A model generated the notes under the pieces. That model had not been told where the DNA came from. It ran no database searches and saw only the letters and a program-made list of their open reading frames with translations. This document shows positions 1-64,000 of a DNA stretch of 64,000 bases, in pieces. The stretch comes from a virus (taxonomy: Duplodnaviria; Caudoviricetes), in the IMG/VR virus record IMGVR_UViG_3300028832_000096, one strand, 5' to 3'. Within the stretch, counting starts at the first letter, position 1; every line of letters starts with the position of its first letter. The position numbers were made by a program, and so were the translations under genes.

Positions 1-131
1 AGTGTTTTTTCATATACAGGTTTTCCATCAGTCCAAACACCAATCTCCCTTTCCTCTTCTGCATAGATAACAGGTTGAATTGCAATTGTACTATCACTAT
101 ATATAATTCCGTTTTTAATTATTCTACCCAT
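1..131 (-). CDS. Tail fibre-associated protein, 5' part only (runs off the window edge)
   Basis: ATG at 131 with an AGGAG RBS. It reads MGRIIKNG...QPVIYAEEEREIGVWTDGKPVYEKT, the same module as the C-terminal region of the 1647-aa fibre. Confidence 0.75.
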   Translation of the reverse strand, partial: MGRIIKNGIIYSDSTIAIQPVIYAEEEREIGVWTDGKPVYEKT

Positions 132-142
132 AGTGTTTCTCC

Positions 143-3100
143 TTATGACGAAGATTTTGTGTAACGAATGGTTATATATACATCAACAATTTGAGCATCC
201 CAATTGTTCATGTAAATAACACTTGTGTTATCCACCATAAAGAATGAACCATTTGTAGAGCCCGGTCTATAAAAGTTAAAGGAAACGTGTCTGTTTGTCG
301 ATGATGATGAAAGCCTGCCTGTTGCAGTAAAATCAATCAGTCTGTCAAAATTCTGAATATTGTGAGCAACAGAATGGTCAGAGGAGTCAACAGTCAACGC
401 ACCAACATATACAGTCTTTTCATAAATGGTCTTTCCATCAACCCAAGTGCCTACTATCTGCTCGTCTGTTGAGTAGTGAACCGCAGGAACACCTTGGGGT
501 GTCCAAGTTCCACTTCCCGCTTGGTCTGCTGTCTTGGTGTAACGAACAGTAACATAAAAATATCTTGCAGTTCTTGTTTGATTAACAAGTGTTAAAGCAC
601 CACTTAAAACATCAGAGTTTAAACTAATGTTATTTGCAACGTTAGTAGATGACATATAATATGGTGACATATAACGACCGCTTGTATATTCAAAAAAGCA
701 GGATTGAATAAATGCTATATCAATACCACTTGCGAATACTGTATAAACCTCATCTGCATCGAATGTTCTTGCTATTGTTTTTTCATAAAGAGGCTTTCCG
801 TCTTTCCAAACACCGATTTCCCTTTCCTCTTCTGAATAGATAACAGGCTGAAAATCCTGCCCATCTCCATTTATATCAGAAATAAAATAAATTGTGCCGT
901 TGTTCTTTTCAACATCAGTCAAAGCCTGATATTCTGCCCAAGTGAGTGTTTTAGTAATGTTCTCAAAGGCGTCTTGAACATTATCAGCTTCAAACTCCAC
1001 ATCAGTGTCATCAAATGCTACATCTTCTGCATCAGGAGTACTTACAGAGCTATTTATCCATTCCTGACTACTTGAATCATATGTTAGTACTTGACCATTT
1101 GATGGAGTATTAATAGATACATTAGTCAAGTTATCTAACGATGGAGTAGTAGGTATCGTTTCATTTGCATTGACCCATTCACCAGAAGTACTATCATATT
1201 TAAGTACCTGTCCGTTTGTAGGTGTTGTTAATGATACATCTGTAAGGCCTGCAAGAGTAGAGGAACCGCTAGGAACTGCGGCGTTTTCCCAATCAGAACC
1301 GTTGTATGTAAGAACTTGACCGCTAGTTGCAGAAGTTATTGTTACATCGCTTAATCCTGCAAGAGTAGAACTGCCACCACCTGTAGGTGCATACAAATCT
1401 GTTGAAGTACTGTCAATAGTTACTGTTGCAATCTTTGTTCCTGTAGATTGAATTTGTGTAACTGAAACACTAGGAATTTCATCAACTATTTCGTTTATAG
1501 CTGCTCCAAGAGTCTGTGCAACTGTATCAAGTGCAACTCCTGTCCCAACGTCACCTGCTACATCAAGATTACCTGACCAATCTACAGTAAGGGCATTAGA
1601 CCTAGTAATTTCATTATTAGCATCTTTTGTACCATTACCGATTATAAATGCTTTGGTATCGTCATCCTCATTATATTTACCTTCGACATGCTGATAATCT
1701 CCAGTAGAAATATTACCTAAACCTTCTACGTGTGAACTATGGGGAGTAGGAATAGGCTCCCACATGGCCTGAATACTAGTATTTGAAGCAACTTTAGCAA
1801 CTGAGACTCCACTATATAATTCCTGGTCTGCTCTTATTAAGTAATATCCAGAATAAGTACCAGACTTAAATGGAGATAATAAATCTGAAATTCTTGTCCA
1901 TCCACTACCATTTAACGGTGGAGGCGCATCTTGCGCCGAAATAGCAGAAGTACAATAAAAATATCCGGTACCTTTTTGGTCACTAAAATATACTACTGAA
2001 TCCGCAGGATAGTTAGTAGAAGAACTCCATGAAGAACCAGTAATAAACACTATGCCATTTCCTTCTTGGATTTGACCTGGCGCAGTTATACACTTATAAA
2101 GATAAGCCGAAGTACTTTCATTAAAATTAACATAATTAGCATTTGGTCCTACAATATCGCCTACATTATAATTAGTTCCATAATCAAATTGAGAGATACT
2201 TGTTAAGCTACCGATTAAGTTGTCGCTTCCTTCAGCATGAACAGCAAAACCAGCAATACTATTATGTTTACCCTCAACGTGAGAACCAATACCATAAACA
2301 GCATTACCACCGCCCTCACTATGGTTTTTAGGTCCATGAGCTCGGTTACCTGCGCCTTCACCATGAGATTCTTCTCCTGAGATGGTATTACCACTTCCTT
2401 CGATATGTCCTTGAGGACTGTAGTTTTCGTTACCACCACCTTCGGTATGGGTGTTAAAAGCAGAACCAAATGATATATTTCCGCCACCTTCAATATGTCC
2501 ATAATTAGCAAGAATTATGTTACCTGCACCTTCTGCGTGAGTAAATACACCGAAAGTTCCTACGCCTGCGCCCTCTACGTGAGAATAACTATTAAAAGCT
2601 TTAGTTCCTGCACCCTCACTATGAGACCAGGAACCATAAGCACGTGTTCCTCCGCCTTCTGCATGAGATTCTTGACCAGAGGCAATAGAGCCACCACCTT
2701 CCGCATGCGAATTATTCCCAGAAGCCTGAGTACCATTACCTTCTGCATGAGAACCTATAGCAGTAGCTCGTGTACTATTATATCCTTCGGCATGAGAGTA
2801 CATACCACTTGCAAGTGTGTTTGCGCCTTCGGAATGAGCAAAAGAATTAGACGCGGTTGACCGTCCCTCTGCATGAGAACCTTGACCGGTTGCTACGCTA
2901 CGATAAGTCGAATCTCCATATCCTTCGGCATGAGAACCTTGACCAGCTGCTATAGAGTATTCACCCTCAGCATGAGCTGATGAGGCATTAGCTTCTGTAT
3001 AGTGTCCTTCGGCATGAGAATTACCGCCACTTGCTTTAGTATCCATGCCTTCAGCATGAGAGGTACCGCCACTTGCAACAGAATAATAGCCCTCTGCGTG

Positions 3101-5086
3101 GTCTTGCCCTGATAAGGCTTGCGTCTTCCAGCCCTCTGCGTGAGTTGTCGTTCCGCTTGCGATACTACCGTATCCTTCTGCGTGGGCACGATACCCTGAA
3201 GCCGTTGTTTCCCTACCTTCAGCATGCGAATTAGGACCTTGAGCGAGTGTGCTATAACCTTCGGCATGAGAACGCTCACCCATCGCTTTGTTGTAGGCAC
3301 CTTCTACATGTGAATACGCTCCACCGGCGATATTATCCATACCTTCGGCATGAGATTTTTCAGACAGCGTTTGATTCTGCCCGCCTTCTACATGGGAGGC
3401 CGAACCATAAGCGATGTTATCAATACCTTCGACATGGGCATAAGAACCATTAGCCGTATTGCTAAATCCTTCTGAGTGAGATGCAGTGCCGTAGGCCCTG
3501 GCTCCATAACCTTCGGCATGAGCATTATCACCGAGGGCTATATTGTGTTCATAATCATTAAAGATTTCACCACGAGGACTAATAGGGTTGCTTACTTCAA
3601 TATAAGTGTAAGCTCGGTCATCATCAGGCGGAGTCGGTGCATACTCATTGATAACATAGTAGAAGTAGCCGCGGTCATCGTAGGAATCTACCGAGCCGTC
3701 TTTGGCGTACATGACTTGTACTATGTGTTCACCGGACGAACACTCAAATGTTACGGCCGTATAATTAGTTTCACCGCTCAACCTGCTCTTATAGCTATAC
3801 CTCGATACATCAGTATCTAAATTTCCGACATAAGCCCAGTCATAACCGGATTCACTACTTGACCTGAAATAGATAGTAAACGAAGTTATACCTGCAATTT
3901 TCAAAGTACAGATAGATGAGCCATTACTGATATGCCATGAGCCAGCATCTGACTTATAGACAGTGTGACCATCTACAGTCGTCCCGGTGTCAACCCACTG
4001 ACCGTTTTTGAGGTCAAGAGTAACGCCTTGGGCCATCGGCTCCTTGTGATACATGACTTGAACAAAGCTCTCGCCGCCCTCACTGTAATAAGTGCGACTG
4101 ATATAGCCCGAATCCGACCTATCCTGACAGCTATAGTCATAATATCCAGTATCTAAATTGATTTCTGAATTTTGATAGCCGAAAACCACATAACGGAACC
4201 CGGATGTTTCCGGATTCTGTTTTACATAAATAGTATATTGACCATAACCGCCTACCTTATAAGTACAGATAGAATTACCGGACGACATCATGTAGGTTCC
4301 AGCATCTGACTGATAGACAGTATGGCCTTCTTCAGTAGTTCCGCTATCTACCCAACCGGGCCGCCAGTAGCCCTGATAGTCACCTGTATAATCAGCATCC
4401 CAGCCTTGGTAGGTATATGCCGGACTGAATCTACCAGCATCGGCATTAATAACAGAACCGGAACCTGTGAAATAGATACCAGCACCTGCACTATAATCGC
4501 CTCCGCCATCTCGATTGACCCACTTATTAGATTCACCATCGTATATTAAGGTCTGACCGTCAGTTGCATTTTCAATGTCAACATCAGTTAATTCATCTAA
4601 TGAAGTAGCAGCAGGTGTAGGTATTGCAGACAATACTCCGGTTGTACTATTTATTGTTAAACCTGAACCTACTTTAATTCCGCCTAATGTGCTATCTGAA
4701 GCAATAGGAAGAACATAAGGGTCACCGCCCGCAATTTTGTATATAGTATCTTTAATCTGGATATAATTTAGGTCAGGAGTATAAGCAGAAGCTCCTTGAC
4801 TCGTTACAATATAACCATCTTGTGAAACAATAGCGTAACCATCTTGAGAAGTTATTACATAAGAATCGCTAGCAGGAATTTCTGGATTAGGAATAACTCT
4901 AATCTCATTGATTGCATCGACTACTGTTTTGGCATCTGTTTTTAACTGTGGAAAGCGAACAGCAAGGTTCGCATACCTCAAGATAGTTGAGGTATAGTTT
5001 GTATTTCCTAACTGCTGTAAATCGGGTTGAGTTACTTTACCGCTATCATGCAGTGCAGGCAAAATTTCTTTCTTTGCGCGTGTCAA
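143..5086 (-). CDS. Long tail fibre/adhesin with YadA-like head repeats
   Basis: Dozens of 14-aa (S/A)HAEG repeats; LxxLxDVxIxxxxxGQVLxYD repeats; ASxxxLGGIKVG motif; two YSxxExxIGxWxDGKxxYEKT modules; AGGAGG RBS; lies at the end of the tail/baseplate module. Confidence 0.85.
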   Translation of the reverse strand: MTRAKKEILPALHDSGKVTQPDLQQLGNTNYTSTILRYANLAVRFPQLKTDAKTVVDAINEIRVIPNPEIPASDSYVITSQDGYAIVSQDGYIVTSQGASAYTPDLNYIQIKDTIYKIAGGDPYVLPIASDSTLGGIKVGSGLTINSTTGVLSAIPTPAATSLDELTDVDIENATDGQTLIYDGESNKWVNRDGGGDYSAGAGIYFTGSGSVINADAGRFSPAYTYQGWDADYTGDYQGYWRPGWVDSGTTEEGHTVYQSDAGTYMMSSGNSICTYKVGGYGQYTIYVKQNPETSGFRYVVFGYQNSEINLDTGYYDYSCQDRSDSGYISRTYYSEGGESFVQVMYHKEPMAQGVTLDLKNGQWVDTGTTVDGHTVYKSDAGSWHISNGSSICTLKIAGITSFTIYFRSSSESGYDWAYVGNLDTDVSRYSYKSRLSGETNYTAVTFECSSGEHIVQVMYAKDGSVDSYDDRGYFYYVINEYAPTPPDDDRAYTYIEVSNPISPRGEIFNDYEHNIALGDNAHAEGYGARAYGTASHSEGFSNTANGSYAHVEGIDNIAYGSASHVEGGQNQTLSEKSHAEGMDNIAGGAYSHVEGAYNKAMGERSHAEGYSTLAQGPNSHAEGRETTASGYRAHAEGYGSIASGTTTHAEGWKTQALSGQDHAEGYYSVASGGTSHAEGMDTKASGGNSHAEGHYTEANASSAHAEGEYSIAAGQGSHAEGYGDSTYRSVATGQGSHAEGRSTASNSFAHSEGANTLASGMYSHAEGYNSTRATAIGSHAEGNGTQASGNNSHAEGGGSIASGQESHAEGGGTRAYGSWSHSEGAGTKAFNSYSHVEGAGVGTFGVFTHAEGAGNIILANYGHIEGGGNISFGSAFNTHTEGGGNENYSPQGHIEGSGNTISGEESHGEGAGNRAHGPKNHSEGGGNAVYGIGSHVEGKHNSIAGFAVHAEGSDNLIGSLTSISQFDYGTNYNVGDIVGPNANYVNFNESTSAYLYKCITAPGQIQEGNGIVFITGSSWSSSTNYPADSVVYFSDQKGTGYFYCTSAISAQDAPPPLNGSGWTRISDLLSPFKSGTYSGYYLIRADQELYSGVSVAKVASNTSIQAMWEPIPTPHSSHVEGLGNISTGDYQHVEGKYNEDDDTKAFIIGNGTKDANNEITRSNALTVDWSGNLDVAGDVGTGVALDTVAQTLGAAINEIVDEIPSVSVTQIQSTGTKIATVTIDSTSTDLYAPTGGGSSTLAGLSDVTITSATSGQVLTYNGSDWENAAVPSGSSTLAGLTDVSLTTPTNGQVLKYDSTSGEWVNANETIPTTPSLDNLTNVSINTPSNGQVLTYDSSSQEWINSSVSTPDAEDVAFDDTDVEFEADNVQDAFENITKTLTWAEYQALTDVEKNNGTIYFISDINGDGQDFQPVIYSEEEREIGVWKDGKPLYEKTIARTFDADEVYTVFASGIDIAFIQSCFFEYTSGRYMSPYYMSSTNVANNISLNSDVLSGALTLVNQTRTARYFYVTVRYTKTADQAGSGTWTPQGVPAVHYSTDEQIVGTWVDGKTIYEKTVYVGALTVDSSDHSVAHNIQNFDRLIDFTATGRLSSSSTNRHVSFNFYRPGSTNGSFFMVDNTSVIYMNNWDAQIVDVYITIRYTKSSS

Positions 5087-5108
5087 GTTTAATCAAACCT
5101 CCTAAATT

Positions 5109-5118
5109 ATAAAAGGTT
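5109..5118 (-). promoter_or_regulatory. Putative phage late promoter AACCTTTTAT (class A motif)
   Basis: The same motif recurs in about 12 intergenic positions upstream of - strand genes. Confidence 0.6.
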
Positions 5119-5134
5119 GTAAAACACAAATAAA

Positions 5135-5155
5135 GGCCGATATAGTATATCGGCC
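5135..5155 (-). terminator. Intrinsic terminator
   Basis: GGCCGATAT/ATATCGGCC stem followed by a T-rich run on the - strand. Confidence 0.7.
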
Positions 5156-5180
5156 CTGAATAAACCAAAGCATATTGTTA

Positions 5181-5981
5181 TTAGGTATTTTCAGCTACTT
5201 TTACCAATTGATTAGTGCCTACTGCTATATATTGCCCGTCGTCGAGAGCAAGGGTAGACCCTGCGGTAACTTCGGAACAATCATATAACGGGGTTAAATC
5301 AAACAACTTATCGGACAACACCCCGTTATTATCATATGCATAAACAGAGCTTTTAACGTAATCAAGGTATCCAGCAGGGGATTTATATGCGAATCTTGAT
5401 ACAAATTTACCTACGGCGGAATCATTTGCTCCGTAAAAAGGTAAAGCAGATATGTTAAATATAACACTTGGTATGTATTGCGTTGACTTTAATGCCCTTG
5501 CCCCAAACTGGTTAGTTCCATAAGTAGTATCGTGGGATTCAACTAAAATAGAATCGCATATAGGATACTCTCCCCAAGAAGGAGTGCCGTGTAAATTAAG
5601 CAAATAAAAGCCTTCCGTGGCAATATACGCTAAAGTTATAATCCTTGTAGCTGTGGCGGTATATGCCCACGTACCTCCCCAATTAAGTTCGACGGACCTG
5701 TACACATTTCCGTTGACAATGGCGAGTGCCGTAATAGTGCTAGCATTATTAGCGAGCGTCGCTCCTCTTTGTATCGTATAAAAATGCGTCCCGTTTGCAT
5801 ATATTCTAAAAGTTGGAGTATGGGAGGTAGTTACCGTTTCAACATCATACTCATCATCCACATCATCTGGGCAAGTAAGTGCCGCATCAATGCTTAATAT
5901 GCGGTTAATTAAAGCTCGCATAAATTCTTTTTCTATAACATTAGCTGGGCTAACATCAATACCTATTGCATATGAGGACAT
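5181..5981 (-). CDS. Putative tail fibre/receptor-binding module protein (paralogue family B)
   Basis: The C-terminal FxYxxxAGxLxY...LxxCxxV...LxLxxG motif is shared with 5993..6742 and 7060..7791. Confidence 0.55.
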   Translation of the reverse strand: MSSYAIGIDVSPANVIEKEFMRALINRILSIDAALTCPDDVDDEYDVETVTTSHTPTFRIYANGTHFYTIQRGATLANNASTITALAIVNGNVYRSVELNWGGTWAYTATATRIITLAYIATEGFYLLNLHGTPSWGEYPICDSILVESHDTTYGTNQFGARALKSTQYIPSVIFNISALPFYGANDSAVGKFVSRFAYKSPAGYLDYVKSSVYAYDNNGVLSDKLFDLTPLYDCSEVTAGSTLALDDGQYIAVGTNQLVKVAENT

Positions 5982-5992
5982 ATTATTCTCCT

Positions 5993-6742
5993 TTATTCTT
6001 CTTCCTCATCAAGCGGAGCTAAACAGTGTGTTCCAAGTGCAACGCAATTCCCAGTTGGAAGCGACTGCGTAGATAATAATGTTACAGTAGAACACTCTTT
6101 TAAAGTATCTGTCGAAAATGCTCTCATACCGCCATTTACAAAGAAAGCCTCGTTCGTAAAATCAATAGTTCCTGCTGTTGCTACATAAGGGAACATGTTT
6201 GTATAAGTGTAAGGGATTCTAGAAGTGTCGGCTAAATCCTCAAAAACTAAAGACGAGATATCTGCAACCTCATTAGTAACTTCAGCAGCGACAGTTGCTA
6301 ATTCCTTGTATCCGAGCAGAATCTTAGAGTCGGAAGTCAGGAGCTTAACTAATTCTATGCCAGCATGATTTTGATTAAGGTCATTTATAGCTATATATAA
6401 ACATTTTGAATCAACATAAGAATTAATGACCACATCATTGTATTGTGTATAACCACGGTTTGCTGGTGATATGAGGTATGTACCACCCTTCTTTAGATAT
6501 GTGGTACTCCTTGTTACGTCTGAAGTCCAGTATCCGAAAAATCCAGAAATCTCTGTGCCAGGGAAAGAAAACGCCGTACCGATATAAGTGTTCGAGATTA
6601 AAGACTCGGTTACAGTTTCCGCAGAAATTATAGGATTTGCAGGTTCTGGATTTAAGTTATTCAGATAAGCAGTTATGCTAGCAACTCGCTGAGATACATC
6701 TGTAGTAGTAATTAAACCTCTATTATAGACTCCCATAATCAA
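5993..6742 (-). CDS. Putative tail fibre/receptor-binding module protein (paralogue family B)
   Basis: MFPYVATAGTIDF...LKECSTVTLLSTQSLPTG C-terminal motif. Confidence 0.55.
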   Translation of the reverse strand: MIMGVYNRGLITTTDVSQRVASITAYLNNLNPEPANPIISAETVTESLISNTYIGTAFSFPGTEISGFFGYWTSDVTRSTTYLKKGGTYLISPANRGYTQYNDVVINSYVDSKCLYIAINDLNQNHAGIELVKLLTSDSKILLGYKELATVAAEVTNEVADISSLVFEDLADTSRIPYTYTNMFPYVATAGTIDFTNEAFFVNGGMRAFSTDTLKECSTVTLLSTQSLPTGNCVALGTHCLAPLDEEEE

Positions 6743-7053
6743 CCTCCATTATCCACATTCGCTGTATGAACGATAACTTCATGCGCATTAGGATTAGGTG
6801 ATAACGGTACATTAAAAGTCTGACCAATAGACATCAGATTAACTATCTCATCAATAGCATCCTGATAGTTGCGAGCATTTAACTTAGATGTTTTATTATC
6901 GTATGCATTAAAAGCATCGGGGTGGACTTTTACCGTTTGCATACCTGTCTGATATGAATCAGAAAAATGCACTAAGGGCACATAATCCTGATTTTTTGCT
7001 GTTGTTTGAGATTCAGGTAAATTACTTATTGAAATAGGAGATAAATCATCCAT
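6739..7053 (-). CDS. Small fibre adaptor-like protein (paralogue family A)
   Basis: Clear paralogue of 7806..8093 (DYxPxVHxSxSYQTGxxTVKVHP...SKLxAxxxQDAIDE). Confidence 0.6.
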   Translation of the reverse strand: MDDLSPISISNLPESQTTAKNQDYVPLVHFSDSYQTGMQTVKVHPDAFNAYDNKTSKLNARNYQDAIDEIVNLMSIGQTFNVPLSPNPNAHEVIVHTANVDNGG

Positions 7054-7059
7054 AGCAGT

Positions 7060-7791
7060 TTATTCCTCCTCAGTAATTTCTACCATTGCATTTGATGCAA
7101 CGGCATAAAAAAGCCTACCGTCAGGCAAAGCTAACGATGAATAAGCAGGAACAATAGTACAAGATTTAAGGTCTTCAAGCTCAAAAACTTTTGCCTCTCC
7201 TGATTTGAATACCGCCTTTTCAACATATTCAAGATTTCCTGCTCCTGCCGAATATCCAAACATGCTTGCGTAATTGGCGCTTATTGTGCCATTGCGAAAT
7301 TCATTCAAAACCGTAGCCGAATTATTTGAAGTGATAAAATTGTTGTTGTTAGGCTGTTTGATTAGCATAATGCTTGCAGGTGCTTGTGATGTGCTCACAT
7401 CATCGTACTTACCTATCCACAGTATGAAAAAATTATCCGATTTTACAGATGTTATCAAGTATTTTCTTGTTGCCGATACCGTAGGCTTTTGACCTGTGTA
7501 CATATAAAACACACGACCTTCCGTGATTGCGGAAAAACGATAGGCTGAGGCGGCGGCATTGTTTGTTGCATCTCTATACATACGCAATCTTACATTGCCA
7601 AACCTAATGTAAAATTCTGCCTTGCTTGCACTTGTCAAGTCCGTGTACTGGTCTGCTACTGTTGTAGGGTCTCCATTTGCGTCTTCAAGTGTTGCTGTTG
7701 GGTATAATTCAAGAATGATATTGACAAGTCCTTGTATAAAATCAATCTCTGTCCCTGTATTAGTATATAAATATTGCTTAATCTCAGCCAT
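7060..7791 (-). CDS. Putative tail fibre/receptor-binding module protein (paralogue family B)
   Basis: MFGYSAGAGNLEY...LKSCTIVPAYSSLALPDG C-terminal motif. Confidence 0.55.
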   Translation of the reverse strand: MAEIKQYLYTNTGTEIDFIQGLVNIILELYPTATLEDANGDPTTVADQYTDLTSASKAEFYIRFGNVRLRMYRDATNNAAASAYRFSAITEGRVFYMYTGQKPTVSATRKYLITSVKSDNFFILWIGKYDDVSTSQAPASIMLIKQPNNNNFITSNNSATVLNEFRNGTISANYASMFGYSAGAGNLEYVEKAVFKSGEAKVFELEDLKSCTIVPAYSSLALPDGRLFYAVASNAMVEITEEE

Positions 7792-7805
7792 GCTATATTA
7801 GCTCC

Positions 7806-8093
7806 TCACGAAGTTTCGTATGTGGTAGAAGTTATTTCAACTTCAGTAGCATGTAGACCATTACCATTTACCTTACCAGCTAATTCATCAATTGCATCTT
7901 GGAAAGTAGTAGCGCGCAGCTTTGATTTAGAATTGTTATAAACATTAAAAGTATTTGGATGAACTTTAACCGTTTCTTTTCCAGTTTGATAAGATTCTGA
8001 ATAATGTACTATAGGAAGATAATCCCTATTAGTATCTACGGATGATGCTTGAGGAAGTTCATTTATCTTAACATTATCTAATTCACTTGCCAT
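7806..8093 (-). CDS. Small fibre adaptor-like protein (paralogue family A)
   Basis: VKINELP start and QDAIDEL motif, typical of fibre N-termini; paralogue of 6739..7053. Confidence 0.6.
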   Translation of the reverse strand: MASELDNVKINELPQASSVDTNRDYLPIVHYSESYQTGKETVKVHPNTFNVYNNSKSKLRATTFQDAIDELAGKVNGNGLHATEVEITSTTYETS

Positions 8094-8104
8094 ATTTGTT
8101 TCCC

Positions 8105-9292
8105 TTAATCTGTTGTAATATTTCTATCATCTTCTGTCGTAAGCTGTTCATTTTCAGTAGTAATTAATCTTCTTGTAGGCTCTGAAGGAATAATTCGCTG
8201 ACCTACCTCAGTCATGATTCCATTGACCTTAGGTTTAGGGTCAACCGGTGTAGATTCTCTATTAGTATCAAGTGTGTCTACAGGGAGATGACCAATTTCA
8301 TTAAGTATCTCTTGCCCTCTAGGCTCACCACGAGGATTTGCAGCCGTAGGTTCTGTTCTGTAACTCTGCAAATCAACTGTCCTATTATAGATAAGGTTGT
8401 ATTTCGGGTCTTTTACATCTGTATCGACTATGGTATCTACCTCTAATCTGGGTCCATAACCCATACTGAAAATAGGTTTACTAAACAACGATTTAACAAT
8501 ATGCTCATTATTTGACATCTGTAATGAGTTAAGTGCTCTATAACCTGCATCAACTGTAGCTTCAGGCTCGATTTTAGAGTTTCTAGAATATACAGGTTTT
8601 CTTTTTGCATTAGCGTTAAGAAGTTGTTTATCCTCATTCTTCATCTTCTGCAACCTAGCATAATCTTCTCTACTATAGTGACCAACTCTTGTAGGTCCAA
8701 CAATTCCTGTAGCGTCTCCTGCTTTTGCTAATCTTGCATCAACAGAAATCTTTGTATTAGAATCAATCTTAACACCTGCGTACTGGAAACAATACATTCC
8801 AAGCGGTCTAACATACTCTATACAGGTGTCGATAGGCTTTTCATCAGTGAAGTATACTACATTGATATAGCCCTCTGCGACATTTGATTCTACATATACT
8901 GAATTGTTAGGAATTGAAGTATCCTCTAATCTATTATACAGAATTTCATTTTCAGCACCGTAGGCATTAATATCTTTCTGCTTAAGATTTACCTCAGCAG
9001 CAAGAGTAACACCTAATTGACTACCCTTATACTTTATCATCGACATGAAGTAAAGTAATACAAAGCGGTTAAATGCAGTACAAAGCCCTGCCCTATCGTC
9101 ATATTGATAACCCATTGTATCTCCGAGCATCCAAAGAAGTTGCTCAGGACATCTAAGTGGGTCATATAAATCAGACATATTTGCGTTGTCGTATTGTACT
9201 TTAGACAACGCGTAATCAAACCACTTTATGAAAAAGCGGAAATCAGCTGACTTTTTGTAAATTTCAGGAATTGATATATCTTTGATATTCAT
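8105..9292 (-). CDS. Baseplate wedge protein (P2 gpI / T4 gp7-like)
   Basis: DPLRCPEQLLWMLGDTMG...KYKGS motif; follows the baseplate-J gene. Confidence 0.7.
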   Translation of the reverse strand: MNIKDISIPEIYKKSADFRFFIKWFDYALSKVQYDNANMSDLYDPLRCPEQLLWMLGDTMGYQYDDRAGLCTAFNRFVLLYFMSMIKYKGSQLGVTLAAEVNLKQKDINAYGAENEILYNRLEDTSIPNNSVYVESNVAEGYINVVYFTDEKPIDTCIEYVRPLGMYCFQYAGVKIDSNTKISVDARLAKAGDATGIVGPTRVGHYSREDYARLQKMKNEDKQLLNANAKRKPVYSRNSKIEPEATVDAGYRALNSLQMSNNEHIVKSLFSKPIFSMGYGPRLEVDTIVDTDVKDPKYNLIYNRTVDLQSYRTEPTAANPRGEPRGQEILNEIGHLPVDTLDTNRESTPVDPKPKVNGIMTEVGQRIIPSEPTRRLITTENEQLTTEDDRNITTD

Positions 9293-9302
9293 GATAATTT
9301 AT

Positions 9303-9521
9303 TTAATCGACAATCTCAGAACCATAGCCATCTACGACATCTTCCCAAGCTGTCGAACCATTCCATTCGACTTTAGAATACCGATGTGTTGTATTATGAG
9401 GATTTCCATCCTTATCATATTCCATAAGTATAAAATAATCACCTTCCTCTGAAAGCTCTATATGGCCTCCATCTTTAAGTGTCGCCTTGTAAGTTTTACT
9501 TGCTTTTATGTATCTCTTCAT
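9303..9521 (-). CDS. Hypothetical protein with MKRYIKAS leader
   Basis: 72-aa ORF with the shared N-terminal tag. Confidence 0.7.
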   Translation of the reverse strand: MKRYIKASKTYKATLKDGGHIELSEEGDYFILMEYDKDGNPHNTTHRYSKVEWNGSTAWEDVVDGYGSEIVD

Positions 9522-9549
9522 AATTCAAATCTTCTTTATGTTAAACACA

Positions 9550-9957
9550 TCAAGTGCTTAACATATTATAAAGTTCTTCTGTTTCATACCTGTCATGAAT
9601 TAAATAACCGTCGTGTTTATCGCCGTCACCCATCGGACCTACAATTGCGTCATTTGGAAATTCATCTCTTACGAAATCTTCATCAACAGGGTCATAGCAA
9701 GGAGCATAGATAGGATTAGCCCAGATATGCTTTACAAATGTTGTAGGAAGATAAACAGGGTCGCCTAAACCATATACAACTACTTCGCCATCAAATGTAT
9801 CATCTTCAACTATATAGTCTTCATAGTTGCGAGCCTTCCAGTCGATACTCCTCCAAAGCTCCTTTTCTTCTTCAGTCCATTTACCTTTGAACTCAGGTTC
9901 CCAAGTATATGAAGCTTTTACATAACTCTTAGGATATACTCTGTTTGTCTTTTTCAT
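9550..9957 (-). CDS. Acidic hypothetical protein with YVKAS leader
   Basis: Likely start is ATG 9957 (AGGAG RBS): MKKTNRVYPKSYVKAS. Confidence 0.7.
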   Translation of the reverse strand: MKKTNRVYPKSYVKASYTWEPEFKGKWTEEEKELWRSIDWKARNYEDYIVEDDTFDGEVVVYGLGDPVYLPTTFVKHIWANPIYAPCYDPVDEDFVRDEFPNDAIVGPMGDGDKHDGYLIHDRYETEELYNMLST

Positions 9958-9968
9958 ATCAATTCTCC

Positions 9969-11861
9969 TTATGACTGTATAATACACTCAGGTGCAATTC
10001 GTAATGCAGCTCCTGCGGTACTAGGTTCATTGTATCGTGCGAATGAAATATAATTAAAACATTCGGGGTCACAATCATGCCATTTAATAACTGGATTAGC
10101 AGGTGAACCTGCATCAAAATAGGTTATTCTATCATCACATTTCTGAATAACATTTACAATCTCCATTACTGTAGGCTTCTTGTTGAACTGCGAATTAGCT
10201 GGAGCAAAATAAAGTGCTAATGCTTCCTTTGCTTTATTGATAATAACAACGCCAACATCTTCTGTTACCGGTCTATTTGTATAAATCTGACCTACTACAT
10301 AGAAGTCAAATACACGACAGGAACCAAACTGCATTTCAACTGAAAGTGCTTGTAATGGCTTGAAGTCTGCAATGACGTTATCAATGAACATCTGCGGAGG
10401 TCTATATCTTGTGAAACTAGATGCATTTGAAATCTTAGCTACGTCAATCTGACCTTGTCCCCAGATATCATCTTGGAAATCATTGTGAATAGCGAAGCAC
10501 ATTGCTGTATATGTTTTGAAGTTAGTGTCGAATACAAACTTATTAGGCGATTTTTCATCAAACTCTAAACTTAATGCTTTAGCCCAATCAATTCCGGTTA
10601 CAGAACCTAATGCGAAATCTCTATTTGTGATATACATCTTTGACTTCTGACTTGCGGTTAAGTTCTTGTCGTTGTAAATTGCTAAGTTGATTTCAAGTGC
10701 TTTTTGACAATCAATAACTACTCCGCAATCTACACCAGCTTCTCTTCTCAAGAATCTCGTGTAGTCAGGAAGGGTAACAAGGCTGTCCCAAGTATTGATG
10801 TGGTCTCTACTGTTGAAATATGCTTCCTTAGCAGTTTCAGGAGAACGACCAGTTACTGTATAAGTATGCGGAAGTTCTACTGTGTTAGAAAGATTTGAAA
10901 GAAGGATTTCTCCTGCTTCATAACTCGGATTACCTGTTTTAGCAAAAATAAGATTCTCTAAGACATCAGTACCAACACAGCCAATTACTCCTGAACAATC
11001 AATCCAGAAGATAGTTAATACGTAACCGCTGTAGTTTGAAAGTTGATTCAGATAGTTAGAAATTGTAATCTGAGCATTTGAATAGTTATCATAAGTGACG
11101 CAATAACGAGGTTCTGATGTATTAAATTCTGCTACATTTGCAACCTGAATCCACTGCGTCCTGTCAAATGTGTTAGATGAAGATGATGTCTTACCTTTGA
11201 CCCAAACCGCTGTAGTATCTACATGCTGGGAAGGCAAGGTAATGATATAGTTATTTTTAACTACATCCTCGACTGATACTGAATAACTTCTGAGCTCACC
11301 CTCTATAGCAACACGAGTTACCGATTCACCGGATTTTAATGCAACAGCATCAGATTCTGCAAAGACATCAATATAATCAGTCAATACACTTCTTCTGCTT
11401 CTACTTTCATTGTTTCCGTAGCTACTTGTTAAAGGTAACAAGTTATAGGTAATTACTCGAGAAGTATTTGTAATATCTGTGTAGGCGTTAAGTGTGCAGA
11501 AGTTAGAGCCATTAAATCCAAAATCAAGATTCAATGTGTCTGAAGTATTGTTAGTGATTGTAACTTCTGTTCTTGCTGCAGTATAGAAACCTAAGTCGTA
11601 TCCGATGAGGCCAAATATCTTCTCAGCATCTTTCCTCTGCATTACCGAGGGCGCAAAAAGCTCATTAGCCAAGTAATCAGTATTGACGCCAATGATATCA
11701 GCTGCCGATGCTAATAACTTACCTAGAACTACACCAGGGTCAGCATCTGCTTCAGGTTTCCACAAATCTGTGAGTTTAGGAACTAATTCCCAAAACTCTT
11801 CCATTATAGATTGATAATCTCTACTTGTATAATTGATGAGACCACGGTTTGTATCTTCCAT
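9969..11861 (-). CDS. Baseplate J / T4 gp6-like wedge protein
   Basis: INYTSRDYQSI, W...DPGVVL, GYD...AAR and ET...LVTLxDY motifs; sits after the gp25-like gene. Confidence 0.85.
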   Translation of the reverse strand: MEDTNRGLINYTSRDYQSIMEEFWELVPKLTDLWKPEADADPGVVLGKLLASAADIIGVNTDYLANELFAPSVMQRKDAEKIFGLIGYDLGFYTAARTEVTITNNTSDTLNLDFGFNGSNFCTLNAYTDITNTSRVITYNLLPLTSSYGNNESRSRRSVLTDYIDVFAESDAVALKSGESVTRVAIEGELRSYSVSVEDVVKNNYIITLPSQHVDTTAVWVKGKTSSSSNTFDRTQWIQVANVAEFNTSEPRYCVTYDNYSNAQITISNYLNQLSNYSGYVLTIFWIDCSGVIGCVGTDVLENLIFAKTGNPSYEAGEILLSNLSNTVELPHTYTVTGRSPETAKEAYFNSRDHINTWDSLVTLPDYTRFLRREAGVDCGVVIDCQKALEINLAIYNDKNLTASQKSKMYITNRDFALGSVTGIDWAKALSLEFDEKSPNKFVFDTNFKTYTAMCFAIHNDFQDDIWGQGQIDVAKISNASSFTRYRPPQMFIDNVIADFKPLQALSVEMQFGSCRVFDFYVVGQIYTNRPVTEDVGVVIINKAKEALALYFAPANSQFNKKPTVMEIVNVIQKCDDRITYFDAGSPANPVIKWHDCDPECFNYISFARYNEPSTAGAALRIAPECIIQS

Positions 11862-11906
11862 CGAAACTCTCCTATTATTAATATACGTACATAAATATAA
11901 AAAAGG

Positions 11907-12371
11907 TTACGTCTCTGAAATACTCCAACCAGAATAGTTAACTGTAAGCTTTGTTTCTGTAGGCATTACAGAATTCAAATCTATATTGAGTTCCTTGCCG
12001 AATGTAGTTTCCATAATTACTGTCATATTGATTTCATTAGCTTGTGTTGCACTATTTAAAGTGCTTGTATCACCAGTAACTAATAATCCATCAGTAAATG
12101 AGGTGTTTTCAGCAACTACATCAGGTTCATAATCACGTAACTGAGCTACAATTCTATCTTTTATTAAAGCTCTTTCATTTTCAGAATTATATTTCCATAA
12201 ATGACGTTTTAATCCTACACCAAATTTAATGTTGTTATATAACTCTGTAGGTTCTGTTAAGATGAGTAACCTAGAACGCGTAGTAACAGCTTTGAGGTCT
12301 TCATCTACTGCTACTTGATTGTTTGTCAAGTTAAACATATTTGGAAAAGATAATGAAGTTGTTTCAGCCAT
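11907..12371 (-). CDS. Baseplate wedge subunit, gp25/GpW-like
   Basis: LLILTEPTEL...FGVGL...I...LRDYEP, the gp25 pattern. Confidence 0.8.
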   Translation of the reverse strand: MAETTSLSFPNMFNLTNNQVAVDEDLKAVTTRSRLLILTEPTELYNNIKFGVGLKRHLWKYNSENERALIKDRIVAQLRDYEPDVVAENTSFTDGLLVTGDTSTLNSATQANEINMTVIMETTFGKELNIDLNSVMPTETKLTVNYSGWSISET

Positions 12372-12389
12372 TATATTTTAACCTCCTAG

Positions 12390-12683
12390 TTACGACAATG
12401 CTGCTCCCGCATTATATGACCCTCCAGTAAGTCCTAGAACTAACCAGGAAGATGAAGTGTCGTCTAAACTTGTCAGAGCCACGACCTCTCCATCACCTGG
12501 TAAGTATGGAAGAATAAGGGAAGGGTACCAAGGCAAATCATTATCACTCGTGTAATTCCGAATTGCTTTGCCCTTATAATCTGATATAAGGTAAGGTCCA
12601 TGAATATTTGGTATCCTCACTTGAATCAACAAAGTACCATCACCTGTATACCTTGTACCTTTTACATATCCATAAACTACCAT
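12390..12683 (-). CDS. Baseplate spike gp5/gpV-like OB-fold (short)
   Basis: IQVRIPNIHG...DLPW...LPGDGEVV...VLG, the gp5 OB-fold motif. Confidence 0.7.
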   Translation of the reverse strand: MVVYGYVKGTRYTGDGTLLIQVRIPNIHGPYLISDYKGKAIRNYTSDNDLPWYPSLILPYLPGDGEVVALTSLDDTSSSWLVLGLTGGSYNAGAALS

Positions 12684-13219
12684 TATTTGTTCTCCTTCAA
12701 TAAAGTTCTAGCAAGTTTGTGAAATTCGTCTAAACCATTATCAGATATACAATGCAAACATTGCAAGATAGTTGCTTCTGTTTCAGGGTTGAAATATCTC
12801 CCTTGCCTAACTTTAAAATAATATCTTAGTGGTTCATTTTGTGTCCATTTATCTGAAGAATAAACTTTACCGGCACCTATCCAATCACAAATCATCTCAA
12901 TAACATATTTCATCGGGATTTTATTTGCAATAATAGTACCATCATCTGCAAAGTCAGTCCAATATTCCCAATGATGTTTGTTATGACCTTTATGATGCAA
13001 CCACGCTTTAGAATATCCAATAGATTCTTTTTCTGCTTCAATAGGGCTTCTGGTTCCTTGGAAGTGTCGAGCAGATGATGCGAATTCTACCCAACTGAAT
13101 TTAGATAGGTCATGAATAAATCCTTGCCAACCAATTCCACAAGCCCTGCATTCTTTGAATACTTCTTTCTTGTGCTTGCATACTGTTTTTAAATGTTTTA
13201 AATAACAGTTCATACGCAT
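12683..13219 (-). CDS. DUF5662-like HD-domain protein
   Basis: HKKEV...HDLSKF...WLHHKGHNKHHWEYW...EMICDW. Confidence 0.8.
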   Translation of the reverse strand: MRMNCYLKHLKTVCKHKKEVFKECRACGIGWQGFIHDLSKFSWVEFASSARHFQGTRSPIEAEKESIGYSKAWLHHKGHNKHHWEYWTDFADDGTIIANKIPMKYVIEMICDWIGAGKVYSSDKWTQNEPLRYYFKVRQGRYFNPETEATILQCLHCISDNGLDEFHKLARTLLKENK

Positions 13220-13223
13220 TACC

Positions 13224-15065
13224 TCACTTTATATCTGATGAATACTTGCCGTAGTTAACTATGTTTAATACAGTCTGTCCTTTCCATCCACTAAGATTAA
13301 TAGGATAACATTCATTAGACTTAACGCCTGACGTAACTACCTTTGTATTTATAATTCTTATGCGGCCCCACTTAATAATGTTAATCTTTCCATCAGATTT
13401 CTTCTGACCCCAAACAGAACCTGCATTGTTATCAATATGGTCGCATATAATACACGAAATATATGAACCATTCTTTAACTGCGCTACAATTACATCACCG
13501 ATAGAACCATATTTAGGTCTAACTGCTACGCAATAATAAGTGCCTACAGTAGCAATTCCTCTGTTTTGAGGACAGCCTTGACTGTGCCACAACTTAGCTA
13601 ACTTCTGTTGAGCAGAACCGCTTGACCATTGTGAATACATATAAGAATAATTGAGATAATCATCCATTATGCCTGTCTGCTTGATGGAAGTAGAAATTAC
13701 TACATCTTTAACTCCGGTCAATTTTTTGCCATTGATATTTGTCATTGATGTAGGGTTGCCAACAATACTTGTTTTAGAAATTACTATATCTTTAAAAATT
13801 TCTTTAGCATATTTCTTTGCGTTAGATATAGCTGTTTTAGAATCTACATATTCATTGTATTCTGACATGATAAGTTCAGCGCTTTTTTCGGCACCTGCCG
13901 ATGTATTTGCTTGAGATTTGAGGTCAGGTATTAAATCAAAATTAGCTTCTAAATCATAAGCAAAGTAGGCTATCTGTCCTGATAAATCCTCTTTCCACAC
14001 ATTCTCATCATCAATGAATTCGTATAAATCATAGAGATGCGCTATGTCCCAAGCAGCAATTCCGTATAGATAGCTACCGTCCACCATACCATCACTTATA
14101 TAATCCGGCTTAAGTCCAGAATACGCTTTGAAACAAGCAGCAATTGCAGCTGCAGACGAAGCAGGTAAACCGCACTCATCAATAAAATAATCAACGCAGG
14201 TTTTAATATTGCCTTTCAGCTTGCTTGTATCTACTTTAGCTTGACCTGAAATGTAAGGCGGAAAATTATTATATAACTCGCCTAAAGCAGAAGTATAATT
14301 GATTATGGAAATTGCAATGTTTGAAGAACTATCTGACAAATTGTATTTACTATTTAAGTAACCTACTTGCCTTGCGGTCATATCATGCCTATCATTAGCA
14401 TCTTGATAGAGTGGACTTAATACATTTACAATAGTATCTTTTTCAACCTCTCCACTTTTATCTACTTTGCCGCCCGCAAGATAATAAGAAATATCATCAC
14501 CCAACTTTTCCCAAGCAGGTCTAGTATAACCATTTATAGAGCTGTGATTTGTTCTATATTTGCATCGCTTACATTTATTGGTATTTGAACCTGCATTACC
14601 TTCTATGGTATGTACCCACCAAGTGCCCGCCCTATCTTTAGCACAGTATTCTACAATACCTACGTGATAACCACTGCTTTTTCCATGATAACCTGAGTTA
14701 CCAAAAGAAATAACGTCGCCAGCAATAGGTTTAGGGCTTCCTCCACCATTGTAAGGTCCAGGTATCCAAGTGCCCCCATGATGTCTGATGCTTGCTATTA
14801 ATCCACCAACACCTGCTTTGATATCCATAAGATTCTTACTGTTATTTTTATTACCTGCGATTTTAGCTTTTTTAGCACAAGCAGATACTGTAAGCGCACA
14901 CCAAGCAGTAGGCCCGTATCCTGTTAATGAATATATTTCCTTTAACTTATCATTAGCAGCAACATTAGTTGTCTTTTTCTTGCCTTTTTTAACAGTCTTA
15001 TCTCGAGCCCCAATAAAATGTCTGGCTGCTTTTACAAATTTTTCTAAATGAGGAGCGCCTGCCAT
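13224..15065 (-). CDS. Virion-associated peptidoglycan hydrolase: CHAP + tail-lysozyme-like + 3D-like domains
   Basis: AWCA...HVGIV...TIEGN CHAP motifs; AAIAACFKAYSGL...YGIAAW lysozyme-like segment. Confidence 0.75.
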   Translation of the reverse strand: MAGAPHLEKFVKAARHFIGARDKTVKKGKKKTTNVAANDKLKEIYSLTGYGPTAWCALTVSACAKKAKIAGNKNNSKNLMDIKAGVGGLIASIRHHGGTWIPGPYNGGGSPKPIAGDVISFGNSGYHGKSSGYHVGIVEYCAKDRAGTWWVHTIEGNAGSNTNKCKRCKYRTNHSSINGYTRPAWEKLGDDISYYLAGGKVDKSGEVEKDTIVNVLSPLYQDANDRHDMTARQVGYLNSKYNLSDSSSNIAISIINYTSALGELYNNFPPYISGQAKVDTSKLKGNIKTCVDYFIDECGLPASSAAAIAACFKAYSGLKPDYISDGMVDGSYLYGIAAWDIAHLYDLYEFIDDENVWKEDLSGQIAYFAYDLEANFDLIPDLKSQANTSAGAEKSAELIMSEYNEYVDSKTAISNAKKYAKEIFKDIVISKTSIVGNPTSMTNINGKKLTGVKDVVISTSIKQTGIMDDYLNYSYMYSQWSSGSAQQKLAKLWHSQGCPQNRGIATVGTYYCVAVRPKYGSIGDVIVAQLKNGSYISCIICDHIDNNAGSVWGQKKSDGKINIIKWGRIRIINTKVVTSGVKSNECYPINLSGWKGQTVLNIVNYGKYSSDIK

Positions 15066-15664
15066 TAGTCCGGTACCTCAAACATTGATGGTTGCAATAA
15101 CTCAGTATCAATCTTAGATACTTCTAAGGGGTCAATGCACCAAAGATAAAACTTATCTTTAAACTTATTCCAAGAAAATGTAGAGACCTTACTTGTTGGA
15201 ATATACAGACCACATCTATCTTTAAGGCCCCAAGAATCTAAGTATTTGTAATACCTAGTTAATATCTTATCTAATCCATCATTCTTAGCAGTTGTTTGCA
15301 AAGATAACCACAAACCAAACTGCGGTGAAAATCTAGATATAATGTAGTAAAGCGTTTTACATTCTTTATCTGCTTCAATTTCATTCTTAGCCCTTACATT
15401 TACATATAAAGCATAAGGTAGTCCTGCACTAGAGCATTGCGCTATCTGATTAGGCAAACTAGGGTTCATATATACTGTCTTCTCTTTATGAGAAGCATCA
15501 AAGTATTCGCCTGCGTAAAACATCATACCACATATCTTAGCTTCTCTAATTTCAGAATAGTTGATTTTAGGATTAGCTGTACCTAACACAGTTGCTAAAA
15601 ACGGCGTAGTGGTAGCGGTCTTTACCTTTTTCTGACCATCTGTAATTTTAGTTATTATTGCCAT
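15065..15664 (-). CDS. GH25 muramidase-like protein, probably inactive
   Basis: INYSEIR...NQIAQCSSAGLPYALY...EADKE...GLY fold pattern; likely start MAIITK at 15664. Confidence 0.55.
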   Translation of the reverse strand: MAIITKITDGQKKVKTATTTPFLATVLGTANPKINYSEIREAKICGMMFYAGEYFDASHKEKTVYMNPSLPNQIAQCSSAGLPYALYVNVRAKNEIEADKECKTLYYIISRFSPQFGLWLSLQTTAKNDGLDKILTRYYKYLDSWGLKDRCGLYIPTSKVSTFSWNKFKDKFYLWCIDPLEVSKIDTELLQPSMFEVPD

Positions 15665-16082
15665 ACGCCGCAGGAACCTCAGGTGCAAATATAATTGGAG
15701 AAGGGTCATGCTTGTATTTTTGTTCTGACGATATCCTTACAGGAAAATCAGATTCTTCTCCTGTGCAGTATTCTAACCGCATTACTCCTTTGTAAGAGTA
15801 TCCGATATGAGTTTGCAATGTTACTTCATCTAATTCCTTTACTTTAACTGCACTGAGATTGCAGTATCTAATCCACTGCCAATCGTCAAGCTTTACAGTT
15901 ACAGTCCATCTAGCATTTTTAGGGTCTTGCTCTATAGATATTACAGTACCAATGCTAATACTATATACAGATTGTGTTTTTATGAAACAACCTGCAGTAT
16001 ATTGACTGCTTCCTGAAAAGCCTTGGTCTATAACAGAAGCATCTACTTCTGACCCTGTTAATATAGATAAAACTAAATTCAT
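15648..16082 (-). CDS. M23 peptidase-like protein, probably inactive
   Basis: VYSISIGTVI...IRYCNLS.VKVK..DEV...HIG...EY...DP resembles the M23 barrel without its His ligands. Confidence 0.5.
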   Translation of the reverse strand: MNLVLSILTGSEVDASVIDQGFSGSSQYTAGCFIKTQSVYSISIGTVISIEQDPKNARWTVTVKLDDWQWIRYCNLSAVKVKELDEVTLQTHIGYSYKGVMRLEYCTGEESDFPVRISSEQKYKHDPSPIIFAPEVPAAYGNNN

Positions 16083-17527
16083 GCCGATATATCTCTAAAG
16101 GTAGGGTAAAGTGCTCCGAAATTTACCTTACCTGTACTTTCAATATTTTTAGTCTGTGTATAAGAACTAACACTGTATGTTTTACTATTCGCAATACTAA
16201 TTCCTTGAGAAACAGCTACTTCATTTGCATTACTCATTACTAATCTCTGTAACTTAAGCGTAGTAATAAATTGATTAGAAATGGAGTGGCTTACAGATGT
16301 TACATTGTAAACTCCCGATATTGGTGAAAGCGTATTACCGGACATTACTAATAACGATACAGGCTGTGCCAAAGTGTATTGTTTAACATTTCCAGGTATG
16401 GTAACAGAAAAGTCTCCTGAAAACTGCGAAGCTAATGCGTTTACATCATTGATGATATTAGCTGTTTGGAATACGTGAGCAAGTGATGCTGACCAGCTGT
16501 TAACTACTTTAGCATCTTGAACAATTGTATTACCGCTACCATCAACTGCAAAACCTACGTCAGCAAAAGACATATCAGTCATGTTGTAAGCTACGCCGTT
16601 GTAGGAACCATTGATGGAAAGTATATTAGTATTTGCTGTTCCGAATTCTAGTGTATCTGCTCCATGTGCAGTATACAGACCTGCGGTACTTTTGAAATGC
16701 ACTGTGCCTTTCTTAGTCATTGTAGGTTCTTCAACCCAGAAAGCAAAATTAGATGATTGCGGAGATGCATCACAAATAGAACGCTTCAAGTATTTAGAAA
16801 TAGGTGTAGTTTTAAGATTATTTTGAAGTGTACTTAACTTACCAGAACCTCGCTTAAGCCCTGCAGAATCTCTTGTAGCATTATAAGATTTTGCTAATCG
16901 CTGTAATCCAGGGAAAGTATTGTAGTTATCTTCGGTAGAATAATTACCCTTTATGTAAGCACTAACACTTGTAGTAAGCGCACCATGATTTACTAATGTA
17001 GGTGCATCATTGTGGTCAATATCAAGATTGTAATACTTATCAATCCCTAATGCTTTACATACACCTTCAACTACTGCAGACGGTTGAACAATTCCACAAA
17101 CTGCAGGAATATTATATGCAGGAATTGCGAACTTATATCCTATGGAAGCGTAGCCTGTAATTGTATATCGCATGTACAGACCATCGGTAGATGTTTGAAA
17201 TTTTAATGTATGACCCTGATATGCAACATTTTCAGTAATACCTCCATCTCTACCAAGCCAACCAAACATAAAGGATACAGGAATATCGCTGGATTCAGGA
17301 TATTGTCCTGCTGCTTGAGCTGCTGAATATAACAAAGCCTCAAATGCAGCAATGTTGGATTTCTTAGAATCATCACCACCTACAATAACTTGAAGTGTCC
17401 ACGAAGTGAATGATGTTATCTGCGAATTAGTTAATTCAAGAGAACAAAATGGTGACGGAATCTTTAAACCAAAGTCAGTTAGATTAACACCTGCAAGTGT
17501 GAATGAGCAAAAGGGCTGCTGGAACAT
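16079..17527 (-). CDS. Baseplate hub protein (gp27/gpD-like)
   Basis: FGW motif and C-terminal VTIPG...SGVYNVTSVSHSIS..FITTLKL. Confidence 0.7.
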   Translation of the reverse strand: MFQQPFCSFTLAGVNLTDFGLKIPSPFCSLELTNSQITSFTSWTLQVIVGGDDSKKSNIAAFEALLYSAAQAAGQYPESSDIPVSFMFGWLGRDGGITENVAYQGHTLKFQTSTDGLYMRYTITGYASIGYKFAIPAYNIPAVCGIVQPSAVVEGVCKALGIDKYYNLDIDHNDAPTLVNHGALTTSVSAYIKGNYSTEDNYNTFPGLQRLAKSYNATRDSAGLKRGSGKLSTLQNNLKTTPISKYLKRSICDASPQSSNFAFWVEEPTMTKKGTVHFKSTAGLYTAHGADTLEFGTANTNILSINGSYNGVAYNMTDMSFADVGFAVDGSGNTIVQDAKVVNSWSASLAHVFQTANIINDVNALASQFSGDFSVTIPGNVKQYTLAQPVSLLVMSGNTLSPISGVYNVTSVSHSISNQFITTLKLQRLVMSNANEVAVSQGISIANSKTYSVSSYTQTKNIESTGKVNFGALYPTFRDISA

Positions 17528-17530
17528 AGA

Positions 17531-17962
17531 TTACTCCTCACCAAGATTCAATGATAATGCACTGATAGGTGCAAGTATTTCTCCTTGAGATAACAAAGCT
17601 GTTATGGTCTTAGGGATTATAATAGTTTGCCCTGCCCAAACTGTATAACCGTCTTCAATCTTGTTAAAATATGCAATGACCCAACTATATGTAGATGAGC
17701 CTAAGTACTTATCCGCAATAATATCTAATCTGTTCTCTTCAGTCAATTCAACTACGTGATAAATGACATCGAGTTTGTTTGTAGTGATAGGATTAACAGT
17801 CTCTAAAGTAACAAATCTGTCAGAAGAATCATCTAAGTAATGAGTTATCTGACGGAGGTTCCTATATCTAGAAATATGGTTGTAGTCAACACAAACACCA
17901 TAAGCGATGCCCTCATAGTCAATTACTTTATAAGGTTGTGTTAAATCTCTAATCTGTATCAT
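17531..17962 (-). CDS. Baseplate wedge gp53/LysM-like protein
   Basis: RLDIIADKYLGSSTYSWVIAYFN...GQTIIIP. Confidence 0.75.
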   Translation of the reverse strand: MIQIRDLTQPYKVIDYEGIAYGVCVDYNHISRYRNLRQITHYLDDSSDRFVTLETVNPITTNKLDVIYHVVELTEENRLDIIADKYLGSSTYSWVIAYFNKIEDGYTVWAGQTIIIPKTITALLSQGEILAPISALSLNLGEE

Positions 17963-18957
17963 GATATCAACCCCTTAGATTTTACTGTATTATAATTGAG
18001 AGGTTCATCAGAAACTTCTGTAATTTCTAATGTTAATGTTAGTTCTAAGTAATATCCGTCTAAACCAAGCGGGCCTGTCCAATCTGCTTTTGCAGATGTC
18101 ATTATACCTGTAATTAGATTCTTACCGTTGAGATACAAAGTAACTCTAGGTGCGTTTACTGCAGAACCTTGATAATCAGGGAAGCAGTTTGCTTCGCAGA
18201 ATCTAACTAACTTGTTTGCAAGACCGTCTCTATGGTCGCCTGTCCACATGTCCCTGTGCATGTGAAAACTAAACGAATTGCTCCTCGGACCAGAATCTTT
18301 GTATACATACCAAGGTTCGTATTGATAAAGCATATTAGGCATCTGGTCGTAATTTGCTGTGTATCCATCGGAATATTCTTCAGGATATACTGGAAAGTCC
18401 ATTGACTCACCTGAAAGATGCGAATATAAACTAATCTTACCCCAAGGAAGTTTAAACCATTCAAACGGGTCGGTTCGTTTACTACCAGAACTTGCGTTAA
18501 GTGCGCCATAAGTTGTTGTAGCAGCTACGCTGTATTCTGTGAAGATTTCAGGATGTACAGTTCCATCTTCTTTTAATGAATCTATACATTTATTATAAAG
18601 CTCTGTAGATATTGGTTCGTTGTTTCCTAAAATCTTATCAGAAGAAGGTAATTGAATCTCTTGAGGAATTCTGATGTGGTCAGGAAATGTTCCATAGGCA
18701 GATAAAGAGACCCAATCTTTCTCATCTCCTAATGCTGCTTTTTCATAAACATCGGAATTTGCTACAAGAGTATTAAGAGTATTTATCTTTGATTGAGCAT
18801 CTACAGTTCCAGATAAATCTCTTTCGAACAACTGCTTGCCAATATTAACACCACGTTTAAGTCCATTAGCATTAAGAATATAATCTACATTTTGCTGTCC
18901 AACAACTTGTGCTAAATCAGATAATGTAGTTTCTGGAGTTATTTGTAAATATTTCAT
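17959..18957 (-). CDS. Tail tube initiator / baseplate protein with N-terminal LysM-like segment
   Basis: TLSDLA...ILNANGL; C-terminal EPWYVY..SGPRS.SF...YQGS...P.V.L. Confidence 0.6.
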   Translation of the reverse strand: MKYLQITPETTLSDLAQVVGQQNVDYILNANGLKRGVNIGKQLFERDLSGTVDAQSKINTLNTLVANSDVYEKAALGDEKDWVSLSAYGTFPDHIRIPQEIQLPSSDKILGNNEPISTELYNKCIDSLKEDGTVHPEIFTEYSVAATTTYGALNASSGSKRTDPFEWFKLPWGKISLYSHLSGESMDFPVYPEEYSDGYTANYDQMPNMLYQYEPWYVYKDSGPRSNSFSFHMHRDMWTGDHRDGLANKLVRFCEANCFPDYQGSAVNAPRVTLYLNGKNLITGIMTSAKADWTGPLGLDGYYLELTLTLEITEVSDEPLNYNTVKSKGLIS

Positions 18958-18961
18958 CTAC

Positions 18962-19651
18962 TTATGCCTCCAATCTTAATTGCTTAATTACATGAGGCTC
19001 ACCGAATACTGTCGGAGGACGGATACCTGATGTCAATGTCGAAATATACTTTGTGCTGGTTGCGTAACAAAGGGCGCATGAATGATTGGTGAATTTATTG
19101 CTGATATTGTTATCGCCTAAGAGCGCCAAAGTATCATAAATATCTTGATATTCTGAATTGTTATATACTACTTCGCCTAACATGTATGTATAAATCCAGT
19201 CCGGAATAGAATAAGATGCAGCATCTTCCTTGCCTTGATGCTCAAGATACTGTGAAATTGTTTGTACAATGTAATCTTTCAACTTATCATATTCGCTTTT
19301 AAGACTTACAGTGCTAACAACATCACCCGCTTTGTTGAGCTTATTATACATCAAATCTTGTTCGATAAAAGGATTAGGATAATTATCGTCAAAGAAGTAT
19401 TCACAGAATGTCCAATCAGCGGTCTTAAATTCACCAGGTTCTATATCATGTTTGCAAACATAGATGCTATTTTGATAAGTAACATAATCACCTGCTGAAT
19501 AGCTCTTTGTAGAATCAAATTCCGGTGGAGTTTCACCTAGATGTATAAACGCGTCAAACATCTCCTTATCAGAAATGAGGTGATAAGGATAACTAGGCAA
19601 GTAACCTAATCTAGAATATTTGATTTTTATAATGTCGTGAATGAATGACAT
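18962..19651 (-). CDS. Virion protein with a CBM5/12-like insert
   Basis: Likely start 19651 (GGAGGA RBS, TAATG overlap); FDSTKSYSAGDYVTYQNSIYVC...W. Confidence 0.55.
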   Translation of the reverse strand: MSFIHDIIKIKYSRLGYLPSYPYHLISDKEMFDAFIHLGETPPEFDSTKSYSAGDYVTYQNSIYVCKHDIEPGEFKTADWTFCEYFFDDNYPNPFIEQDLMYNKLNKAGDVVSTVSLKSEYDKLKDYIVQTISQYLEHQGKEDAASYSIPDWIYTYMLGEVVYNNSEYQDIYDTLALLGDNNISNKFTNHSCALCYATSTKYISTLTSGIRPPTVFGEPHVIKQLRLEA

Positions 19652-22599
19652 TAGAGTGTTGTTCCTCCGTAGAAGATATGGAATGAACCGGCTTCCCAAC
19701 CATCAATAGACGGAACTCCGCCGATTACTTTTGTAGGTGCATTCATATATGCTGCGCTTAAAAATTCTGTTACAGAATCAAATGCAGCAGTACCTGAAGA
19801 AACATCATCAGTACTTGATTGATATTCACCGGTCTTAAGTGTAAAGTTAGTATCAATTACTATCCACTCGTTGATAGTTCCCGGCTTGTATGCTGTTGTA
19901 AATGAACCTGTTACCTTAAGAGGGCTTACTAAGCATCTCTTCGGATAAGATAATTCAGTTCCTTGAGGCAAGTCAAATGTATCTCCAATGATAGCCCTAC
20001 CCGAAGTTACATTTGTTGCAGTTGAATTATCTGCGACCATTACGCTGCATCCGACGATATCGCCTGTACCGCTAAATGTAATGCTCCTAAGTGCATATGA
20101 ATAGTGATTATCATTCGGGTTGTCTTCATTCCAGAATGCAATGTCTTGAGATGCTAAAGGAGCGTCAGGTTGTGAAATTTCCATTCCAGTTACTAACAAT
20201 GCAGGGTCTGTTTCTTCAAACTGATTATACCACAAGGTTATATCAGTAAATCCTGTAGCACCATTAGCTCGGAAATTATTAGTATCACAAGCCCTTATGT
20301 AGTTAAATACGCTTGCATCGTAGTAGATGCAACTTCTAACTACATTAATTACAGGAGTACCTGAAATGTTGCTGTCGATTCTAATCTTTTCACAATCAAC
20401 AATATTGAGAATTGTGTAAGAAGTAGCTTCACCTAATATGTGTAAGTGTACAGCTGTGCCAAATCTAGAATCGATATTACAGATATTAATCTGAGTAGGT
20501 TCTTCTGTTTGTTCCTCTGCAGGAAGTGTGATATAGAGATGAATAACATTAGGTAGAGCAGAAATTGTAGGGATTACAGAAAATGCTACTCTGTTGTTTA
20601 CATATTCATCAAGAACTTCCTGCAATGCTTCAGCGGTAAGGGTTGCAGATGTCTTGTAATCTGAACCTAACTGATAAGCAAGTGCACCATTGCGGAGTAA
20701 CTCATAATCGATTAATTTTAATCTGCCACTATCGTCAAGAGTTACATATCCACCATCGATTTCTGTAGGGTCTGTATTATAGAAACCGCCTATCTGGTCA
20801 ACATTTGCAAGAGGGATACCTCCAGTGATAAGGATATACTTTGACCAGGTCTGCTTTGCGGTTCCCGATACTTTATAGTAGAAAGGTACTATTACATTAT
20901 CCCTTGTGTTATGATAGTCTACTTGGAAGTAATCCTGACCTGTAGTGCCTTTAAACGATGTATAATCAAATAATGTACTTACATTATCTGAAATAAGCAT
21001 CTCCCAATCGTTAGCGTCCCACTCACCTGAAGTATCTTCCTTGCACTTATACGTTCCTTTATCATGTGCAACATAATCACCTACATGATAAGATTCTGCA
21101 GTGTCGTAGAAATCAGCTAAGTGAGCCATTGCTTCCATTTCAGAATCAACTAAAACCGAATCACCTGCCCAGATAACACCGCTAGTATCGCCTAGCCTAA
21201 CTCCTGTAGGCATTGTTTCAGAATACTGAACTGCCTGTACTGTACCCGGAAGGACTTTATACATTGTAGAAGGAGCACCTTCGGAATCTTCTGTCTGTGC
21301 TGTATAATCTTCTCTAACGAAAATGTAATCACCGTTCTCATATCCTGAATCAGGTATTGTAGGCATTACATATTTTTCATCTTTGGAATCTAACCAAAGA
21401 ATCATGCGTCCTGCAGGAGACTGCTTTAAACTACCAACCTTATCTGAAAGATTTTTGATTACTTGAGTATATTCTGCGTCAACAGTTCCTGACGAACCTG
21501 ATAAATAATTAGCCTTAGGGAGTTTAATATCTCTAGGAGGGAAATAGATTTCGCTGTTATCAAAACTCTTAGCCTGGTCAATTTGCTGATGAGGAACTAC
21601 TAAGTGTACAAAACCATCATTTGTTGATACAAATGTAGCTTGCGGAATAGCTTTATTCGGGTCATCTGTCATTTCAACTGCTTCAGGATTAGCGTCCCAA
21701 ACCATCAAGCTACCAGTAGAATCACACCAAGTGTTCTTTTTAGTGCTTGAACCTTGACCAGAGAATGTGTATAACTTATGCGGATTAAGTGTTTTCTTAG
21801 AAATGAAATTGTCATCTAAGACCTCTGCAATGTTATCAATTCTGCCTGAATTCAGATAAGATACTTTATACTTATTCTGAATAATTGCCTCAGGATTTAT
21901 TGAACCATTTACATAAATGAAATCAGCTAACTTGAGGTCTGCAGTTACTTTTGACCTATCTGTAGGAGAATCGCTAGGTGTTTTGAAATTGTCTTTCAAC
22001 TCAACAACAAGCTGCACACCGGTATATGTATTGTCTTCATTTTCAACAAGCATTGAACCTGCCATTGTGCTTTCAGTGCTGTAGTATGCTTTGATACCTA
22101 CAGACAATTCACCAATTAAAGGAGCTTGTGAAAGTTTAGTTAACTGAGCATTTGCTAATGCAAGGTCAATAATCATCGGAGCTAATGTCTGAACATAATG
22201 TCCATTGATTACAGCACGACCAGGAGCAATCTGAATGATTGATGTAGATGCAGTTGAACCTGGTTTAATTACTTCTAACCACTTATTCTTGTCAAACGGT
22301 TCAGGAGTAACAACAGCTTCAATGCAAACATAAGTAGCGGAGTTGTATGTTACATACTCTCCGATAGAATATGTTTGCGTAGAATCATATTCAGATGCTT
22401 CAAGACCAGATAACAGAGATACTGCAAAGTCATCAGGTCCATGTACAAATGAGGGACCAACTTCATACTTAATGTTAGGGTCAGTTGCTACCATCTCTCT
22501 TGCACGGAGATTGTATTCTGAAACTAACTGGCCACCATTTGAAGAGTTACTAAGTGGAAATATATTAGTAGAAGCTACTGCGAATGTTGGAAAATGCAT
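19651..22599 (-). CDS. Large baseplate/tail structural protein with two CBM5/12-like modules
   Basis: IQIAPGRAVINGH motif; YDSTQTYSIGEYVTYN and YDTAESYHVGDYVAHD modules; follows the tape measure. Confidence 0.6.
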   Translation of the reverse strand: MHFPTFAVASTNIFPLSNSSNGGQLVSEYNLRAREMVATDPNIKYEVGPSFVHGPDDFAVSLLSGLEASEYDSTQTYSIGEYVTYNSATYVCIEAVVTPEPFDKNKWLEVIKPGSTASTSIIQIAPGRAVINGHYVQTLAPMIIDLALANAQLTKLSQAPLIGELSVGIKAYYSTESTMAGSMLVENEDNTYTGVQLVVELKDNFKTPSDSPTDRSKVTADLKLADFIYVNGSINPEAIIQNKYKVSYLNSGRIDNIAEVLDDNFISKKTLNPHKLYTFSGQGSSTKKNTWCDSTGSLMVWDANPEAVEMTDDPNKAIPQATFVSTNDGFVHLVVPHQQIDQAKSFDNSEIYFPPRDIKLPKANYLSGSSGTVDAEYTQVIKNLSDKVGSLKQSPAGRMILWLDSKDEKYVMPTIPDSGYENGDYIFVREDYTAQTEDSEGAPSTMYKVLPGTVQAVQYSETMPTGVRLGDTSGVIWAGDSVLVDSEMEAMAHLADFYDTAESYHVGDYVAHDKGTYKCKEDTSGEWDANDWEMLISDNVSTLFDYTSFKGTTGQDYFQVDYHNTRDNVIVPFYYKVSGTAKQTWSKYILITGGIPLANVDQIGGFYNTDPTEIDGGYVTLDDSGRLKLIDYELLRNGALAYQLGSDYKTSATLTAEALQEVLDEYVNNRVAFSVIPTISALPNVIHLYITLPAEEQTEEPTQINICNIDSRFGTAVHLHILGEATSYTILNIVDCEKIRIDSNISGTPVINVVRSCIYYDASVFNYIRACDTNNFRANGATGFTDITLWYNQFEETDPALLVTGMEISQPDAPLASQDIAFWNEDNPNDNHYSYALRSITFSGTGDIVGCSVMVADNSTATNVTSGRAIIGDTFDLPQGTELSYPKRCLVSPLKVTGSFTTAYKPGTINEWIVIDTNFTLKTGEYQSSTDDVSSGTAAFDSVTEFLSAAYMNAPTKVIGGVPSIDGWEAGSFHIFYGGTTL

Positions 22600-22637
22600 C
22601 TATAATCCTCCAAATCTATTTATTTCTAATAAAGGTA

Positions 22638-25600
22638 TCAACCTTGCTTTGTTACGCCTAAACCAAGTGCACTCATTGTGTCGATAAGCGATAATCCGCC
22701 AGCCTTTGTATTCTGCAATTGCATCATCGCCTCTAATATGATAACAATTTTACCTAACAGTGCGTTTGCTTGCATCTGAGGGTCCATCTCAGCTAACTGC
22801 TCTGCAGTGAATTCTGTCATTACATTTGCGAGAGCAAGAAGTGCTTCGGTTTGCTTTGTGCCTTCTGCTCGAGATACTGTACCCCAAGCTTCAGCAGTTG
22901 CAACAGAATCTTTGTATTTGCCTACCCTTTCAATATACTCATACCATGCTTGCATACACGTAACATATTTACTACCATCTTCCATAAATGTAGTATGGAA
23001 GTTAGTGTTAAGTTTCACTAACTCATTGATTAAAGTTGTATGAGATGTGTCACCAATCTGACTACTGATGAATTCTTGATTAGCTTGTATCTTTGCTAAT
23101 GCTTCATGTGCTAAGTTAAAGTGAGTATCAAATGTTCCACCAACACCAAATGCTTTAGCGAATTCTGCAATAAACGGATTCCAAACAGCGGTCTGATAAA
23201 TTCCACTAGCTCCGTTTTCATAATCCCAGAATTTTCTATTTTGATTCCAGAACTTCTCTTCATCTTCTTTTCTTGCTTGTTCTTTAAGTGCACCTTCTTT
23301 TCCTTGATTTGCATCAAAGTAAGAACGAGCAGATTCCATTGAAAGCCCTGCAGTAGATAATGCAGAATTTACATCGGAAATTCCGAACTTTTTCGCTGTT
23401 TTAACCCAAGCATCAGCAGTCATCGACTTTGCTGCTTCAGGTGCAGAATCTAACCAAGCCTGGACACGACGTACTGTATCTGCATCGGCATTAGCAGAAG
23501 CAGTTGCAGCAGATGATGCTCTAACAGCTGTTGCTAATACTTTAGCTTGTGAAGAATTTAATACACTAAGTGCGCTTTTACCTACACCAGTAAATCCTGC
23601 ATATTTTGAAACAGCTTTAGTTAAGTTAGCTCCTAAGTTCTTAGCTGTTCCGTAATTACCTGAACCACCTAATCTGTCCCAAGCAGCGTTCCAACCGGCA
23701 CCCGTTGTAAGATTATCACCTTGGCCTACGTAATCGGCAGCTGCTTGCATAAGTCCTACAGGAGTAATATAACCTGCTATCTGACCGAATTTTGTAAAAC
23801 CAGAAGCAAATCCAGATGTAGAATACTGTACATTGTTTTTGCCTCCCATCATTTCAATGAGAGGTTTAACTAAGTTCAAGTTACCTGCATTTTGCGAAGT
23901 GAGGTTCCTAAAAGCAGCTGCATTGCTTCCAACAGCACCCCTTTCAAGAATATCTGCAAGATTTGCTGTTTTACCTGCACTTTCAGCTTGTGTCGCTTCT
24001 AACTTACTAACGCCTTGTGCAATCCAACCAATAGGATTTAAGAGATTAATAACATTAGCAACAGCGCCTCTGATACCTTCGAGGAATTGTAAAGCCGCAC
24101 CCTGGAGGCTTACTGCGTACTCATTTTCTTTGAGTTCATTAGCAATCTGCTCATCCCACATGTGCTGCTGAATAGCACGACCTGCTTCACTATCAATTAC
24201 ATAAGCAAGACCTTGTTCAGTAATGATATTGTTGATTTCTTGAAGTTTAAGCTGTTCTGCAGTTGTTGTAGCTTCACCACTCTGAAGCAATGCCATATTC
24301 TCTGCAAGTGAAAGGTTGTTTACTGACATCTCTTGAATAGCATTTGCAAGAGTATTAAAATCAACCCTTGCGAAAGCTTTCATATCTACGCCAAATACAG
24401 AAGAAAGTCCTTCCGCAACTTCCATATAGTTGTCAGGACTCATATTCTGCAAGTTAGCGAGATTAGAGAAGAGAGATACAAATATACCCTTCGGGTCTTT
24501 TGCTAATGCTTGTAAGAATGCTGTATTACCTGCGTTAACACCTGCAAGAGAACGTAAAGCAACTATTGTATCGCTGTTACCGCCAATAGCAGCATTAACT
24601 ACATTTTGTACAAGCCCATTAGCTAAATCAGGGGCAATTTCTCCAACTACTGCAGATACCGCTGTAAGTGTGCCTGAAATGTCTGCAGCATTATTAGTTT
24701 TAGCGCTTTGTGCAATCTCTACTGCATTTGCAAATAACGAAGAAGCATCTTTAAGTCCTGTTGTAAAACCACCAGTTAATGTTCTGCTAGAATACAACAA
24801 GTTACTTGCGAACAACTCTAACTGAGAATTAGCGTATGCAAGGGCTTCCTCTTGGCTACCGCCTTGAGCAATAATCTGTGCAGCTAATTCTGAATATGTA
24901 GAAGCATACTGAACGAAGTTTTCAGTAGGAATTAATGCAGATAACTTAGTAGCTTGATATGCGAACTCTTCTGCTACCTTACCACTTAATCCGCTTTCTA
25001 ATACAGAACTCAGATTATTGATAACAGAAGTAGCGGCAATAGAGGAACCATAACCTTCTTGGTTTAACCTTTCAGCTACGCCTGAATAATACGCATAAGT
25101 ATTTTCTTTTGTATAGCCTTGTGTTAAACTAACCTTAGCAAGATTTGCATCCCAAGTATTTTGCCAATCTTCAGCGGCCTTCTTAAGGATTTCAAAAGGC
25201 TCACGAGCAAGATACTCGAGGTCTTTCTGCATTCTTTCCTGTGCATTCTTAAGACGCTGTTTTCTAGTATCTTCCTCACGAGTAAATGCTTTACCAAAAG
25301 CAGATATCTTAGCAGCAATTCCGGATATAAGCGGGCTTACTGCTTTAAGGACTACTATAAGTACGAGGAGTAACGGAACTGCTTTACTGAGAGCAGATAT
25401 AGCACCACTAAGTGCACTACCTGCACCACTCATGGAACCTGCAGCTGCTGTAGCTCCTGCTTTACCTGCAGCACCTGCTGCACTGCTTGCACCGGCATTA
25501 GACATTGCAGAAGACGCAGCACTTGCACCTTCTCCAGCTTTGCCTATGAACTTGCCCCAGACCTTATTGAGAGCATCTCTAGCTGCTTTTTGGTCAGCAT

Positions 25601-26114
25601 TTTTAGGGTCAAACATTCCGTTAATTAACTTAGTTCCAGCTTTTTGAATCTTATCAGTTAAAGCTTTACCTAATTTAGAATTAGCGAACTGTTTGCCTAA
25701 TTCCTTTCCCATTTCGTGAGAAAGGTCTTTCAACTCAAAACCAAATTCCTTAGAGAATTCAGATAAAGCACCATTTACGGATTTTTTGAAATCTCCACCT
25801 GCAAATACGTCTTTAAATCCGTCTTTGAGTCCGGTCTCGAAATCATCGAAGGCGTTACCGGTTCGTCTGTAGTCTTGGGAGGCTCTTGCTCTCGCATTTG
25901 GGCCATACGCCATCTCATTTTGTCTATCGCGAAAGGTAGACTGAGAGACGTTTTTAGGATTGAGTTGCCTTTCAGCTTTGAGGGCATCTTGGACACCTTG
26001 CGCAACAGCGTTACGCATATCGGTATATGATGTTTTACCGAGTACATCCGCTAATGCATCTCTATTGCTAGAATATTGCTGTTGATTGTTCTGTCCGTTT
26101 GTGTTGTCTGCCAT
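22638..26114 (-). CDS. Tape measure protein
   Basis: 1158 aa, Ala/Gly-rich and helical with a hydrophobic segment; lies downstream of the tail chaperones. Confidence 0.8.
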   Translation of the reverse strand: MADNTNGQNNQQQYSSNRDALADVLGKTSYTDMRNAVAQGVQDALKAERQLNPKNVSQSTFRDRQNEMAYGPNARARASQDYRRTGNAFDDFETGLKDGFKDVFAGGDFKKSVNGALSEFSKEFGFELKDLSHEMGKELGKQFANSKLGKALTDKIQKAGTKLINGMFDPKNADQKAARDALNKVWGKFIGKAGEGASAASSAMSNAGASSAAGAAGKAGATAAAGSMSGAGSALSGAISALSKAVPLLLVLIVVLKAVSPLISGIAAKISAFGKAFTREEDTRKQRLKNAQERMQKDLEYLAREPFEILKKAAEDWQNTWDANLAKVSLTQGYTKENTYAYYSGVAERLNQEGYGSSIAATSVINNLSSVLESGLSGKVAEEFAYQATKLSALIPTENFVQYASTYSELAAQIIAQGGSQEEALAYANSQLELFASNLLYSSRTLTGGFTTGLKDASSLFANAVEIAQSAKTNNAADISGTLTAVSAVVGEIAPDLANGLVQNVVNAAIGGNSDTIVALRSLAGVNAGNTAFLQALAKDPKGIFVSLFSNLANLQNMSPDNYMEVAEGLSSVFGVDMKAFARVDFNTLANAIQEMSVNNLSLAENMALLQSGEATTTAEQLKLQEINNIITEQGLAYVIDSEAGRAIQQHMWDEQIANELKENEYAVSLQGAALQFLEGIRGAVANVINLLNPIGWIAQGVSKLEATQAESAGKTANLADILERGAVGSNAAAFRNLTSQNAGNLNLVKPLIEMMGGKNNVQYSTSGFASGFTKFGQIAGYITPVGLMQAAADYVGQGDNLTTGAGWNAAWDRLGGSGNYGTAKNLGANLTKAVSKYAGFTGVGKSALSVLNSSQAKVLATAVRASSAATASANADADTVRRVQAWLDSAPEAAKSMTADAWVKTAKKFGISDVNSALSTAGLSMESARSYFDANQGKEGALKEQARKEDEEKFWNQNRKFWDYENGASGIYQTAVWNPFIAEFAKAFGVGGTFDTHFNLAHEALAKIQANQEFISSQIGDTSHTTLINELVKLNTNFHTTFMEDGSKYVTCMQAWYEYIERVGKYKDSVATAEAWGTVSRAEGTKQTEALLALANVMTEFTAEQLAEMDPQMQANALLGKIVIILEAMMQLQNTKAGGLSLIDTMSALGLGVTKQG

Positions 26115-26116
26115 GG

Positions 26117-26443
26117 CTACTTACTTCGTCTTGCTGCAGCTTTATCAAGCTCCTGTTGTCTTTCTTTTAGCTCTTTTTCAAAAGCAGCTACGTACTTTTC
26201 TCTTACAAATATAGGTTGTTGCATAACCCATTCTGCACTTACTGCGCCTTCTGAAGCTCTTGATATGAATAATGTTTCATCGATAATGCGTTCATATCTA
26301 TCTTGACGCATATCGTGAAATGTTTTTAGTTCTCCATTAACTTTTACTAGCTCCCGTAGCGGGTCCACTTGACTTCTCGGTACGTCTATCATCCTTCCAG
26401 GCCCTGAGATTTCCCAAGGTCGGGCGAAAGAACCTATCGTCAA
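26117..26443 (-). CDS. Tail assembly chaperone, second part (start uncertain, possibly reached by frameshift)
   Basis: Overlaps the upstream gene by 107 nt in the +1 frame; EWVMQQPIFVR motif; lies directly before the tape measure. Confidence 0.6.
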   Translation of the reverse strand: MTIGSFARPWEISGPGRMIDVPRSQVDPLRELVKVNGELKTFHDMRQDRYERIIDETLFISRASEGAVSAEWVMQQPIFVREKYVAAFEKELKERQQELDKAAARRSK

Positions 26444-27158
26444 CCAACGCGATAAATGCTGCTTCTCCGCTTCCGCATTTAGGGCAAACTGCTGAACCTC
26501 CTGCTCTGAGACCGTAATCTGTAAGGTCCTTAACTACTGATTTAAGGATTTTGAAATCTGCATCACATAAGTTATTCTGCAACTTAAACTTAGTATCTGC
26601 AGGTGTAAGACCTGTTTCTCCCTTAATGGACTTAACCATATAGCACATTCTTGCTAAATCGGTATTTCTTTCACCACTAGGTAATACAAATAACTTATCG
26701 CTATCTGCATTGATAATCTCTTGAATTGTAGGGAGCTTTAAAACGATATCGCCATCAAAGTTGATAAATTCTTCTTTAGATACTTTGATGTTATTAGTAA
26801 AATTCGGAGGAAGTGTTTTTACTTCTACCGAACGTAAATTTACTTGATATTCACCTCTTGAAACTGCTCCGCACTTAGAACAGAAGATTGCATTTGTGGT
26901 GTGATAAGGGCCGTAGTTTAAAATTCTAAGAGCTCTACAAATCCACTGAAAATCGATTTCAAGAAGTTGTCTGAAAGGAATCTGTTCCTCAATTGCTTTA
27001 GGAAAAATAACATCGAGCATTGTAGCTTGAAAATCTTCACTACCTACATAATCTAATTCAGACGCTGTAGGAATGCTCTTCAATGTGAGGACGTCGGGGA
27101 TACCTGTATCCGCATACAGTCCTTTGCCTAAAAGTTCAATCTTTTCTGAAATAGCCAT
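26337..27158 (-). CDS. Tail/baseplate hub assembly chaperone (T4 gp26-like, Zn fingers)
   Basis: LLEIDFQWICRALRI..YG, CSKCG, CPKCG and FFRP. Confidence 0.7.
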   Translation of the reverse strand: MAISEKIELLGKGLYADTGIPDVLTLKSIPTASELDYVGSEDFQATMLDVIFPKAIEEQIPFRQLLEIDFQWICRALRILNYGPYHTTNAIFCSKCGAVSRGEYQVNLRSVEVKTLPPNFTNNIKVSKEEFINFDGDIVLKLPTIQEIINADSDKLFVLPSGERNTDLARMCYMVKSIKGETGLTPADTKFKLQNNLCDADFKILKSVVKDLTDYGLRAGGSAVCPKCGSGEAAFIALVDDRFFRPTLGNLRAWKDDRRTEKSSGPATGASKS

Positions 27159-27282
27159 TTGTAATCCTCCAAAAGTTTTTGATGATTGGTATTTCGTTGT
27201 ATTAAATTATCCTAGCGCCTACCATAAAAGTCTTAATGGTAAGTACTCCTTACTTATCTATAAAAGGTTATACACACAGAAA

Positions 27283-27306
27283 CGGAAGGCTACTTCTAAC
27301 CTTCCG
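27283..27306 (-). terminator. Probable terminator hairpin
   Basis: CGGAAGG/CCTTCCG stem downstream of 27339..27767. Confidence 0.5.
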
Positions 27307-27338
27307 CTCCTGCATGTCTGTATGGCAATCTGACAAAG

Positions 27339-27767
27339 TTAACTATTTTCTAAATCGGCAAGTTGTGCCTTTGCTTCGTTGTCATTTCTCCAATCTGCGT
27401 AGCTACCTACATAGTAGAAACCGTCTGCTACTTCACAAGCCTGATTATCATGACACATGCCCTCTAAGGCACCAAGAATTGTATACATGTCAAAATCTTG
27501 TTCTTCAGATTCTTGTCCGAAATGAAGTGTATATGTATCAGAGAATCTATCAGGATAAGTGCTTTTGAGTAATTCTGCAACACTAGCTAAACTGAAAGGC
27601 TTTTCTTCATCTGCAATTCGCTTTGAGATAATCCAGCCAGTACATAATTCCTGAATAGCATCTCCGCAAAGTTCTTTCTCATCCTTGCCGAAGTACCACT
27701 GACGTGCATCGGATAACTTTGATGCTTTGACATAATTTGAAGGATATTTTGTATAAGTTCTTTTCAT
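27339..27767 (-). CDS. Hypothetical protein with YVKAS leader
   Basis: MKRTYTKYPSNYVKAS; has its own class A promoter at 27807-27812. Confidence 0.75.
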   Translation of the reverse strand: MKRTYTKYPSNYVKASKLSDARQWYFGKDEKELCGDAIQELCTGWIISKRIADEEKPFSLASVAELLKSTYPDRFSDTYTLHFGQESEEQDFDMYTILGALEGMCHDNQACEVADGFYYVGSYADWRNDNEAKAQLADLENS

Positions 27768-27817
27768 TGTGATTATCTCCTATATTAGAAATAATTACAT
27801 TAATTAAAGGTTAAGGA

Positions 27818-27985
27818 TTAGAAATGATATGCCTTTATCTCGCATAAGGATACTCGCCAAATAAGTTCACTATCTACCAAAGTATCATAAAGCGCCTTTG
27901 CGTGTTCTTCAGTGTCGAAATAGCAGTTATGTGCCTGCATCAAATCTCCGTCAACATAAAATGTAACTAAGAATCTAGGTTCCAT
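27818..27985 (-). CDS. Small hypothetical protein (55 aa, below the ORF-track cutoff)
   Basis: GAGGT RBS, MEPRFLVTFYVDG...AYHF*. Confidence 0.65.
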   Translation of the reverse strand: MEPRFLVTFYVDGDLMQAHNCYFDTEEHAKALYDTLVDSELIWRVSLCEIKAYHF

Positions 27986-27996
27986 ATTAATTTACC

Positions 27997-28233
27997 TCAA
28001 CAAATATTCAATTTAGAATCATCATAGTCATCTGGTTCTTTGATAACTACTACAGGAGTTCTAGCATGGCATGAAAAGTAATGTTTATTAAATAAACCAA
28101 AACAATTAGGTGCTTGTTTATGCGGAAGCCTTTTAGGGTCTGCATCTGCAAACTTTACAAAAATCCAATCTTCTCTTTCAGGGTGATGAAACACTGTACC
28201 TATTGGAATTTGATTGAAGTTTATTGTTTCCAT
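27997..28233 (-). CDS. Hypothetical protein
   Basis: ORF in a tightly packed small-gene cluster. Confidence 0.6.
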   Translation of the reverse strand: METINFNQIPIGTVFHHPEREDWIFVKFADADPKRLPHKQAPNCFGLFNKHYFSCHARTPVVVIKEPDDYDDSKLNIC

Positions 28234-28412
28234 ATTTTACATCCTTTACTGTCAAGTTGACTTGAAAAAGGGTTACCATTACTTCTGCAGTATAAATAGT
28301 CCATCAGAAGTTCTTTTGCTTTTGCCCTTTGTTCTTCGGTTACTTCTTCATAAGGTACTTCAAACATCTTTGAAGCTTTATCGGTATAGAAATCTCTGTC
28401 AGGCTGTGTCAT
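28221..28412 (-). CDS. Hypothetical protein resembling the PolA-type A..MF.VP.EEVT..QR..AK helix motif
   Basis: DFYTDKASKMFEVPYEEVTEEQRAKAK. Confidence 0.5.
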   Translation of the reverse strand: MTQPDRDFYTDKASKMFEVPYEEVTEEQRAKAKELLMDYLYCRSNGNPFSSQLDSKGCKIWKQ

Positions 28413-28413
28413 A

Positions 28414-28665
28414 TTAATCTACCTCTTGCACTTTAGTTAGTGCAGAATTTATAGCGGAAACAACATCATCAGTGTAACCATTTTCAGGCAATAATTCAGC
28501 ACCTAGAAGATACTCTAAAGCACCACTAATGGCATCAATTTCACCTCTACTAAATGCTAATACAATAGTATCTTTTGCTAATTCGCAGTTCTTACAAGCA
28601 TCGTGATTTTCGCAGTAAGAATCGCACTTATATTTATGAATGTAATTTTTGCAATTGTATTCCAT
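28414..28665 (-). CDS. Cys-rich hypothetical protein
   Basis: ORF with GAGGT RBS. Confidence 0.65.
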   Translation of the reverse strand: MEYNCKNYIHKYKCDSYCENHDACKNCELAKDTIVLAFSRGEIDAISGALEYLLGAELLPENGYTDDVVSAINSALTKVQEVD

Positions 28666-28683
28666 ATTAATTTACCTCACAAT

Positions 28684-28896
28684 TCAAATATCAAATCCCT
28701 GTTTATTCAACTCTACTTTAAGAGCAGTTAACGCTAAATTAAACCCGTTGGCTTGCATCCATTTACCAAAACCCATAACATCCGGGGTGTCCATATATTG
28801 AAGGAATTTTTCATGACCAAAAAATTCGTCGGGATTGGTGCTTGTTTCAATATCTGATAGAACTCTTTTTAATGTTTTCATATCAATAGTTTCCAT
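28684..28896 (-). CDS. Hypothetical protein
   Basis: ORF with GAGGT RBS. Confidence 0.65.
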   Translation of the reverse strand: METIDMKTLKRVLSDIETSTNPDEFFGHEKFLQYMDTPDVMGFGKWMQANGFNLALTALKVELNKQGFDI

Positions 28897-28897
28897 A

Positions 28898-29098
28898 TCA
28901 ATCTACCTCGAATAATACTGCGTAACCCTTATTGTTCAAAATCTCTGATATTTTTACCATAGCAAAAAACAAATCTATCCTATGAACCATATTTGTAACA
29001 AGTCCTTCTGCTCTATTATCTTCCGAGCGGATAAAATAACTATCCGTAACTTCGCTGTATCTGATTGTGAATACAATAGGTCTTTCTTCTCTATTCAT
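28898..29098 (-). CDS. Hypothetical protein
   Basis: ORF with GGAGG RBS. Confidence 0.65.
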   Translation of the reverse strand: MNREERPIVFTIRYSEVTDSYFIRSEDNRAEGLVTNMVHRIDLFFAMVKISEILNNKGYAVLFEVD

Positions 29099-29099
29099 A

Positions 29100-29393
29100 T
29101 TAAGTTGCCTCCGTGTTTGAATTATCTGATTTCTTCTTATCTTCTAAGAATAAAATATGAGCTCTTTCCTGAATATTTTCCGGACCCACAATCTTCATCC
29201 CAAAACCGGTATCTCCCTCAAGCGGATATGAAGGTGAAATATAAACATTATCTTCTTTACCTACCGGGAGTGTTCCATCGAGCAACTCATCAAGCCACAA
29301 ATAGGCTGCACCATATGCTTCTTTATGATTATCGTACACTCCAATGCACATCTGAAAATCATCATCACTTTCTACGATTACTACATATTTCAT
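29100..29393 (-). CDS. Hypothetical protein
   Basis: ORF with GGAGG RBS. Confidence 0.65.
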   Translation of the reverse strand: MKYVVIVESDDDFQMCIGVYDNHKEAYGAAYLWLDELLDGTLPVGKEDNVYISPSYPLEGDTGFGMKIVGPENIQERAHILFLEDKKKSDNSNTEAT

Positions 29394-29545
29394 ACAGCAC
29401 CTCCGAGGTCTACCTCCTCAACTTCAATTACTTCACCATCATGGTACTCTTTAAACTGCTTGATAGCATCTTCCTTAGAATCTGTGCAGTAAGATGCAAG
29501 ACCTTTCCGGTCATTGTATGTATAATGAATTATGTATTGTTTCAT
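29390..29545 (-). CDS. Small hypothetical protein (51 aa, not in the ORF track)
   Basis: GGAGG RBS, MKQYIIHYTYND...GGAV*; ATGA overlap with the next gene. Confidence 0.65.
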   Translation of the reverse strand: MKQYIIHYTYNDRKGLASYCTDSKEDAIKQFKEYHDGEVIEVEEVDLGGAV

Positions 29546-29557
29546 ATCTAGCCTCCG

Positions 29558-29725
29558 TCACATGTCCTTTATGTTATCTACTACTAGCTTTTCAGCACAA
29601 ACAGGACATATATGTACTTTCTTTTCTATGTAGAAATCATTATCGTTGGGATGTAACTTTATTGTGTAATAGATACTGCCGTTAAAAATTTGTTTTTGAC
29701 AGTTATCACAGATTAATGCACGCAT
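29558..29725 (-). CDS. Small Zn-finger protein
   Basis: CDNC...CPVC; start MRAL after AAGGAGG. Confidence 0.65.
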   Translation of the reverse strand: MRALICDNCQKQIFNGSIYYTIKLHPNDNDFYIEKKVHICPVCAEKLVVDNIKDM

Positions 29726-29735
29726 ATCATCCTCC

Positions 29736-30158
29736 TTACTTAGTGACTTCATTTACAATAACAATTCCGCCACCAGGATAAATTACATGTCGAATGCCCT
29801 GCTCATCATCGAATACAATTCTCTGTCCTGACTGCTCAGAAGAGAAATCAATATCAAACTTACCTTCATAATGAGCAATTACATCACCTTGCATATCATA
29901 AATAGTAAGTTCTCTTTGCAGACCATCACCGAACTCACTTCGCTGAGTTTTCAAGGCTCTCTGGCCAGAGGCTGTATTATTGTAATACCAAACCAAGCCT
30001 ACCCAAATTCCACATAGGATAATTACCGAAACGACAATGCCAATAATGCATATACTTACATGTTCGTGTGCTTCATGCAGATAAGATGCAATGAGACCGA
30101 TAGCAATCAGCGGTAATAGAGAAACAACGATACCTATAATGATGCCACTAACTGTCAT
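29736..30158 (-). CDS. Membrane protein with two TM helices
   Basis: Start MTVSG after GGAGGAGG; two hydrophobic segments, then a soluble domain. Confidence 0.7.
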   Translation of the reverse strand: MTVSGIIIGIVVSLLPLIAIGLIASYLHEAHEHVSICIIGIVVSVIILCGIWVGLVWYYNNTASGQRALKTQRSEFGDGLQRELTIYDMQGDVIAHYEGKFDIDFSSEQSGQRIVFDDEQGIRHVIYPGGGIVIVNEVTK

Positions 30159-30162
30159 AAGT

Positions 30163-30351
30163 TTAATCCTCCTCCATGAAATTCTGAAGTGTAGGCAAAC
30201 TGACTGCGAGGTCAAGTGCCTCCTCCAGTGAAATTGTATCCTGCTTGATAGCGAGCTTCAAACAACCTGCCTTAGTTGAATCGTCTGTGTTCTTATCTGT
30301 GAGAATTAGTATAAGCTTTGCGAGCTTTACTATCTTCTTATCTGTATCCAT
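30163..30351 (-). CDS. Hypothetical protein
   Basis: ORF with GGAGG RBS. Confidence 0.65.
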   Translation of the reverse strand: MDTDKKIVKLAKLILILTDKNTDDSTKAGCLKLAIKQDTISLEEALDLAVSLPTLQNFMEED

Positions 30352-30362
30352 ATGCGGCCTCC

Positions 30363-30668
30363 TTATCTAATATCTACTCTGCGGTAGGAACTAACCTTCT
30401 GAAAATCTGCTACTTTATCGCCTAAGAACGCCTTGAGCTTGTCGTTATCAAAAGGGTACTTAGTGATGAGGATACAAGATACCTTATAGTCATCGCCATA
30501 AACGATATAGGTCTGCTGGTCCTTACCACCACGTTCGCCTTTAGCTTCTGCGTATGCTGTGATTTCAGCATCAATCGCTTCTAACTTAGCTTCGAGCTTC
30601 TTCTTAAGAGATGACATCTTTCTCTTCTTCGCTACGAGTACATCAAGCTCTGCTTTGTTCTTGCACAT
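30363..30668 (-). CDS. Basic coiled-coil hypothetical protein
   Basis: ORF with AAGGAGG RBS and a class B promoter upstream. Confidence 0.7.
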   Translation of the reverse strand: MCKNKAELDVLVAKKRKMSSLKKKLEAKLEAIDAEITAYAEAKGERGGKDQQTYIVYGDDYKVSCILITKYPFDNDKLKAFLGDKVADFQKVSSYRRVDIR

Positions 30669-30713
30669 AATGATTTCCTCCTTGTGGAATGTTGATATGA
30701 ATTGATATGTTAT

Positions 30714-30722
30714 ATAACGATT
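30714..30722 (-). promoter_or_regulatory. Putative phage promoter AATCGTTAT (class B motif)
   Basis: One of 8 intergenic copies of ATAACGATT (+ strand). Confidence 0.6.
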
Positions 30723-30741
30723 CTGAATTAAAGATAACTGG

Positions 30742-32904
30742 TCAAGCTATCTTGAGCTTGACCAGGTCCTTCTTCTCTACGATAGTATCTGAGAGAGCCT
30801 TCTTACCTTCTACGATGTCATGTACATCTTCATCGTATGTGTTGTAAGACATGATGGTGTGGATAGTAACTGCGGACTTTGTGCCGATTCTGTGTGCTCT
30901 ATCGCAAGCCTGTTCCTTTGTTGCGTTGGTCCAAGGCTCATCTAAGAAGACTACTTCGGTTGCTGCTGTAAGTGTAAGACCTGTACCCATTGCACCTACT
31001 GTACCGAAGATAACCTTGACTGTATCGTCTGTCTGGAACTTGTTGACGATTGCCTGACGGTCTGCATCTTTTGTCTCGCCTGTGATGACGACGGGATTAT
31101 ACTTCTTCAGTCTCTCAACTGCAGGCTTGATGCCTTCTACCCAGTTGCTATAGACGATAACCTTAGTGCCTGAGTAGACTGCTTCTTCAACTATCTGCTC
31201 GAGACGGTCAAGCTTCGGATTCTTCTTAATGAAGTTGAAGGGGCCGATGCCGCCGGATACCTGACGAAGTCTCATCTTGATTGCGAGGAGGCAATCTGAA
31301 GAAACCTTATCGGAAAGCTCAGGGTCTGCGATTGCGTTATCGATAACCTGATTGTAGAGCTTCTTCTGTTCCTCTGTGAGTTCTACGTACTCGTTGGTGT
31401 AAATCTTCTCGGGAAGGTCAAGAACTTCACCCTTTGTTCTACGGAGCATGATTGCGCCAAGCTGGGAACGAAGCTGGTCTATGTTCTTGTAGCCTACTAC
31501 GCTACCCCACTGGTCCATGTAGCAGAAATGGTCTCTGAATGACCAGTAGCTGTAAGGCTGATAACCTAACCACTTGAGAATTGCGAAGAGGTCGAGAGGG
31601 CTGTTCATGAGAGGTGTACCTGTCATCGCGATTCTGTAGGTCGGCTGAAGCTGAAGCATGCCCTCGCCCTGCTGTGTGTTGAGATTCTTGCAACGGTGAA
31701 TCTCGTCTACTGCGACCATGTTGATTAAACCTGCTTCGCAAAGCTCCTTGAGCTTGAGGGATATCTCAGGATTTCTGAGGGACTCTATGTTAGTAATGAT
31801 GAAGTAAGAAGAATCGATGGTAGCATCGTGACCTAACTTGTTAAGGTCTGCAAGCTTCTCTGCGTTGCCTGCTACGTTGAGCTTGCCGGAACGCTTCATT
31901 GTGTACTGGCCGAGGATGTAACCCTTCTCGTCAGAATGCTTGCCGATTTCTTCGAGCCAATTCCACTTGAGAGAATTAACGCCGCATACGATAAGGCAGT
32001 GCTTGAAACCCATCGCCTTCTTGCGGATTACTGCTAAGTCGATAATCTGCTTGGTCTTACCTAAGCCCTGGTCATCAGCGAGAAGCCATCTGCTATGCTC
32101 TAAACCGTACTGGATACCTTCTACCTGATGATTCATCGGGTTGGTCTTGTAAGCGAAAGAAGCAGAAGAAACTTCTACCTTCTTAGGGAGAAGCTCCTCA
32201 CCGGAGATATTAAACTGGAAGCCAGGAAGTGCGGACTTGAGTTCGTCAAGCTCCCTGTACTCAATTTCCCAAGACTTGTTATCTGGATTCCAGAACCTAG
32301 CTCTGAGAGCCTTAACTGCAGCAACTGCGTCCTTGTTGTAATCGAAAGTGATGAAGACTGAATAATCGTCTGTGCATCTGACAGGCTTGCCGATACGAGC
32401 ATTGATTGTAGGCTCAGGCTTAATCTTCTGTACAGCGCCTTCAACCTTCTCAGGCTCCTCGGTTTCGAGCATCGGAAGGTCGTCAAGAGATACTTCGTAC
32501 TCTTCGTCATCGAGAATGGACGTGATTGCTGACTTTGCTATCCAGCCTTCCCAGACTGTGTTGACGAGCTTCTCGCGATAAGCAGCAATTGCTTCGTTGA
32601 GCTCTTCTTCTGAATCGAAGGGGTTGACGTATTCGTGACCACCGCAGATGGGACCTAAGCCGAAGTACTGAGAAATCTTGTTGGTGATAGGCCTACCGCA
32701 ATGCATGCATCTAAGTGTGATACGCTGCTTGATATCGCCGTGCAGCTTCATCTTGACCATGCCTCTTGTCTCGGCAAGCTTGCCCTCTGTGTACATGATA
32801 ATCAACGGCATCGGAATGTCGTTGTTCCTTGACTTCATGAAATCGAAACCGTCGGAAGACTTCTGTGTCATCCAGGACTTAACTTCTATCTGAAACTCTT
32901 TCAT
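30742..32904 (-). CDS. SNF2/SWI2-family helicase with N-terminal Zn finger and HARP-like domain
   Basis: DDQGLGKT, DEIH, TGTP, LRRTK, GLTL...QACDRAHRIG; CMHCGR...GLGPIC; AVKAL..RFWNPDNKSW. Confidence 0.92.
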   Translation of the reverse strand: MKEFQIEVKSWMTQKSSDGFDFMKSRNNDIPMPLIIMYTEGKLAETRGMVKMKLHGDIKQRITLRCMHCGRPITNKISQYFGLGPICGGHEYVNPFDSEEELNEAIAAYREKLVNTVWEGWIAKSAITSILDDEEYEVSLDDLPMLETEEPEKVEGAVQKIKPEPTINARIGKPVRCTDDYSVFITFDYNKDAVAAVKALRARFWNPDNKSWEIEYRELDELKSALPGFQFNISGEELLPKKVEVSSASFAYKTNPMNHQVEGIQYGLEHSRWLLADDQGLGKTKQIIDLAVIRKKAMGFKHCLIVCGVNSLKWNWLEEIGKHSDEKGYILGQYTMKRSGKLNVAGNAEKLADLNKLGHDATIDSSYFIITNIESLRNPEISLKLKELCEAGLINMVAVDEIHRCKNLNTQQGEGMLQLQPTYRIAMTGTPLMNSPLDLFAILKWLGYQPYSYWSFRDHFCYMDQWGSVVGYKNIDQLRSQLGAIMLRRTKGEVLDLPEKIYTNEYVELTEEQKKLYNQVIDNAIADPELSDKVSSDCLLAIKMRLRQVSGGIGPFNFIKKNPKLDRLEQIVEEAVYSGTKVIVYSNWVEGIKPAVERLKKYNPVVITGETKDADRQAIVNKFQTDDTVKVIFGTVGAMGTGLTLTAATEVVFLDEPWTNATKEQACDRAHRIGTKSAVTIHTIMSYNTYDEDVHDIVEGKKALSDTIVEKKDLVKLKIA

Positions 32905-33074
32905 ATGCTACCTCCTAGTGGACTCTTGATGTGTGGTAGAATTGCCATAATGATATTATAATTATAAGATAGGTTAGTAGAAATTAAAAGAGAATCTTTT
33001 AAAAATTCTCTGATTATTTGAAAATTAATAAATAATTAATAAATTATCATTTATTATTATAACGATTTAAACAT

Positions 33075-33170
33075 AAATAAACCTACCACTGCTAACCCTT
33101 CAGTGGTAGGCTTTGTCTGTGAGCCGTAGGAGGTTGCTTCACATAACAGTAACAGAACCTTTGAAACTGT
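33075..33170 (-). ncRNA. Candidate small RNA with an anti-SD loop
   Basis: Class B promoter at 33180-33186; no ORF; hairpin TGTGA(A)GC-AACCTCCTACG-GCTCACA; terminator at 33082-33110. Confidence 0.45.
33082..33110 (-). terminator. Intrinsic terminator
   Basis: CCTACCACTG/CAGTGGTAGG 10-bp stem plus T-rich tail. Confidence 0.75.
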
Positions 33171-33187
33171 GATGTATATAACGATTT

Positions 33188-33388
33188 TTACTTTCCTAAA
33201 AATCTACTCCAATCACAGCCTGATTTTATGAAATTATCTACATCATCAAAATAAGCAAATGTAGAAAATCCATTAGGGATACTTCTATCAGGAATACTAA
33301 AAGATAATCCCGATTTTGATTCGCAATCTACTTCGACTGTTACATCGTATCCTTTATACTTAAATGTGTTGCGTTCCTTGTCCGTCAT
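33188..33388 (-). CDS. Hypothetical protein
   Basis: 66-aa ORF with a weak RBS. Confidence 0.5.
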   Translation of the reverse strand: MTDKERNTFKYKGYDVTVEVDCESKSGLSFSIPDRSIPNGFSTFAYFDDVDNFIKSGCDWSRFLGK

Positions 33389-33500
33389 CTTTATTTATAT
33401 TTCCATCGTCTTGATTTGCAATTACAAAGTTTAACCAATATTCGAGTTCTTCTTCTGTCATACTGTTTATCTCCCATCTTGATAACTTAATAAAAATAAA

Positions 33501-33526
33501 GGGCAAGTAACTTTCGCTACTTGCCC
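33501..33526 (-). terminator. Intrinsic terminator after the sheath gene
   Basis: GGGCAAGTA/TACTTGCCC stem plus TTTATTTT. Confidence 0.8.
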
Positions 33527-33545
33527 TGTTGTGATTAAGTTATGA

Positions 33546-35783
33546 TTAGGTTGCAGTAAGAGCAGCAGACTGAGGAAGTGCGATAAGGTCGATGGTGATA
33601 TCTTCGATAACGCCTGCGGTCCTGATAACAATCTTACCGATGACGGAGTTAGCATTGACGGAATCAAGTCCGTTGATGTCAGCTGCCATCGTGACATAGT
33701 AACCAGGGTCGTCAAGGTCTGTTCTACCAGGTACGTCTGCACCCTTAACAAGTGCACCGAGGTTAGACATTGAGTCAAGAATCGGTGTAACACCTGCGTA
33801 GAATCTATCATAAGCATTTGCGTTGCTATACTGATATGTGATTCCGATACCTACTCTATAAACTACATCCTGAATTGCGTTGAAGATATATCTTGTAGAG
33901 AGGTTTGCAAGAGCCTGATATGTTGCAGGAGGTACTTCAAATAATGTTGAGTTGCCCCAGATACCTGCACCTACTTCAGGGAGGTTTGTAATGACGTTAA
34001 GTCTGCAACCTTCTCTTGACTGCCACTTGTCTAAGAGGTCTTCAGGAATTGTGTAATCAAGCTTGCCGAGGTTGAAATTGGTCTTTCTAATTGTAGGAAG
34101 TGCCCACTCATACTGATTAGCCTGATTGAGAATCATTGACCTTGTAATCATAAGTGCAAGGAACGAAGGCGTAGCAGGTGCCGGTCTAGATGTTCCAACG
34201 TATGTATACTGACCCCAAGGAGCAAAGAGTGCAGAAGACGATGTGAAGAGACCTGTCTGACTTGCTAAATCATCCGAAGGTGTATATCTGCAAAGCTTCT
34301 GTACGTAACCTTCCTTTGTAGAATCTGAAGAATCAATCCAAACACCATCACGAGCTAAGCTCTTCGGAATGTCGAGAAGTGCTGTTGCGCATCTGCTGTT
34401 GTAAGCAACGTCCATCAGCTTAATGTGCATAGGTGAAAGATTGCCGAAACGCTGCTTAGGTTCTGTATCACCGAACTCGTAGAAGTTCTGGTCGTCCCAA
34501 GGAGAAATAACTCTGTTAGGATTATAAGTAAGCTTGTCCTTGAGCAGGTCTAATACCTTTGTAGCATAGCTGAATGTCCACTCTCTGAATCTAAGGGCAT
34601 AAGCTACGTTCTTGTCCTTAAGGTTAGTCTTAAGGTAGTTGAATGCTGTAATATAATCGATGTTAGCTAAAGCAGTATCTAACAATGCGTATCTAATCTT
34701 AGCATAATCCTGAGCTGCAGTAACGATATCAGCAATTTCATCTTCATCGTTCTGAGCTGCTGTATCTGAACCGCCTCCAAGCTGAATTGTAGGAACAACC
34801 GATGTTTCTGTGCCAACAAGTGTACTTTCCTCGTTAAGTCCCTTGAAGTTTGTGAATACGATGTAGTTAGACTCAACCTCACTTATATGAAGGATGTTAT
34901 CTGTAGCATTATCTACATCAAATACAAATGTGAGATTCTCAAGAGATGTTCTTACCTTAGAAGCATCTACTGCATAAACAATAGCGTTCCAATATGTAGT
35001 ACCTGCAGACTCAATCTTCTTAAGTGTTACTACAAGATTGTTACCGAATGTACCGGGATACTTTGCCTGGATATCAAGAGTATCTCCGCCGATGTTTACC
35101 TTTTCGTAATAGGTGTCTGCTACAAATGTAGGAGCAACTGTCTCTGTACCATCTTTTACATAATATTTAGTATAATTGGTTGCCCAATCGTCAGGCGCTT
35201 CACTCAGGAGCACATATTCATTATCTTCAAGTTCGTAATAGGTATCTACTGCAAATGTAGGAGCAGTTTCTCCTGTAACATGTACATACTTATCCTGAAC
35301 TACACCCTGTACTGCTACATAATCATCGCCGCTCTTTGTATAGTAACTTGCGTAATTATCTGCCCAATCATCAGGCGCAGAAGTTAATAAGTTGTACTCA
35401 AAAGAATCAGCTTCTGTAAACTGACCTAAAGCAGTTGCACCAGGGCAGAGTCTGCAAACAAGTACATCATATCCATTTGAAATGAGCGAAAGAGCTACCT
35501 GATAGGAATAATCCTTTGCTCTTCTGTAGTTGGAAGCAGGTCCTCTGAATGTTGCTACAAAAGACTGCAAACCGGTCTGTGTTGAGTTGAACCTTGTCCA
35601 TACAGTGTCTTCGAGTTCCAGCTTCAGTTTTTCCTCGTCGGTATAATCACCAGGAATATTACTCGGGTCTTCAAATGCGGGGCCCCAGCAAGCGGTGATA
35701 GGCAAGGCTACTGTGCAGTAGCTGGAATTGGTAACATTAATCGAATAGTTGTTGGAGATAGGATTAACTGTTATCTTTGCCAT
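33546..35783 (-). CDS. Tail sheath protein
   Basis: WGP, AKYPGTFGNNL, ALLDIP, ALFAPW, IWGNSTL...NLSTRY and IEDITIDL; codon usage consistent with high expression. Confidence 0.9.
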   Translation of the reverse strand: MAKITVNPISNNYSINVTNSSYCTVALPITACWGPAFEDPSNIPGDYTDEEKLKLELEDTVWTRFNSTQTGLQSFVATFRGPASNYRRAKDYSYQVALSLISNGYDVLVCRLCPGATALGQFTEADSFEYNLLTSAPDDWADNYASYYTKSGDDYVAVQGVVQDKYVHVTGETAPTFAVDTYYELEDNEYVLLSEAPDDWATNYTKYYVKDGTETVAPTFVADTYYEKVNIGGDTLDIQAKYPGTFGNNLVVTLKKIESAGTTYWNAIVYAVDASKVRTSLENLTFVFDVDNATDNILHISEVESNYIVFTNFKGLNEESTLVGTETSVVPTIQLGGGSDTAAQNDEDEIADIVTAAQDYAKIRYALLDTALANIDYITAFNYLKTNLKDKNVAYALRFREWTFSYATKVLDLLKDKLTYNPNRVISPWDDQNFYEFGDTEPKQRFGNLSPMHIKLMDVAYNSRCATALLDIPKSLARDGVWIDSSDSTKEGYVQKLCRYTPSDDLASQTGLFTSSSALFAPWGQYTYVGTSRPAPATPSFLALMITRSMILNQANQYEWALPTIRKTNFNLGKLDYTIPEDLLDKWQSREGCRLNVITNLPEVGAGIWGNSTLFEVPPATYQALANLSTRYIFNAIQDVVYRVGIGITYQYSNANAYDRFYAGVTPILDSMSNLGALVKGADVPGRTDLDDPGYYVTMAADINGLDSVNANSVIGKIVIRTAGVIEDITIDLIALPQSAALTAT

Positions 35784-35800
35784 GTGTCTTCCTCCTAAAA

Positions 35801-36052
35801 TTATTGCTGTTTTGGTTTTCTATTATATTGTCTTTTCTGCGGTTTCTCTTGTGCATTTGATTCTGTTGCCTTAGGCTTCTCTTCCTTAGGTAAAGTAATT
35901 GTTGCTTTAGGAGCAGACGCAGCAGGAACTTCTTTTACTCTAATCATCTTAACATGATTAATGTAACCAGGAACTTCCTTAATATCATTCGGGTTGAATG
36001 TTACACCGTAGAAAATCAATGGTTGAGTTGAAACATTTTTATATTTAAGCAT
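35801..36052 (-). CDS. Small basic protein upstream of the sheath
   Basis: ORF with GAGGT RBS and a class A promoter. Confidence 0.7.
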   Translation of the reverse strand: MLKYKNVSTQPLIFYGVTFNPNDIKEVPGYINHVKMIRVKEVPAASAPKATITLPKEEKPKATESNAQEKPQKRQYNRKPKQQ

Positions 36053-36091
36053 AAAAAGTACCTCTATTTTAAATAAGGTTAAAGATTGTAC

Positions 36092-37024
36092 TTACTCTGG
36101 ATATGTTTCTTGAGTAAGCTCTTCTGTTGTCATATACTGAATAGGTTTAACTATAGAGAAGTAAATTTTCTTTAACCTATATGTATAACGCAATGCTCTA
36201 GTTACCTGAGTTTCAGAGAAATTATCTTCACTGCCCTCTCTATCGCGGCATGATAACCAATTAAATGTGTAGAATTTATCTGTTTGAGATTCTACTTTTA
36301 TCCAGCCAGTGCCATCTACACCTTTTGCGTTAGAATAATCACTCCATCTGTCGTAAGATTCTTCTCTGTGAATCTTTACTTTAATCCAAGTGTCTTTGCC
36401 AATTATTCTAGTAACATCGTAGTTATCAATTTTTTCATCCCAAGAACGTGTATCCATGTAACCAGGATTAGGTGTAGTCATGTAATCTTCTTCTTTAGGT
36501 ACTTCATTGTTAACTTTGCGAAGCAATGTATCCCAGTCGATAACCTCTATCTTACTGAATAACTCATAAGTAGCTTTCATAACCTCAAAGTCATCAGCTT
36601 CAAGTAATTCAGTTCTAATCTGAGGTTCCTTGCGAAGACTCAATGTCTCTGTATTATAATCGAAATATAAATAGATATAGTAAGTCCAATAAAATCCTCT
36701 AAAATCATTACTATAGCTCTTAGCGTTACGATACCTTGTAGGGTTATCTGCTTTTGGAGAACGATAACTCATATAGATAAAATAAGTGTTTCCACGACTA
36801 GTATATGAATCATGCTTTACTTCAAATACTGCACCTGGAAGTTTTGCTAAATCGTATGCAACAAGTGATTTAAGCTCTTCAGCTACTTTGTTGATATAAT
36901 TATCGGAATCTTCCTTGAATTTTGCCTTTTCAGATTCCCAGGCAGTTTTCTGCTCATTGTACTTCCGTACATAAGCATCTTTTTCACGAAGTAATCTTGT
37001 TCTTTCAGAAGCTCTAATAATCAT
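36092..37024 (-). CDS. Hypothetical protein with MIIRAS leader
   Basis: Likely start at 37024 (GAGGG RBS). Confidence 0.7.
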   Translation of the reverse strand: MIIRASERTRLLREKDAYVRKYNEQKTAWESEKAKFKEDSDNYINKVAEELKSLVAYDLAKLPGAVFEVKHDSYTSRGNTYFIYMSYRSPKADNPTRYRNAKSYSNDFRGFYWTYYIYLYFDYNTETLSLRKEPQIRTELLEADDFEVMKATYELFSKIEVIDWDTLLRKVNNEVPKEEDYMTTPNPGYMDTRSWDEKIDNYDVTRIIGKDTWIKVKIHREESYDRWSDYSNAKGVDGTGWIKVESQTDKFYTFNWLSCRDREGSEDNFSETQVTRALRYTYRLKKIYFSIVKPIQYMTTEELTQETYPE

Positions 37025-37025
37025 A

Positions 37026-37292
37026 TCAAATACCCTCGTAATCAAAGATTTGAGTGATATCGTCATCAGAATAACCTAAATCGGAAAGTCGACGATATAT
37101 GTATGCTTTAGCATCATCCTTGTTCGGAAATAGTGCAATAGCTTCATCTTTTATAGAGTCAATTTTCTCTAATTCATCAGGATTGAAACTACAAGTAATG
37201 TCAGTGGCACTTGTAATTTCCTCATCAGACTTGAATTGGCTCATCCTTAATTTAAGTGCTGCTAAGAAATCAGATACATTATCATATATCAT
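37026..37292 (-). CDS. Hypothetical protein
   Basis: 88 aa; internal ITSA and ITCS motifs. Confidence 0.65.
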   Translation of the reverse strand: MIYDNVSDFLAALKLRMSQFKSDEEITSATDITCSFNPDELEKIDSIKDEAIALFPNKDDAKAYIYRRLSDLGYSDDDITQIFDYEGI

Positions 37293-37293
37293 A

Positions 37294-38949
37294 TTATTCT
37301 ACCTCGTATTCTTTACCTTCAGTAGTCTTTATCTTTACATAACCTTTGTTCTTCTTTATCAACTGAGGGCACTTCTTTTCATCGCAGATAAGTGTGCCTA
37401 TGTTATAGAACTCATAAGGTTCATCATCTTTTTCCCACTTGATGGTAATATTAGGACAATCATCAAATACAGATTCACCTAATGTTGTTTTAGGATAGAT
37501 AGTTACTGTACCTGCATAATCATTATCAGCAAATGAGTAGTTACCTAAATGAGCTCCGTTAGGATTAATGTCGATTGATTTTAAGAACTTGCAATTTCTA
37601 AATGCGTTACTACCAATTTGAACTGCGCTTCTTAAATCAATAGTTTCTAACTTAGAACCAGAGAAAGCACCGGCACCAATAACTGTTGCATTGTTTAAAT
37701 CAAAATTAGTGAAGAATGTTCCTTGGAATGCGTGTTTAGGAATCTTAGTAACGCCACCAGGAATCTTAATAGCTTTACCATCTTCACCTACACCGGCACC
37801 GTTAAATATCTTTACGCCGATACGAGTTACGCTATCAGGTAACTGTTCCTCTAATGAAGCGCAATCTTCAAAACATCCTTCAAGTACATTCTTGAGATTT
37901 GAACTGTGCTTGATGTGCTTAAGGTTTTCGCAACTAGCGAATGCATATTCTGAATAAGTAACGACGCTATCAGGAATTTCAATAGACTCTAAAGAAGTGC
38001 AGTTCCAAAAAGCCCTTCTAGGAATTGATGTGATTGTATTAGGAAGCTTGACAGATTTCAAATTAATGCAGTTATAGAATATCTCATTGCGCAATTTTGT
38101 AAGGCTGTCAGGAAGTACAATCTTTTCAACAGATTGAGGGAATTTTGCTTCAGGCAAAGCAGTCATTTCATCAGGAACTATAATTTCTGTAGCATCATCT
38201 GCAAAGCCCAAAACAGTCGATGCTCTATACTGAATTCCGTTTTCAGTCTTAAGCTCAAAGAACTTAGAAATAGCAGGATGTTCTTCGCAGAACTTATAAA
38301 AAGCATCCATGCCCTGAGAGTCATCATGTATGTCGTACCAAGAGTTACTCTCAAAATGTAATTGATACTTCTCGTTATAATCAGAAGTATTGATAAAGAC
38401 ATAGAGAGGGCCCTTGCGGGTGTAACTATTATAGTAATAAGGGTCACCTTCGTATGCTGTGCACCAAGTGGCCTTTGTTCCACCTACACGAGCAAGTGAA
38501 ACAGAACCAGGATAAGTAAGAGGAGTCCAAACTTCCCAAGGGCCGTCCTCAACTAAGAATTTTTTATCAACGTCACTTGCATGATGTGCTTGTTTCTTAA
38601 GCAGCTTAGCTTTTTCTTTTTCAGTAAGTTCTCTGTTACCTACTGCTTCAGTATCTGTTAAGAACTCATCTACTGTTTTATATTGGTTAAGGTCATTCTT
38701 AGGATATATCTTGTAATTCTGCAAGAAATAACCTAATGCATCTTTTACATTAGTATACTGTTCCTTAGTAAGATTGCCTTTCTTAATTTGTCGAAATAAC
38801 CAAGGACAATATTTACCTCCCTTGCCTGCTTCAAAATTAGCAGAAGGGTCTAATTCAACAACTTCCTGAAATTCAGAATCTTCTAAATCCGGAGCATCTT
38901 GCTCTTTGAGTTGTTGCAGTGTCTTTGCGGCTCTGATGTAAAATTTCAT
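37294..38949 (-). CDS. BspA-type leucine-rich repeat protein with N-terminal WCT domain and MKFYIRAA leader
   Basis: LPxxxTxIxxxAFxxCxxLxxIxIP repeats (LRR_5); ATWCTA motif. Confidence 0.85.
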   Translation of the reverse strand: MKFYIRAAKTLQQLKEQDAPDLEDSEFQEVVELDPSANFEAGKGGKYCPWLFRQIKKGNLTKEQYTNVKDALGYFLQNYKIYPKNDLNQYKTVDEFLTDTEAVGNRELTEKEKAKLLKKQAHHASDVDKKFLVEDGPWEVWTPLTYPGSVSLARVGGTKATWCTAYEGDPYYYNSYTRKGPLYVFINTSDYNEKYQLHFESNSWYDIHDDSQGMDAFYKFCEEHPAISKFFELKTENGIQYRASTVLGFADDATEIIVPDEMTALPEAKFPQSVEKIVLPDSLTKLRNEIFYNCINLKSVKLPNTITSIPRRAFWNCTSLESIEIPDSVVTYSEYAFASCENLKHIKHSSNLKNVLEGCFEDCASLEEQLPDSVTRIGVKIFNGAGVGEDGKAIKIPGGVTKIPKHAFQGTFFTNFDLNNATVIGAGAFSGSKLETIDLRSAVQIGSNAFRNCKFLKSIDINPNGAHLGNYSFADNDYAGTVTIYPKTTLGESVFDDCPNITIKWEKDDEPYEFYNIGTLICDEKKCPQLIKKNKGYVKIKTTEGKEYEVE

Positions 38950-39251
38950 TATCTGTCACCTTCACTTAGTGTTGTTTGAATATGCCTAATCATCATCTCT
39001 GTATCAATAGGATAGTTAAGCGTAGTATTTACCGCTTTTACTAAGTTATCGGATACATGGATTTTATACAATGATAAAAGGTTAGCGCGATTAAATCGCT
39101 CAACAAATAGAATTACAACCCTATCTATCAACCGGTCTTTATTCTTATAGTCCTTAGATAGAATGGATTGTAAATCTAAAATTACTGAATCAAACTCGTC
39201 TAGAGTTTTATGTGAAAAATAAGTTAATGGCCAAGCGCTAACAGATGCCAT
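38949..39251 (-). CDS. Hypothetical protein
   Basis: 100-aa ORF, translationally coupled to the next gene. Confidence 0.6.
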   Translation of the reverse strand: MASVSAWPLTYFSHKTLDEFDSVILDLQSILSKDYKNKDRLIDRVVILFVERFNRANLLSLYKIHVSDNLVKAVNTTLNYPIDTEMMIRHIQTTLSEGDR

Positions 39252-39259
39252 ATTTCCTC

Positions 39260-39613
39260 TTAAACCATATTGTTGTCAACACAATAGTCCCAAATATCGG
39301 TTACCTCATCATTTGAAAGCTGATAACCTTTATAGTCGAAATATGCTTTGATTTCATTGATAGAATATCCGTCCTTCGGATTGTTGTTGAAATATTCAAC
39401 AAGTACAGGAGCTAAATCATACAAATTGTCTGCTTCGTCCTCTTCAGGAAGTTCATAAGACGTTGCTATGAATTCATACAGGTCTTCCTTCTTATCATAT
39501 CCAAGAGCCTTACTAAGAGCTTCAATAAATCCTTCAGGGCCAAGGAACTCAATCAACCTAGCTTCTAAATCATCGATGTACTGATGACGAGGATTTTCAT
39601 ATACATTATCCAT
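39260..39613 (-). CDS. Acidic hypothetical protein
   Basis: AAGGAG RBS; class A promoter at 39659-39664. Confidence 0.7.
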   Translation of the reverse strand: MDNVYENPRHQYIDDLEARLIEFLGPEGFIEALSKALGYDKKEDLYEFIATSYELPEEDEADNLYDLAPVLVEYFNNNPKDGYSINEIKAYFDYKGYQLSNDEVTDIWDYCVDNNMV

Positions 39614-39662
39614 AACAACAATTCTCCTTTATATATAAATATGATTCATTATTAATACAAGG

Positions 39663-40157
39663 TTATGATATCTGGTATTCTTCTGCACTGTTCATGCAAA
39701 TGTCAACGAATGTTTCCAAATCTTCACCTATTGTATGTTCGCTAGGGTTGAAGTCTGCTATGTAGAGCTTATCAAATGCATTCCTTTGGCCAAAAGCAAA
39801 CATTACTGAATCAATTAATTCCTGTTCTGATGTATAATAACGAATGCCTTTAAGGTCACTCCAAGCATTTTCTATCCAACACCACTTATCGTCGTCTTTG
39901 TAATATACAAATGAATGCGTTTCTTGCCCTTGTCCAAACTTATCTACAGCAATTATGAATTTTGCTTTAACATCATAGCCTTGCTCTGACAATTCTATGA
40001 ACTCCATTAGGGATTGGTCATGACAAGAACCCTGCACGTCGAGCAAGACCGCTATAGGTGGCATTAATTGACTGAATTCTACATATTCTACATCTTTTAA
40101 GAATTCCATCAGTTGCTCAGGTGATTTAAACATACAATTACTCATTTCTGTTTTCAA
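39663..40157 (-). CDS. Transglutaminase/cysteine-protease-like protein
   Basis: GSCHDQS...THSFVYY...WIENAW gives a Cys-His-acid spacing. Confidence 0.5.
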   Translation of the reverse strand: MKTEMSNCMFKSPEQLMEFLKDVEYVEFSQLMPPIAVLLDVQGSCHDQSLMEFIELSEQGYDVKAKFIIAVDKFGQGQETHSFVYYKDDDKWCWIENAWSDLKGIRYYTSEQELIDSVMFAFGQRNAFDKLYIADFNPSEHTIGEDLETFVDICMNSAEEYQIS

Positions 40158-40686
40158 AATCAGGCAGGTCGCCTGTATAATCTAAGATTTCTTTTCTACT
40201 TGGTATCGTCTGAATTTCCCAATATGGAATGTCCCACTTATCTATTTTCTTGATATTGAGTGACTTTACTTTTAACTTAGATATAGCTTCGCCTTTATGT
40301 AGCATTTGGTTCATAGTATTCAAAGGCATTTCAGGATTAATAAACTCCGCAATATCTTGTATGTTAAATATAAATGCCCGCTTGTAGGTAACATAAAGCA
40401 CAATTACAAGACCATAACTGCCTTTAATTTGAGATTTAAGTAAAAGTCCATCGCGTTGTGTATCCGACAGATTGTTAAACTCAAATCTATCTTCATAAGT
40501 GGCTTTGCTTTCTATGTGATAAAAATAAGGAAATCTGTAGCAATCAAAATCGCATATGTTTCTAGAAACAATAAAGCGGCCGGACATCTGGTCATAGATT
40601 CGAGTAAAATCGTATCCTAACTCAGGATTATCCAGCCAAGTACGTATTCGTTGTTCTGCTACTTTTCCGTGTTCTGTATCTGCCAT
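40138..40686 (-). CDS. RecU-like Holliday junction resolvase (PD-(D/E)XK)
   Basis: GKVAE...RIYD...CDF...IESKAT...QRDGL. Confidence 0.7.
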   Translation of the reverse strand: MADTEHGKVAEQRIRTWLDNPELGYDFTRIYDQMSGRFIVSRNICDFDCYRFPYFYHIESKATYEDRFEFNNLSDTQRDGLLLKSQIKGSYGLVIVLYVTYKRAFIFNIQDIAEFINPEMPLNTMNQMLHKGEAISKLKVKSLNIKKIDKWDIPYWEIQTIPSRKEILDYTGDLPDFENRNE

Positions 40687-40688
40687 TA

Positions 40689-41138
40689 TTATAGTAATCC
40701 GCTATAATTAGTCATCTCATGAAACTCTTCATCTGAAAGATTCATACTTCTTGCCCATTTAGGTTTTCTTCCAGATTTAATATAATCAATATAATCAATA
40801 TAATCTAACATTGATTCATAGTCGCAATCACCGCTAGCAGTCCATGAATTATGACGATTGAAATCTTCCTTTACTTCAGGAGACAAAGATTGATACCATT
40901 TTTCAAATTCAGGCTGCTTGCTTAATCCCCATTGATACTTGGCTTCATATTCATCTACACAAGCTATAGCTTCTTCTAAAGTATCAAAGTCTTCTCCACA
41001 GCACCACTGGTTGTCTCGGTCAAGGTAAAGTGCATCATAACGAGCACCCCAGGAAAAATTAACTTTCTCCACTTTACCCCTACCGCTAGCCGTAGTATAA
41101 ACAATTTCATCTCTACTAGCTTTTACATAAACTTTCAT
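40689..41138 (-). CDS. Hypothetical protein with MKVYVKAS leader
   Basis: ORF with GGAG RBS and the tag. Confidence 0.75.
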   Translation of the reverse strand: MKVYVKASRDEIVYTTASGRGKVEKVNFSWGARYDALYLDRDNQWCCGEDFDTLEEAIACVDEYEAKYQWGLSKQPEFEKWYQSLSPEVKEDFNRHNSWTASGDCDYESMLDYIDYIDYIKSGRKPKWARSMNLSDEEFHEMTNYSGLL

Positions 41139-41141
41139 AAT

Positions 41142-41453
41142 TTATCTCCTCTGAATTAATGCGTAACAAACAGATATGTTTCTACCAGCATCTTCCTGAT
41201 AAGTTAATTCCAAATATTGATTCGGCTTATAATCATCTATAAACACAGGAACTCTCCATCCGTCAACGGGTCGCTTATTTTGCGCTTTCGCCTCGTTATA
41301 TTTTTCTTTAAGCCAATCCGAACATTCGTCATAAGAACCCTGAAATTCGATATCCGAATTCCTTACGGGTTTCTTAGCAAGAAGATATCCCATTGAAGGG
41401 ACTTTCACTATTGCATAAGCTCGTAAGGCAGACGCTCTGATATACCTCTTCAT
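41142..41453 (-). CDS. Hypothetical protein with MKRYIRAS leader
   Basis: Likely start ATG 41453 (AGGAGA RBS) rather than TTG 41528. Confidence 0.7.
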   Translation of the reverse strand: MKRYIRASALRAYAIVKVPSMGYLLAKKPVRNSDIEFQGSYDECSDWLKEKYNEAKAQNKRPVDGWRVPVFIDDYKPNQYLELTYQEDAGRNISVCYALIQRR

Positions 41454-41547
41454 ATTACCTTGTCTCCTATAATAAATTCTTACTGCGTAATCAAAGGTCA
41501 CATTCGAATTCTCTGTTATCCATCGCAATAATCTTTGTTGTGTTGCC

Positions 41548-42540
41548 TTAAACTGGTTTTACTAATGTACGAACGTGGAGTCGCTGGATATTATATCCTC
41601 CGGCAAGTATTGATTCTACTCTTGCTTTACCGTCATCTCCAACAACATAACCATTGAGAACAGCACCCATATTACCTTGAGTTACATGTAAACCTGACCA
41701 ATCTCTTACAGGTCCTGTTATTTTTGTTACACGCTTAAGTAAATCGAGAATTAAGTGTTCACCGTCTCTCTGGTTCTGTGCATGAATTTGTTCATCAGTC
41801 ATATCCCACAAACTTCTTGCGTAATTAAGCGAACCAAACATTGCTTCAAAAGGTTCGATAATATATTCGGATTTAAATTTCTTTTCGCGAGTCAGTCCCC
41901 AACCACTCTTAGGAAGGTCAGGATATAATTCTTCTAACTTAGCTTGTTCTACTTCCCATCTATTCCAACTATTAGCACCTTCATAAAGAATTTCATCAGC
42001 CCTTTGCTTAAGTTCTCTATAATAAGGTTTAGATTCATCGCGTATACGCTTATCATGTGCGTCCCATCTTGCAATGATATCATTCATGAATTCTTTAAGG
42101 CATTCTGGAATTCTATCTATCTCATCATTAGTAGACTTAATCTTATCTAACTTAGCATTGTAATTATCAATGACTTGCTTAATTTCTTTGATGCCTTGGT
42201 TAGACGTATAGATAGATGCTGCATCGTCATCAATGCTGTAAAGCGCTTTACCATACTTGTCATCATAAGTGAAGTGATACTTATCAACAAGTCTCCAAGT
42301 ATTGACATCTATATCAGCAGGTACACGATACTTATCATGTTCCTTAACGTATTCAAGATAAGGTACAAGAGCATTGTAATCACTATCATCAATGTTACCT
42401 TTAAGCAATGCTAACTTCTTTGTAATGGCTTCTTCTTTCTTCTGAATCCAAGCCTTTTTCTTGTCGAGTTCAGCTTGCTTCTTAGCAATCTTCGCTTGCA
42501 AATCAGCGATATTTGTTACAGATTTAACGTAAACTTTCAT
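41548..42540 (-). CDS. Coiled-coil protein with C-terminal AGGYNIQRLHxR motif; MKVYVKSV leader
   Basis: LNGYVVG...ESILAGGYNIQRLHVRTLV, a motif recognisable from phage proteins of unknown function. Confidence 0.75.
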   Translation of the reverse strand: MKVYVKSVTNIADLQAKIAKKQAELDKKKAWIQKKEEAITKKLALLKGNIDDSDYNALVPYLEYVKEHDKYRVPADIDVNTWRLVDKYHFTYDDKYGKALYSIDDDAASIYTSNQGIKEIKQVIDNYNAKLDKIKSTNDEIDRIPECLKEFMNDIIARWDAHDKRIRDESKPYYRELKQRADEILYEGANSWNRWEVEQAKLEELYPDLPKSGWGLTREKKFKSEYIIEPFEAMFGSLNYARSLWDMTDEQIHAQNQRDGEHLILDLLKRVTKITGPVRDWSGLHVTQGNMGAVLNGYVVGDDGKARVESILAGGYNIQRLHVRTLVKPV

Positions 42541-42596
42541 GAAGTAATGCTCCTTTTGATGTGATGCATTATATAACGATTATGATTTAAAAATAC

Positions 42597-42917
42597 TTAT
42601 GTCCAAGCAGCAGCATCATCAGCATGCACAATTTCTAATGCATTCATAATATCATCAAACAATTTATCTGCTTCTTCAACGGATAAATCGTCCCAATCTT
42701 CGGCTGCTTGACATTTATAATCTCTGATAACACTAGATACTCTTCCGCCTACAGGAGATTCTCCGTGGTAATCAAATTTACCATACTCCTTGTTAACTTC
42801 TCTTAAACAAGAACTAACTAAGTCGTATTTATCATGGTCAATAGTAGATAAGAATCTCTGTGCTTCTTTAATCTTGTCAAAATCAGGCCACTTGTTAGAT
42901 TTAATATACATTTTCAT
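42597..42917 (-). CDS. Hypothetical protein with MKMYIKSN leader
   Basis: ORF with the tag. Confidence 0.7.
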   Translation of the reverse strand: MKMYIKSNKWPDFDKIKEAQRFLSTIDHDKYDLVSSCLREVNKEYGKFDYHGESPVGGRVSSVIRDYKCQAAEDWDDLSVEEADKLFDDIMNALEIVHADDAAAWT

Positions 42918-43360
42918 GATAATTGTCCCTCTAAATCGTTCATAATATATCTTTCAAAGATTTTGTAGAATTTAGTAAGGTCAGAATAACTGCTGATTAT
43001 AACCTTATAAGTTCCCCACTGTGAATTGTTATAGTTTGTCGCTTCTCCGAACCCTTGCTTCTTACATTCTTCAAGTAAAGGATATGTATCTTCCTTATCA
43101 CTTATCTTAATTACGCAAGGATAACGGTCTCCAGAAGAACCAGAATATAAAGCTCTAGGCACTCTAGATGATGTATCTGTAACACCTACTAGTATACAAA
43201 CATCAGCAAATGGTGTATTTTCTGCAAGACTGTATGAATAACGCTTAGAGCCTTCAAGAAACTCTTTTCTAGCTACATATCCATCAAATACAAATTCAAC
43301 AGCTTTGCAAATATCTTCTTTAGAAGAAAATGAATTAGATGCTCTAATGTATCTTTTCAT
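42914..43360 (-). CDS. Hypothetical protein with MKRYIRAS leader
   Basis: ORF with GGAG RBS and the tag. Confidence 0.75.
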   Translation of the reverse strand: MKRYIRASNSFSSKEDICKAVEFVFDGYVARKEFLEGSKRYSYSLAENTPFADVCILVGVTDTSSRVPRALYSGSSGDRYPCVIKISDKEDTYPLLEECKKQGFGEATNYNNSQWGTYKVIISSYSDLTKFYKIFERYIMNDLEGQLS

Positions 43361-43374
43361 AAATCAAACTCCGA

Positions 43375-43641
43375 TTACTCCCAACTAATGTATGCAACAT
43401 TATTTTCAATTGCAGTACCAAGCTCATAAGAAATTGTATAGCCTTGACCCTCTAATGTAGTTTTTACAGAATCAAGTATCGTGCCAGTGTAAGCTACTTT
43501 ATACTGTCCGCAATTTGCAGCTGTATTGATAAGATATGCAATAGCTTGTGTTTGCTGGTCTACTTCTGCTGTGTTTGCTGTTGTCTTTACAGCTGATGCA
43601 GCTTTTAATGTTTGGAGTTCGTCCATTGGAATAAGTGCCAT
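43375..43641 (-). CDS. Hypothetical protein
   Basis: ORF with AAGGAG RBS. Confidence 0.7.
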   Translation of the reverse strand: MALIPMDELQTLKAASAVKTTANTAEVDQQTQAIAYLINTAANCGQYKVAYTGTILDSVKTTLEGQGYTISYELGTAIENNVAYISWE

Positions 43642-43672
43642 GTTATATTCTCCTTTATATAGTACTCAATTA

Positions 43673-44794
43673 TTACAGATACATGAAAAGTTCTGCACCG
43701 CCATCTTTTGCTAAATCATCAAACCAATTATCCGGAGAAAAATCGCAGATAACTCCATCTGTAAGATTACGAACTCTAATGAAATATCCTTTGTTGGCAT
43801 ACTCATTTATGGTTTCATTAAGTGCAGATATATCAGAAGTTTCATAAGATTCTGCTAAACCTCTAAGCTGTTCATCGTAGTAACCTTCAACGAGGAAATC
43901 ATCATTTAACTCAGGGTCAGAAGAACCATTTACCATATTAGCGAAGTACTTTGTATCAGTTGAACAGTTAACATCTCCGCAAGCATCAACTGAATTATCT
44001 TCAACCCAGAAATCCTTGCCGTAAACAGCATCTACAGGAGTATATCTTCCGCTGAACTCCCAAGAAAGCAATCTATTATCAGGAGTTACTATATAGGAAG
44101 TCCACCAATTACCTGAACCGGATTTAGGTTCAAATACATCACCTTCTCCGGATGTATAGTGGAATTCATAACTATCACCATCTTTAAAGACTAATTTCTT
44201 ATCAGGAATAGTGTAACTGGAAGCCTTGATGTCGTCACAAGCATCTACTCCAAAAACTCTATTATAAAGTGCTTCAAACTCCTCTGAAGTCATTTCTTCA
44301 TCATAGATTGCAAGAAGTTCTTCGGCTGTTGCTTTCTCAGTAATTTCTTCTGCATCACAGAAATCAAGATTCATATACTTATCGTTGTCTTCAAGCATAT
44401 CTAAAACATTTCTCTGAAGGACTTTTCTAGATAATACTTTTGTTCCATCAGGTTTTGTGGTATAACTTTCGCCATTATATCTGCTGAAATGATAAGTCTT
44501 TGATGCTTTGATATCTCCACAAGCTTCGACATCTTCGCAAGGAACAACATCTCCGTCCTTCTGGCAGTAACCTATCTGGTCAAGATACCTGTTGATTTCT
44601 GTCTCAGAAGGAATATCATACTGCTTGAGCTCATCTGCAGTTAAGAACCTATCAAGCCAAACCGCTGTGTAGTAGTTGGGCAAGTCCTTAGACCTAATAA
44701 CATTTACATCTTTTGGAAGTGTTCCAGGGCCAACACCATGCTTAAAAATGTAGAGATAACCATTATTTGAACTTGATTTAATATAAACTTTCAT
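43673..44794 (-). CDS. Multi-module acidic protein (putative polyprotein) with a DarA C-terminal-like first domain
   Basis: MKVYIKSS leader; GPGTLPK...RFLTADELKQYDI; three V[ED]AC[GD]D[IV]x[AC]S linkers. Confidence 0.7.
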   Translation of the reverse strand: MKVYIKSSSNNGYLYIFKHGVGPGTLPKDVNVIRSKDLPNYYTAVWLDRFLTADELKQYDIPSETEINRYLDQIGYCQKDGDVVPCEDVEACGDIKASKTYHFSRYNGESYTTKPDGTKVLSRKVLQRNVLDMLEDNDKYMNLDFCDAEEITEKATAEELLAIYDEEMTSEEFEALYNRVFGVDACDDIKASSYTIPDKKLVFKDGDSYEFHYTSGEGDVFEPKSGSGNWWTSYIVTPDNRLLSWEFSGRYTPVDAVYGKDFWVEDNSVDACGDVNCSTDTKYFANMVNGSSDPELNDDFLVEGYYDEQLRGLAESYETSDISALNETINEYANKGYFIRVRNLTDGVICDFSPDNWFDDLAKDGGAELFMYL

Positions 44795-44863
44795 AGGGAG
44801 TTCTCCTGTAAAATGTATTCTCTAATATAAAAGGTTAGTGTTGTTAACAATGAAAAAATAAAA

Positions 44864-44889
44864 GCAAGCAAGTATATATTCTTGCTTGC
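44864..44889 (-). terminator. Intrinsic terminator
   Basis: GCAAGCAAG/CTTGCTTGC stem plus T-run. Confidence 0.75.
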
Positions 44890-44915
44890 CTGTAGTGCAA
44901 TTTATCAAGTTGTTG

Positions 44916-45896
44916 TTATACGTTACTGATGTAAGCTTCAAGAGCTTTGTATATCTTATGCGAAACAATACCGTATACTTTATCAAGTATTACTTCATCT
45001 CTATCTTTAAAAAGCTTCTGAACTTCCATAAATTCTTCAAAGCTTGTGATATCAAAGAGTACTTTCAATACATCATGCATGAGTGACTCATCCACAGGAG
45101 TTTCAACTTTCTTAGTATCAACAACTTTAGTACTAAGATAACTTTCGTGCAAGCGATTAAATCCTTTGCTTCCTCTTGTGATGTCAACCCCTCCATACAG
45201 TCCGCAAAGCATTCTTATAGTATTCAAATCAGGAATATCTTCTCCTGTAAAATACTTTTTAACAACATCTTCTTCTACATGAAGAAATACAGCGATGTCA
45301 TTAGTAGAAAACTTAGAATTAGCGAACAATGACGGCCAGAATGTGTAATCTACGTCATCTTCCTGAACTACTTCAGGTTTTTCATTTTCAGCAGGGTCAG
45401 GTTCAACAGGTTTGCCTTCTTTGATTGCAAGATACTGCTCATGAGCATTTTTAAATTCTTCCTTACCTTTATCAAGAGGTATGTCAAACAAATTACAGTA
45501 CTTCTCAAGAGCGGGCTTCCTAGGCATATTTCTACCACTGAAATTTGTAGAAACAACAGCAGGAGCAATGCCTGTCATCTTTGAAATATCTTCTAAAGAA
45601 AGATTATTTTCCTCTCTAAGTTTATTCCAGAATGTGTCGTAATAGTGCTGTGTCTTCCTTTCTGAATCCCATTTCTTTTCCGCATTGTAGAAAGCATTAT
45701 AACCTCTATCAAAAGGAATATCAAAAAGCTTGCACAACTGCTCGATATGATGCTCATTTCTTGGAGCCTTAACTCCTGCAAACCATGACCCGAGGGTTGA
45801 TTGAGGGATACCTGTCTTCTTTGCAATGTATTTAAAAGACCAACCCCGCTTTGTTCTTTCGGTGTTCCAGAAAGTATCTTTTGCTGCTCTACTCAT
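44916..45896 (-). CDS. Transcriptional regulator with three tandem XRE-type HTH domains
   Basis: Three TFW...S...IA..TGI...P....LC.LF repeats. Confidence 0.8.
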   Translation of the reverse strand: MSRAAKDTFWNTERTKRGWSFKYIAKKTGIPQSTLGSWFAGVKAPRNEHHIEQLCKLFDIPFDRGYNAFYNAEKKWDSERKTQHYYDTFWNKLREENNLSLEDISKMTGIAPAVVSTNFSGRNMPRKPALEKYCNLFDIPLDKGKEEFKNAHEQYLAIKEGKPVEPDPAENEKPEVVQEDDVDYTFWPSLFANSKFSTNDIAVFLHVEEDVVKKYFTGEDIPDLNTIRMLCGLYGGVDITRGSKGFNRLHESYLSTKVVDTKKVETPVDESLMHDVLKVLFDITSFEEFMEVQKLFKDRDEVILDKVYGIVSHKIYKALEAYISNV

Positions 45897-45964
45897 AAAC
45901 TACTCCCTTCAGATATTGATGTCTTGAGTACTATACATACTATAACGATTCTCTGTTAACTAAA

Positions 45965-46110
45965 ACGGATAGGCTGTTCGTCAAACTCCATTTAAACACT
46001 ACATTGAAGGTGACTAAAGGTAATTCAAATACCAGTCTGTCGTGTCCTTCTAAGGGGCTGCTTCTTCAAGCCCTGTCGCACTCATGTGCCGTCTATCGTG
46101 CACCTACCTA
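45965..46110 (-). ncRNA. Candidate structured ncRNA (~145 nt)
   Basis: Class B promoter at 46119-46125 with no credible ORF; stems GCAC/GTGC, GGGCT/AGCCC and nested GAAGG-GACT-GGTA/TACC-AGTC-CCTTC. Confidence 0.4.
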
Positions 46111-46132
46111 TTATCTATAACGATTTACAAAA

Positions 46133-46169
46133 TAATACACCCCGAGGAGGTGAGGTTCGGGGTGTATTA
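46133..46169 (-). terminator. Intrinsic terminator with an anti-SD-like loop
   Basis: TAATACACCCCGA/TCGGGGTGTATTA 13-bp stem; the loop reads ACCTCACCTCC on the - strand. Confidence 0.75.
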
Positions 46170-46195
46170 CCAGATGGAAAAGAGCCTAAGCGGGA

Positions 46196-46543
46196 TTAGT
46201 TGTAATTAGTTTCATCACCTTCAGAGTAGCATTTAGGACAATAGCCTCCGTCAGTTAACCTTGTTCCACATTCAGGACATCTTGCGATATCTTGACCTTC
46301 TAATGGTTGCTCATTGAAATCAGGAAGTTCTTCTACATCATTAAGCAATTTCAAATATGCACTCTGTTTAAGCTTTAATCTAGCTTTCGCTTGAGATAAT
46401 ATATTTGATTTTGCTTTTGCTTCACTTACAGCATTTGAATAGAATACAGCATCGCGGATAAGTATATTGTTGAACTGGTCCGCGATGCTTCCTTCATATA
46501 TGTATCTGTTTGATTTAATGTAGATTTTCATTGGAAACATCAT
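46196..46543 (-). CDS. Hypothetical protein with MKIYIKSN motif and C-terminal Zn ribbon
   Basis: CPECG...GYCPKC. Confidence 0.7.
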   Translation of the reverse strand: MMFPMKIYIKSNRYIYEGSIADQFNNILIRDAVFYSNAVSEAKAKSNILSQAKARLKLKQSAYLKLLNDVEELPDFNEQPLEGQDIARCPECGTRLTDGGYCPKCYSEGDETNYN

Positions 46544-46785
46544 GCCCAGCGAGCATTTAACTCCTCAACCAAATCAGCAGCAGCTAAAAGTGCTTCAGCA
46601 AATTCGCGTGTATCTTCTACAGGCTGTGTACCCCAAGCTCCCCAGTTGATACCTGCTTGGAATCCGCTATCCCTGCCTCTTCGGCCGCGAAGGTCAAAAA
46701 TTTCAATACGAGTATCGCCATACTGAGCATTAAATTCCATGCGGACATCATCTAATTCTTGTCTCCAACGCTCCCATTCTGTCAT
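46540..46785 (-). CDS. Hypothetical protein
   Basis: GGAGG RBS; class B promoter at 46812-46818. Confidence 0.7.
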   Translation of the reverse strand: MTEWERWRQELDDVRMEFNAQYGDTRIEIFDLRGRRGRDSGFQAGINWGAWGTQPVEDTREFAEALLAAADLVEELNARWA

Positions 46786-46817
46786 AGATAGAATCCTCCG
46801 ATGCTTAATATAACGAT

Positions 46818-47938
46818 TTACTGAATATCTTCAGGCTTAAGATAGATTGCACGAGAAATCTGGAAGGTGCAGGTAACATTTACCAGTCCGCCATCCTGAG
46901 ACATTTCGCCGTTGTTGAGTGAAGAAATCCAAGTACCAGGGCACTTAATAACGTCTCTTGCCTGTCCGCCAGTACCATCGTACTTAATAAAGTAAACTTG
47001 TCTCATATACTGAGAAGGAAGTCCTAAGCACTCTGTGAGCGGGTCATATACCTGCTTTCTCCAAGCTCTAAGAGCTTCAAGAACATTAGGTGTTGTGTAG
47101 CAGTTAAGTGTCCAAGAAACGTCATTGTAGCTGATTTTCTGAGGGAACTTAATCAAGCCGTTACCATAATGAACAGTAATTGCGTCCTGAGACTCTTCAA
47201 TTGCGCCAACTTCCTGTGTAGAAAGTGTTAACATATCAGAGAACTCAGCAGGGCTGGAACCATCCATGTTATAGATTCTGATTTCGAAGTTGTTCTTGTA
47301 CAATGTCGATAGGTAAGTCTATTGTATCAATGTTTCTGACTTTTCCCCCGACCCACACCGGACATGAGACTTTCACCTCATCCGGCGTTCCATCGTATTT
47401 ATAATTACTTCGAATCTAATATAAACACGACTAAAGGCCATCACTCCGCTAAATTATTATCAGTAGCATCATCGCTTCGACCTTAGCTTTTCAGTATTAG
47501 TTAATTAGCTTATTATTCTTCGACTAAACGCTGAACGCCTAATACCTTTCCTTGTTCCGAAGATTCTATCTTTGCATATATCTTTAGGTGCTTGCTTTGC
47601 ATAAAATAATTGAATATTAGATTTTTCTAATATATAGGATTTCATATTCCGCAATTTACTTTCCTACATTATTGTTATACGTTCATTCGCAAGTTCGTCA
47701 GCCTATTAGACATTCTCACCATGGATATTTTATAGACTCCCGACATTCTTTGCCGACTTCACCGAGCTTTATACATAAGTACTATGCATATCGGATATTA
47801 GAGAAATTACTTAATAATTTTCGAATCTTCAGTTCACCCTTAAGTGCTTAATCTTTTCAATTAAGAACAAGTCGCACGCGGAACATATGAATCAACACCT
47901 AACATATGGTTGGTGCCCATAGCTAATGGGGTGAACAT
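46818..47938 (-). CDS. Tail tube protein (T4 gp19-like), spliced: exon 1 47878..47938, exon 2 46818..47302, 181 aa
   Basis: Exon 1 is MFTPLAMGTNHMLGVDSYVP after AAGGAGG. Joining CCGC|TGTAC gives ...YVPLYKNNFEIRI in frame. I.V.YGN..IKFP, W..QVYD and PGTWI tube motifs. Confidence 0.85.
47303..47877 (-). mobile_element. ORF-less group II intron (bacterial class B-like), 575 nt
   Basis: 5' GTGCG; DV ACGCCGGATGAGGTGAAAGTCTCATGTCCGGTGT (47355-47388); DVI with bulged A at 47310; 3' AT; EBS1 GCGGAA (47647-47652) complementary to IBS1 TTCCGC. Confidence 0.9.
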
Positions 47939-48075
47939 ATAATGTATTCCTCCTTAATTTGAATTATTTTTGTAGCTTATCTACATTTCAATACAAGGTA
48001 CTGTATATTTAAAATTGATGACATCTAATATATAATAAAATAGTACAATAATTTTAAAGTTTGGAGGTACAATAA

Positions 48076-49752
48076 ATGCCCACAGGAATACCAGAAAAAC
48101 TCAAGCCATGTAAGATATGTAAAGAAATGTTTTTACCTGCAACTCCATCACAAAAGATATGCAAGAACTCACACTATGCGAATTGTCCAATATGCAATAA
48201 ACCTATGTTATGGAATACTACTAGAGCACCTGAACCTTGCTCCAAAGAATGTCGAAAAGAAAAAACAAGAAAATTCTATCAAGAAAAGTACAATGTAGAC
48301 CATCCAATGAAAAATGCAGAAGTTAAAAAACATTTCCAGGAAGCTATGAAAAAGAAATATGGTAATGAACATGCTTTACAATGCAAAAAATTTAAAAATA
48401 AAGCTATAGAAACGAACCGAAAGAAATTCGGAACAGATTGGGCATTGAGCAACAAAAATGTTCAAGATAAAAGAAAACAGACGATGTTAGATAGATATGG
48501 AGTTGAATGCCCTTTCAATATGAAAGACTATCAAGAAAAAGTTAAAACAACCTCTAATAAAAAATATGGTGTAGACCATCCATCTAAATCAGAATCGGTT
48601 AGAGAAAATATGAAGCGAGGTATGTTAGATAGATATGGAGTTGAATTTCCATCTCAAAACAAAGAAATATTAAGTAAAATGCAAGCAAAAAGGGCTGCTC
48701 ATATGGATGAGATTGTAGAAAATATTAGGGCAAGCTTTATACAAAAATATGGAGTACCTAATTGTTTTCAATCAGAAGATATCAAAGAAAAAATTGTTAA
48801 AACATGCATAGACAAATATGGATTTCCAAGTGCAATGCAAAGTGAAGAAGTTAAGAAGAAAGTATCTCAAACGATACGGGAAAGATATGGTGTTAATTGG
48901 TTTGTTCAATCTGAAAAATATCTAGATGCGCATTCGTATATATCTAAAGTAGCGCAACAATTTGCTAATAGATTAATTAGCCGAAACATACCTATATCAT
49001 ATGAATTTCCGTTAGATTCTTATAGATATGATATAAAACTAAATAATACACTAGTAGAAATTGACCCAACATACACTCATAGCATCTTAGAAAATCACTG
49101 GGGTCCAGGTTTAGATAAAGATTATCATAAAAATAAAACCGATGTAGCAAATCAAGCTAGTTTCAAGTGTGTCCATGTATTTAGTTGGGACTGCCAAGGA
49201 AAGATTATAAACATACTTAATCCTAACAAGATATGTGTAGATGATAGTGAATTACAAATATACGTGCTCAACAAAGCAGCAGCTACTAGATTTCTCAACA
49301 ATTACTCAATCCAAGGTAATTATAATAAATCAGCATATTACATAGGGCTAGTTAAAGATGATATTATTTATCAATTGGTAGCAATAGGTAAATCTAGATA
49401 TAATTCTGAATACTATGCCGAAATAACTAGATGGCAAACAAACCCTAACTACAAAATATCTAATGGATATTCTAAGATATTAAACTTTATACAATCAGAT
49501 GAATTCTTATCAGTTAAAAATGTAGTGTTGTACTATGATAAATCTAAACAATTCGAGGACGACATTACGACAAACATGGAGTATGTTCATGATAATCCTC
49601 CAATAATGATATGGTCTGACCAAGGAAACAAATTTATAACAGATAGAATATTTAAACAATATGGATATAAAGGAATTACTAATGAATTAGATATGATAAA
49701 AATGGGTTGGCGTCCTGTATATAACTGCGGATACAGTGTTTATAAGATTTAA
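48076..49752 (+). CDS. Free-standing putative homing endonuclease (Zn fingers + 9 KYG repeats + PD-(D/E)XK/Vsr-like + C-terminal domain)
   Basis: CKIC, CPIC and CSKEC; ~23-aa (K/R)YGV..P repeats; YDIKL...VEID...YHKNK...VHVF.WD; GGAGG RBS; the only long + strand gene. Confidence 0.75.
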   Translation: MPTGIPEKLKPCKICKEMFLPATPSQKICKNSHYANCPICNKPMLWNTTRAPEPCSKECRKEKTRKFYQEKYNVDHPMKNAEVKKHFQEAMKKKYGNEHALQCKKFKNKAIETNRKKFGTDWALSNKNVQDKRKQTMLDRYGVECPFNMKDYQEKVKTTSNKKYGVDHPSKSESVRENMKRGMLDRYGVEFPSQNKEILSKMQAKRAAHMDEIVENIRASFIQKYGVPNCFQSEDIKEKIVKTCIDKYGFPSAMQSEEVKKKVSQTIRERYGVNWFVQSEKYLDAHSYISKVAQQFANRLISRNIPISYEFPLDSYRYDIKLNNTLVEIDPTYTHSILENHWGPGLDKDYHKNKTDVANQASFKCVHVFSWDCQGKIINILNPNKICVDDSELQIYVLNKAAATRFLNNYSIQGNYNKSAYYIGLVKDDIIYQLVAIGKSRYNSEYYAEITRWQTNPNYKISNGYSKILNFIQSDEFLSVKNVVLYYDKSKQFEDDITTNMEYVHDNPPIMIWSDQGNKFITDRIFKQYGYKGITNELDMIKMGWRPVYNCGYSVYKI

Positions 49753-49761
49753 TTCAAAAAT

Positions 49762-49795
49762 AAGAAAAGTCCCAACCGAAGTCGAGACTTTTCTT
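49762..49795. terminator. Bidirectional terminator between convergent genes
   Basis: AAGAAAAGTC/GACTTTTCTT inverted repeat. Confidence 0.65.
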
Positions 49796-49820
49796 TTGAG
49801 GTTACCAATATGGTTAGGTG

Positions 49821-50294
49821 TTACTTGTAATAAGGTACTCCAAAACCTACAATGTTCTTTGATGTATAAGAAATGTGTCGATAGCCTACTTTGTTACTTT
49901 TGTTTCCTTCAATAACATATATGTAGCCCTTTTTCTTATAGTTGACGCTCGTAACCATACCTGTGTGAGTACTTTTTGATGTAGAGCTATCTTTGAAATT
50001 GTAGAATACGAGGTCTCCTACCTTAGGAGTTGCTCCTCTACTTCTCCACCTCTTCTTAGATTTGTACCACTTCATCTGCTGAGTGCATCCGGCAGAAGTA
50101 CTGAGCTTAGTTACACCGATTTGAAGTAAGCAAGAAGCTGTTGTAATTGCGCACCAAGGAGTTGTCTTGCAATTTTTCTTATTGCCTGTTTTCTTATTCC
50201 AAGGGTCTACAATGTACTTCTGGGCTTTACCGTTGCTCTCGCTGTAACCGTTCCAACCTTTGAACTTATCTCTTGCTTGAGCAGCTGTTGCCAT
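49821..50294 (-). CDS. CHAP-domain endolysin
   Basis: PWCA...GDLVFY...HTGMV...IEGN; lies immediately after the holin. Confidence 0.85.
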
Positions 50295-50295
50295 A

Positions 50296-50637
50296 TTATG
50301 CCTCCTCGCCAGGGTCTCCTACTACAGGTTCCTCTTCGTCTGCAGGTCCTTCAACGTACTCTTCGTCAACCTTGGTAAACTGTTTGTAGACCTGGTTGAT
50401 ACCAACAGATGCGAAACCTGAAACGATACCGATAGCAAGTGCGAAAAGCCAATTGTCAGCAGGAATGCAACCGGGAATTGTATTGAATACAACTACACCT
50501 AAAATTCCACCAATTGTTGCGCAAATAACAGGGATAAACTTGTCAAGCTTCTCAAAGTTAAATGCCTTCAATGTTGCACCTGCTAAGTAGCAAATAACTA
50601 CAATTGCCGGAAATGCTACGAAACCTAAATCGTTCAT
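50296..50637 (-). CDS. Phage holin (3 TM)
   Basis: IVVICYL.G..LK...KFIPVI...[19 protein letters not shown]. Confidence 0.85.
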
Positions 50638-50744
50638 CTTTTTTGTCCTCCTTCGTCGTCTTTCGTAGTGATATAGAAAAGTATCGCTAATGCCGATACA
50701 AATAGGCTGATGATAGCGAACTTTGCTAACTCCTTAATAAGTAT
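50634..50744 (-). CDS. Possible 36-aa single-TM peptide with non-canonical (ATA) start
   Basis: AGGAG upstream; hydrophobic helix; TGA overlaps the holin ATG. Confidence 0.35.
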   Translation of the reverse strand: MLIKELAKFAIISLFVSALAILFYITTKDDEGGQKR

Positions 50745-50827
50745 ATTACATCATCTCCTATAAATTATTCGTCGTTCAGACCTCGCCACGAATTCCTATA
50801 GGATATGTATAATGATTTAAGGTTGAT

Positions 50828-51451
50828 TTACTCGTCACCTGCAGTCGGTGGTGCTATTTCAATATCATTTGAAAGTACCTGACGCTGCAAATGTCTAGGC
50901 GTGTAAGATAAAGAAACGCAACCATGTGTCTTAAGATGTATTGTTGATTGATAAAGTGCACCGGATTTTATGTAATTAACACTACCAGATTCTTTCTTGA
51001 TTCCAAAACCTAAATCTATCTCAACGCCAAAGCGAATCTTTCTGTCAGATTCATAAGGAAGTTGAATAGTTAAGAAGTACTGTGATAAATACTTATAGAA
51101 AAGCTCACGAGCTAATTCATCAGAATCTGCTGTATTTGTAGCGAGTATTCTTACAGTATATTGTAAATCAACAGGGAGGGCTTTCTCAAAGTAGATGTTA
51201 TTTGTTTTGTTATCAAAAACAGCAGGCACACCAAATTGCGCTCTAGAAAAATTATACAATTCAGTAATGACCGGCATATCGTCATCTCTACTTACTAAGA
51301 TAAGTGGATAAGTGATAGTATCATTCTGTATCTGAGCGATAATTCCTGGATATGTTTCAGCATCAGAAATAACTACATTTGGGTTAGCAGTATCGCTGTT
51401 GATAGATTGCTTGATATCATCAACTAGTGCTTGGTCATATTTCCAAATCAT
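50828..51451 (-). CDS. Tail completion / sheath terminator protein (gp15-like)
   Basis: ITYPLI.VSR...LPVDLQYTV.I....D..DEL.RE. Confidence 0.65.
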   Translation of the reverse strand: MIWKYDQALVDDIKQSINSDTANPNVVISDAETYPGIIAQIQNDTITYPLILVSRDDDMPVITELYNFSRAQFGVPAVFDNKTNNIYFEKALPVDLQYTVRILATNTADSDELARELFYKYLSQYFLTIQLPYESDRKIRFGVEIDLGFGIKKESGSVNYIKSGALYQSTIHLKTHGCVSLSYTPRHLQRQVLSNDIEIAPPTAGDE

Positions 51452-51463
51452 TTACAATACTCC

Positions 51464-52009
51464 TTATTTGTCTCCTGGATGATATGTTCCTTTGTAGTCA
51501 TTACCACGATAGTCAGTAGCATCTTTAAGGAAGTGACTTGACTTATTGAATGTTTGCTCTGTTTCTTTTCTAGTCCTTCCGGTAATAGGTTGACCATTTG
51601 CGATAGGAACAACTTGGCAAATAAGATGGTCAGCCGCTACCATATCATAAGTAATTTCGGTAACTCGGAATTTCCTCTCAGTTAATTCTGAATACAGGCC
51701 AGACAAAGAAAAGATGCTATCCTTTTGCACTTTAGGCAAGTCCCAACTGCAGTGAAGAAGAAACGGAAGGTTTGTATCATTATCAACAACCCAACCGTAC
51801 CTCTTAAAGGTCTTCACCTTAGGATTTCCATCAAAGAAAATAAATGTATCCATAGGTTCTGAATATGAATCTATTTCTGATTCACCTTGTTCGTTTGTCT
51901 GAGCAATATTAGGAAATTGGTACTTTGCAGGAACTCCTTGCATGCTCAGAGCTTCGTTGTACCTTTTACGCATTAATAATATATCAGGACCTATTAAGTG
52001 ATTACTCAT
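51464..52009 (-). CDS. Neck/head-completion protein
   Basis: Position between portal and tail terminator; EAL...G..A.Y; FRVTEI. Confidence 0.55.
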   Translation of the reverse strand: MSNHLIGPDILLMRKRYNEALSMQGVPAKYQFPNIAQTNEQGESEIDSYSEPMDTFIFFDGNPKVKTFKRYGWVVDNDTNLPFLLHCSWDLPKVQKDSIFSLSGLYSELTERKFRVTEITYDMVAADHLICQVVPIANGQPITGRTRKETEQTFNKSSHFLKDATDYRGNDYKGTYHPGDK

Positions 52010-52339
52010 TTATTTTCCCTCATATCGCATACAACCAACCCATTTCTTAAAACCTAATTTTTCATACCAAGATGTAAGTTGTTGTACTGTCATTGCTTTA
52101 TTACCTATAGGTGCGGGCTGTAGTTCAATCGGTACGTTAAGATAATCTGCAATCTGAATAATCTTATGCATTAACTCCGTACCTATACCTTGACCTTGCT
52201 TATCTTCATCTACTTTAATACCGTGCACCCAAATACACGGATTTTTAGGGTTATCCATAGACCAACAAAGAACACCACCATCTACTTTGATTTCATATTT
52301 TTTATAAAAATCATAAGATGATTTAATGTACCTTTTCAT
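52010..52339 (-). CDS. GNAT acetyltransferase with MKRYIKSS leader
   Basis: IKVDEDKQGQGIGTELM...WYEKLGF acetyl-CoA motifs. Confidence 0.85.
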   Translation of the reverse strand: MKRYIKSSYDFYKKYEIKVDGGVLCWSMDNPKNPCIWVHGIKVDEDKQGQGIGTELMHKIIQIADYLNVPIELQPAPIGNKAMTVQQLTSWYEKLGFKKWVGCMRYEGK

Positions 52340-52972
52340 TTATTCCTCGCCATAGCTGTTATCTTCAATAATATCATCAATATCTGCTACATAAGTAAGC
52401 CAAGTCCAGTCGAATAACTTTGTTTGACTCATGAATGTGAGGTTTGCTGCTACACCTGCGTTTAACTTACCTAAGAATTCAGTACGCTTGCAGCTGTAAT
52501 TCATATCAATCCAATCAGGGCAATGCTCAACATTGAAAGCAACTATGTATTCAGCAAAAACTTTGTTACCTAAATCGTCATAATCAAATACAAGAAGCCT
52601 TCTTATCTTATCGTAATTGAGTCCAGACAATGTAATAAGATAAGAAATCTGCTCACCGCTGAGATGCTGATTGATTTCAAATGTAACGTCAAATCCAAAT
52701 TTATTCAACTCTTTAAGTATATCATCAGTAGAAAATTCTCTAATAATTCCAGATTCTGGGTCAGGAGTTAATAAACTTCCTTTAGAATTTATAAGACAAG
52801 CAAATAATGTTCCATATTGAGCATGATTAACTAGAATAATAGTTCCTTCTAATCTATGTGAACCGTCATCGATTACTTGCTTTACAGTTATGTATAAATC
52901 TACGGAATTATTTGACTTACATTCTGATAGCTGTAACCAATTAGAAATGTTGTAACGAAGTGGTGCGTTCAT
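52340..52972 (-). CDS. Hypothetical protein (head module)
   Basis: 210-aa ORF coupled to its neighbours. Confidence 0.7.
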   Translation of the reverse strand: MNAPLRYNISNWLQLSECKSNNSVDLYITVKQVIDDGSHRLEGTIILVNHAQYGTLFACLINSKGSLLTPDPESGIIREFSTDDILKELNKFGFDVTFEINQHLSGEQISYLITLSGLNYDKIRRLLVFDYDDLGNKVFAEYIVAFNVEHCPDWIDMNYSCKRTEFLGKLNAGVAANLTFMSQTKLFDWTWLTYVADIDDIIEDNSYGEE

Positions 52973-53322
52973 ACAGCTTCCTCTTTTAATGACTCAAGAT
53001 AATCTCTATTTTCAGCTACGAAATTGCGTAATTCAATTTGAAAAGCAACTAACCTATCTGTATTTGTTTCCGGATACTCACTGAAATACTGCGCAACTAA
53101 ATCAAGCTTGAGCTTGAAGTATAGGATTTTGTTTTCCTCATCAGTAATCTCAGGATGTTTTTCTTGGAATATAAAATATCGTGTTAATACAGAACTAAAT
53201 GCTTTATGAACTACTGCACTGTTCTTTGTTAAATCGGCCTTTTCAAGAGTCTTGAAGTTAGTCGAATTGTAGTTCTTCAAATCTTTAAAGAAAATTGTTG
53301 TAAGGTCTTTACTACTTCTCAT
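52969..53322 (-). CDS. Hypothetical protein (head module)
   Basis: ORF directly after the portal. Confidence 0.7.
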   Translation of the reverse strand: MRSSKDLTTIFFKDLKNYNSTNFKTLEKADLTKNSAVVHKAFSSVLTRYFIFQEKHPEITDEENKILYFKLKLDLVAQYFSEYPETNTDRLVAFQIELRNFVAENRDYLESLKEEAV

Positions 53323-53323
53323 A

Positions 53324-54850
53324 TTACATCATACCTCCACCCATTCCGCCTTCTTCACCGCTCTTTAAATCAACACCCCATTTCATTACATTGGAGCCGG
53401 TTTGAGGTAAGGACTGTGACAAGATTTCAGTTATTGCTTTCTTATATGCTTCAGGGTCATTGATACCTAAGTTCTTCATAAGGTCAGATATTGATGCAGC
53501 TTGATTGATGGAAGAATCACGCTTATCAAACTGTACCTGGTCCATATTAGTGATAATAGGGCTCATGTTGAGAACAAATTTATCAACGAAACCACTCATG
53601 TTTCTAGACAAGAAATACTTATTAAGTGCATCTCTCCAGCCGTTCTTATAAGCGGTTTCAATTCTTAATAAGTGGTTAGCATAAAGAGCAGACCTCTGTG
53701 ACATTACTGCGCCTGCTCCGCCTAATCCTTCAGCAGATGAGAAGTTCATTGCTTCCTTAGGAACACCAAGAACAGATAACTTCTTATCCTGATAATAGTT
53801 AAGAAGTTTGTTCTCACTTTCGGTAGGCTCACCCATGTTGAGGTCTGTAATAGAAACTGCGTCCTGACCGTTTACCTTTGCAAGATAAATCAAGTTATTA
53901 GGGCTCTGTGGATTGACGAAGCTCTCCGCATTACCTGTAGCAGTATTGAGTGCTAACTGCTGCTCAATCATGTCCTTGATTACCTGTAAATTCTGCCTGA
54001 TTTCATCTTCCTCTGTAGTCGTACCACAATCTACATTGACGAATCTGACAGTACGAGTAAGTGATGAAAGCAACATTGCATCTTCAAGAAGGCTTAATGT
54101 TTGTGTAGGCTGTACTGCTTGCGACAAAATAGGTTCAGCGAACTGAATATCATAATCAACAGATTCACCTTTAGAGTTAACACCTGAAATATGATACTTA
54201 CCTAACAAGCCTCCTAATGAGAAATGAATAACAGATGATTCAGGATAACTAATAATCGTATCGCCTGAAAATGACGCAGAATTAGGGTCAGATGACGCCT
54301 GATAGATATAGCCCTGAGGTTTTCCTTGATACCATAAATGAACAATGTCTTCGGGTGGTATCATATAAGACGGGATAATATCATAATCGAGATTAAGTAA
54401 TGTGTTATCGTCTAGCGAAACTAATTCTCTATTTTGATGTACTCCAGGGCCTCTATAAATTTCTGTTGTAGGAATATAGACCTGACCAATTGTTGCTAAT
54501 TCAAGAATATGGTCTCTTGCGTAGTCATTTACCTTCCAACGCTTAAAACACTGATTGATAATGTCAGCTACCTGCTGTAAATCTTCAGATACAGCAGTAG
54601 CCCAGATAACATCACCACCTGTATTAGGCGTTGTAGCATCTGTTGCATAATATGATAATGCGGTGCTTATTTGAGAATCTCTTGCAAGTGCACGCATTAC
54701 ATTTATTTGTGTTCTAATATCTTCAATATCAGAATCTCCGCGAAGGTCTGATATCTTATAGAAAGTACCACCTACACATACAGTACTTCTTAATCTAGAT
54801 ATTGTATTGCCTTTACGGGGTCCAAATAATCTGTCTAACCATCGAGCCAT
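53324..54850 (-). CDS. Portal protein (T4 gp20-like)
   Basis: DSQISTALSYYATDAT, LLEDAMLL..LTR..RFVNVD.G and LGVPK; lies downstream of TerL. Confidence 0.85.
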   Translation of the reverse strand: MARWLDRLFGPRKGNTISRLRSTVCVGGTFYKISDLRGDSDIEDIRTQINVMRALARDSQISTALSYYATDATTPNTGGDVIWATAVSEDLQQVADIINQCFKRWKVNDYARDHILELATIGQVYIPTTEIYRGPGVHQNRELVSLDDNTLLNLDYDIIPSYMIPPEDIVHLWYQGKPQGYIYQASSDPNSASFSGDTIISYPESSVIHFSLGGLLGKYHISGVNSKGESVDYDIQFAEPILSQAVQPTQTLSLLEDAMLLSSLTRTVRFVNVDCGTTTEEDEIRQNLQVIKDMIEQQLALNTATGNAESFVNPQSPNNLIYLAKVNGQDAVSITDLNMGEPTESENKLLNYYQDKKLSVLGVPKEAMNFSSAEGLGGAGAVMSQRSALYANHLLRIETAYKNGWRDALNKYFLSRNMSGFVDKFVLNMSPIITNMDQVQFDKRDSSINQAASISDLMKNLGINDPEAYKKAITEILSQSLPQTGSNVMKWGVDLKSGEEGGMGGGMM

Positions 54851-54886
54851 TGGAAAATTCCTCCAAATCTATACGAATATAAAAGG

Positions 54887-56455
54887 TTACTTAAGGAATT
54901 TTTCAAGGTCTGCGTCTATCTGATATCTAGCGAAGAATGCAGATTCATCAAACATCGGAATATCTAATTCCCTTGCGGCCTGAATTGCTAATCCATCAAT
55001 ATTCTCTTTAATATCACCAACAACTACACACTGAACTTTCTTGTCGAAAGCAGTTACTACATCTGCAGAATAACTGTTGAAAATAGCAGTAATATCTTCT
55101 AAGCTTCCGTGCATGAATGTTCCGGTAATCATGATGCGCTTATTTCTAAGAATAGGGTCGCCATCAAATTTAACAATTCTATCTCCTTCAATAACCTTAA
55201 TCTGGTCAGAGGACATGATTGTATCTAATTCTACGAGGTTTCTAGGATTATTCAACCAGTTGTTGAACCTGATAGGCAGGTCCATATCAAGCTCTGTTCT
55301 AATTCTACGAGGACCCTCTAAGTAATACTTAACTGTCTTGTAGTTGTTATTGCACTTGTTGCAGAACTTAACAAGCCACTCCCTGCTCATTCCTACATCG
55401 CCATCAATACTTGCAAGTATGATTTCAGATAAATGCTTTTCAATCTTGATATCTTTATACTGAGGTAAAATAAGTAAGTCAGGAAGTATCTGGATTTCAT
55501 GCTTTTCTAACAACTCATCAAATATGTTAGTGGGCAATTCAGGCAGACCTAATATCTTACAGAACCTTGTAACTCTAGGATACAATCTAGATATGCAGAA
55601 TTCGTCAGAACAAACCATAGGACCAGATTGAGGGACATCAAGAATCTTACCGCAATATGTACATACAGAACGTCTAGATAATCTATTGCTATCCTCCTGT
55701 GCTTGTGTACTACTCCAAATTACCTTGTTACCTTCAAGAACAATCTGAGAATCTTTCTGAATATTAAATGCTACAGCATCAGGATAATCCATTGTAAGTG
55801 TAACATTATCACCATACACAACGCCATATTTAATATAACCGTCATGGTCTGTAAATCTCTGTGGTGTTTCAATTACTTTAGCTGTTGTTAAGTCTGTTGA
55901 ATGGAATACGCCTTTGTTCTGTCCTTCAAAGACAATAAAGCCAGCTATAAGAGGATATTCAAAATGAATATAAGAATTTCCTGTGATATATGTTTTGAGT
56001 GTTTCTGCTGTTGCATCATAAGGAACTGCCCAACAAGGAAGCGATTCAAAACCAACCATCTTTGTCCAAGCCTGCATAGATGAAGGTGTTATTTGCATTG
56101 CGCCGCTTTCTACAGCACCTACATAGAATCTATATCCAGGAGTTCCTGATTTCATATCAGCTACAATGGAGTCAAATTCGCAATCAGGAAGAATTCCTTG
56201 TTTAGCATTAATCTTAGGAGAATAGAAAACACCAATAATATCGGTAGTGCCTCCATGAAGCTTGATTGAGTTAGGAACTAAGCCCTCTTTAACAATCAGC
56301 TTCAGAAATTCTTCTCCAAGGTCAGTTTTAACATTGATGCCCTGATACACTTTGTGAAGTATTCCATGAACATCATAACGAAGTGTAGCAAGAAGACCCA
56401 TAGGCACGATATAAGCTAACGAACCTGGAGTACAAACGGTTTTTGTGAACAGCAT
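54887..56455 (-). CDS. Degenerate NAD+-dependent DNA ligase-like protein with Zn finger and BRCT
   Basis: LigA domain order (adenylation-like, OB, CTYCG...CSDEFC, BRCT with ITGT...VVVGD...ARELDIP), but VPMG in place of KxDG. Confidence 0.65.
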   Translation of the reverse strand: MLFTKTVCTPGSLAYIVPMGLLATLRYDVHGILHKVYQGINVKTDLGEEFLKLIVKEGLVPNSIKLHGGTTDIIGVFYSPKINAKQGILPDCEFDSIVADMKSGTPGYRFYVGAVESGAMQITPSSMQAWTKMVGFESLPCWAVPYDATAETLKTYITGNSYIHFEYPLIAGFIVFEGQNKGVFHSTDLTTAKVIETPQRFTDHDGYIKYGVVYGDNVTLTMDYPDAVAFNIQKDSQIVLEGNKVIWSSTQAQEDSNRLSRRSVCTYCGKILDVPQSGPMVCSDEFCISRLYPRVTRFCKILGLPELPTNIFDELLEKHEIQILPDLLILPQYKDIKIEKHLSEIILASIDGDVGMSREWLVKFCNKCNNNYKTVKYYLEGPRRIRTELDMDLPIRFNNWLNNPRNLVELDTIMSSDQIKVIEGDRIVKFDGDPILRNKRIMITGTFMHGSLEDITAIFNSYSADVVTAFDKKVQCVVVGDIKENIDGLAIQAARELDIPMFDESAFFARYQIDADLEKFLK

Positions 56456-56495
56456 ATTGTGTTCCTCCTTCTTAAAAATAATTTATTTAAAGTTA

Positions 56496-58934
56496 TTAAA
56501 ACTTTCTGTATTGATTACCAAATCCAGGTAATGGCGATTTTATTCCTGAACCAAACCTATTTGGTATGCCATAATTGTTACCAGTATTTACTGATGCAAT
56601 TGCATTGATTACACTCTTAGCAGGAGGTTTAACTAAATCTAAATGAGCAATTAGCGTAGAACATGCTCCGCATAAAGCATCGGCACAGTCTTTACCTATT
56701 CCTTTTGAGTTATATCCATTTTCCAATTTTGGTAATTCTGTTAATGAATTACTTTGTGCAGGGTGGTCGACACGGTCGCCATTTCTTTGCAAATTAATTA
56801 ACTCAATTTCTTGCAAATCGCATTTTACTAATTCTAATCTTTGGTCTTGCAATAAGTTCCTTAATGAGATGTAGGGGTCAATAGTTCTATCAACAGATAC
56901 CTTTTCTGTATCAAAACCTTGTTGGTCTAAATTCTCTCTAACATAAGATGATTGATACTGGTCGGTTGAGATTATGCCTAAAGCAAAACCGCTGCGTCTT
57001 AACCAGAGAATGAAATTGATAACTTTCTGGAAAGACATTCTATCGCCTCTAGGTGCTCCGATAGCAACTTGAAATATCTGTCTAAAGAAAGGCATAAGGA
57101 CTTTTTTATTTGTTTCCAAATCTACAATAGTTTTATTGCCATCAACCACTACTCCAGATATTCCTATATGGTCTGACTTCTCAGCGAAGTCGATATGGAT
57201 GTTCATAGGTAAAGCTCGCAAATTAGCTGGAACTACTTCTGGATGGAAATGACGCTCTATTGTATCATTGTCTCTCAAACCTATCTCATAGTAATCTTCA
57301 AAGAAAGGATTTACTCTAGTTTCAGAAACATTAGGAGTTATCATATCTTGTGTGATAAATCCCATTGCACCTACTACGGAAATACCTGCAATGTCTCTTA
57401 AAGCGATATCATAGTCGGCTTTGAAGTTTGGTTTATAATCTGCAGGTACTTCTAAGACCTTGTAGCCTTCTGTTCGATACTCTTGCAGATGCTGTTCATC
57501 AGAATTTTCATCAGGTACTACAAAACCTCTCTTATATCTGTCGCCTACAGTAATATAAAACTTTTCTGTGCCGAAACGATAAGATGGCAATACTTCCCAC
57601 TGAGGTTTGTCAAACAAATACATGTGAGTATTACCTGAATCAATCTGCTTTTCAATATGGTCTGAAAGATAATCGTTATCACTGTTCTTAGAAGAACAAG
57701 TAAACATCTTTCCATATATTTTACCATTGAGTTTGAATGTACCTGTGATACGAGCATTCGCTGTATCATATATGTGCTTCATGTGGGACTTAGATATCGA
57801 AATATCTTTTACACCTGCTCGAGAAAAATTTACCTCATCTTGCAAAAGGCAGTTATGAGAAACAATATCACTATTATCTGTAGAGATTATAAAATTATGC
57901 AAATCTCCTGCATTGATTACATCATACACTGGAATAGGCTTGTCATAATGAATATGTTCTATTTTAGCAACCTTCATTAATAGACTTCCAAATGAAAATA
58001 CCTTATCACTCTCAGTCAATTCGTCTAATCTCTTGTATGTACCATCTGCAAGCATTACTCTATGCTCAGGAGTCCCTTCAAATACTGAACCGTCTTCTAA
58101 TGTTATCTTTATAGTATCGCTTGTATACTTTGTTAGCATAACCGGAGCAGTCGCATAACAGTAATTAGAAGCATTATAATCATACTGCAAAACATTAATG
58201 ACACTATTTGCTAATTCAGATATAGGAAATATTCCCTTATCAGTAACAATCTTAGTACTTCCTACTAAACACCAAAGCTGCATGCCGAGAACGTGAGCTG
58301 CATCGGAAGCAGTTACTAACTCAATCTTATCACCTTCAGGTATGTATACAGGATAGCGTGCATTTGTGAATCGGCCATGAGAATTAAACCAAGGAGACTT
58401 TTTGAGAGTGTCGTTATACTCTCTGAAAGCTACACCTTCTGCGAGGTCTTTAGTAAGGTTAGCAAATGCAATTGTTGCTCGGGATACTTCTTTCAGACCA
58501 AAATAAGCTTGAGGATTTCTATAACACATCAAGAGATATGTCATATAACACATCATTGAAACTGCGGTTGATGTTTTACCGATACGAGTAGCACCGGAAA
58601 GGATAACTTCGTACTTTTCTTCCTCAGAATTAAATACAGTATTGTATGCGTCCCACCAGCCTGGATATATTTGAGAACCTTTGCCGTTAGACTCACCTAG
58701 ATACTCAGGGTCACATAAGAACCTGTCAATACTAACAGGTACTTCCTTAAAGTCTATCAAGTAAACTTGCTCTAATGTTTGAGAATATCCTTTATCGCTG
58801 AGCTCTTCAACAATCTTGATTAATACAGCTTGCTCCATAGGAGTACAACTGCTGTATATATCCTTAATACGTACGATTATGTCTTCATAATCTAGAGCAT
58901 CACTGCGTATTGGCGTTTGTATTAGTTCCGTCAT
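56496..58934 (-). CDS. terL: Terminase large subunit containing an intein
   Basis: Walker A SGATRIGKT, Walker B LLQDE, SS coupling motif, nuclease HIDFA...D, DHP...KDCADA. Confidence 0.92.
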   Translation of the reverse strand: MTELIQTPIRSDALDYEDIIVRIKDIYSSCTPMEQAVLIKIVEELSDKGYSQTLEQVYLIDFKEVPVSIDRFLCDPEYLGESNGKGSQIYPGWWDAYNTVFNSEEEKYEVILSGATRIGKTSTAVSMMCYMTYLLMCYRNPQAYFGLKEVSRATIAFANLTKDLAEGVAFREYNDTLKKSPWFNSHGRFTNARYPVYIPEGDKIELVTASDAAHVLGMQLWCLVGSTKIVTDKGIFPISELANSVINVLQYDYNASNYCYATAPVMLTKYTSDTIKITLEDGSVFEGTPEHRVMLADGTYKRLDELTESDKVFSFGSLLMKVAKIEHIHYDKPIPVYDVINAGDLHNFIISTDNSDIVSHNCLLQDEVNFSRAGVKDISISKSHMKHIYDTANARITGTFKLNGKIYGKMFTCSSKNSDNDYLSDHIEKQIDSGNTHMYLFDKPQWEVLPSYRFGTEKFYITVGDRYKRGFVVPDENSDEQHLQEYRTEGYKVLEVPADYKPNFKADYDIALRDIAGISVVGAMGFITQDMITPNVSETRVNPFFEDYYEIGLRDNDTIERHFHPEVVPANLRALPMNIHIDFAEKSDHIGISGVVVDGNKTIVDLETNKKVLMPFFRQIFQVAIGAPRGDRMSFQKVINFILWLRRSGFALGIISTDQYQSSYVRENLDQQGFDTEKVSVDRTIDPYISLRNLLQDQRLELVKCDLQEIELINLQRNGDRVDHPAQSNSLTELPKLENGYNSKGIGKDCADALCGACSTLIAHLDLVKPPAKSVINAIASVNTGNNYGIPNRFGSGIKSPLPGFGNQYRKF
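57852..58271 (-). mobile_element. Mini-intein (140 aa, no endonuclease) in TerL
   Basis: Starts CLVGSTKI; block B TPEHRV; block F/G VYDV...HNF...VSHN, followed by the +1 Cys. Confidence 0.92.
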
Positions 58935-59523
58935 TATTCTCAGTTACCTCATTCTCTGAAAGGTTTTCGGCAGAAGGGTTCTCTGTAGAAGTGTTTTCTG
59001 TTTTGCGGAGTTCTGTTAACAATGCTTGCGCACCATTTCTAATTGCATTACGAGATTCTTTCGGCAGTATAGCTGCACCAAAAGAAGTTTCTTCATTAAT
59101 TTCTCGAGGAGGTGCGATTGAATCTAAATCTATGTCCATGTAAGGTTTGAGCAATTCCTGAGATAATACCATAGACTTTTGTAAATCGCCTTGCACCTTA
59201 ACAAGCATTAACATTGTGGCAGGGTCAAATTCATCCATTTGAGACAGGTTGGCATCAATAGATGCGTATAACTTATCTTCAAGCCTGTCCATTACTTCAG
59301 TATATCTTATAATTCTTGATACTTGATGATATACTTGAAGAACTGCTATGTTTTGTAATGCTACTTTTGCAGAAGTAATATCGTTCTTCTTGCATGTTAA
59401 AAGGGCAGTCCTCATTTGGTCTGCCTGTGCTTTTTGTTCTTGTAATAAGGGGTCTACAAGACTATCGTCTAATACAGGTATATCTTCAGGCGCCCCAACG
59501 GTTTTGAGCTCGTCATTTTCCAT
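58900..59523 (-). CDS. Putative terminase small subunit
   Basis: Helical 207-aa ORF overlapping the TerL start, under a class A promoter. Assignment rests on position only. Confidence 0.45.
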   Translation of the reverse strand: MENDELKTVGAPEDIPVLDDSLVDPLLQEQKAQADQMRTALLTCKKNDITSAKVALQNIAVLQVYHQVSRIIRYTEVMDRLEDKLYASIDANLSQMDEFDPATMLMLVKVQGDLQKSMVLSQELLKPYMDIDLDSIAPPREINEETSFGAAILPKESRNAIRNGAQALLTELRKTENTSTENPSAENLSENEVTENNDGTNTNANTQ

Positions 59524-59592
59524 CTGTTTATGATACCTTTTTGTAATTTTGGTTTTGTTATCACTAATAAAGGTTAAACAAAATAAAAAAGA

Positions 59593-59611
59593 CCTTAGCG
59601 GAATGCTAAGG
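59593..59611 (-). terminator. Intrinsic terminator
   Basis: CCTTAGC/GCTAAGG stem plus T-run. Confidence 0.75.
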
Positions 59612-59649
59612 CCTCGATATCCCTCGAAAGGAGTTTATATGTCTAAGTA

Positions 59650-60027
59650 TTATTTTAACTCTACCTTATAGCGATACAATCCATCCATAGACTTTATCGG
59701 CTCTGTTATAATAAATCCAGCATCTTCTATTATATCAGCTATTTCATTCTTAGCATAATTATCTGCTATCTTGACTAATTTTCTAGGTAAATACTGGCGC
59801 TTAAATGTATAATCTACATTATCAATATCTTTCCCAGCAAGCTTATATAAATCAATTTTATCGCTCCATTTTTCTGTATCAGGTGCTACCCATATAGTAA
59901 TCCAATTCTTTCCAGAAGAAATACTTACAGTAACTGAATCAATACCTAAAATATTGCATATTTTCGATTCAATTAATCTTTCTATATCATCAAATGCATC
60001 ATACGATGCTTTTACAAATATCTTCAT
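59650..60027 (-). CDS. Hypothetical protein with MKIFVKAS leader
   Basis: ORF with AGGAG RBS and the tag. Confidence 0.75.
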   Translation of the reverse strand: MKIFVKASYDAFDDIERLIESKICNILGIDSVTVSISSGKNWITIWVAPDTEKWSDKIDLYKLAGKDIDNVDYTFKRQYLPRKLVKIADNYAKNEIADIIEDAGFIITEPIKSMDGLYRYKVELK

Positions 60028-60030
60028 AAC

Positions 60031-60210
60031 TTACTCCTGGCTGCCCATTAAGTCAAACATTACTACACTGAGATTTGCAATGTTATCTTTTGCGATTACA
60101 TCATCTTTATCACAAGTAGCAAGAATGTCGATTGCAGCTTTGATATGCTGCTGAGCGTCCTTATAGTTCTTTGACGCGTTGATTGTTTTCTTTGACTTCT
60201 TAATCTGCAT
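60031..60210 (-). CDS. Small protein (59 aa, not in the ORF track) with MQIKKSKKTINAS leader
   Basis: AGGAGG RBS; fills the gap between neighbours exactly. Confidence 0.7.
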   Translation of the reverse strand: MQIKKSKKTINASKNYKDAQQHIKAAIDILATCDKDDVIAKDNIANLSVVMFDLMGSQE

Positions 60211-60211
60211 A

Positions 60212-60730
60212 TTATTTATTCCTCCTATATGTAGGTGTTATAATACCACTAATAGCTTTGCGAAGTTTATCTTCATCGTCAATTGCATATACATTATTGG
60301 ATACATAGGAAAGCATCTTATCTATATACTGATTAGGAGTAAGTATTCCTTCTGTTGATATAGTTGCTTTGTAATTTCTCTTGAAAAATTTTAAGAAAAT
60401 AGCAACCCAATTATCTGCATAACTATCTATGTCAGTTGAATCAATTGATGTATAAGCAGTTCCTGGAAGATTGATTATTTCAATCTTATTATCAAAAGGA
60501 GAATAAATCTCAGGAGTAACTCCTAATTTATCAGAAATCTTGTCAGCTACCTGCAGTGCAATATCAATAAAATTGACCGCATTTGCTAAATCTTTATCAG
60601 AAATATCTTCTTTAGTAACTCTATTAATTAAAAGCTTTGCACCTAAATCTGCAGGTCCTTTTAAATAAGATTTGAGTTCAGATATAACTGTATTACCTGC
60701 TTCTGTAGTAGATTTGATATAAATTTTCAT
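60212..60730 (-). CDS. Hypothetical protein with MKIYIKST leader
   Basis: ORF with GGAGG RBS and the tag. Confidence 0.75.
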   Translation of the reverse strand: MKIYIKSTTEAGNTVISELKSYLKGPADLGAKLLINRVTKEDISDKDLANAVNFIDIALQVADKISDKLGVTPEIYSPFDNKIEIINLPGTAYTSIDSTDIDSYADNWVAIFLKFFKRNYKATISTEGILTPNQYIDKMLSYVSNNVYAIDDEDKLRKAISGIITPTYRRNK

Positions 60731-60747
60731 ATAAACCCTCCAAGTAA

Positions 60748-61080
60748 TTATATTAGTCCTTCAGCTTTTAAAGCTTCATACATTTCAATAACGCCTAATG
60801 CAAAATCTTTACTTGCGTCAAGATTTCCGTTAACTGCATCATTGTAAAATTGCTCAGCGTAGCCTTCCTGTCCTACATGAAGCGTTCCTTGTATCCTATC
60901 ATACTTGTCTTGAGCAAAACCAAAGAGGGCTTCTTTACCATCATCAGTCATCTCATCTAATATTTCAGGAATTGTGAGCTCACCCTCAGGGTCATATCTA
61001 GAAAGAATCTTATCTATAACATAAGTCTCGTTGTTATCATAAAGTATGTTGTATATCTGAATGAATTCATCTGTGCTCAT
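60748..61080 (-). CDS. Acidic hypothetical protein
   Basis: ORF with AAGGAG RBS. Confidence 0.7.
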   Translation of the reverse strand: MSTDEFIQIYNILYDNNETYVIDKILSRYDPEGELTIPEILDEMTDDGKEALFGFAQDKYDRIQGTLHVGQEGYAEQFYNDAVNGNLDASKDFALGVIEMYEALKAEGLI

Positions 61081-61092
61081 GGTTTATTCTCC

Positions 61093-61476
61093 TTAATAAT
61101 GTGACATCATTGGTTTAATATCCTTATTTAATCTTTGTAATTCAACTGCAACGGTATCTAATACAGCATCTACATATTCATAAGGAGTTTCATACATTTC
61201 GTCATCGTAGTCAGGGATTCTTCCTGTGCTAACTTCTTTACCTTTTTGAATATATCTTACCTGAAGCGGCTGTAAAGCTCCGATTTGTGCCCAAATATAA
61301 GGTGCTTCATCATAAGGGTGAATTTCAGATATTGTAGCTTTGAATTGGTCTAAATCCCCTAATTTATCGGCATCGACCATATGGCAACTAAACTTCTGTC
61401 TGCCCTGATTAAAAGATACATATTCGGTTAATTGCGAATTAAAATCCGAACTTGATTTAATATATCTTTTCATCAT
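61093..61476 (-). CDS. Hypothetical protein with (M)MKRYIKSS leader
   Basis: AAGGAGATATA RBS and the tag. Confidence 0.75.
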   Translation of the reverse strand: MMKRYIKSSSDFNSQLTEYVSFNQGRQKFSCHMVDADKLGDLDQFKATISEIHPYDEAPYIWAQIGALQPLQVRYIQKGKEVSTGRIPDYDDEMYETPYEYVDAVLDTVAVELQRLNKDIKPMMSHY

Positions 61477-61513
61477 ATATCTCCTTTAAAATAATCATCT
61501 GCATCATTCCAAT

Positions 61514-62053
61514 TTATATATCTATATCGCAATTCAGATTATAAAGTCCGCACGTATAAGAACCCTCTAATAATTCCCAACCGTAATTAATAACGTACTT
61601 ATATTTTTTAATAAGCTTAACAATTTCTACTAATCGCTTAGGATAACCATCTGTTACCCTTATATGAACTGTGACGTATGAGCCCTTATATAACGAATCA
61701 TAGCACGTATATGTAAATACTTCAGCGTCATCTACGTGTTCAACAGTTAGAATGTCTGATATATCTTCAACAATTGCTTTGGCGGCTTTAGCACGTTTAT
61801 CTGATTTATGTTTTATTTCATCCATCTTAGATTGAGCTATTTCACATACAGTATATGCATCTTCGTCAGATAGCTTATCAAAGACCTGATACATTCTATC
61901 TTCATTATATTCATCATACTTGTCAAATACCATATCTAAATCATAGCCGTATTTTTTGAATATCGAATCTATTTCATAACAAGTATCATAATACTGCGAA
62001 TATTCAATTAAGTATCCATACGCTTCTATAAAATTATCTATATCTACTGGCAT
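61514..62053 (-). CDS. Acidic hypothetical protein
   Basis: ORF with GAGGAGG RBS. Confidence 0.7.
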   Translation of the reverse strand: MPVDIDNFIEAYGYLIEYSQYYDTCYEIDSIFKKYGYDLDMVFDKYDEYNEDRMYQVFDKLSDEDAYTVCEIAQSKMDEIKHKSDKRAKAAKAIVEDISDILTVEHVDDAEVFTYTCYDSLYKGSYVTVHIRVTDGYPKRLVEIVKLIKKYKYVINYGWELLEGSYTCGLYNLNCDIDI

Positions 62054-62068
62054 CTGATAACTCCCTCC

Positions 62069-62329
62069 TCAGTTAAAATAATCTCCATCATTCCAATCAT
62101 CTTCAGGAAACTTACCCTCCATAGCGTCAGAAATCATATCGGCTAATCTTCCTGACTCCTCTCTATCTATTACTTTCCATTTCCAAAGCCAAGTAATCAT
62201 ATCGCATGCAGTAGCAATATCTGTTGAAGATGCTGTACCTTTGCGAATCTTGTTGATTGTATCATTGATAAACTTTTTCTTATAATCAATGGTCTTTTGA
62301 TTAACTTTAGAATGTGAATAGATTTTCAT
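62069..62329 (-). CDS. Hypothetical protein (MKIYSHS, weak leader variant)
   Basis: ORF with GAGGT RBS. Confidence 0.65.
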   Translation of the reverse strand: MKIYSHSKVNQKTIDYKKKFINDTINKIRKGTASSTDIATACDMITWLWKWKVIDREESGRLADMISDAMEGKFPEDDWNDGDYFN

Positions 62330-62332
62330 CTA

Positions 62333-62749
62333 TTATACCTCAGTATACTCAATACCTGCTGCATCAAGTGCGTCTAATCCGTCTTCAAGAAGCAGGATTC
62401 TATCCCACTCATCGTCATACTCATACCAACAACCAGCTTTATCAAGAACTTCAGCTACTTCGGTATAGTTATCAGGGGATATTCTATATACTGTAGCCAT
62501 CTCAGTATCATCGATATCTACATCTGCATTTGGAATTTCTGCAATGGCTTGCATGCGAGGACTAGCTTTAAGATAACCGTTTTCATCAAATTCGAAATTA
62601 TTGTAAGCAGCATAAGCTTCTAAAACATGCCAATCATTAGCGTAGTTATAATCGTTACGCCAAGCGAATTTGTTTAAGCTATTGAGAAAATTTGCAGTTT
62701 CAGCTATTGCGTTTTCCCAAGCGCTTGCGTATAAATCGTCAATCTTCAT
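62333..62749 (-). CDS. Acidic hypothetical protein (internal YLKAS)
   Basis: ORF with AAGGAGATATA RBS. Confidence 0.7.
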   Translation of the reverse strand: MKIDDLYASAWENAIAETANFLNSLNKFAWRNDYNYANDWHVLEAYAAYNNFEFDENGYLKASPRMQAIAEIPNADVDIDDTEMATVYRISPDNYTEVAEVLDKAGCWYEYDDEWDRILLLEDGLDALDAAGIEYTEV

Positions 62750-62762
62750 ATCTTATATCTCC

Positions 62763-63146
62763 TTAGTTAAGCGATAACCAGATTTCACGGTCAAAGTCAC
62801 CGCTCAATCTATCATAAAGATTTGAAGCAGCACGAGCAACTTCGCAATACAATGAAATCGTCATATAAGGATTACTTTCGTCATCTACTTCAAGCGCAGG
62901 AGCATTGCAATAAACGAACAAGAAATCAAATACTACGCAGTTTTCTTCTTCATCAATTCTAACATTGTTAAAACTTACTTGCATAGTAAAACCGCTGCCA
63001 AGATAGGTTTCAATTTCTTCATCGCCATAATTGATAAAAGCTAAATAACTTCCATCACTCTGAGCGCTGATATCAATTCTATCCGCAGGAAAACTGCCTT
63101 TACTTGCCAAGTACTCTGTGAAGATGTCTCTGTAATCCAAATCCAT
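62763..63146 (-). CDS. Acidic hypothetical protein
   Basis: ORF with AAGGAGATATA RBS. Confidence 0.7.
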   Translation of the reverse strand: MDLDYRDIFTEYLASKGSFPADRIDISAQSDGSYLAFINYGDEEIETYLGSGFTMQVSFNNVRIDEEENCVVFDFLFVYCNAPALEVDDESNPYMTISLYCEVARAASNLYDRLSGDFDREIWLSLN

Positions 63147-63164
63147 ATCTATATCTCCTTTAAA

Positions 63165-63533
63165 TTAAAAATATGTGCGTTCTTCGGGGTCGGAATAAAC
63201 GTCTATCTTATCAAGTATGTTAGAAACTATCTCGCATCTCTCAATATACTTATTAAGTTTATCTACATAATACTGAGTATCTGCATCTGCCTCAAAAGGG
63301 GTAATCTTGCAAGAGACAAAATCAACAATTGCTGAATAACCGTCTTCACCGTCATCATAAACTTCATCTCTAACATCTGAAAAAGCATAAATGATTTCAG
63401 CAAAAGAATTTATAATAATAGCCTCATAACCACCATTAGATTCTTCTACTCGGAAGTTATATGTAAATTCGTTACTGGGCTGATAAGTACGCTCTTCTAT
63501 AAAATCCTTTATTGCTTCCTTAATTGTAGCCAT
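63165..63533 (-). CDS. Acidic hypothetical protein
   Basis: AAGGAGATATA RBS; class B promoter at 63570-63576. Confidence 0.7.
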   Translation of the reverse strand: MATIKEAIKDFIEERTYQPSNEFTYNFRVEESNGGYEAIIINSFAEIIYAFSDVRDEVYDDGEDGYSAIVDFVSCKITPFEADADTQYYVDKLNKYIERCEIVSNILDKIDVYSDPEERTYF

Positions 63534-63575
63534 TATTTATATCTCCTTTAAATTAGATTCATTTATAATAACGAT

Positions 63576-64000
63576 TTATTCGTCATCTTCCTCTTCAGGA
63601 GGCAGCATAGGAAGTGCCTTAATTATAGGACGGATATCGTGCATTACACCATTTCCTCGAAAGGGGGGCTTTTCATAGCACTCAAACATCTTGCCGTAGA
63701 TTTCGCGCTCCTCCATTGTGTAGTAGCCTTTTTTCATGCACCGGCGGTAATTATCTAATAATCTATCTCTCATTAGACCTGTTATAGATTCAATGAATGC
63801 TTCTTGAACCGCAATAGCGTCTTTATCACGGCTATCTCTTACTTCTCTATATTTAACTGTAGCTTCGTTAGCTTGCTGAAGTATAACTAAGTCCTTTTTC
63901 ATTTCCTGTACGTCTTCAGCTAATGTATCTACTTTAGTTTCTACTGCTATAAATTGATTTTTAGATTGTTTTGATATTTCCGATACCTGTTCGGAAATTT
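63576..64000 (-). CDS. Phage protein with LxxxYxx...G...Y..GNG...LP C-terminus (5' end outside the window)
   Basis: The frame stays open to the window edge; this motif is often seen in phage lysis-adjacent proteins. Confidence 0.55.
   Translation of the reverse strand, partial: ISEQVSEISKQSKNQFIAVETKVDTLAEDVQEMKKDLVILQQANEATVKYREVRDSRDKDAIAVQEAFIESITGLMRDRLLDNYRRCMKKGYYTMEEREIYGKMFECYEKPPFRGNGVMHDIRPIIKALPMLPPEEEDDE

Follow-up and report, generated by a model that had tools for sequence, protein, structure and literature searches.

A short N-terminal tag ending in a putative head-protease site on unrelated proteins of a T4-type phage

The internal proteins IPI-III and Alt of bacteriophage T4 carry a capsid targeting sequence (CTS) that is removed by the prohead protease gp21 (PMC9026906, PMC9958956), and an N-terminal packaging signal has been shown for DarB of phage P1 (PMC9024508, PMC5512222). 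The principle considered here is thus already known from T4. We analyzed a window of 64,000 nucleotides (the whole stretch of DNA examined), in which a sequence-only reading had noted about 17 unrelated proteins with a common N-terminal tag and had proposed that this tag directs a varied cargo into the phage head. The phage is a cattle-gut phage, and the tag is found on dozens of unrelated proteins. Our comparisons point to capsid targeting and clipping in the manner of T4, with an Ala↓Ser code like that of herpesviruses (the arrow marks a predicted cut).

The N-terminal tag and the genes that carry it

All 17 of the starts listed by the sequence-only reading are genuine ATG starts on the minus strand, positioned where it had placed them among 80 minus-strand genes; 13 match the strict pattern M-[KR]-x-[YF]-[IV]-[KR]-[AS] and four are variants. 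The strict tags cover residues 1-8 and start at the higher coordinate of the ranges given here, all features below being likewise on the minus strand. They are found at 9498-9521 on a 72-aa protein (9303-9521) within the baseplate operon, at 38926-38949 on a 551-aa BspA-type LRR protein (37294-38949), at 41115-41138 on a 149-aa protein (40689-41138), at 41430-41453 on a 103-aa protein (41142-41453), at 42517-42540 on a 330-aa coiled-coil protein (41548-42540), at 42894-42917 on a 106-aa protein (42597-42917), at 43337-43360 on a 148-aa protein (42914-43360), at 44771-44794 on a 373-aa acidic polyprotein (43673-44794), at 46508-46531 on a 111-aa protein with a weak zinc ribbon (46196-46531), at 52316-52339 on a 109-aa GNAT acetyltransferase (52010-52339) within the portal/neck operon, at 60004-60027 on a 125-aa protein (59650-60027), at 60707-60730 on a 172-aa protein (60212-60730), and at 61450-61473 on a 126-aa protein (61093-61473). 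In two variants, which make up a long class, the site falls at residues 13-16: one at 9910-9957 (135-aa protein, 9550-9957) and one at 27720-27767 (142-aa protein, 27339-27767), the latter on the first gene past a class A promoter motif at 27812. The other two are looser or shorter, namely a tag at 37007-37024 with its site at residues 3-6 (310-aa protein, 36092-37024) and a basic leader at 60172-60210 that ends in I-N-A-S (59-aa protein, 60031-60210); a leader similar to the latter opens the gene at the corresponding place in a 200-kb relative.

Weaker candidates were also noted. An 88-aa protein at 37026-37292 may represent a further leader class, with two I-x-[SC]-small sites behind an N-terminal helix, and a similar helix occurs in proteins of five relatives, as detected by a profile seeded from these same sequences. 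An 86-aa protein at 62069-62329 starts with M-K-I-Y-S and may belong to a five-residue class, in which Tyr is fixed at position 4 while the site shifts. The five-residue class is common in the 200-kb relative. At least seven further tagged genes lie ahead of the window start on the same contig, and the T4-type portal gene (53324-54850) is untagged.

The tag is real. Among the 80 curated window genes, the 13 strict tags compare with a mean of 0.006 in within-protein shuffles and of 0.12 in column-wise shuffles, which preserve start-position bias, and a broad pattern was seen 18 times against about 2.3 in shuffled sequences (20,000 shuffles each). One broad-pattern match, in 13224-15065, is not kept by its orthologues and looks like chance. 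Because the strict pattern was drawn from the window itself, the independent test lies in the relatives: a DNA version of the pattern gave 14, 14, 24, 25 and 17 matches in five related records, on a single strand only, and the reversed DNA pattern gave none in these five. The sequence-only reading had placed the conservation at the peptide level, and codon use across 57 tags is in line with genome-wide use, with Ser encoded by both TCN and AGY. In an AT-richer relative (27.6% GC) the motif was no more frequent than background.

The tag terminates in the form [IV]-x-[A/S]↓small. Its information content stops at residue 8, which lies outside the selection pattern and is mostly small, and P1 is Ala or Ser in 14 of 14 tags on this contig. 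At P4 the tags have Tyr, which is not one of the residues commonly found at that position in 166 capsid-leader and 465 scaffold sites, indicating that the tag carries more than cutting requires.

The predicted head-maturation protease and its cut sites

The capsid gene (3805-5250) and the protease-scaffold gene (5290-6783) lie on the minus strand of the same contig (G000, locus L001), ahead of the window start. The protease model (pLDDT 93) has T4 gp21 as its best structural match (5jbl; Z 14.6, rmsd 2.1, 134 residues aligned), followed by herpes proteases (Z 10.5 and 8.8). The protein scored 27.7 bits against the Peptidase S77 profile PF03420 (cut-off 27) and E 2.6e-20 against phrog_207; a protease profile retrieved 5jbl from the PDB sequences at E 6e-7, and a single-sequence search of the same sequences gave no match. 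The triad H71, S126 and D150 is invariant and aligns to the T4 motifs. A Ser-His-His triad is absent, since the third position is Asp, and no Arg-Arg pair of the twin-Arg oxyanion loop type follows the third triad residue.

The sequence-only reading had taken the tag end, [IV]-x-[AS]-small, as the probable protease site, and the same site is present in the capsid, scaffold and protease genes, all just outside the window. In the capsid leader, [IV]-x-[AG] precedes the conserved mature start in 39 of 39 distinct Ala-type capsid proteins and the same column holds [LMI]-x-E in 6 of 6 distant relatives, the column match being with the nearer Glu-type relatives; the known cut of T4 gp23 falls outside the junction's alignment column because T4 carries an insertion. 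The protease/scaffold junction reads [IVL]-[AS]-A-[SA] across the Ala type and has Glu sites in the other type; in this phage it is I167-A-A↓S170, which is conserved among Ala-type proteases and, by its sequence, a candidate release site. Ala-type scaffolds contain 465 Ala sites compared to 132 when shuffled, with Glu sites at chance level, and Glu-type scaffolds show the reverse pattern (58 Glu sites, 17.5 shuffled). Glu also ends the tags of Glu-type relatives: the tag frame of a 272-kb relative is E-ended in 10 of 11 cases, a Glu-tag DNA pattern matches 13 times in that relative and not at all in three Ala-type records searched, and Streptococcus phage GXN1, an isolate, has five Glu tags. 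The Glu-type tags do not retain Tyr.

Several protease residues change along with the site. The Arg of the Glu-type motif N-x-R-x-Y is mostly Leu or Met in the Ala type, the Glu before the His motif becomes Phe or Tyr, and the Ser that follows the catalytic Ser (S-S-R-G) becomes Ile or Val; from motif position and analogy, these residues may form the S1 pocket. With the sites of the Glu-type relatives inferred by the T4 rule, the pocket residue predicts the site type in 130 of 131 diverse proteases, Ile or Val after the catalytic Ser going with Ala sites in 80 of 80 and Ser with Glu sites in 50 of 51. Since the Ala-type proteases form a single group, this co-variation represents one evolutionary event. 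These sequence comparisons indicate that the tag very probably ends in the cleavage site of the phage's head-maturation protease, which would cut after Ala or Ser. None of the literature searched describes this tag or a gp21-type phage protease specific for Ala.

Tagged bodies and their genomic placement

The labels that the sequence-only reading had given to the bodies fared unevenly: GNAT and BspA-LRR were confirmed, whereas the zinc ribbon of 46196-46531 is weak (E 0.009) and the DarA-like label is weak and below cut-off. The latter concerns module 1 (44615-44752) of the polyprotein at 43673-44794, which resembles DarA_C weakly here (E 0.011) and better in its counterpart from a Glu-type relative (E 3.3e-5); against DarA_C (PF18789) they score 13.2 and 20.5 bits with a cut-off of 27, and this polyprotein module is the sole, sub-cut-off match to PF18789 in each of three records. 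Tag-like sites recur as linkers at the module joints. Linker 1 (residues 89-98; 44501-44530) is a double site ending in I-K-A-S, linker 2 (residues 183-192; 44219-44248) has the same form, and linker 3 (residues 269-278; 43961-43990) ends in V-N-C-S. Apart from the polyprotein, the tagged bodies as a group showed no enrichment of internal cut sites. PHROGs, Pfam and the ESM Atlas gave no name for most tagged bodies, either here or among 64 that were examined in relatives, and conserved core genes also occur among the tagged ones, so that the earlier label of effector or anti-defence cargo is weak; that the cargo serves mainly in counter-defence is possible, although we rate its chances at somewhat below even.

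The 41548-42540 family retains the tag in 94 orthologues and lacks it in 24 distant homologues, two of which, traced to siphovirus-like contigs, head apparent early operons there. Grafting of the tag onto bodies is seen in one family and Ala/Glu tag swaps in two, and LRR homologues in a Glu-type phage bear a Glu tag. BspA-type LRR domains are usually surface adhesins. A membrane-like segment was found in 0 of 104 tagged proteins compared to 43 of 631 untagged ones, and the tagged bodies are mostly acidic, though not more so than untagged genes.

Genes with the tag lie inside operons for head, neck and baseplate, in line with the insertion into structural operons that the sequence-only reading had described; in the window, 9303-9521 lies in the baseplate operon and 52010-52339 in the portal/neck operon. 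Among the orthologues listed, no core tail, baseplate, packaging or replication gene carries a strict tag; its reported absence from tail and baseplate genes therefore holds among them. A class B promoter motif lies upstream of 8 of the 22 tagged genes on the contig and of half of those in one relative, and it also precedes replication genes; the promoter caveat raised earlier thus stands, without refuting the packaging reading. Counts in relatives are approximate because genes were called with a simple in-house caller; with this in mind, 43 of 53 tagged genes in the 200-kb relative lie behind the structural motif, and complete relatives have between 0 and 25 tags.

Proposed role and comparison with known systems

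We propose that unrelated genes gain the M-K-x-Y-[IV]-[KR]-[AS] start through grafting and that its basic/Tyr part would, as in T4, bind the core of the prohead, the simplest partner being the protease-scaffold fusion. The gp21-type protease with its altered pocket would then cut after Ala or Ser in [IV]-x-[AS]↓small, acting on itself, the scaffold, the capsid leader, the tags and the polyprotein linkers, where the identity of the sites comes from alignment and co-variation. The freed, soluble, mostly acidic bodies may remain in the head, exit with the DNA and act early. Since the tag very probably ends in the cut site of the head protease, the tagged proteins would probably be packed, clipped and injected, and a removable leader for prohead entry is the likely function of the tag. 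The capsid-targeting proposal therefore stands in two different degrees: its protease-site half is strongly borne out by comparison, and its packaging half is the best reading of the T4 analogy together with grafting, the lack of membrane segments, the absence from tail and replication genes, and the extra Tyr and basic residues. Against packaging stand the mostly acidic bodies, the class B motif ahead of many tagged genes, a tag number ranging from 0 to 25 among complete relatives, the lack of likeness to the T4 targeting sequence past M-K-x-Y, and the usual adhesin role of BspA-type LRR domains. We lean slightly towards the tag alone being sufficient for loading. For this lineage, its close relatives and GXN1, the literature yielded no virion proteome, nor any GXN1 paper. 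The broadest version of the proposal, in which a 5-8-residue tag is a complete loading signal for an open cargo bay of up to ~50 interchangeable injected proteins and clip-apart polyproteins, many of them anti-defence, across a widespread lineage of gut phages, and in which a few pocket changes rewrote the code from Glu to Ala and converged on herpesvirus assemblin, perhaps because host immunity able to sense the head protease exerted pressure, is doubtful as a whole.

The tag could also be a good protease site and nothing else, in which case the bodies, or bulk co-assembly, would bring the proteins into heads and the leader would act as a spacer whose Tyr and Lys speed N-terminal cutting. M-K starts are common in AT-rich genes and the Glu-type tags manage without Tyr, while Tyr is likewise the P4 residue of herpes release sites (YLQA-T, PMC4498786), so that it could be a protease preference. 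Nonetheless, this explanation is unlikely: core cut sites function without Tyr, the five-residue class holds Tyr at position 4 though the site moves, a common loading route via the bodies is improbable because these are unrelated, and a grafted leader fated only for removal would be useless unless it were also an address. It has to be considered, too, that T4 gp21 is able to cleave a host protein in the cytosol, so that a site alone is no proof of head location, and that CBASS enzymes sense gp21 activity in the cytoplasm (PMC12991175). The tagged proteins might accordingly be cytoplasmic substrates, either a late on/off timer or decoys soaking up stray activity sensed by immunity, as would suit the many tagged genes behind the class B motif and the early operons headed by untagged 41548-42540 homologues. 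We consider this very unlikely, given that tagged genes sit within head, neck and baseplate operons and mostly (43/53) behind the structural motif in the 200-kb relative, that decoys would not need diverse folded bodies, and that, for an early function whose tagged copy is made late, delivery would be a better match than a late switch.

Shared leaders can be enzyme recognition sites, following RiPP logic, and the tag might be read by a peptidase of the host or by a modifying enzyme, for instance a radical-SAM maturase. A radical-SAM partner was ruled out by the lack of a match in two complete relatives, which carry 25 and 17 tags, and the last residue of the tag co-changes with the protease pocket and with the capsid and scaffold sites, making another enzyme scarcely credible. 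Many genes have Lys at position 2 or an AT-rich start, and gene starts are possible recombination points, but the idea that the motif merely reflects start bias or a gene-shuffling DNA cassette, with no peptide role, is largely refuted and keeps almost no probability. Against it stand the column shuffles (13 against 0.12), the AT-richer relative without the tag, the genome-like synonymous codon use and the recurrence of the site internally at module joints.

If the packaging reading is true, the proteins injected by these uncultured phages could be listed from sequence alone, providing a ready candidate set of host-takeover and counter-defence proteins marked by a packaging tag shorter than that of T4. 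A single protease family would also offer a natural switch from Glu to Ala in which the pocket residues are named, so that specificity in the gp21-type and herpes-type maturation proteases could be tested directly, which is relevant to the sensing of head proteases by CBASS.

Like the T4 CTS, the tag is a short leader at the N-terminus of unrelated bodies, with an M-K-x-Y/F start and a predicted head-protease site at its end, and both phages have a T4-type capsid, portal and protease and a hypervariable accessory set. Nothing beyond M-K-x-Y is shared with the 10-residue IPII/IPIII leader. The differences are that P1 is Ala, Ser, Cys or Gly here whereas T4 cuts after Glu in L/I-x-E, that the leader has 5-7 (or ~15) residues instead of 10, that up to ~50 genes are tagged compared to 3-4, that the bodies are mostly acidic and the T4 internal proteins basic, and that protease and scaffold are one fused protein in this system. 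In the giant phages (SPN3US gp245, phiKZ gp175; PMC10052503, PMC5694885), a gp21-related protease similarly processes many head and ejection proteins, with several redundant sites in leaders; however, it cuts after Glu and removes mostly long propeptides (>100 residues), and there is no common 7-residue tag. No cut rule was found in the phage G paper. The Dar and polyvalent proteins of P1 and others (PMC9024508, PMC5512222) are head-packaged, processed and multi-module, as predicted here, and the DarA_C-like module, below cut-off, may be a further likeness; Dar proteins have no consensus leader, however, and the modules here are joined by head-protease-like sites without a peptidase of their own. 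Finally, herpesvirus assemblin (pUL26/VP24; PMC4498786) shares the fold (Z 6.0-10.5), the fusion of protease to scaffold with a release site directly past the protease domain (predicted here), the cut rule x-x-Ala↓Ser/Thr and a hydrophobic residue after the catalytic Ser (Leu110 in PrV, Ile/Val here). It differs in having only 7-14% identity, a Ser-His-His triad in place of the gp21-like Ser-His-Asp, and no such cargo tag, and since the nearest relatives of the protease are Glu-type phage proteases, the herpes-like cut rule is most likely convergent.

The source phage and the form of the tag

The window lies in a 79.8-kb virus record whose DNA was matched in full in a bovine gut metagenome, which may be its source, and in part in other gut studies. 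Its genes run on the minus strand. The phage has a contractile tail, and its capsid protein, portal and head protease are of the T4 type. About 50 relatives were found, mostly of 120-250 kb. Two fall in Clostridia-labelled bins, a hint at the host, and the closest isolates, Bacillus phage HSE3, Listeria phage LIS04 and Streptococcus phage GXN1, are distant (capsid identity 24-28%).

All 17 tagged starts listed in the sequence-only reading proved real: 13 carry the strict seven-residue form M-[KR]-x-[YF]-[IV]-[KR]-[AS], two a longer basic leader with the site at residues 13-16, and two looser variants. Shuffling yielded 0.006 to 0.12 strict matches against the 13 observed, which places the tag beyond chance or start-codon bias. 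Since the pattern was drawn from window genes, it was tested on other genomes; five relatives gave 14, 14, 24, 25 and 17 matches, on one strand only in each, and none to the reversed pattern, while the remaining complete relatives gave 0-4. The codons of 57 tags were in line with their genomes' own usage. Residue 8, left free by the pattern, is mostly one of Ser, Ala, Asn and Thr and still carries 1.7 bits of information, which drops to 0.5 at residue 9.

A 200-kb relative has a further class of five residues, M-K-I-Y-[ACSG], on about 33 genes. In the relative G001, long arrays of paralogues of about 110 aa, each bearing the five-residue tag, are wedged between tail and baseplate genes (113286-116600 and 136568-148400; L062-L064), and a related domain forms the end of window protein 36092-37024. 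At window 37026-37292 and at two loci of relatives (L019 19283-21003 and L035 18834-19277) the sequence shows what may be another class of leader, in which Ile-x-Ser/Ala sites come after an acidic-hydrophobic helix, at times with the usual tag in front.

Head-gene sites and the probable protease switch

It had been proposed that the site at the tag's end should recur in the capsid, scaffold and protease genes, which precede the window on its contig (G000: capsid 3805-5250, protease-scaffold 5290-6783, both minus strand). It is present in all three, aligned, and switches with phage type, the sites ending in Ala/Ser in the Ala type and in Glu in the Glu type. Capsid-protein leaders contain repeated [IV]-x-[AS]-small sites (166 in 39 leaders vs 39 after shuffling), the last directly before the conserved mature start; there the residue is Ala or Gly in 39/39 Ala-type capsid proteins, whereas the same alignment column holds Glu in 6/6 distant relatives. 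One fused protein holds the protease, as residues 1-169, and a coiled-coil scaffold; their junction reads [IVL]-[AS]-A-[SA] across the whole Ala type vs Glu sites in other relatives; the scaffolds show reciprocal enrichment of Ala and Glu sites in the respective types. Likewise, the product of a conserved acidic gene after the neck gene begins with a basic leader, which runs into an Ala site in 27 sequences of the Ala type and into a Glu site in five of the Glu type. The tags themselves follow: in a 272-kb Glu-type relative the seven-residue frame ends in Glu in 10 of 11 cases. The Glu-tag DNA pattern matches 13 times in that genome and is absent from three Ala-type records, and five Glu tags, set in a frame of eight residues, occur in GXN1. 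The T4 protease cuts after L/I-x-E (PMC9026906), and this sets the register, so that P1 of the strict tag would be residue 7, at a predicted cut.

The capsid gene of the 272-kb relative (L053 9917-11762) breaks off after 298 codons and picks up again further along, a split for which an intron or frameshift is likely. Many relatives have a large Cys-rich gene of homing-endonuclease-like type after their capsid gene (L003 11643-15482, L004 11705-13873 and others).

The modelled protease (pLDDT 93) best matched T4 gp21, with herpesvirus proteases next. His71, Ser126 and Asp150 are invariant, and three motif positions common to T4 and Glu-type relatives are altered in the Ala type. Among 131 scorable proteases, clustered at 50% identity, Ile/Val after the catalytic Ser went with an Ala-site scaffold in 80/80 and Ser with a Glu-site scaffold in 50/51. 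All Ala-type proteases fall on the same side of one well-supported branch, so the association records a single switch shared by many sequences rather than repeated switching. Herpesvirus release and maturation sites are YLQA-T and VQA-S (PMC4498786), so these proteases resemble the Ala-type enzyme in its predicted cut rule, and they too have a hydrophobic residue after the catalytic Ser. Because of the Ser-His-Asp triad and the Glu-type nearest relatives, we read this likeness as convergence, the protease being an S77 member with a predicted change of specificity and not an assemblin.

Tagged bodies and other features of the window

The tag behaves as a unit separable from its bodies. For the 330-aa protein at 41548-42540, 94 orthologues with identities as low as 42% carry the tag, at a tag-to-body spacing that varies by one residue, and 24 distant homologues start at the point where the tag ends, two of them in siphovirus-like contigs directly after tail and lysis genes. 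LRR bodies carry an Ala tag here vs a Glu tag in the Glu-type phage. The 373-aa protein at 43673-44794 consists of four modules and three near-identical linkers; in three relatives its first module stands behind a tag or an internal Ala site, and in one Glu-type phage that module has a Glu tag on one side and Glu sites on the other. This module is weakly DarA_C-like; DarA of phage P1 is a head protein that undergoes processing (PMC5512222).

Elsewhere, a 575-base group II intron without an ORF (47303-47877, minus strand; Rfam matches at both ends) splits the tail tube gene, whose frame is restored by exon joining, and adjoins a plus-strand gene for a 558-aa homing-endonuclease-like protein (48076-49752). 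The terminase and portal genes are separated by a conserved gene of 522 aa (54887-56455), which has a weak NAD-ligase-like C-terminal match and is present in the Ala-type genomes compared. G001 also has a cluster resembling queuosine/7-deazaguanine biosynthesis (31363-34633; L058), with a radical-SAM match at 33105-33365.

Probable loading of tagged proteins

In T4, ten residues suffice to package a foreign protein, and leader residues 4 and 7 serve targeting, 8 and 10 cutting (PMC9026906). In the present tags Tyr4 and a basic P2 hardly vary, the five-residue class keeps Tyr at position 4, and the common P4 residues at capsid-leader or scaffold sites do not include Tyr. Membrane-like segments occur in 0/104 tagged vs 43/631 untagged proteins (about 7 expected among the tagged). 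No strict tag stood on core tail, baseplate, packaging or replication orthologues among the matches listed, and in two complete relatives the replication blocks gave no pattern match. These signs fit soluble head cargo.

Less probably, tagged proteins act instead as a timer or decoy for the head protease, since gp21 is able to cleave a host protein in the cytoplasm (PMC12991175). Two conserved motifs stand upstream of genes, here and in three relatives: class A, AACCTT-based, before structural operons (5118, 11908, 27812, 36080, 39664, 44836, 54888 and 59575), and class B, AATCGTTAT, before replication and other genes (30721, 33066, 42580, 45949, 46817 and 63575). Assigned by nearest motif only, tagged genes divide 14/8 between A and B here, bearing out the earlier caveat that some lie behind class B, and 43/10 and 16/16 in two relatives.

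Of the earlier cargo reading, the proposed protease site gains support from the co-variation of sites; the anti-defence label is a guess, since most tagged bodies lack a known family. By analogy, we consider it probable that the tag loads its protein into the head and is then clipped. It would thus work as the T4 capsid targeting system does, while differing from it in sequence and in lacking the Glu rule.

Follow-up and report, generated by a model that had tools for sequence, protein, structure and literature searches.

The window analysed here, a stretch of 64,000 nucleotides that belongs to the 79.8-kb virus record IMGVR_UViG_3300028832_000096 of a large uncultured phage, contains a gene whose product carries a short leader and, further inside, three stretches that resemble the end of this leader. 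This raises the question whether the protein is a precursor that is cut into several pieces and, if so, which enzyme would cut it and what the pieces would be for.

A minus-strand gene encodes four modules joined by double linkers

Translation of both strands revealed a single minus-strand ORF of 373 aa at 43673..44794 (P0001, pI 4.3), the plus strand being closed there, with a ribosome-binding site at 44803-44807. The identical protein is encoded on other contigs, the longest of which comprises 193.6 kb, and DNA of the gene is found in cattle-gut metagenomes, two of which contain it in full and may be its source; no RNA data set was among those listed. The protein starts with a basic leader (aa 1-8, 44771..44794), a candidate capsid-targeting propeptide, which ends in I-K-S/S (slashes indicate predicted cuts); a leader of the same type is present on about 20 of the 117 predicted genes of the record, which are otherwise unrelated. 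Continuing on the minus strand, module 1 (aa 9-88, 44531..44770), which contains a remote relative of DarA_C with its core at 44615-44752, is followed by linker 1 (aa 89-98, 44501..44530; V-E-A/C and I-K-A/S), the mostly helical module 2 (aa 99-182, 44249..44500), linker 2 (aa 183-192, 44219..44248; V-D-A/C and I-K-A/S), the all-beta module 3 (aa 193-268, 43991..44218), linker 3 (aa 269-278, 43961..43990; V-D-A/C and V-N-C/S) and module 4 (aa 279-373, 43676..43960), which is usually the last module. The leader and the linkers lie where a preliminary description of this DNA had placed them, and its division into four modules holds as well, although the modules, with 80, 84, 76 and 95 aa, are slightly smaller than the approximately 90 aa it had given.

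Each linker represents a double site of the form [IV]-x-[AS]-[CSA]-x-x-[IV]-x-[ACS]-[SA], i.e. two sites six residues apart. In 20,000 shuffles of the protein we obtained at most one double site (31 times) and never two, compared to three in the real protein, the motif having been chosen post hoc. Sites of this motif are almost confined to linkers, with a density of 0.26 per 100 aa inside modules. Four domains with disordered joints, which AlphaFold had been expected to show, are indeed what the model displays: the pLDDT drops below 50 at aa 1-9, 91-109, 183-195 and 269-292, the pTM is 0.30, module 1 reaches a pLDDT of about 85 and the alpha/beta core of module 4 (approximately aa 297-365) one of 93-97. 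Two short loops, which belong to modules 2 and 3, were likewise of low confidence. Cutting at the linkers would yield four pieces, which are all predicted to be acidic (pI 4.0-4.5) with a size of 9-11 kDa.

Relatives reshuffle a large pool of modules

We collected 120 relatives with the 373-aa protein as query and cut them at the linker profile. They combine at least 33 recurring module families into 79 different arrangements; the internal modules have a median length of 88 aa, and one module family was found in first, middle and last positions. What the relatives have in common with the query is mostly module 1 alone or modules 1 and 4, and these two flank the chain together in 77 of the 120 matches, a dominance at the ends that is partly a sampling effect of the query. 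In 111 of 128 distinct sequences the motif follows within 16 aa of the end of module 1, compared to about 3% expected, in a test that was anchored on the end of module 1 and not on the linker.

Module 1 is the most conserved module, with about 70-85% identity across the family, and a comparison of alleles indicates that the modules are under purifying selection. A close allele, P0002, is 96% identical and contains one extra module of 79 codons (237 bp), which is located at linker 1; both breakpoints of this indel fall inside a near-perfect 19-bp repeat made by two linkers. The allele with the extra module was also seen among contigs aligned to the gene, and no joint skipping modules 2 or 3 was seen among these contigs, which drop rare variants.

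Modules also occur as stand-alone genes. The check for stand-alone tagged versions, which had been proposed for all modules, was positive for modules 1, 3 and 4, which are mostly tagged as stand-alone genes, whereas the stand-alone homologs of module 2 lack the leader. The latter are found among small unknown genes, one of them two genes away from a DNA polymerase A gene on a 220-kb contig, which suggests, judged from the gene neighbourhood, that module 2 is a captured non-cargo gene. In one case, a stand-alone module 3 is located in a cluster of tagged genes, with an ART-PolyVal gene nearby. Among the 126 proteins that start with module 1, about 14 (about 11%) lack the leader; several of these have clear start signals. 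The earlier picture of several cargo proteins fused behind one tag is hence too simple as far as the tag is concerned, while the modular chain is borne out by the relatives and by AlphaFold. The polyprotein consists of four small domains, each evolving on its own, with a stereotyped double linker in between, and its relatives reshuffle a large module pool.

Two further proteins are of this kind. A 628-aa Glu-type polyprotein bearing module 1 is encoded in a tail-gene region (L090:6001-7887) and has basic spacers before its Glu sites. On the minus strand at L007:967-1632, a tagged protein of 221 aa with a linker-like stretch at aa 115-124 is probably a second, two-module polyprotein of the genome.

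Selection acts on the protein sequence of the linker

The linkers of close alleles differ by seven silent changes and one conservative change in 30 codons, and the modules by 35 silent and 15 other changes in 335 codons. Across loci, Ile and Val swap in the linkers, and the codons for Cys, Ser and the second Ala vary; codon identity is 0.62 in the linkers and 0.52 in module 1, i.e. silent sites vary about equally freely. The protein sequence of the linker is kept while silent sites change, and the linker is hence selected as protein. A strict reading of the linker as a DNA site was tested as well and is not supported: silent sites vary, and the one apparently fixed codon, GCT for one linker Ala in 33 of 36 cases, largely reflects a family-wide bias towards GCT before Cys (218 of 303). 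The repeated linker DNA can still serve recombination, as the P0002 indel shows.

We also considered an invariant linker Cys, as it would be expected for a lipobox or for self-cleavage. This candidate was rejected: the Cys came from the seed pattern, an unbiased count gave Cys 96, Ser 83, Ala 32 and Thr 13 times, and a search for a signal peptide or a Hint domain revealed neither.

Head protease and putative cleavage after Ala

The phage encodes head genes of the T4 type. A gp20-like portal is located at 53324..54850 on the minus strand (Portal_T4, 47 bits), and just beyond the upstream end of the window lie, likewise on the minus strand, a gp23-like capsid gene (L007:3805-5250; Gp23, 76 bits) with an Arg-rich propeptide carrying repeated Ala-type sites as well as a protease-scaffold gene (L007:5290-6783), of which about the first 170 aa form the protease domain. 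The protease passes the cut-off of Peptidase_S77 (27.7 bits, cut-off 27), the His/Ser/Asp residues of the gp21 triad are invariant, and a coiled-coil scaffold of about 330 aa is fused to it; a profile search did not retrieve the T4 gp21 structure. The nearest cultured capsid protein is 28% identical, and no homolog of the 373-aa protein was found in cultured relatives.

In T4, gp21 cleaves behind L/I-x-E; the enzyme is a homolog of the herpesvirus proteases (PMC9026906). This L/I-x-Glu motif is not matched here; the capsid junction, the protease release site, the leaders and the linkers all have [IV]-x-Ala or another small residue instead. In 39 capsid proteins of the family, the junction of the basic propeptide reads [IV]-x-[AG]/A-T-N-T, and motif density is 11-fold higher in the propeptides than in the mature capsid protein (4.0 vs 0.35 per 100 aa). 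Likewise, Ala-type enzymes have an [IVL]-A-A/[SAT]-type site directly after the protease domain and more Ala sites in the scaffold, where the motif reaches 2.0 per 100 aa compared to 0.7 in the protease domain.

Sister phages differ in a concerted manner. The capsid junction is x-x-E/A-T-N in L059, L170 and L173, and the site after the protease domain is x-x-E/S in the same three and in L169 and L172. On one contig (L088 with L169), a protease of the Glu type is accompanied by many genes with Glu-type leaders and by a module-1 protein whose leader is of the Glu type and whose sites behind the module are Glu. In distant module-1 proteins the internal sites track the type of the leader (30 Ala and 13 Glu vs 0 Ala and 16 Glu), for which a Fisher p of 6e-7 overstates independence, since probably one or few evolutionary events underlie the co-variation. 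The recurrence of the motif at the junctions of the capsid protein and of the protease-scaffold, together with the joint switch of all sites from Ala to Glu in the sisters, provides strong indirect support for cutting by the maturation protease, and we consider it probable that linkers and leader are cut by the prohead protease that the phage itself encodes, an enzyme of the T4 gp21 type which would be specific for Ala. Two Arg residues (positions 37 and 40) are kept in all five Glu-type proteases and lost in all 64 Ala-type ones, and 27 positions differ in this way; that the two Arg residues set the Glu specificity is a guess. In the Glu-type outgroup L059, the capsid gene is split into two ORFs (L059:9917-11762), probably by an intron, and L170 looks similar.

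Module 1 is a divergent relative of DarA_C

The preliminary description had likened module 1 by eye to the C-terminal domain of DarA. The likeness is real and remote: aa 15-60 match DarA_C (PF18789) with 13.2 bits and an E-value of 0.01, but the curated cut-off of 27 is missed. Among 105 homologs of module 1, 65 match DarA_C with an E-value of up to 0.01, the best one with 8.1e-6, whereas three other families were matched by one member each. When ten distant homologs were tested singly, nine scored 15-25 bits, all below the cut-off. Structure comparisons place DarA_C models at or close to the top, but the scores are weak: the top two matches of module 1 in BFVD are DarA_C models, but with E-values of 0.07-0.09 and TM-scores of 0.41-0.46, and in the Atlas search the comparison with DarA_C gave TM-scores of 0.50-0.55, although small ACT-like folds score alike; the best fold match was ACT/RRM-like with a Z-score of 4.3. 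DarA_N was not detected in the 373-aa protein by the Pfam search at an E-value of up to 1, and no Hdf, DdrA, DdrB or DarB was seen. By its sequence, module 1 is a divergent relative of DarA_C and not a member of the family by the curated test.

The roles listed for P1 DarA are the determination of head size and Dar incorporation (PMC9024508). An antirestriction role of module 1 is unsupported here in view of this listing and of the missed cut-off. The listing, together with the existence of leaderless proteins that start with module 1, suggests that module 1 itself may help loading, and a loading or head-assembly domain is more likely than an antirestriction effector.

Searches of Pfam, PHROGs and PDB sequences named none of the modules. 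In Pfam, no family scored above the cut-off for the 373-aa protein, nine recurring modules and 11 long relatives; no recognisable enzyme or inhibitor family was detected in any module searched, and neither an embedded MPTase nor a catalogued polyvalent domain was found above the cut-off. A YodL match (15 bits) spans a linker. Fold searches led only to common small folds; for module 4 the best match has a Z-score of 5.6 at an rmsd of 5.6, and the matches to T4 Dmd (Z 4.9) and AcrIF9 (Z 4.2) are within noise. Foldseek with the whole AlphaFold model returned nothing at an E-value of up to 0.001; these fold searches barely cover modules 2 and 3, which have few relatives and were folded only within the whole chain.

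Tagged genes and sites elsewhere in the window

The only other double site of the 79.8-kb record, which confirms the internal sites reported earlier for this gene, is located at aa 26-35 of an 88-aa protein (37026..37292, minus strand), for which a homolog search found none. In the two-part protein encoded at 62333..62749 (minus strand), the previously noted YLKAS (aa 59-63), with its L-K-A/S site at aa 60-63, lies where a homologous N-terminal module ends, and the boundary is evident from P0144, in which a full double linker starts there. The sequence IKASKTY is indeed common to linker 1 and aa 5-11 of the tagged 72-aa protein encoded at 9303..9521 (minus strand), but apart from these seven residues the two proteins are unrelated (E 0.08).

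Several stand-alone tagged genes on the minus strand correspond to modules of polyproteins. The homolog of the gene at 42597..42917 is the last module of P0041, P0043 and P0080, preceded by a double linker in P0041 and P0043; the homolog of 60031..60210 is placed after module 2 and a linker in P0123; nine of the proteins with module 1 contain the homolog of 61093..61476 as a module; and a stand-alone tagged gene at 27339 is likewise a module in the chains of relatives. A tagged protein of 551 aa with LRR_5 repeats is encoded at 37294-38949; aa 128-237 of this protein are found again at the start of the polyprotein P0112, as its first module.

A candidate late promoter precedes the gene

The element AACCTTTTATA is located at 44826..44836 on the minus strand, 42 nt 5' of the start codon of the polyprotein gene, and an identical copy precedes the portal gene. 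In a slightly relaxed form, AACCTT-[TG]-[TA]-AT-[AT], which was picked after inspection, it occurs six times in the window, compared to 0.64 expected, always on the coding minus strand (5108, 27259, 27802, 39654, 44826 and 54878) and upstream of genes including the portal gene, in five of the six cases at a distance of 30-55 nt. This form also precedes the protease gene in three close relatives, and a looser one precedes nine of 18 homologous polyprotein genes, compared to a background of 1.3%. We regard the element as a candidate late promoter that would be common to the polyprotein and portal genes. A terminator-like hairpin, found by a consensus scan, lies at 44862..44891 on the minus strand between the polyprotein gene and the upstream HTH gene.

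Evaluation of possible functions

The explanation that we prefer, and to which we assign a moderately high probability as a whole, is that of a late head-cargo polyprotein. The precursor would be made late in infection and would probably enter the prohead by means of its basic leader, of module 1 or of both. A gp21-type protease accepting Ala or another small residue instead of Glu at P1 would, as argued above with rather high confidence, cut the linkers and the leader. Two cuts per linker would drop the spacer and free the folded 9-11 kDa proteins, which would be small enough to exit via the portal with the DNA and to act early in infection; double cutting, portal exit and early action, taken together, are somewhat less certain than the preceding steps. 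The repeated linker DNA would provide short homologies for the gain and loss of modules, as is partly shown by the indel. For leader and gp21 processing T4 offers a precedent (PMC9026906). Against the cargo model counts that the protein's own leader ends in I-K-S/S and its last site is V-N-C/S, neither of which has Ala, and that the head proteins retained in T4 and SPN3US are trimmed of terminal propeptides, while cutting into many pieces is the fate of core proteins, which are then discarded (PMC9026906, PMC10052503). Since nearly all mapped cuts in SPN3US remove N-terminal propeptides (PMC10052503), the release of multiple cargo proteins from one chain is without direct precedent in the literature examined.

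Multiple internal cuts are the pattern of T4 core proteins (PMC9026906), and the protein could accordingly be a prohead-core or filler protein like T4 gp22, gp67 or gp68, which is packaged and cut, serves head assembly or size control and is expelled rather than injected. Pieces that are acidic throughout, unlike the basic internal proteins of T4, the strong conservation of module 1 and the role of P1 DarA as a listed head-size determinant (PMC9024508) would fit such a protein. However, the sites lie in linkers and hardly inside modules, the modules fold well in AlphaFold and are under purifying selection, their content varies freely between close relatives, homologs of module 2 are untagged and reside next to a DNA polymerase gene, and a true coiled-coil scaffold is encoded elsewhere, so that we judge a core function to be rather unlikely. 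Improbable as well is a chain that stays uncut like beads on a string, with the linkers being leader relics of gene fusion that were kept as flexible spacers or recombination joints. The breakpoints of the indel in the linker repeat, the prevalent GCT codon and the stand-alone tagged versions of modules are what one would expect in this case; but silent sites of the linkers vary about as freely as those of module 1 and, between close alleles, more than those of the modules, the GCT preference is family-wide, the internal sites turn to the Glu type along with the protease and the capsid site, the linkers keep the site and not the basic part of the leader, and exposed consensus sites in a prohead protein would be hard to spare.

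If instead the phage protease acted outside the head on a late cytoplasmic polyprotein, the leader would be a cut site and not an address. The leaderless versions agree with this, as does the finding that gp21 by itself, when expressed in cells, is active on a host protein (PMC12991175), whereas proteases of the T4 type work inside the prohead, their activity being limited by self-cleavage (PMC12991175, PMC9026906), the leader, which is basic with a site at its end, has the anatomy of T4 capsid targeting, and such a leader is found on about 20 unrelated genes; we consider cytoplasmic cutting very improbable. Hardly credible, finally, is a single integrated protein in which the motifs are due to chance or to a structural repeat: the joint flanking of the chain by modules 1 and 4, partly a bias of the query, speaks for it, but shuffling, stand-alone modules, the clean indel, disordered linkers and the low pTM have largely refuted it. 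Returning to the head-cargo polyprotein, its most far-reaching form would be an array of protein cassettes, in which the linker has two roles, as the site cut by a head protease whose specificity has shifted from Glu to Ala and as a DNA homology that adds or drops modules, including captured untagged genes, in which the DarA_C-like module 1 loads the chain even when it is leaderless, and in which virions deliver strain-specific sets of small acidic proteins for host takeover or counter-defence. This extended form is conceivable and, in our view, still doubtful.

Comparison with known systems and implications

The closest parallel is provided by T4 with IPI-III, Alt and gp21 (PMC9026906), which has the same gp20/gp21/gp23-type head genes, the same short basic leader with a hydrophobic-x-P1 end on unrelated small proteins and the same site at the capsid propeptide junction. 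In contrast to T4, P1 is Ala, Ser, Gly or Cys and not Glu, the protease is fused to a long scaffold, the sites recur as double linkers between folded modules that are shuffled combinatorially, and the cargo is acidic. Polyvalent proteins (Iyer et al. 2017, PMC5512222), for which delivery along with the DNA and proteolytic release have been proposed (PMC5512222), likewise combine unrelated domains in one chain with variable architecture and a DarA-related domain, and the ART-PolyVal gene near a stand-alone module 3 is a further likeness. The proteins described here are, however, small (200-900 aa), have no embedded MPTase or other peptidase, and their processing is predicted to occur in trans at a fixed linker. 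The system thus fails a defining test of both the T4 system (no Glu motif) and the polyvalent proteins (no embedded peptidase). With P1 DarA, a head protein believed to be processed (PMC9024508), the common part is only a domain of about 55 aa, to which module 1 is a remote relative in sequence and possibly in fold, and DarA_N is lacking.

Herpesvirus assemblin/UL26 (PMC4498786; fold family in PMC9026906) resembles the phage enzyme in the protease-scaffold fusion, the release site after the protease domain and the hydrophobic-x-Ala/Ser or -Ala/Thr sites; the pseudorabies protease, for instance, is a protease-scaffold fusion with the predicted sites YLQA-T and VQA-S (PMC4498786). The difference is that here only S77 and not S21 was matched, that the triad is His/Ser/Asp and not Ser-His-His, and that the substrates include the capsid propeptide and cargo. 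Because close sister phages are of the Glu type, the common Ala specificity is most simply explained as convergent. In SPN3US (gp245) and phiKZ (gp175), many head proteins are likewise cut by a gp21-like protease with a preference for Ser at P1' (PMC10052503), but the sites are A-x-E, long N-terminal propeptides are cut several times, and no release of several modules from one chain is reported. A literature search on phage polyproteins cut by head proteases, on Ala-specific prohead proteases and on the leader motif found no description, with most subscription journals lying outside the search.

If the chain is cut as predicted, the linker would represent a readable code for injected proteins and for the ends of small proteins in gut phages of about 200 kb, would point to dozens of candidate counter-defence modules without known family and would carry the "tag and trim" scheme of T4 over to true polyproteins that are processed in trans. 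A gp21-family protease that shares an Ala specificity with the herpesvirus enzymes would, if true, form a natural pair with its Glu-specific sisters for studying P1 specificity, and a DarA_C-like domain at the head of the chain offers a test of DarA_C as a capsid-loading domain. Some CBASS systems sense gp21 via its cut motif (PMC12991175), and it is a speculation that the switch from Glu to Ala could be an escape route from CBASS.

Additional observations in the genome

GATC is absent from both strands of the 79.8-kb record, compared to about 661 expected occurrences, which suggests strong avoidance of a GATC-cutting host enzyme; CATG is depleted (392 vs 588 expected). The large terminase (56496-58934) contains an intein-like stretch (Intein_splicing, E 6e-6, below the cut-off). 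The sole long plus-strand ORF (48076-49752, 558 aa) lies in a low-GC stretch with reversed skew and looks like a mobile insertion; in the matching region the close relative L006 has a different opposite-strand gene of 270 aa. L006 also has a NUMOD3 homing-endonuclease-like gene (L006:8483-9466) that is missing from the corresponding place in the window. Close to the polyprotein gene, and in many relatives as well, a conserved 88-aa gene is found (43375-43641, 39-99% identity), which has an L-K-A-A-S site near its start, belongs to no known family and is possibly a partner of the polyprotein or a head component.

Follow-up and report, generated by a model that had tools for sequence, protein, structure and literature searches.

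Sequence and comparative evidence for an ORF-less group IIB intron in the tail tube gene of a Caudoviricetes phage

A tail tube gene divided by an intron

The locus lies in a 64,000-nt stretch of phage DNA (the window) from a Caudoviricetes record, IMGVR_UViG_3300028832_000096 (G000; 79.8 kb, about 53% complete). On the minus strand, a tail tube gene is divided by a 575-nt group II intron that runs from GTGCG at its 5' end (47877) to AT at its 3' end (47303). A putative homing endonuclease gene stands head-to-head with the tube gene, as a neighbour outside the intron.

Table 1. Features of the tail tube locus (positions in the window).
Feature	Position	Strand	Evidence or remark
Free-standing putative homing endonuclease (DUF7487)	48076..49752	+	Pfam E 1.7e-42; PHROG homing endonuclease E 3.6e-45
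Candidate late-promoter motif, ACCTT.TAT type	47991..48000	-	motif hits; similar upstream of relatives' tube genes
Shine-Dalgarno AAGGAGG, tube gene	47949..47955	-	-12.1 kcal/mol
Exon 1, 61 nt (codons 1-20 and one base)	47878..47938	-	IBS1 TTCCGC 47878-47883
Intron	47303..47877	-	ORF-less group IIB (class B-derived), 575 nt
Domain I, reduced	47551..47871	-	alignment with 42 other class B introns; sister loop variants
EBS1 GCGGAA, delta U just before	47647..47652	-	homologous position covaries with exon -1 to -6 in class B introns
EBS3 (A), opposite first base (U) of exon 2	47597	-	column 100% complementary to IBS3 in class B introns
Domain II	47493..47546	-	hand-built structure on sisters
J2/3 AGC	47486..47488	-	sequence and class B alignment
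Domain III	47432..47485	-	3 compensatory pairs, distal stem
Domain IV, 12-bp hairpin	47392..47431	-	16-nt loop 47404-47419
Domain V, CGC triad 47385-47387, GAAA loop	47355..47388	-	Rfam match
Domain VI, bulged branch A 47310	47305..47352	-	Rfam match and sister structure
Exon 2, 485 nt, tail tube	46818..47302	-	candidate DIV-loop partner 47280-47290

The intron was recognised by two Rfam models, Intron_gpII over domains V and VI (47303-47390, minus strand, 57.5 bits, E 1.2e-8) and group-II-D1D4-5 over the core of domain I (47729-47837, minus strand, 63 bits, E 4.7e-11). Its ends agree with the GUGYG and AY termini of group II introns, the insertion is missing from homologous alleles, and all six domains were found, with a catalytic domain V and a bulged A in domain VI. 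A 4-nt AARC bulge at epsilon' (AAGC, 47766-47769) and an EBS3-IBS3 pairing are consistent with subgroup IIB, and the CGC triad together with a double-stem insertion near the 5' end are RNA traits of Zimmerly class B (criteria from PMC4024640). Class B is defined by the reverse transcriptase (RT) in domain IV, and the longest stop-free run within the 575 nt is 52 codons; we therefore describe the intron as class B-derived rather than as a mobile class B member. On these sequence features the element is confirmed as an ORF-less group IIB intron. The original prediction, made from the letters alone, had named both termini and boundaries, the class B-like domain V, the branch A eight nucleotides from the 3' end (A47310) and the absence of an RT/maturase ORF, all of which held; the domain IV hairpin, put at 47393-47430, is one base longer at either side. 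No other intron was found within the window.

Removal of the intron joins 61 and 485 nt into a 546-nt frame for a 181-residue protein, with GTTCCGC followed by TGTACAAG at the predicted ligated junction, while the unspliced RNA reaches a stop after 25 codons. The predicted in-frame product is corroborated by the intron-less alleles L001 and L002, which carry the exon-1 peptide and align with 90.6% identity over residues 1-181 without a gap. It had been argued that homologues without this peptide would speak against splicing; the full N-terminus was present at the same spacing in 63 of 120 database homologues, and residues 1-21 contain seven invariant columns among 64 homologues, the exon-1 residues being among the most conserved, so that exon 1 is probably needed. 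A Shine-Dalgarno sequence stands only before the exon-1 ATG, as predicted, with anti-SD pairing of -12.1 kcal/mol at ATG 47938 compared with -1.1 at TTG 47303 and -1.3 at ATG 47267. A tube made from exon 2 only was rejected on both counts, namely the missing exon-2 Shine-Dalgarno and the conserved N-terminus. Together these observations support the earlier claim that a full-length tube would depend on splicing out the intron.

The assignment of the product as a tail tube was likewise sustained. Exon 2 matches the PHROG tail tube family (E 5.7e-12), and a modelled homologue (P0002, 88% identical) was matched by Foldseek to the KP1 and T4 gp19 tubes (E 1e-7 to 1e-6). Cultured Bacillus and Listeria phages HSE3, LIS04 and SP-15 have matching proteins annotated as tail tubes, and in L029 the tube gene lies directly behind a sheath-like gene (weak Pfam match). 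Both the fold, through the P0002 model, and the linkage to a sheath are therefore those of a T4 gp19-like tube; a PDB sequence search with the tube gave spurious matches only. The gene is the sole tube homologue in G000. From the tube relatives, the kin of the intron and sample names, the host is inferred to be a rumen member of the Bacillota. Compared with L029, the tail sheath gene of the window (33546-35783, minus strand, 745 aa) carries about 120 aa of extra in-frame sequence, which is repetitive and not intein-like.

The original prediction also listed a 'class A promoter', its own label for the ACCTT.TAT-type motif upstream of exon 1. This motif has 12 matches on the minus strand against 3 on the plus strand, mostly 30-60 nt 5' of ORF starts, and is a candidate phage-specific late promoter; sigma70-like promoter matches were at chance level only. 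Recurring minus-strand sites lie at 59575, 54888, 50824, 48000, 44836, 39664, 27812, 22637 and 5118. Many unrelated minus-strand ORFs in 38949-61476 start with a leader of the MKxY(I/V)K(A/S)S type.

Anatomy of a reduced intron

Domain I retains the class B double-stem insertion, the epsilon' AAGC bulge, the zeta receptor and the kappa loop, and lacks the IC2 arm (58 positions in the Rfam model, one in the intron), the EBS2 arm and alpha/alpha'. J2/3 would supply the gamma A, which in group II introns pairs with the terminal U of the intron. EBS1, EBS2 and EBS3 were located by exon-intron column covariation across 43 class B introns; EBS1 of the present intron was placed by its flanking motif, a large deletion having made the aligner misplace this stretch. 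The predicted pairing of GCGGAA with the exon end TTCCGC is upheld; the motif context is that of EBS1 in RT-encoding class B introns, and covariation of this position with the exon was also seen in other reduced phage introns. EBS2-IBS2, typical of IIB introns, is absent, its arm being replaced by a continuous covarying stem, and exon positions -8 and -11 to -13 differ among sister alleles. The sequence TATGAA after EBS1 complements exon -14 to -9 and was rejected as an EBS2, for all class B introns carry it unchanged regardless of their exon. For alpha-alpha', likewise typical of IIB, no common pairing was found, both loops being short and variable.

The intron nests among RT-encoding class B introns with 66-69% core identity, its nearest RT-encoding kin being class B introns of gut Clostridia and of their mobile elements. 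It resembles those of Lachnospiraceae and Oscillospiraceae (L076, L083, L166) in its 5' sequence, double-stem insertion, domains II, III, V and VI and a DIVa-like motif, whereas introns of that type are about 2.7 kb long, encode an RT of 630-660 aa and have full IB/alpha, IC2 and EBS2 elements. As judged from this alignment, four elements have been lost from the intron: the ORF, the IC2 arm, EBS2 and alpha-alpha'.

Sister copies, inheritance and other phage introns

A search for sister introns, which had been proposed, found the intron again in ten relatives, at an unchanged position (L004/L165, which are probably one phage, L150, L151, L153-155, L157, L171, L172 and L174). Full-length sister introns are 92-96% identical between lineages, exon 2 of intron-bearing lineages 69-78% and its four-fold sites about 35-60%, while the peripheral free loops of the introns exist in 6-9 variants. 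The variable loops argue that the 92-96% identity reflects selection more than youth and, taken with the four-fold sites, that the intron is old yet conserved; a recent horizontal sweep is weakened as an explanation, the free loops being saturated and the trees without conflict. A hand-built structure on 12 sister sequences had 99.8% of cells paired and 10 two-sided compensatory pairs; none of 500 shuffles scored as high, and slid versions were about 40% paired, although the structure was drawn on the query and is favoured over them for that reason. IBS1 faces EBS1 without mismatch in all seven distinct intron-bearing junctions, which represent about five independent lineages (plus L165; one G.U), and in 0 of 35 intron-less junctions. 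Since helices stay paired and the exon partner of EBS1 is preserved, the pattern argues that the intron is under selection to splice.

The intron-bearing alleles fall within a single 17-row clade that also includes six intron-less rows, and monophyly of the intron-bearing alleles is rejected (AU p 4.6e-6). No conflict was seen between the intron and exon trees. Certain introns from different exon clades match each other as closely (0.96) as introns of one clade do, which leaves room for some lateral exchange. Between clades the exon flanks diverge right outside IBS1 and +1, and the near-identical phages L001 and L002 are without the intron. One gain followed by several clean losses or exchanges would be the simplest reading. 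Four intron-only pattern scans recovered copies at the tube site alone, with none elsewhere in this gene or in any other.

Separate ORF-less class B-type introns occur in two complete jumbo phages, three in G042 (357 kb) and two in G044 (394 kb), neither of which has an RT. Those of G042 comprise two related introns whose 5' ends are the same, one of 766 nt in a capsid-like gene (which, read from the junction, looks like the major capsid gene) and a reduced one of 651 nt in the tail tube gene (L187 and L188), and a third in an ATPase-like gene (L184). The G042 tube gene matches the PHROG tail tube family and lies behind sheath genes, and its intron has EBS1 AGTGGT opposite ACCACT. Upstream of its group II intron, the G042/G043 tube gene apparently contains another insertion, about 300 nt long (L179:4707-5006). 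The two G044 introns (L182 and L186) are diverged, lie in different genes and have a common 13-nt domain IV loop, GTAACTCGAGAAT. Several jumbo-phage introns also lack IC2 and the EBS2 arm, with a domain IV of 24-52 nt, in one case a bare 24 nt. In the tree they do not group with the present intron, so that the shared reduction looks convergent; a sister relation to the G042 tube intron likewise found no support there.

The premise of rarity behind the original prediction is outdated. In Merk, Jones and Eddy (2025; PMC12350094), ORF-less group IIB introns are described in PALS_2, Internexus, LPJP1 and c-st, 6 of 20 phage group II introns are ORF-less, several in essential genes, and 9,229 IMG/VR genomes with hits are listed, among which the present record may be. 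Those introns are likewise phage-borne and 580-690 nt long, with a D1D4-5 match, an AT end and, in some, a CGC triad; they sit in virion RNA polymerase, terminase and minor tail protein genes rather than in the major tube gene, whereas the present intron lacks alpha-alpha', EBS2 and IC2 and has ten sister copies that indicate long conservation. It does not group with the LPJP1 and PALS_2 introns tested, which keep alpha-alpha'. The ORF-less intron C.te.I1 of Clostridium tetani is also class B-derived, has the CGC triad, has lost EBS2 and adjacent stems, and has no related RT found in its genome (PMC3919590, PMC4024640). In C.te.I1 the 5' site is shifted, splicing is hydrolytic with no bulged A, the 3' exons are alternative and alpha-alpha' is retained; the junctions of the present intron, by contrast, are canonical, and it possesses a branch A as well as EBS3. 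Self-splicing introns also interrupt a tail tube gene in Staphylococcus phage Twort (orf142, as cited in PMC11878797), there of group I, here of group II; like orf142, relatives of the present tube gene carry group I-like introns, here ORF-less.

Splicing, persistence and meaning

We think it somewhat probable that the intron is an old splicing-only relic, inherited with its gene, that splices without a maturase of its own and is kept because a splicing-dead copy gives no tails. An RT-encoding class B intron of a Clostridia-type gut host would have entered an ancestral phage once, by reverse splicing between TTCCGC and U at tube codon 21, then lost its ORF and several peripheral arms and, as the trees suggest, been passed on mainly with the tube gene for splicing only. 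In late transcription the precursor would fold, with EBS1 and EBS3 setting both junctions; domain V would catalyse branching at A47310, and the ligated mRNA would encode the 181-aa tube. Splicing would most likely proceed by the intron's own ribozyme activity, at most with general RNA chaperones and no cognate maturase. Selection would retain the intron not for its usefulness but for the cost of failed splicing, and clean loss would have occurred in some lineages.

The search for an RT fits this reading. None was found in G000, which is about 53% complete, and RT-encoding group II introns are absent from 41 related records, of which 17 are at least 90% complete. The one RT in those records (L175, in G011; 378 aa, with a YMDD motif and without adjacent group II RNA) is possibly a diversity-generating retroelement. 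RT-free jumbo phages with ORF-less introns and the precedent of C.te.I1, which lacks EBS2 and self-splices robustly (PMC4024640, PMC3919590), favour unaided splicing. The missing alpha-alpha' is a counter-point, for its loss may impair folding at cellular Mg2+, and the DIVa-like motif in the invariant domain IV loop suggests a protein ligand.

These points lead to an alternative that we regard as rather unlikely, in which a non-autonomous intron needs a class B maturase/RT, from the host or the missing part of the phage and bound at the domain IV loop, for splicing and occasional retrohoming. Class B RTs are common in gut Clostridia. Of 26 RT-encoding class B introns, 21 contain the DIVa motif that the loop matches (0.6 on average after shuffling; shuffled copies of the query's own loop match in 0.2% of cases). 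The loop is invariant in 10 of 11 sisters while other loops vary; the 13-nt loop shared by the two G044 introns has the same core, and flanks that diverge just beyond IBS1 and +1 fit an absence of co-conversion. DIVa is the maturase site in IIA introns and mobilisation in trans has been demonstrated in T. elongatus (PMC2882425), and bacterial genomes with ORF-less introns nearly always hold a related RT (PMC4424553). However, only the 3' strand of the DIVa hairpin remains, the copies recovered lie at one site, the 41 related records hold no RT-encoding group II intron, and dependence of an essential gene on a patchy host element would be costly.

The same loop may have another partner. It is complementary to exon 2 positions +13 to +23 over 10 bp (-10.9 kcal/mol), its best partner in the whole transcript; pairing at least as good is reached by 0.35% of windows across the genome and by 0.7% of loops after shuffling. 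A one-base insertion relative to the ancestral DIVa motif strengthens the duplex from -7.8 to -10.9 kcal/mol. The paired exon codon is TTC in 8 of 9 intron-bearing alleles and at 17 of 37 positions elsewhere in the same genes, although the pairing was found post hoc and kinship inflates these counts. Intron-less clade members are often complementary too, and as a general trait the pairing was rejected, with nothing similar in six other ORF-less phage introns. We know of no extra exon-binding site of this kind in group II introns, and a limited literature search found none. A protein-independent minimal IIB ribozyme that reuses its old maturase-binding loop to hold the 3' exon, in place of EBS2, alpha-alpha' and the maturase, is accordingly a doubtful proposition, to be treated as a lead.

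The first 72 nt of the tube gene are an intron hot spot, for other alleles carry group I-like inserts without ORFs at nt 23/24, 30, about 48 and 72; L150 and L151 have both the group II intron and a group I-like intron 38 nt upstream. The inserts at nt 23/24 (L003:2559-2965, also L005, L013, L038, L047, L150-L152 and L156) have weak Rfam scores only. Splicing them in frame with a terminal G requires a 5' splice site after a G, and the U pairing with the guide G is intron +1, not exon -1, a non-canonical junction either way. Collaborative homing (mechanism in PMC3984707) may account for the hot spot: the free-standing nuclease would cut intron-less tube genes near their start, and the group II intron and the group I introns alike would spread or persist by breaking the cut site. 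Five intron sites within 72 nt agree with this, as does a divergent endonuclease-like ORF directly upstream in each of the 13 intron-bearing lineages whose sequence reaches far enough, compared with about 12 of 18 that lack the intron (counts by eye, uncorrected for kinship), and a CCC codon common to 4 of 5 intron-less lineages next to the query hints at short-haplotype exchange. Yet nucleases of about 270 and about 560 aa each stand beside intron-bearing and intron-less alleles, and the sister alleles L157 and L172 have different types, so strict coupling of intron and nuclease was rejected; there is also no long co-conversion tract. We judge homing as the explanation distinctly unlikely; it would account for persistence rather than splicing and is compatible with the splicing-only relic. 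Downstream of the tube gene, L004, L005, L150 and L153 have ORFs of about 690-800 aa that join an endonuclease-like N-terminal part to an N6/N4 methyltransferase domain.

The original prediction further proposed a conditional gate on virion production. Conditional splicing has been discussed for other introns, and a domesticated switch, its splicing efficiency set by conditions or a late factor that times tail assembly, would suit a late essential gene, long persistence and a conserved domain IV loop. We hold this to be highly improbable: close relatives, including the near-identical L001 and L002, are without the intron, which was lost several times, no aptamer, other Rfam match or sensor and regulatory feature bearing on it was found, and ordinary purifying selection can explain the conservation. 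A regulatory role is thus unsupported.

Several elements of this picture were already known, namely ORF-less IIB phage introns (PMC12350094), tail tube introns (Twort) and EBS2-less class B self-splicing (C.te.I1). The extreme reduction and long persistence of the tube intron are new, as is the independent occurrence of ORF-less class B introns in the tube and capsid-like genes of jumbo phages that have no RT; possible pairing of the invariant domain IV loop with the 3' exon is new as a lead only. Such introns conceal the N- or C-termini of tube and capsid proteins from gene callers: about half of the best 120 tube homologues were called without the conserved N-terminus, some owing to introns. 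According to reviews, group II introns that lack an ORF and are not mobile are short-lived in bacteria (PMC4424553); here one has persisted in an essential phage gene while synonymous sites neared saturation, as organellar splicing-only introns do. The separate class B introns of large phages, with the same reductions, form a natural series from which to learn what a IIB ribozyme can do without and how introns become independent of maturases.
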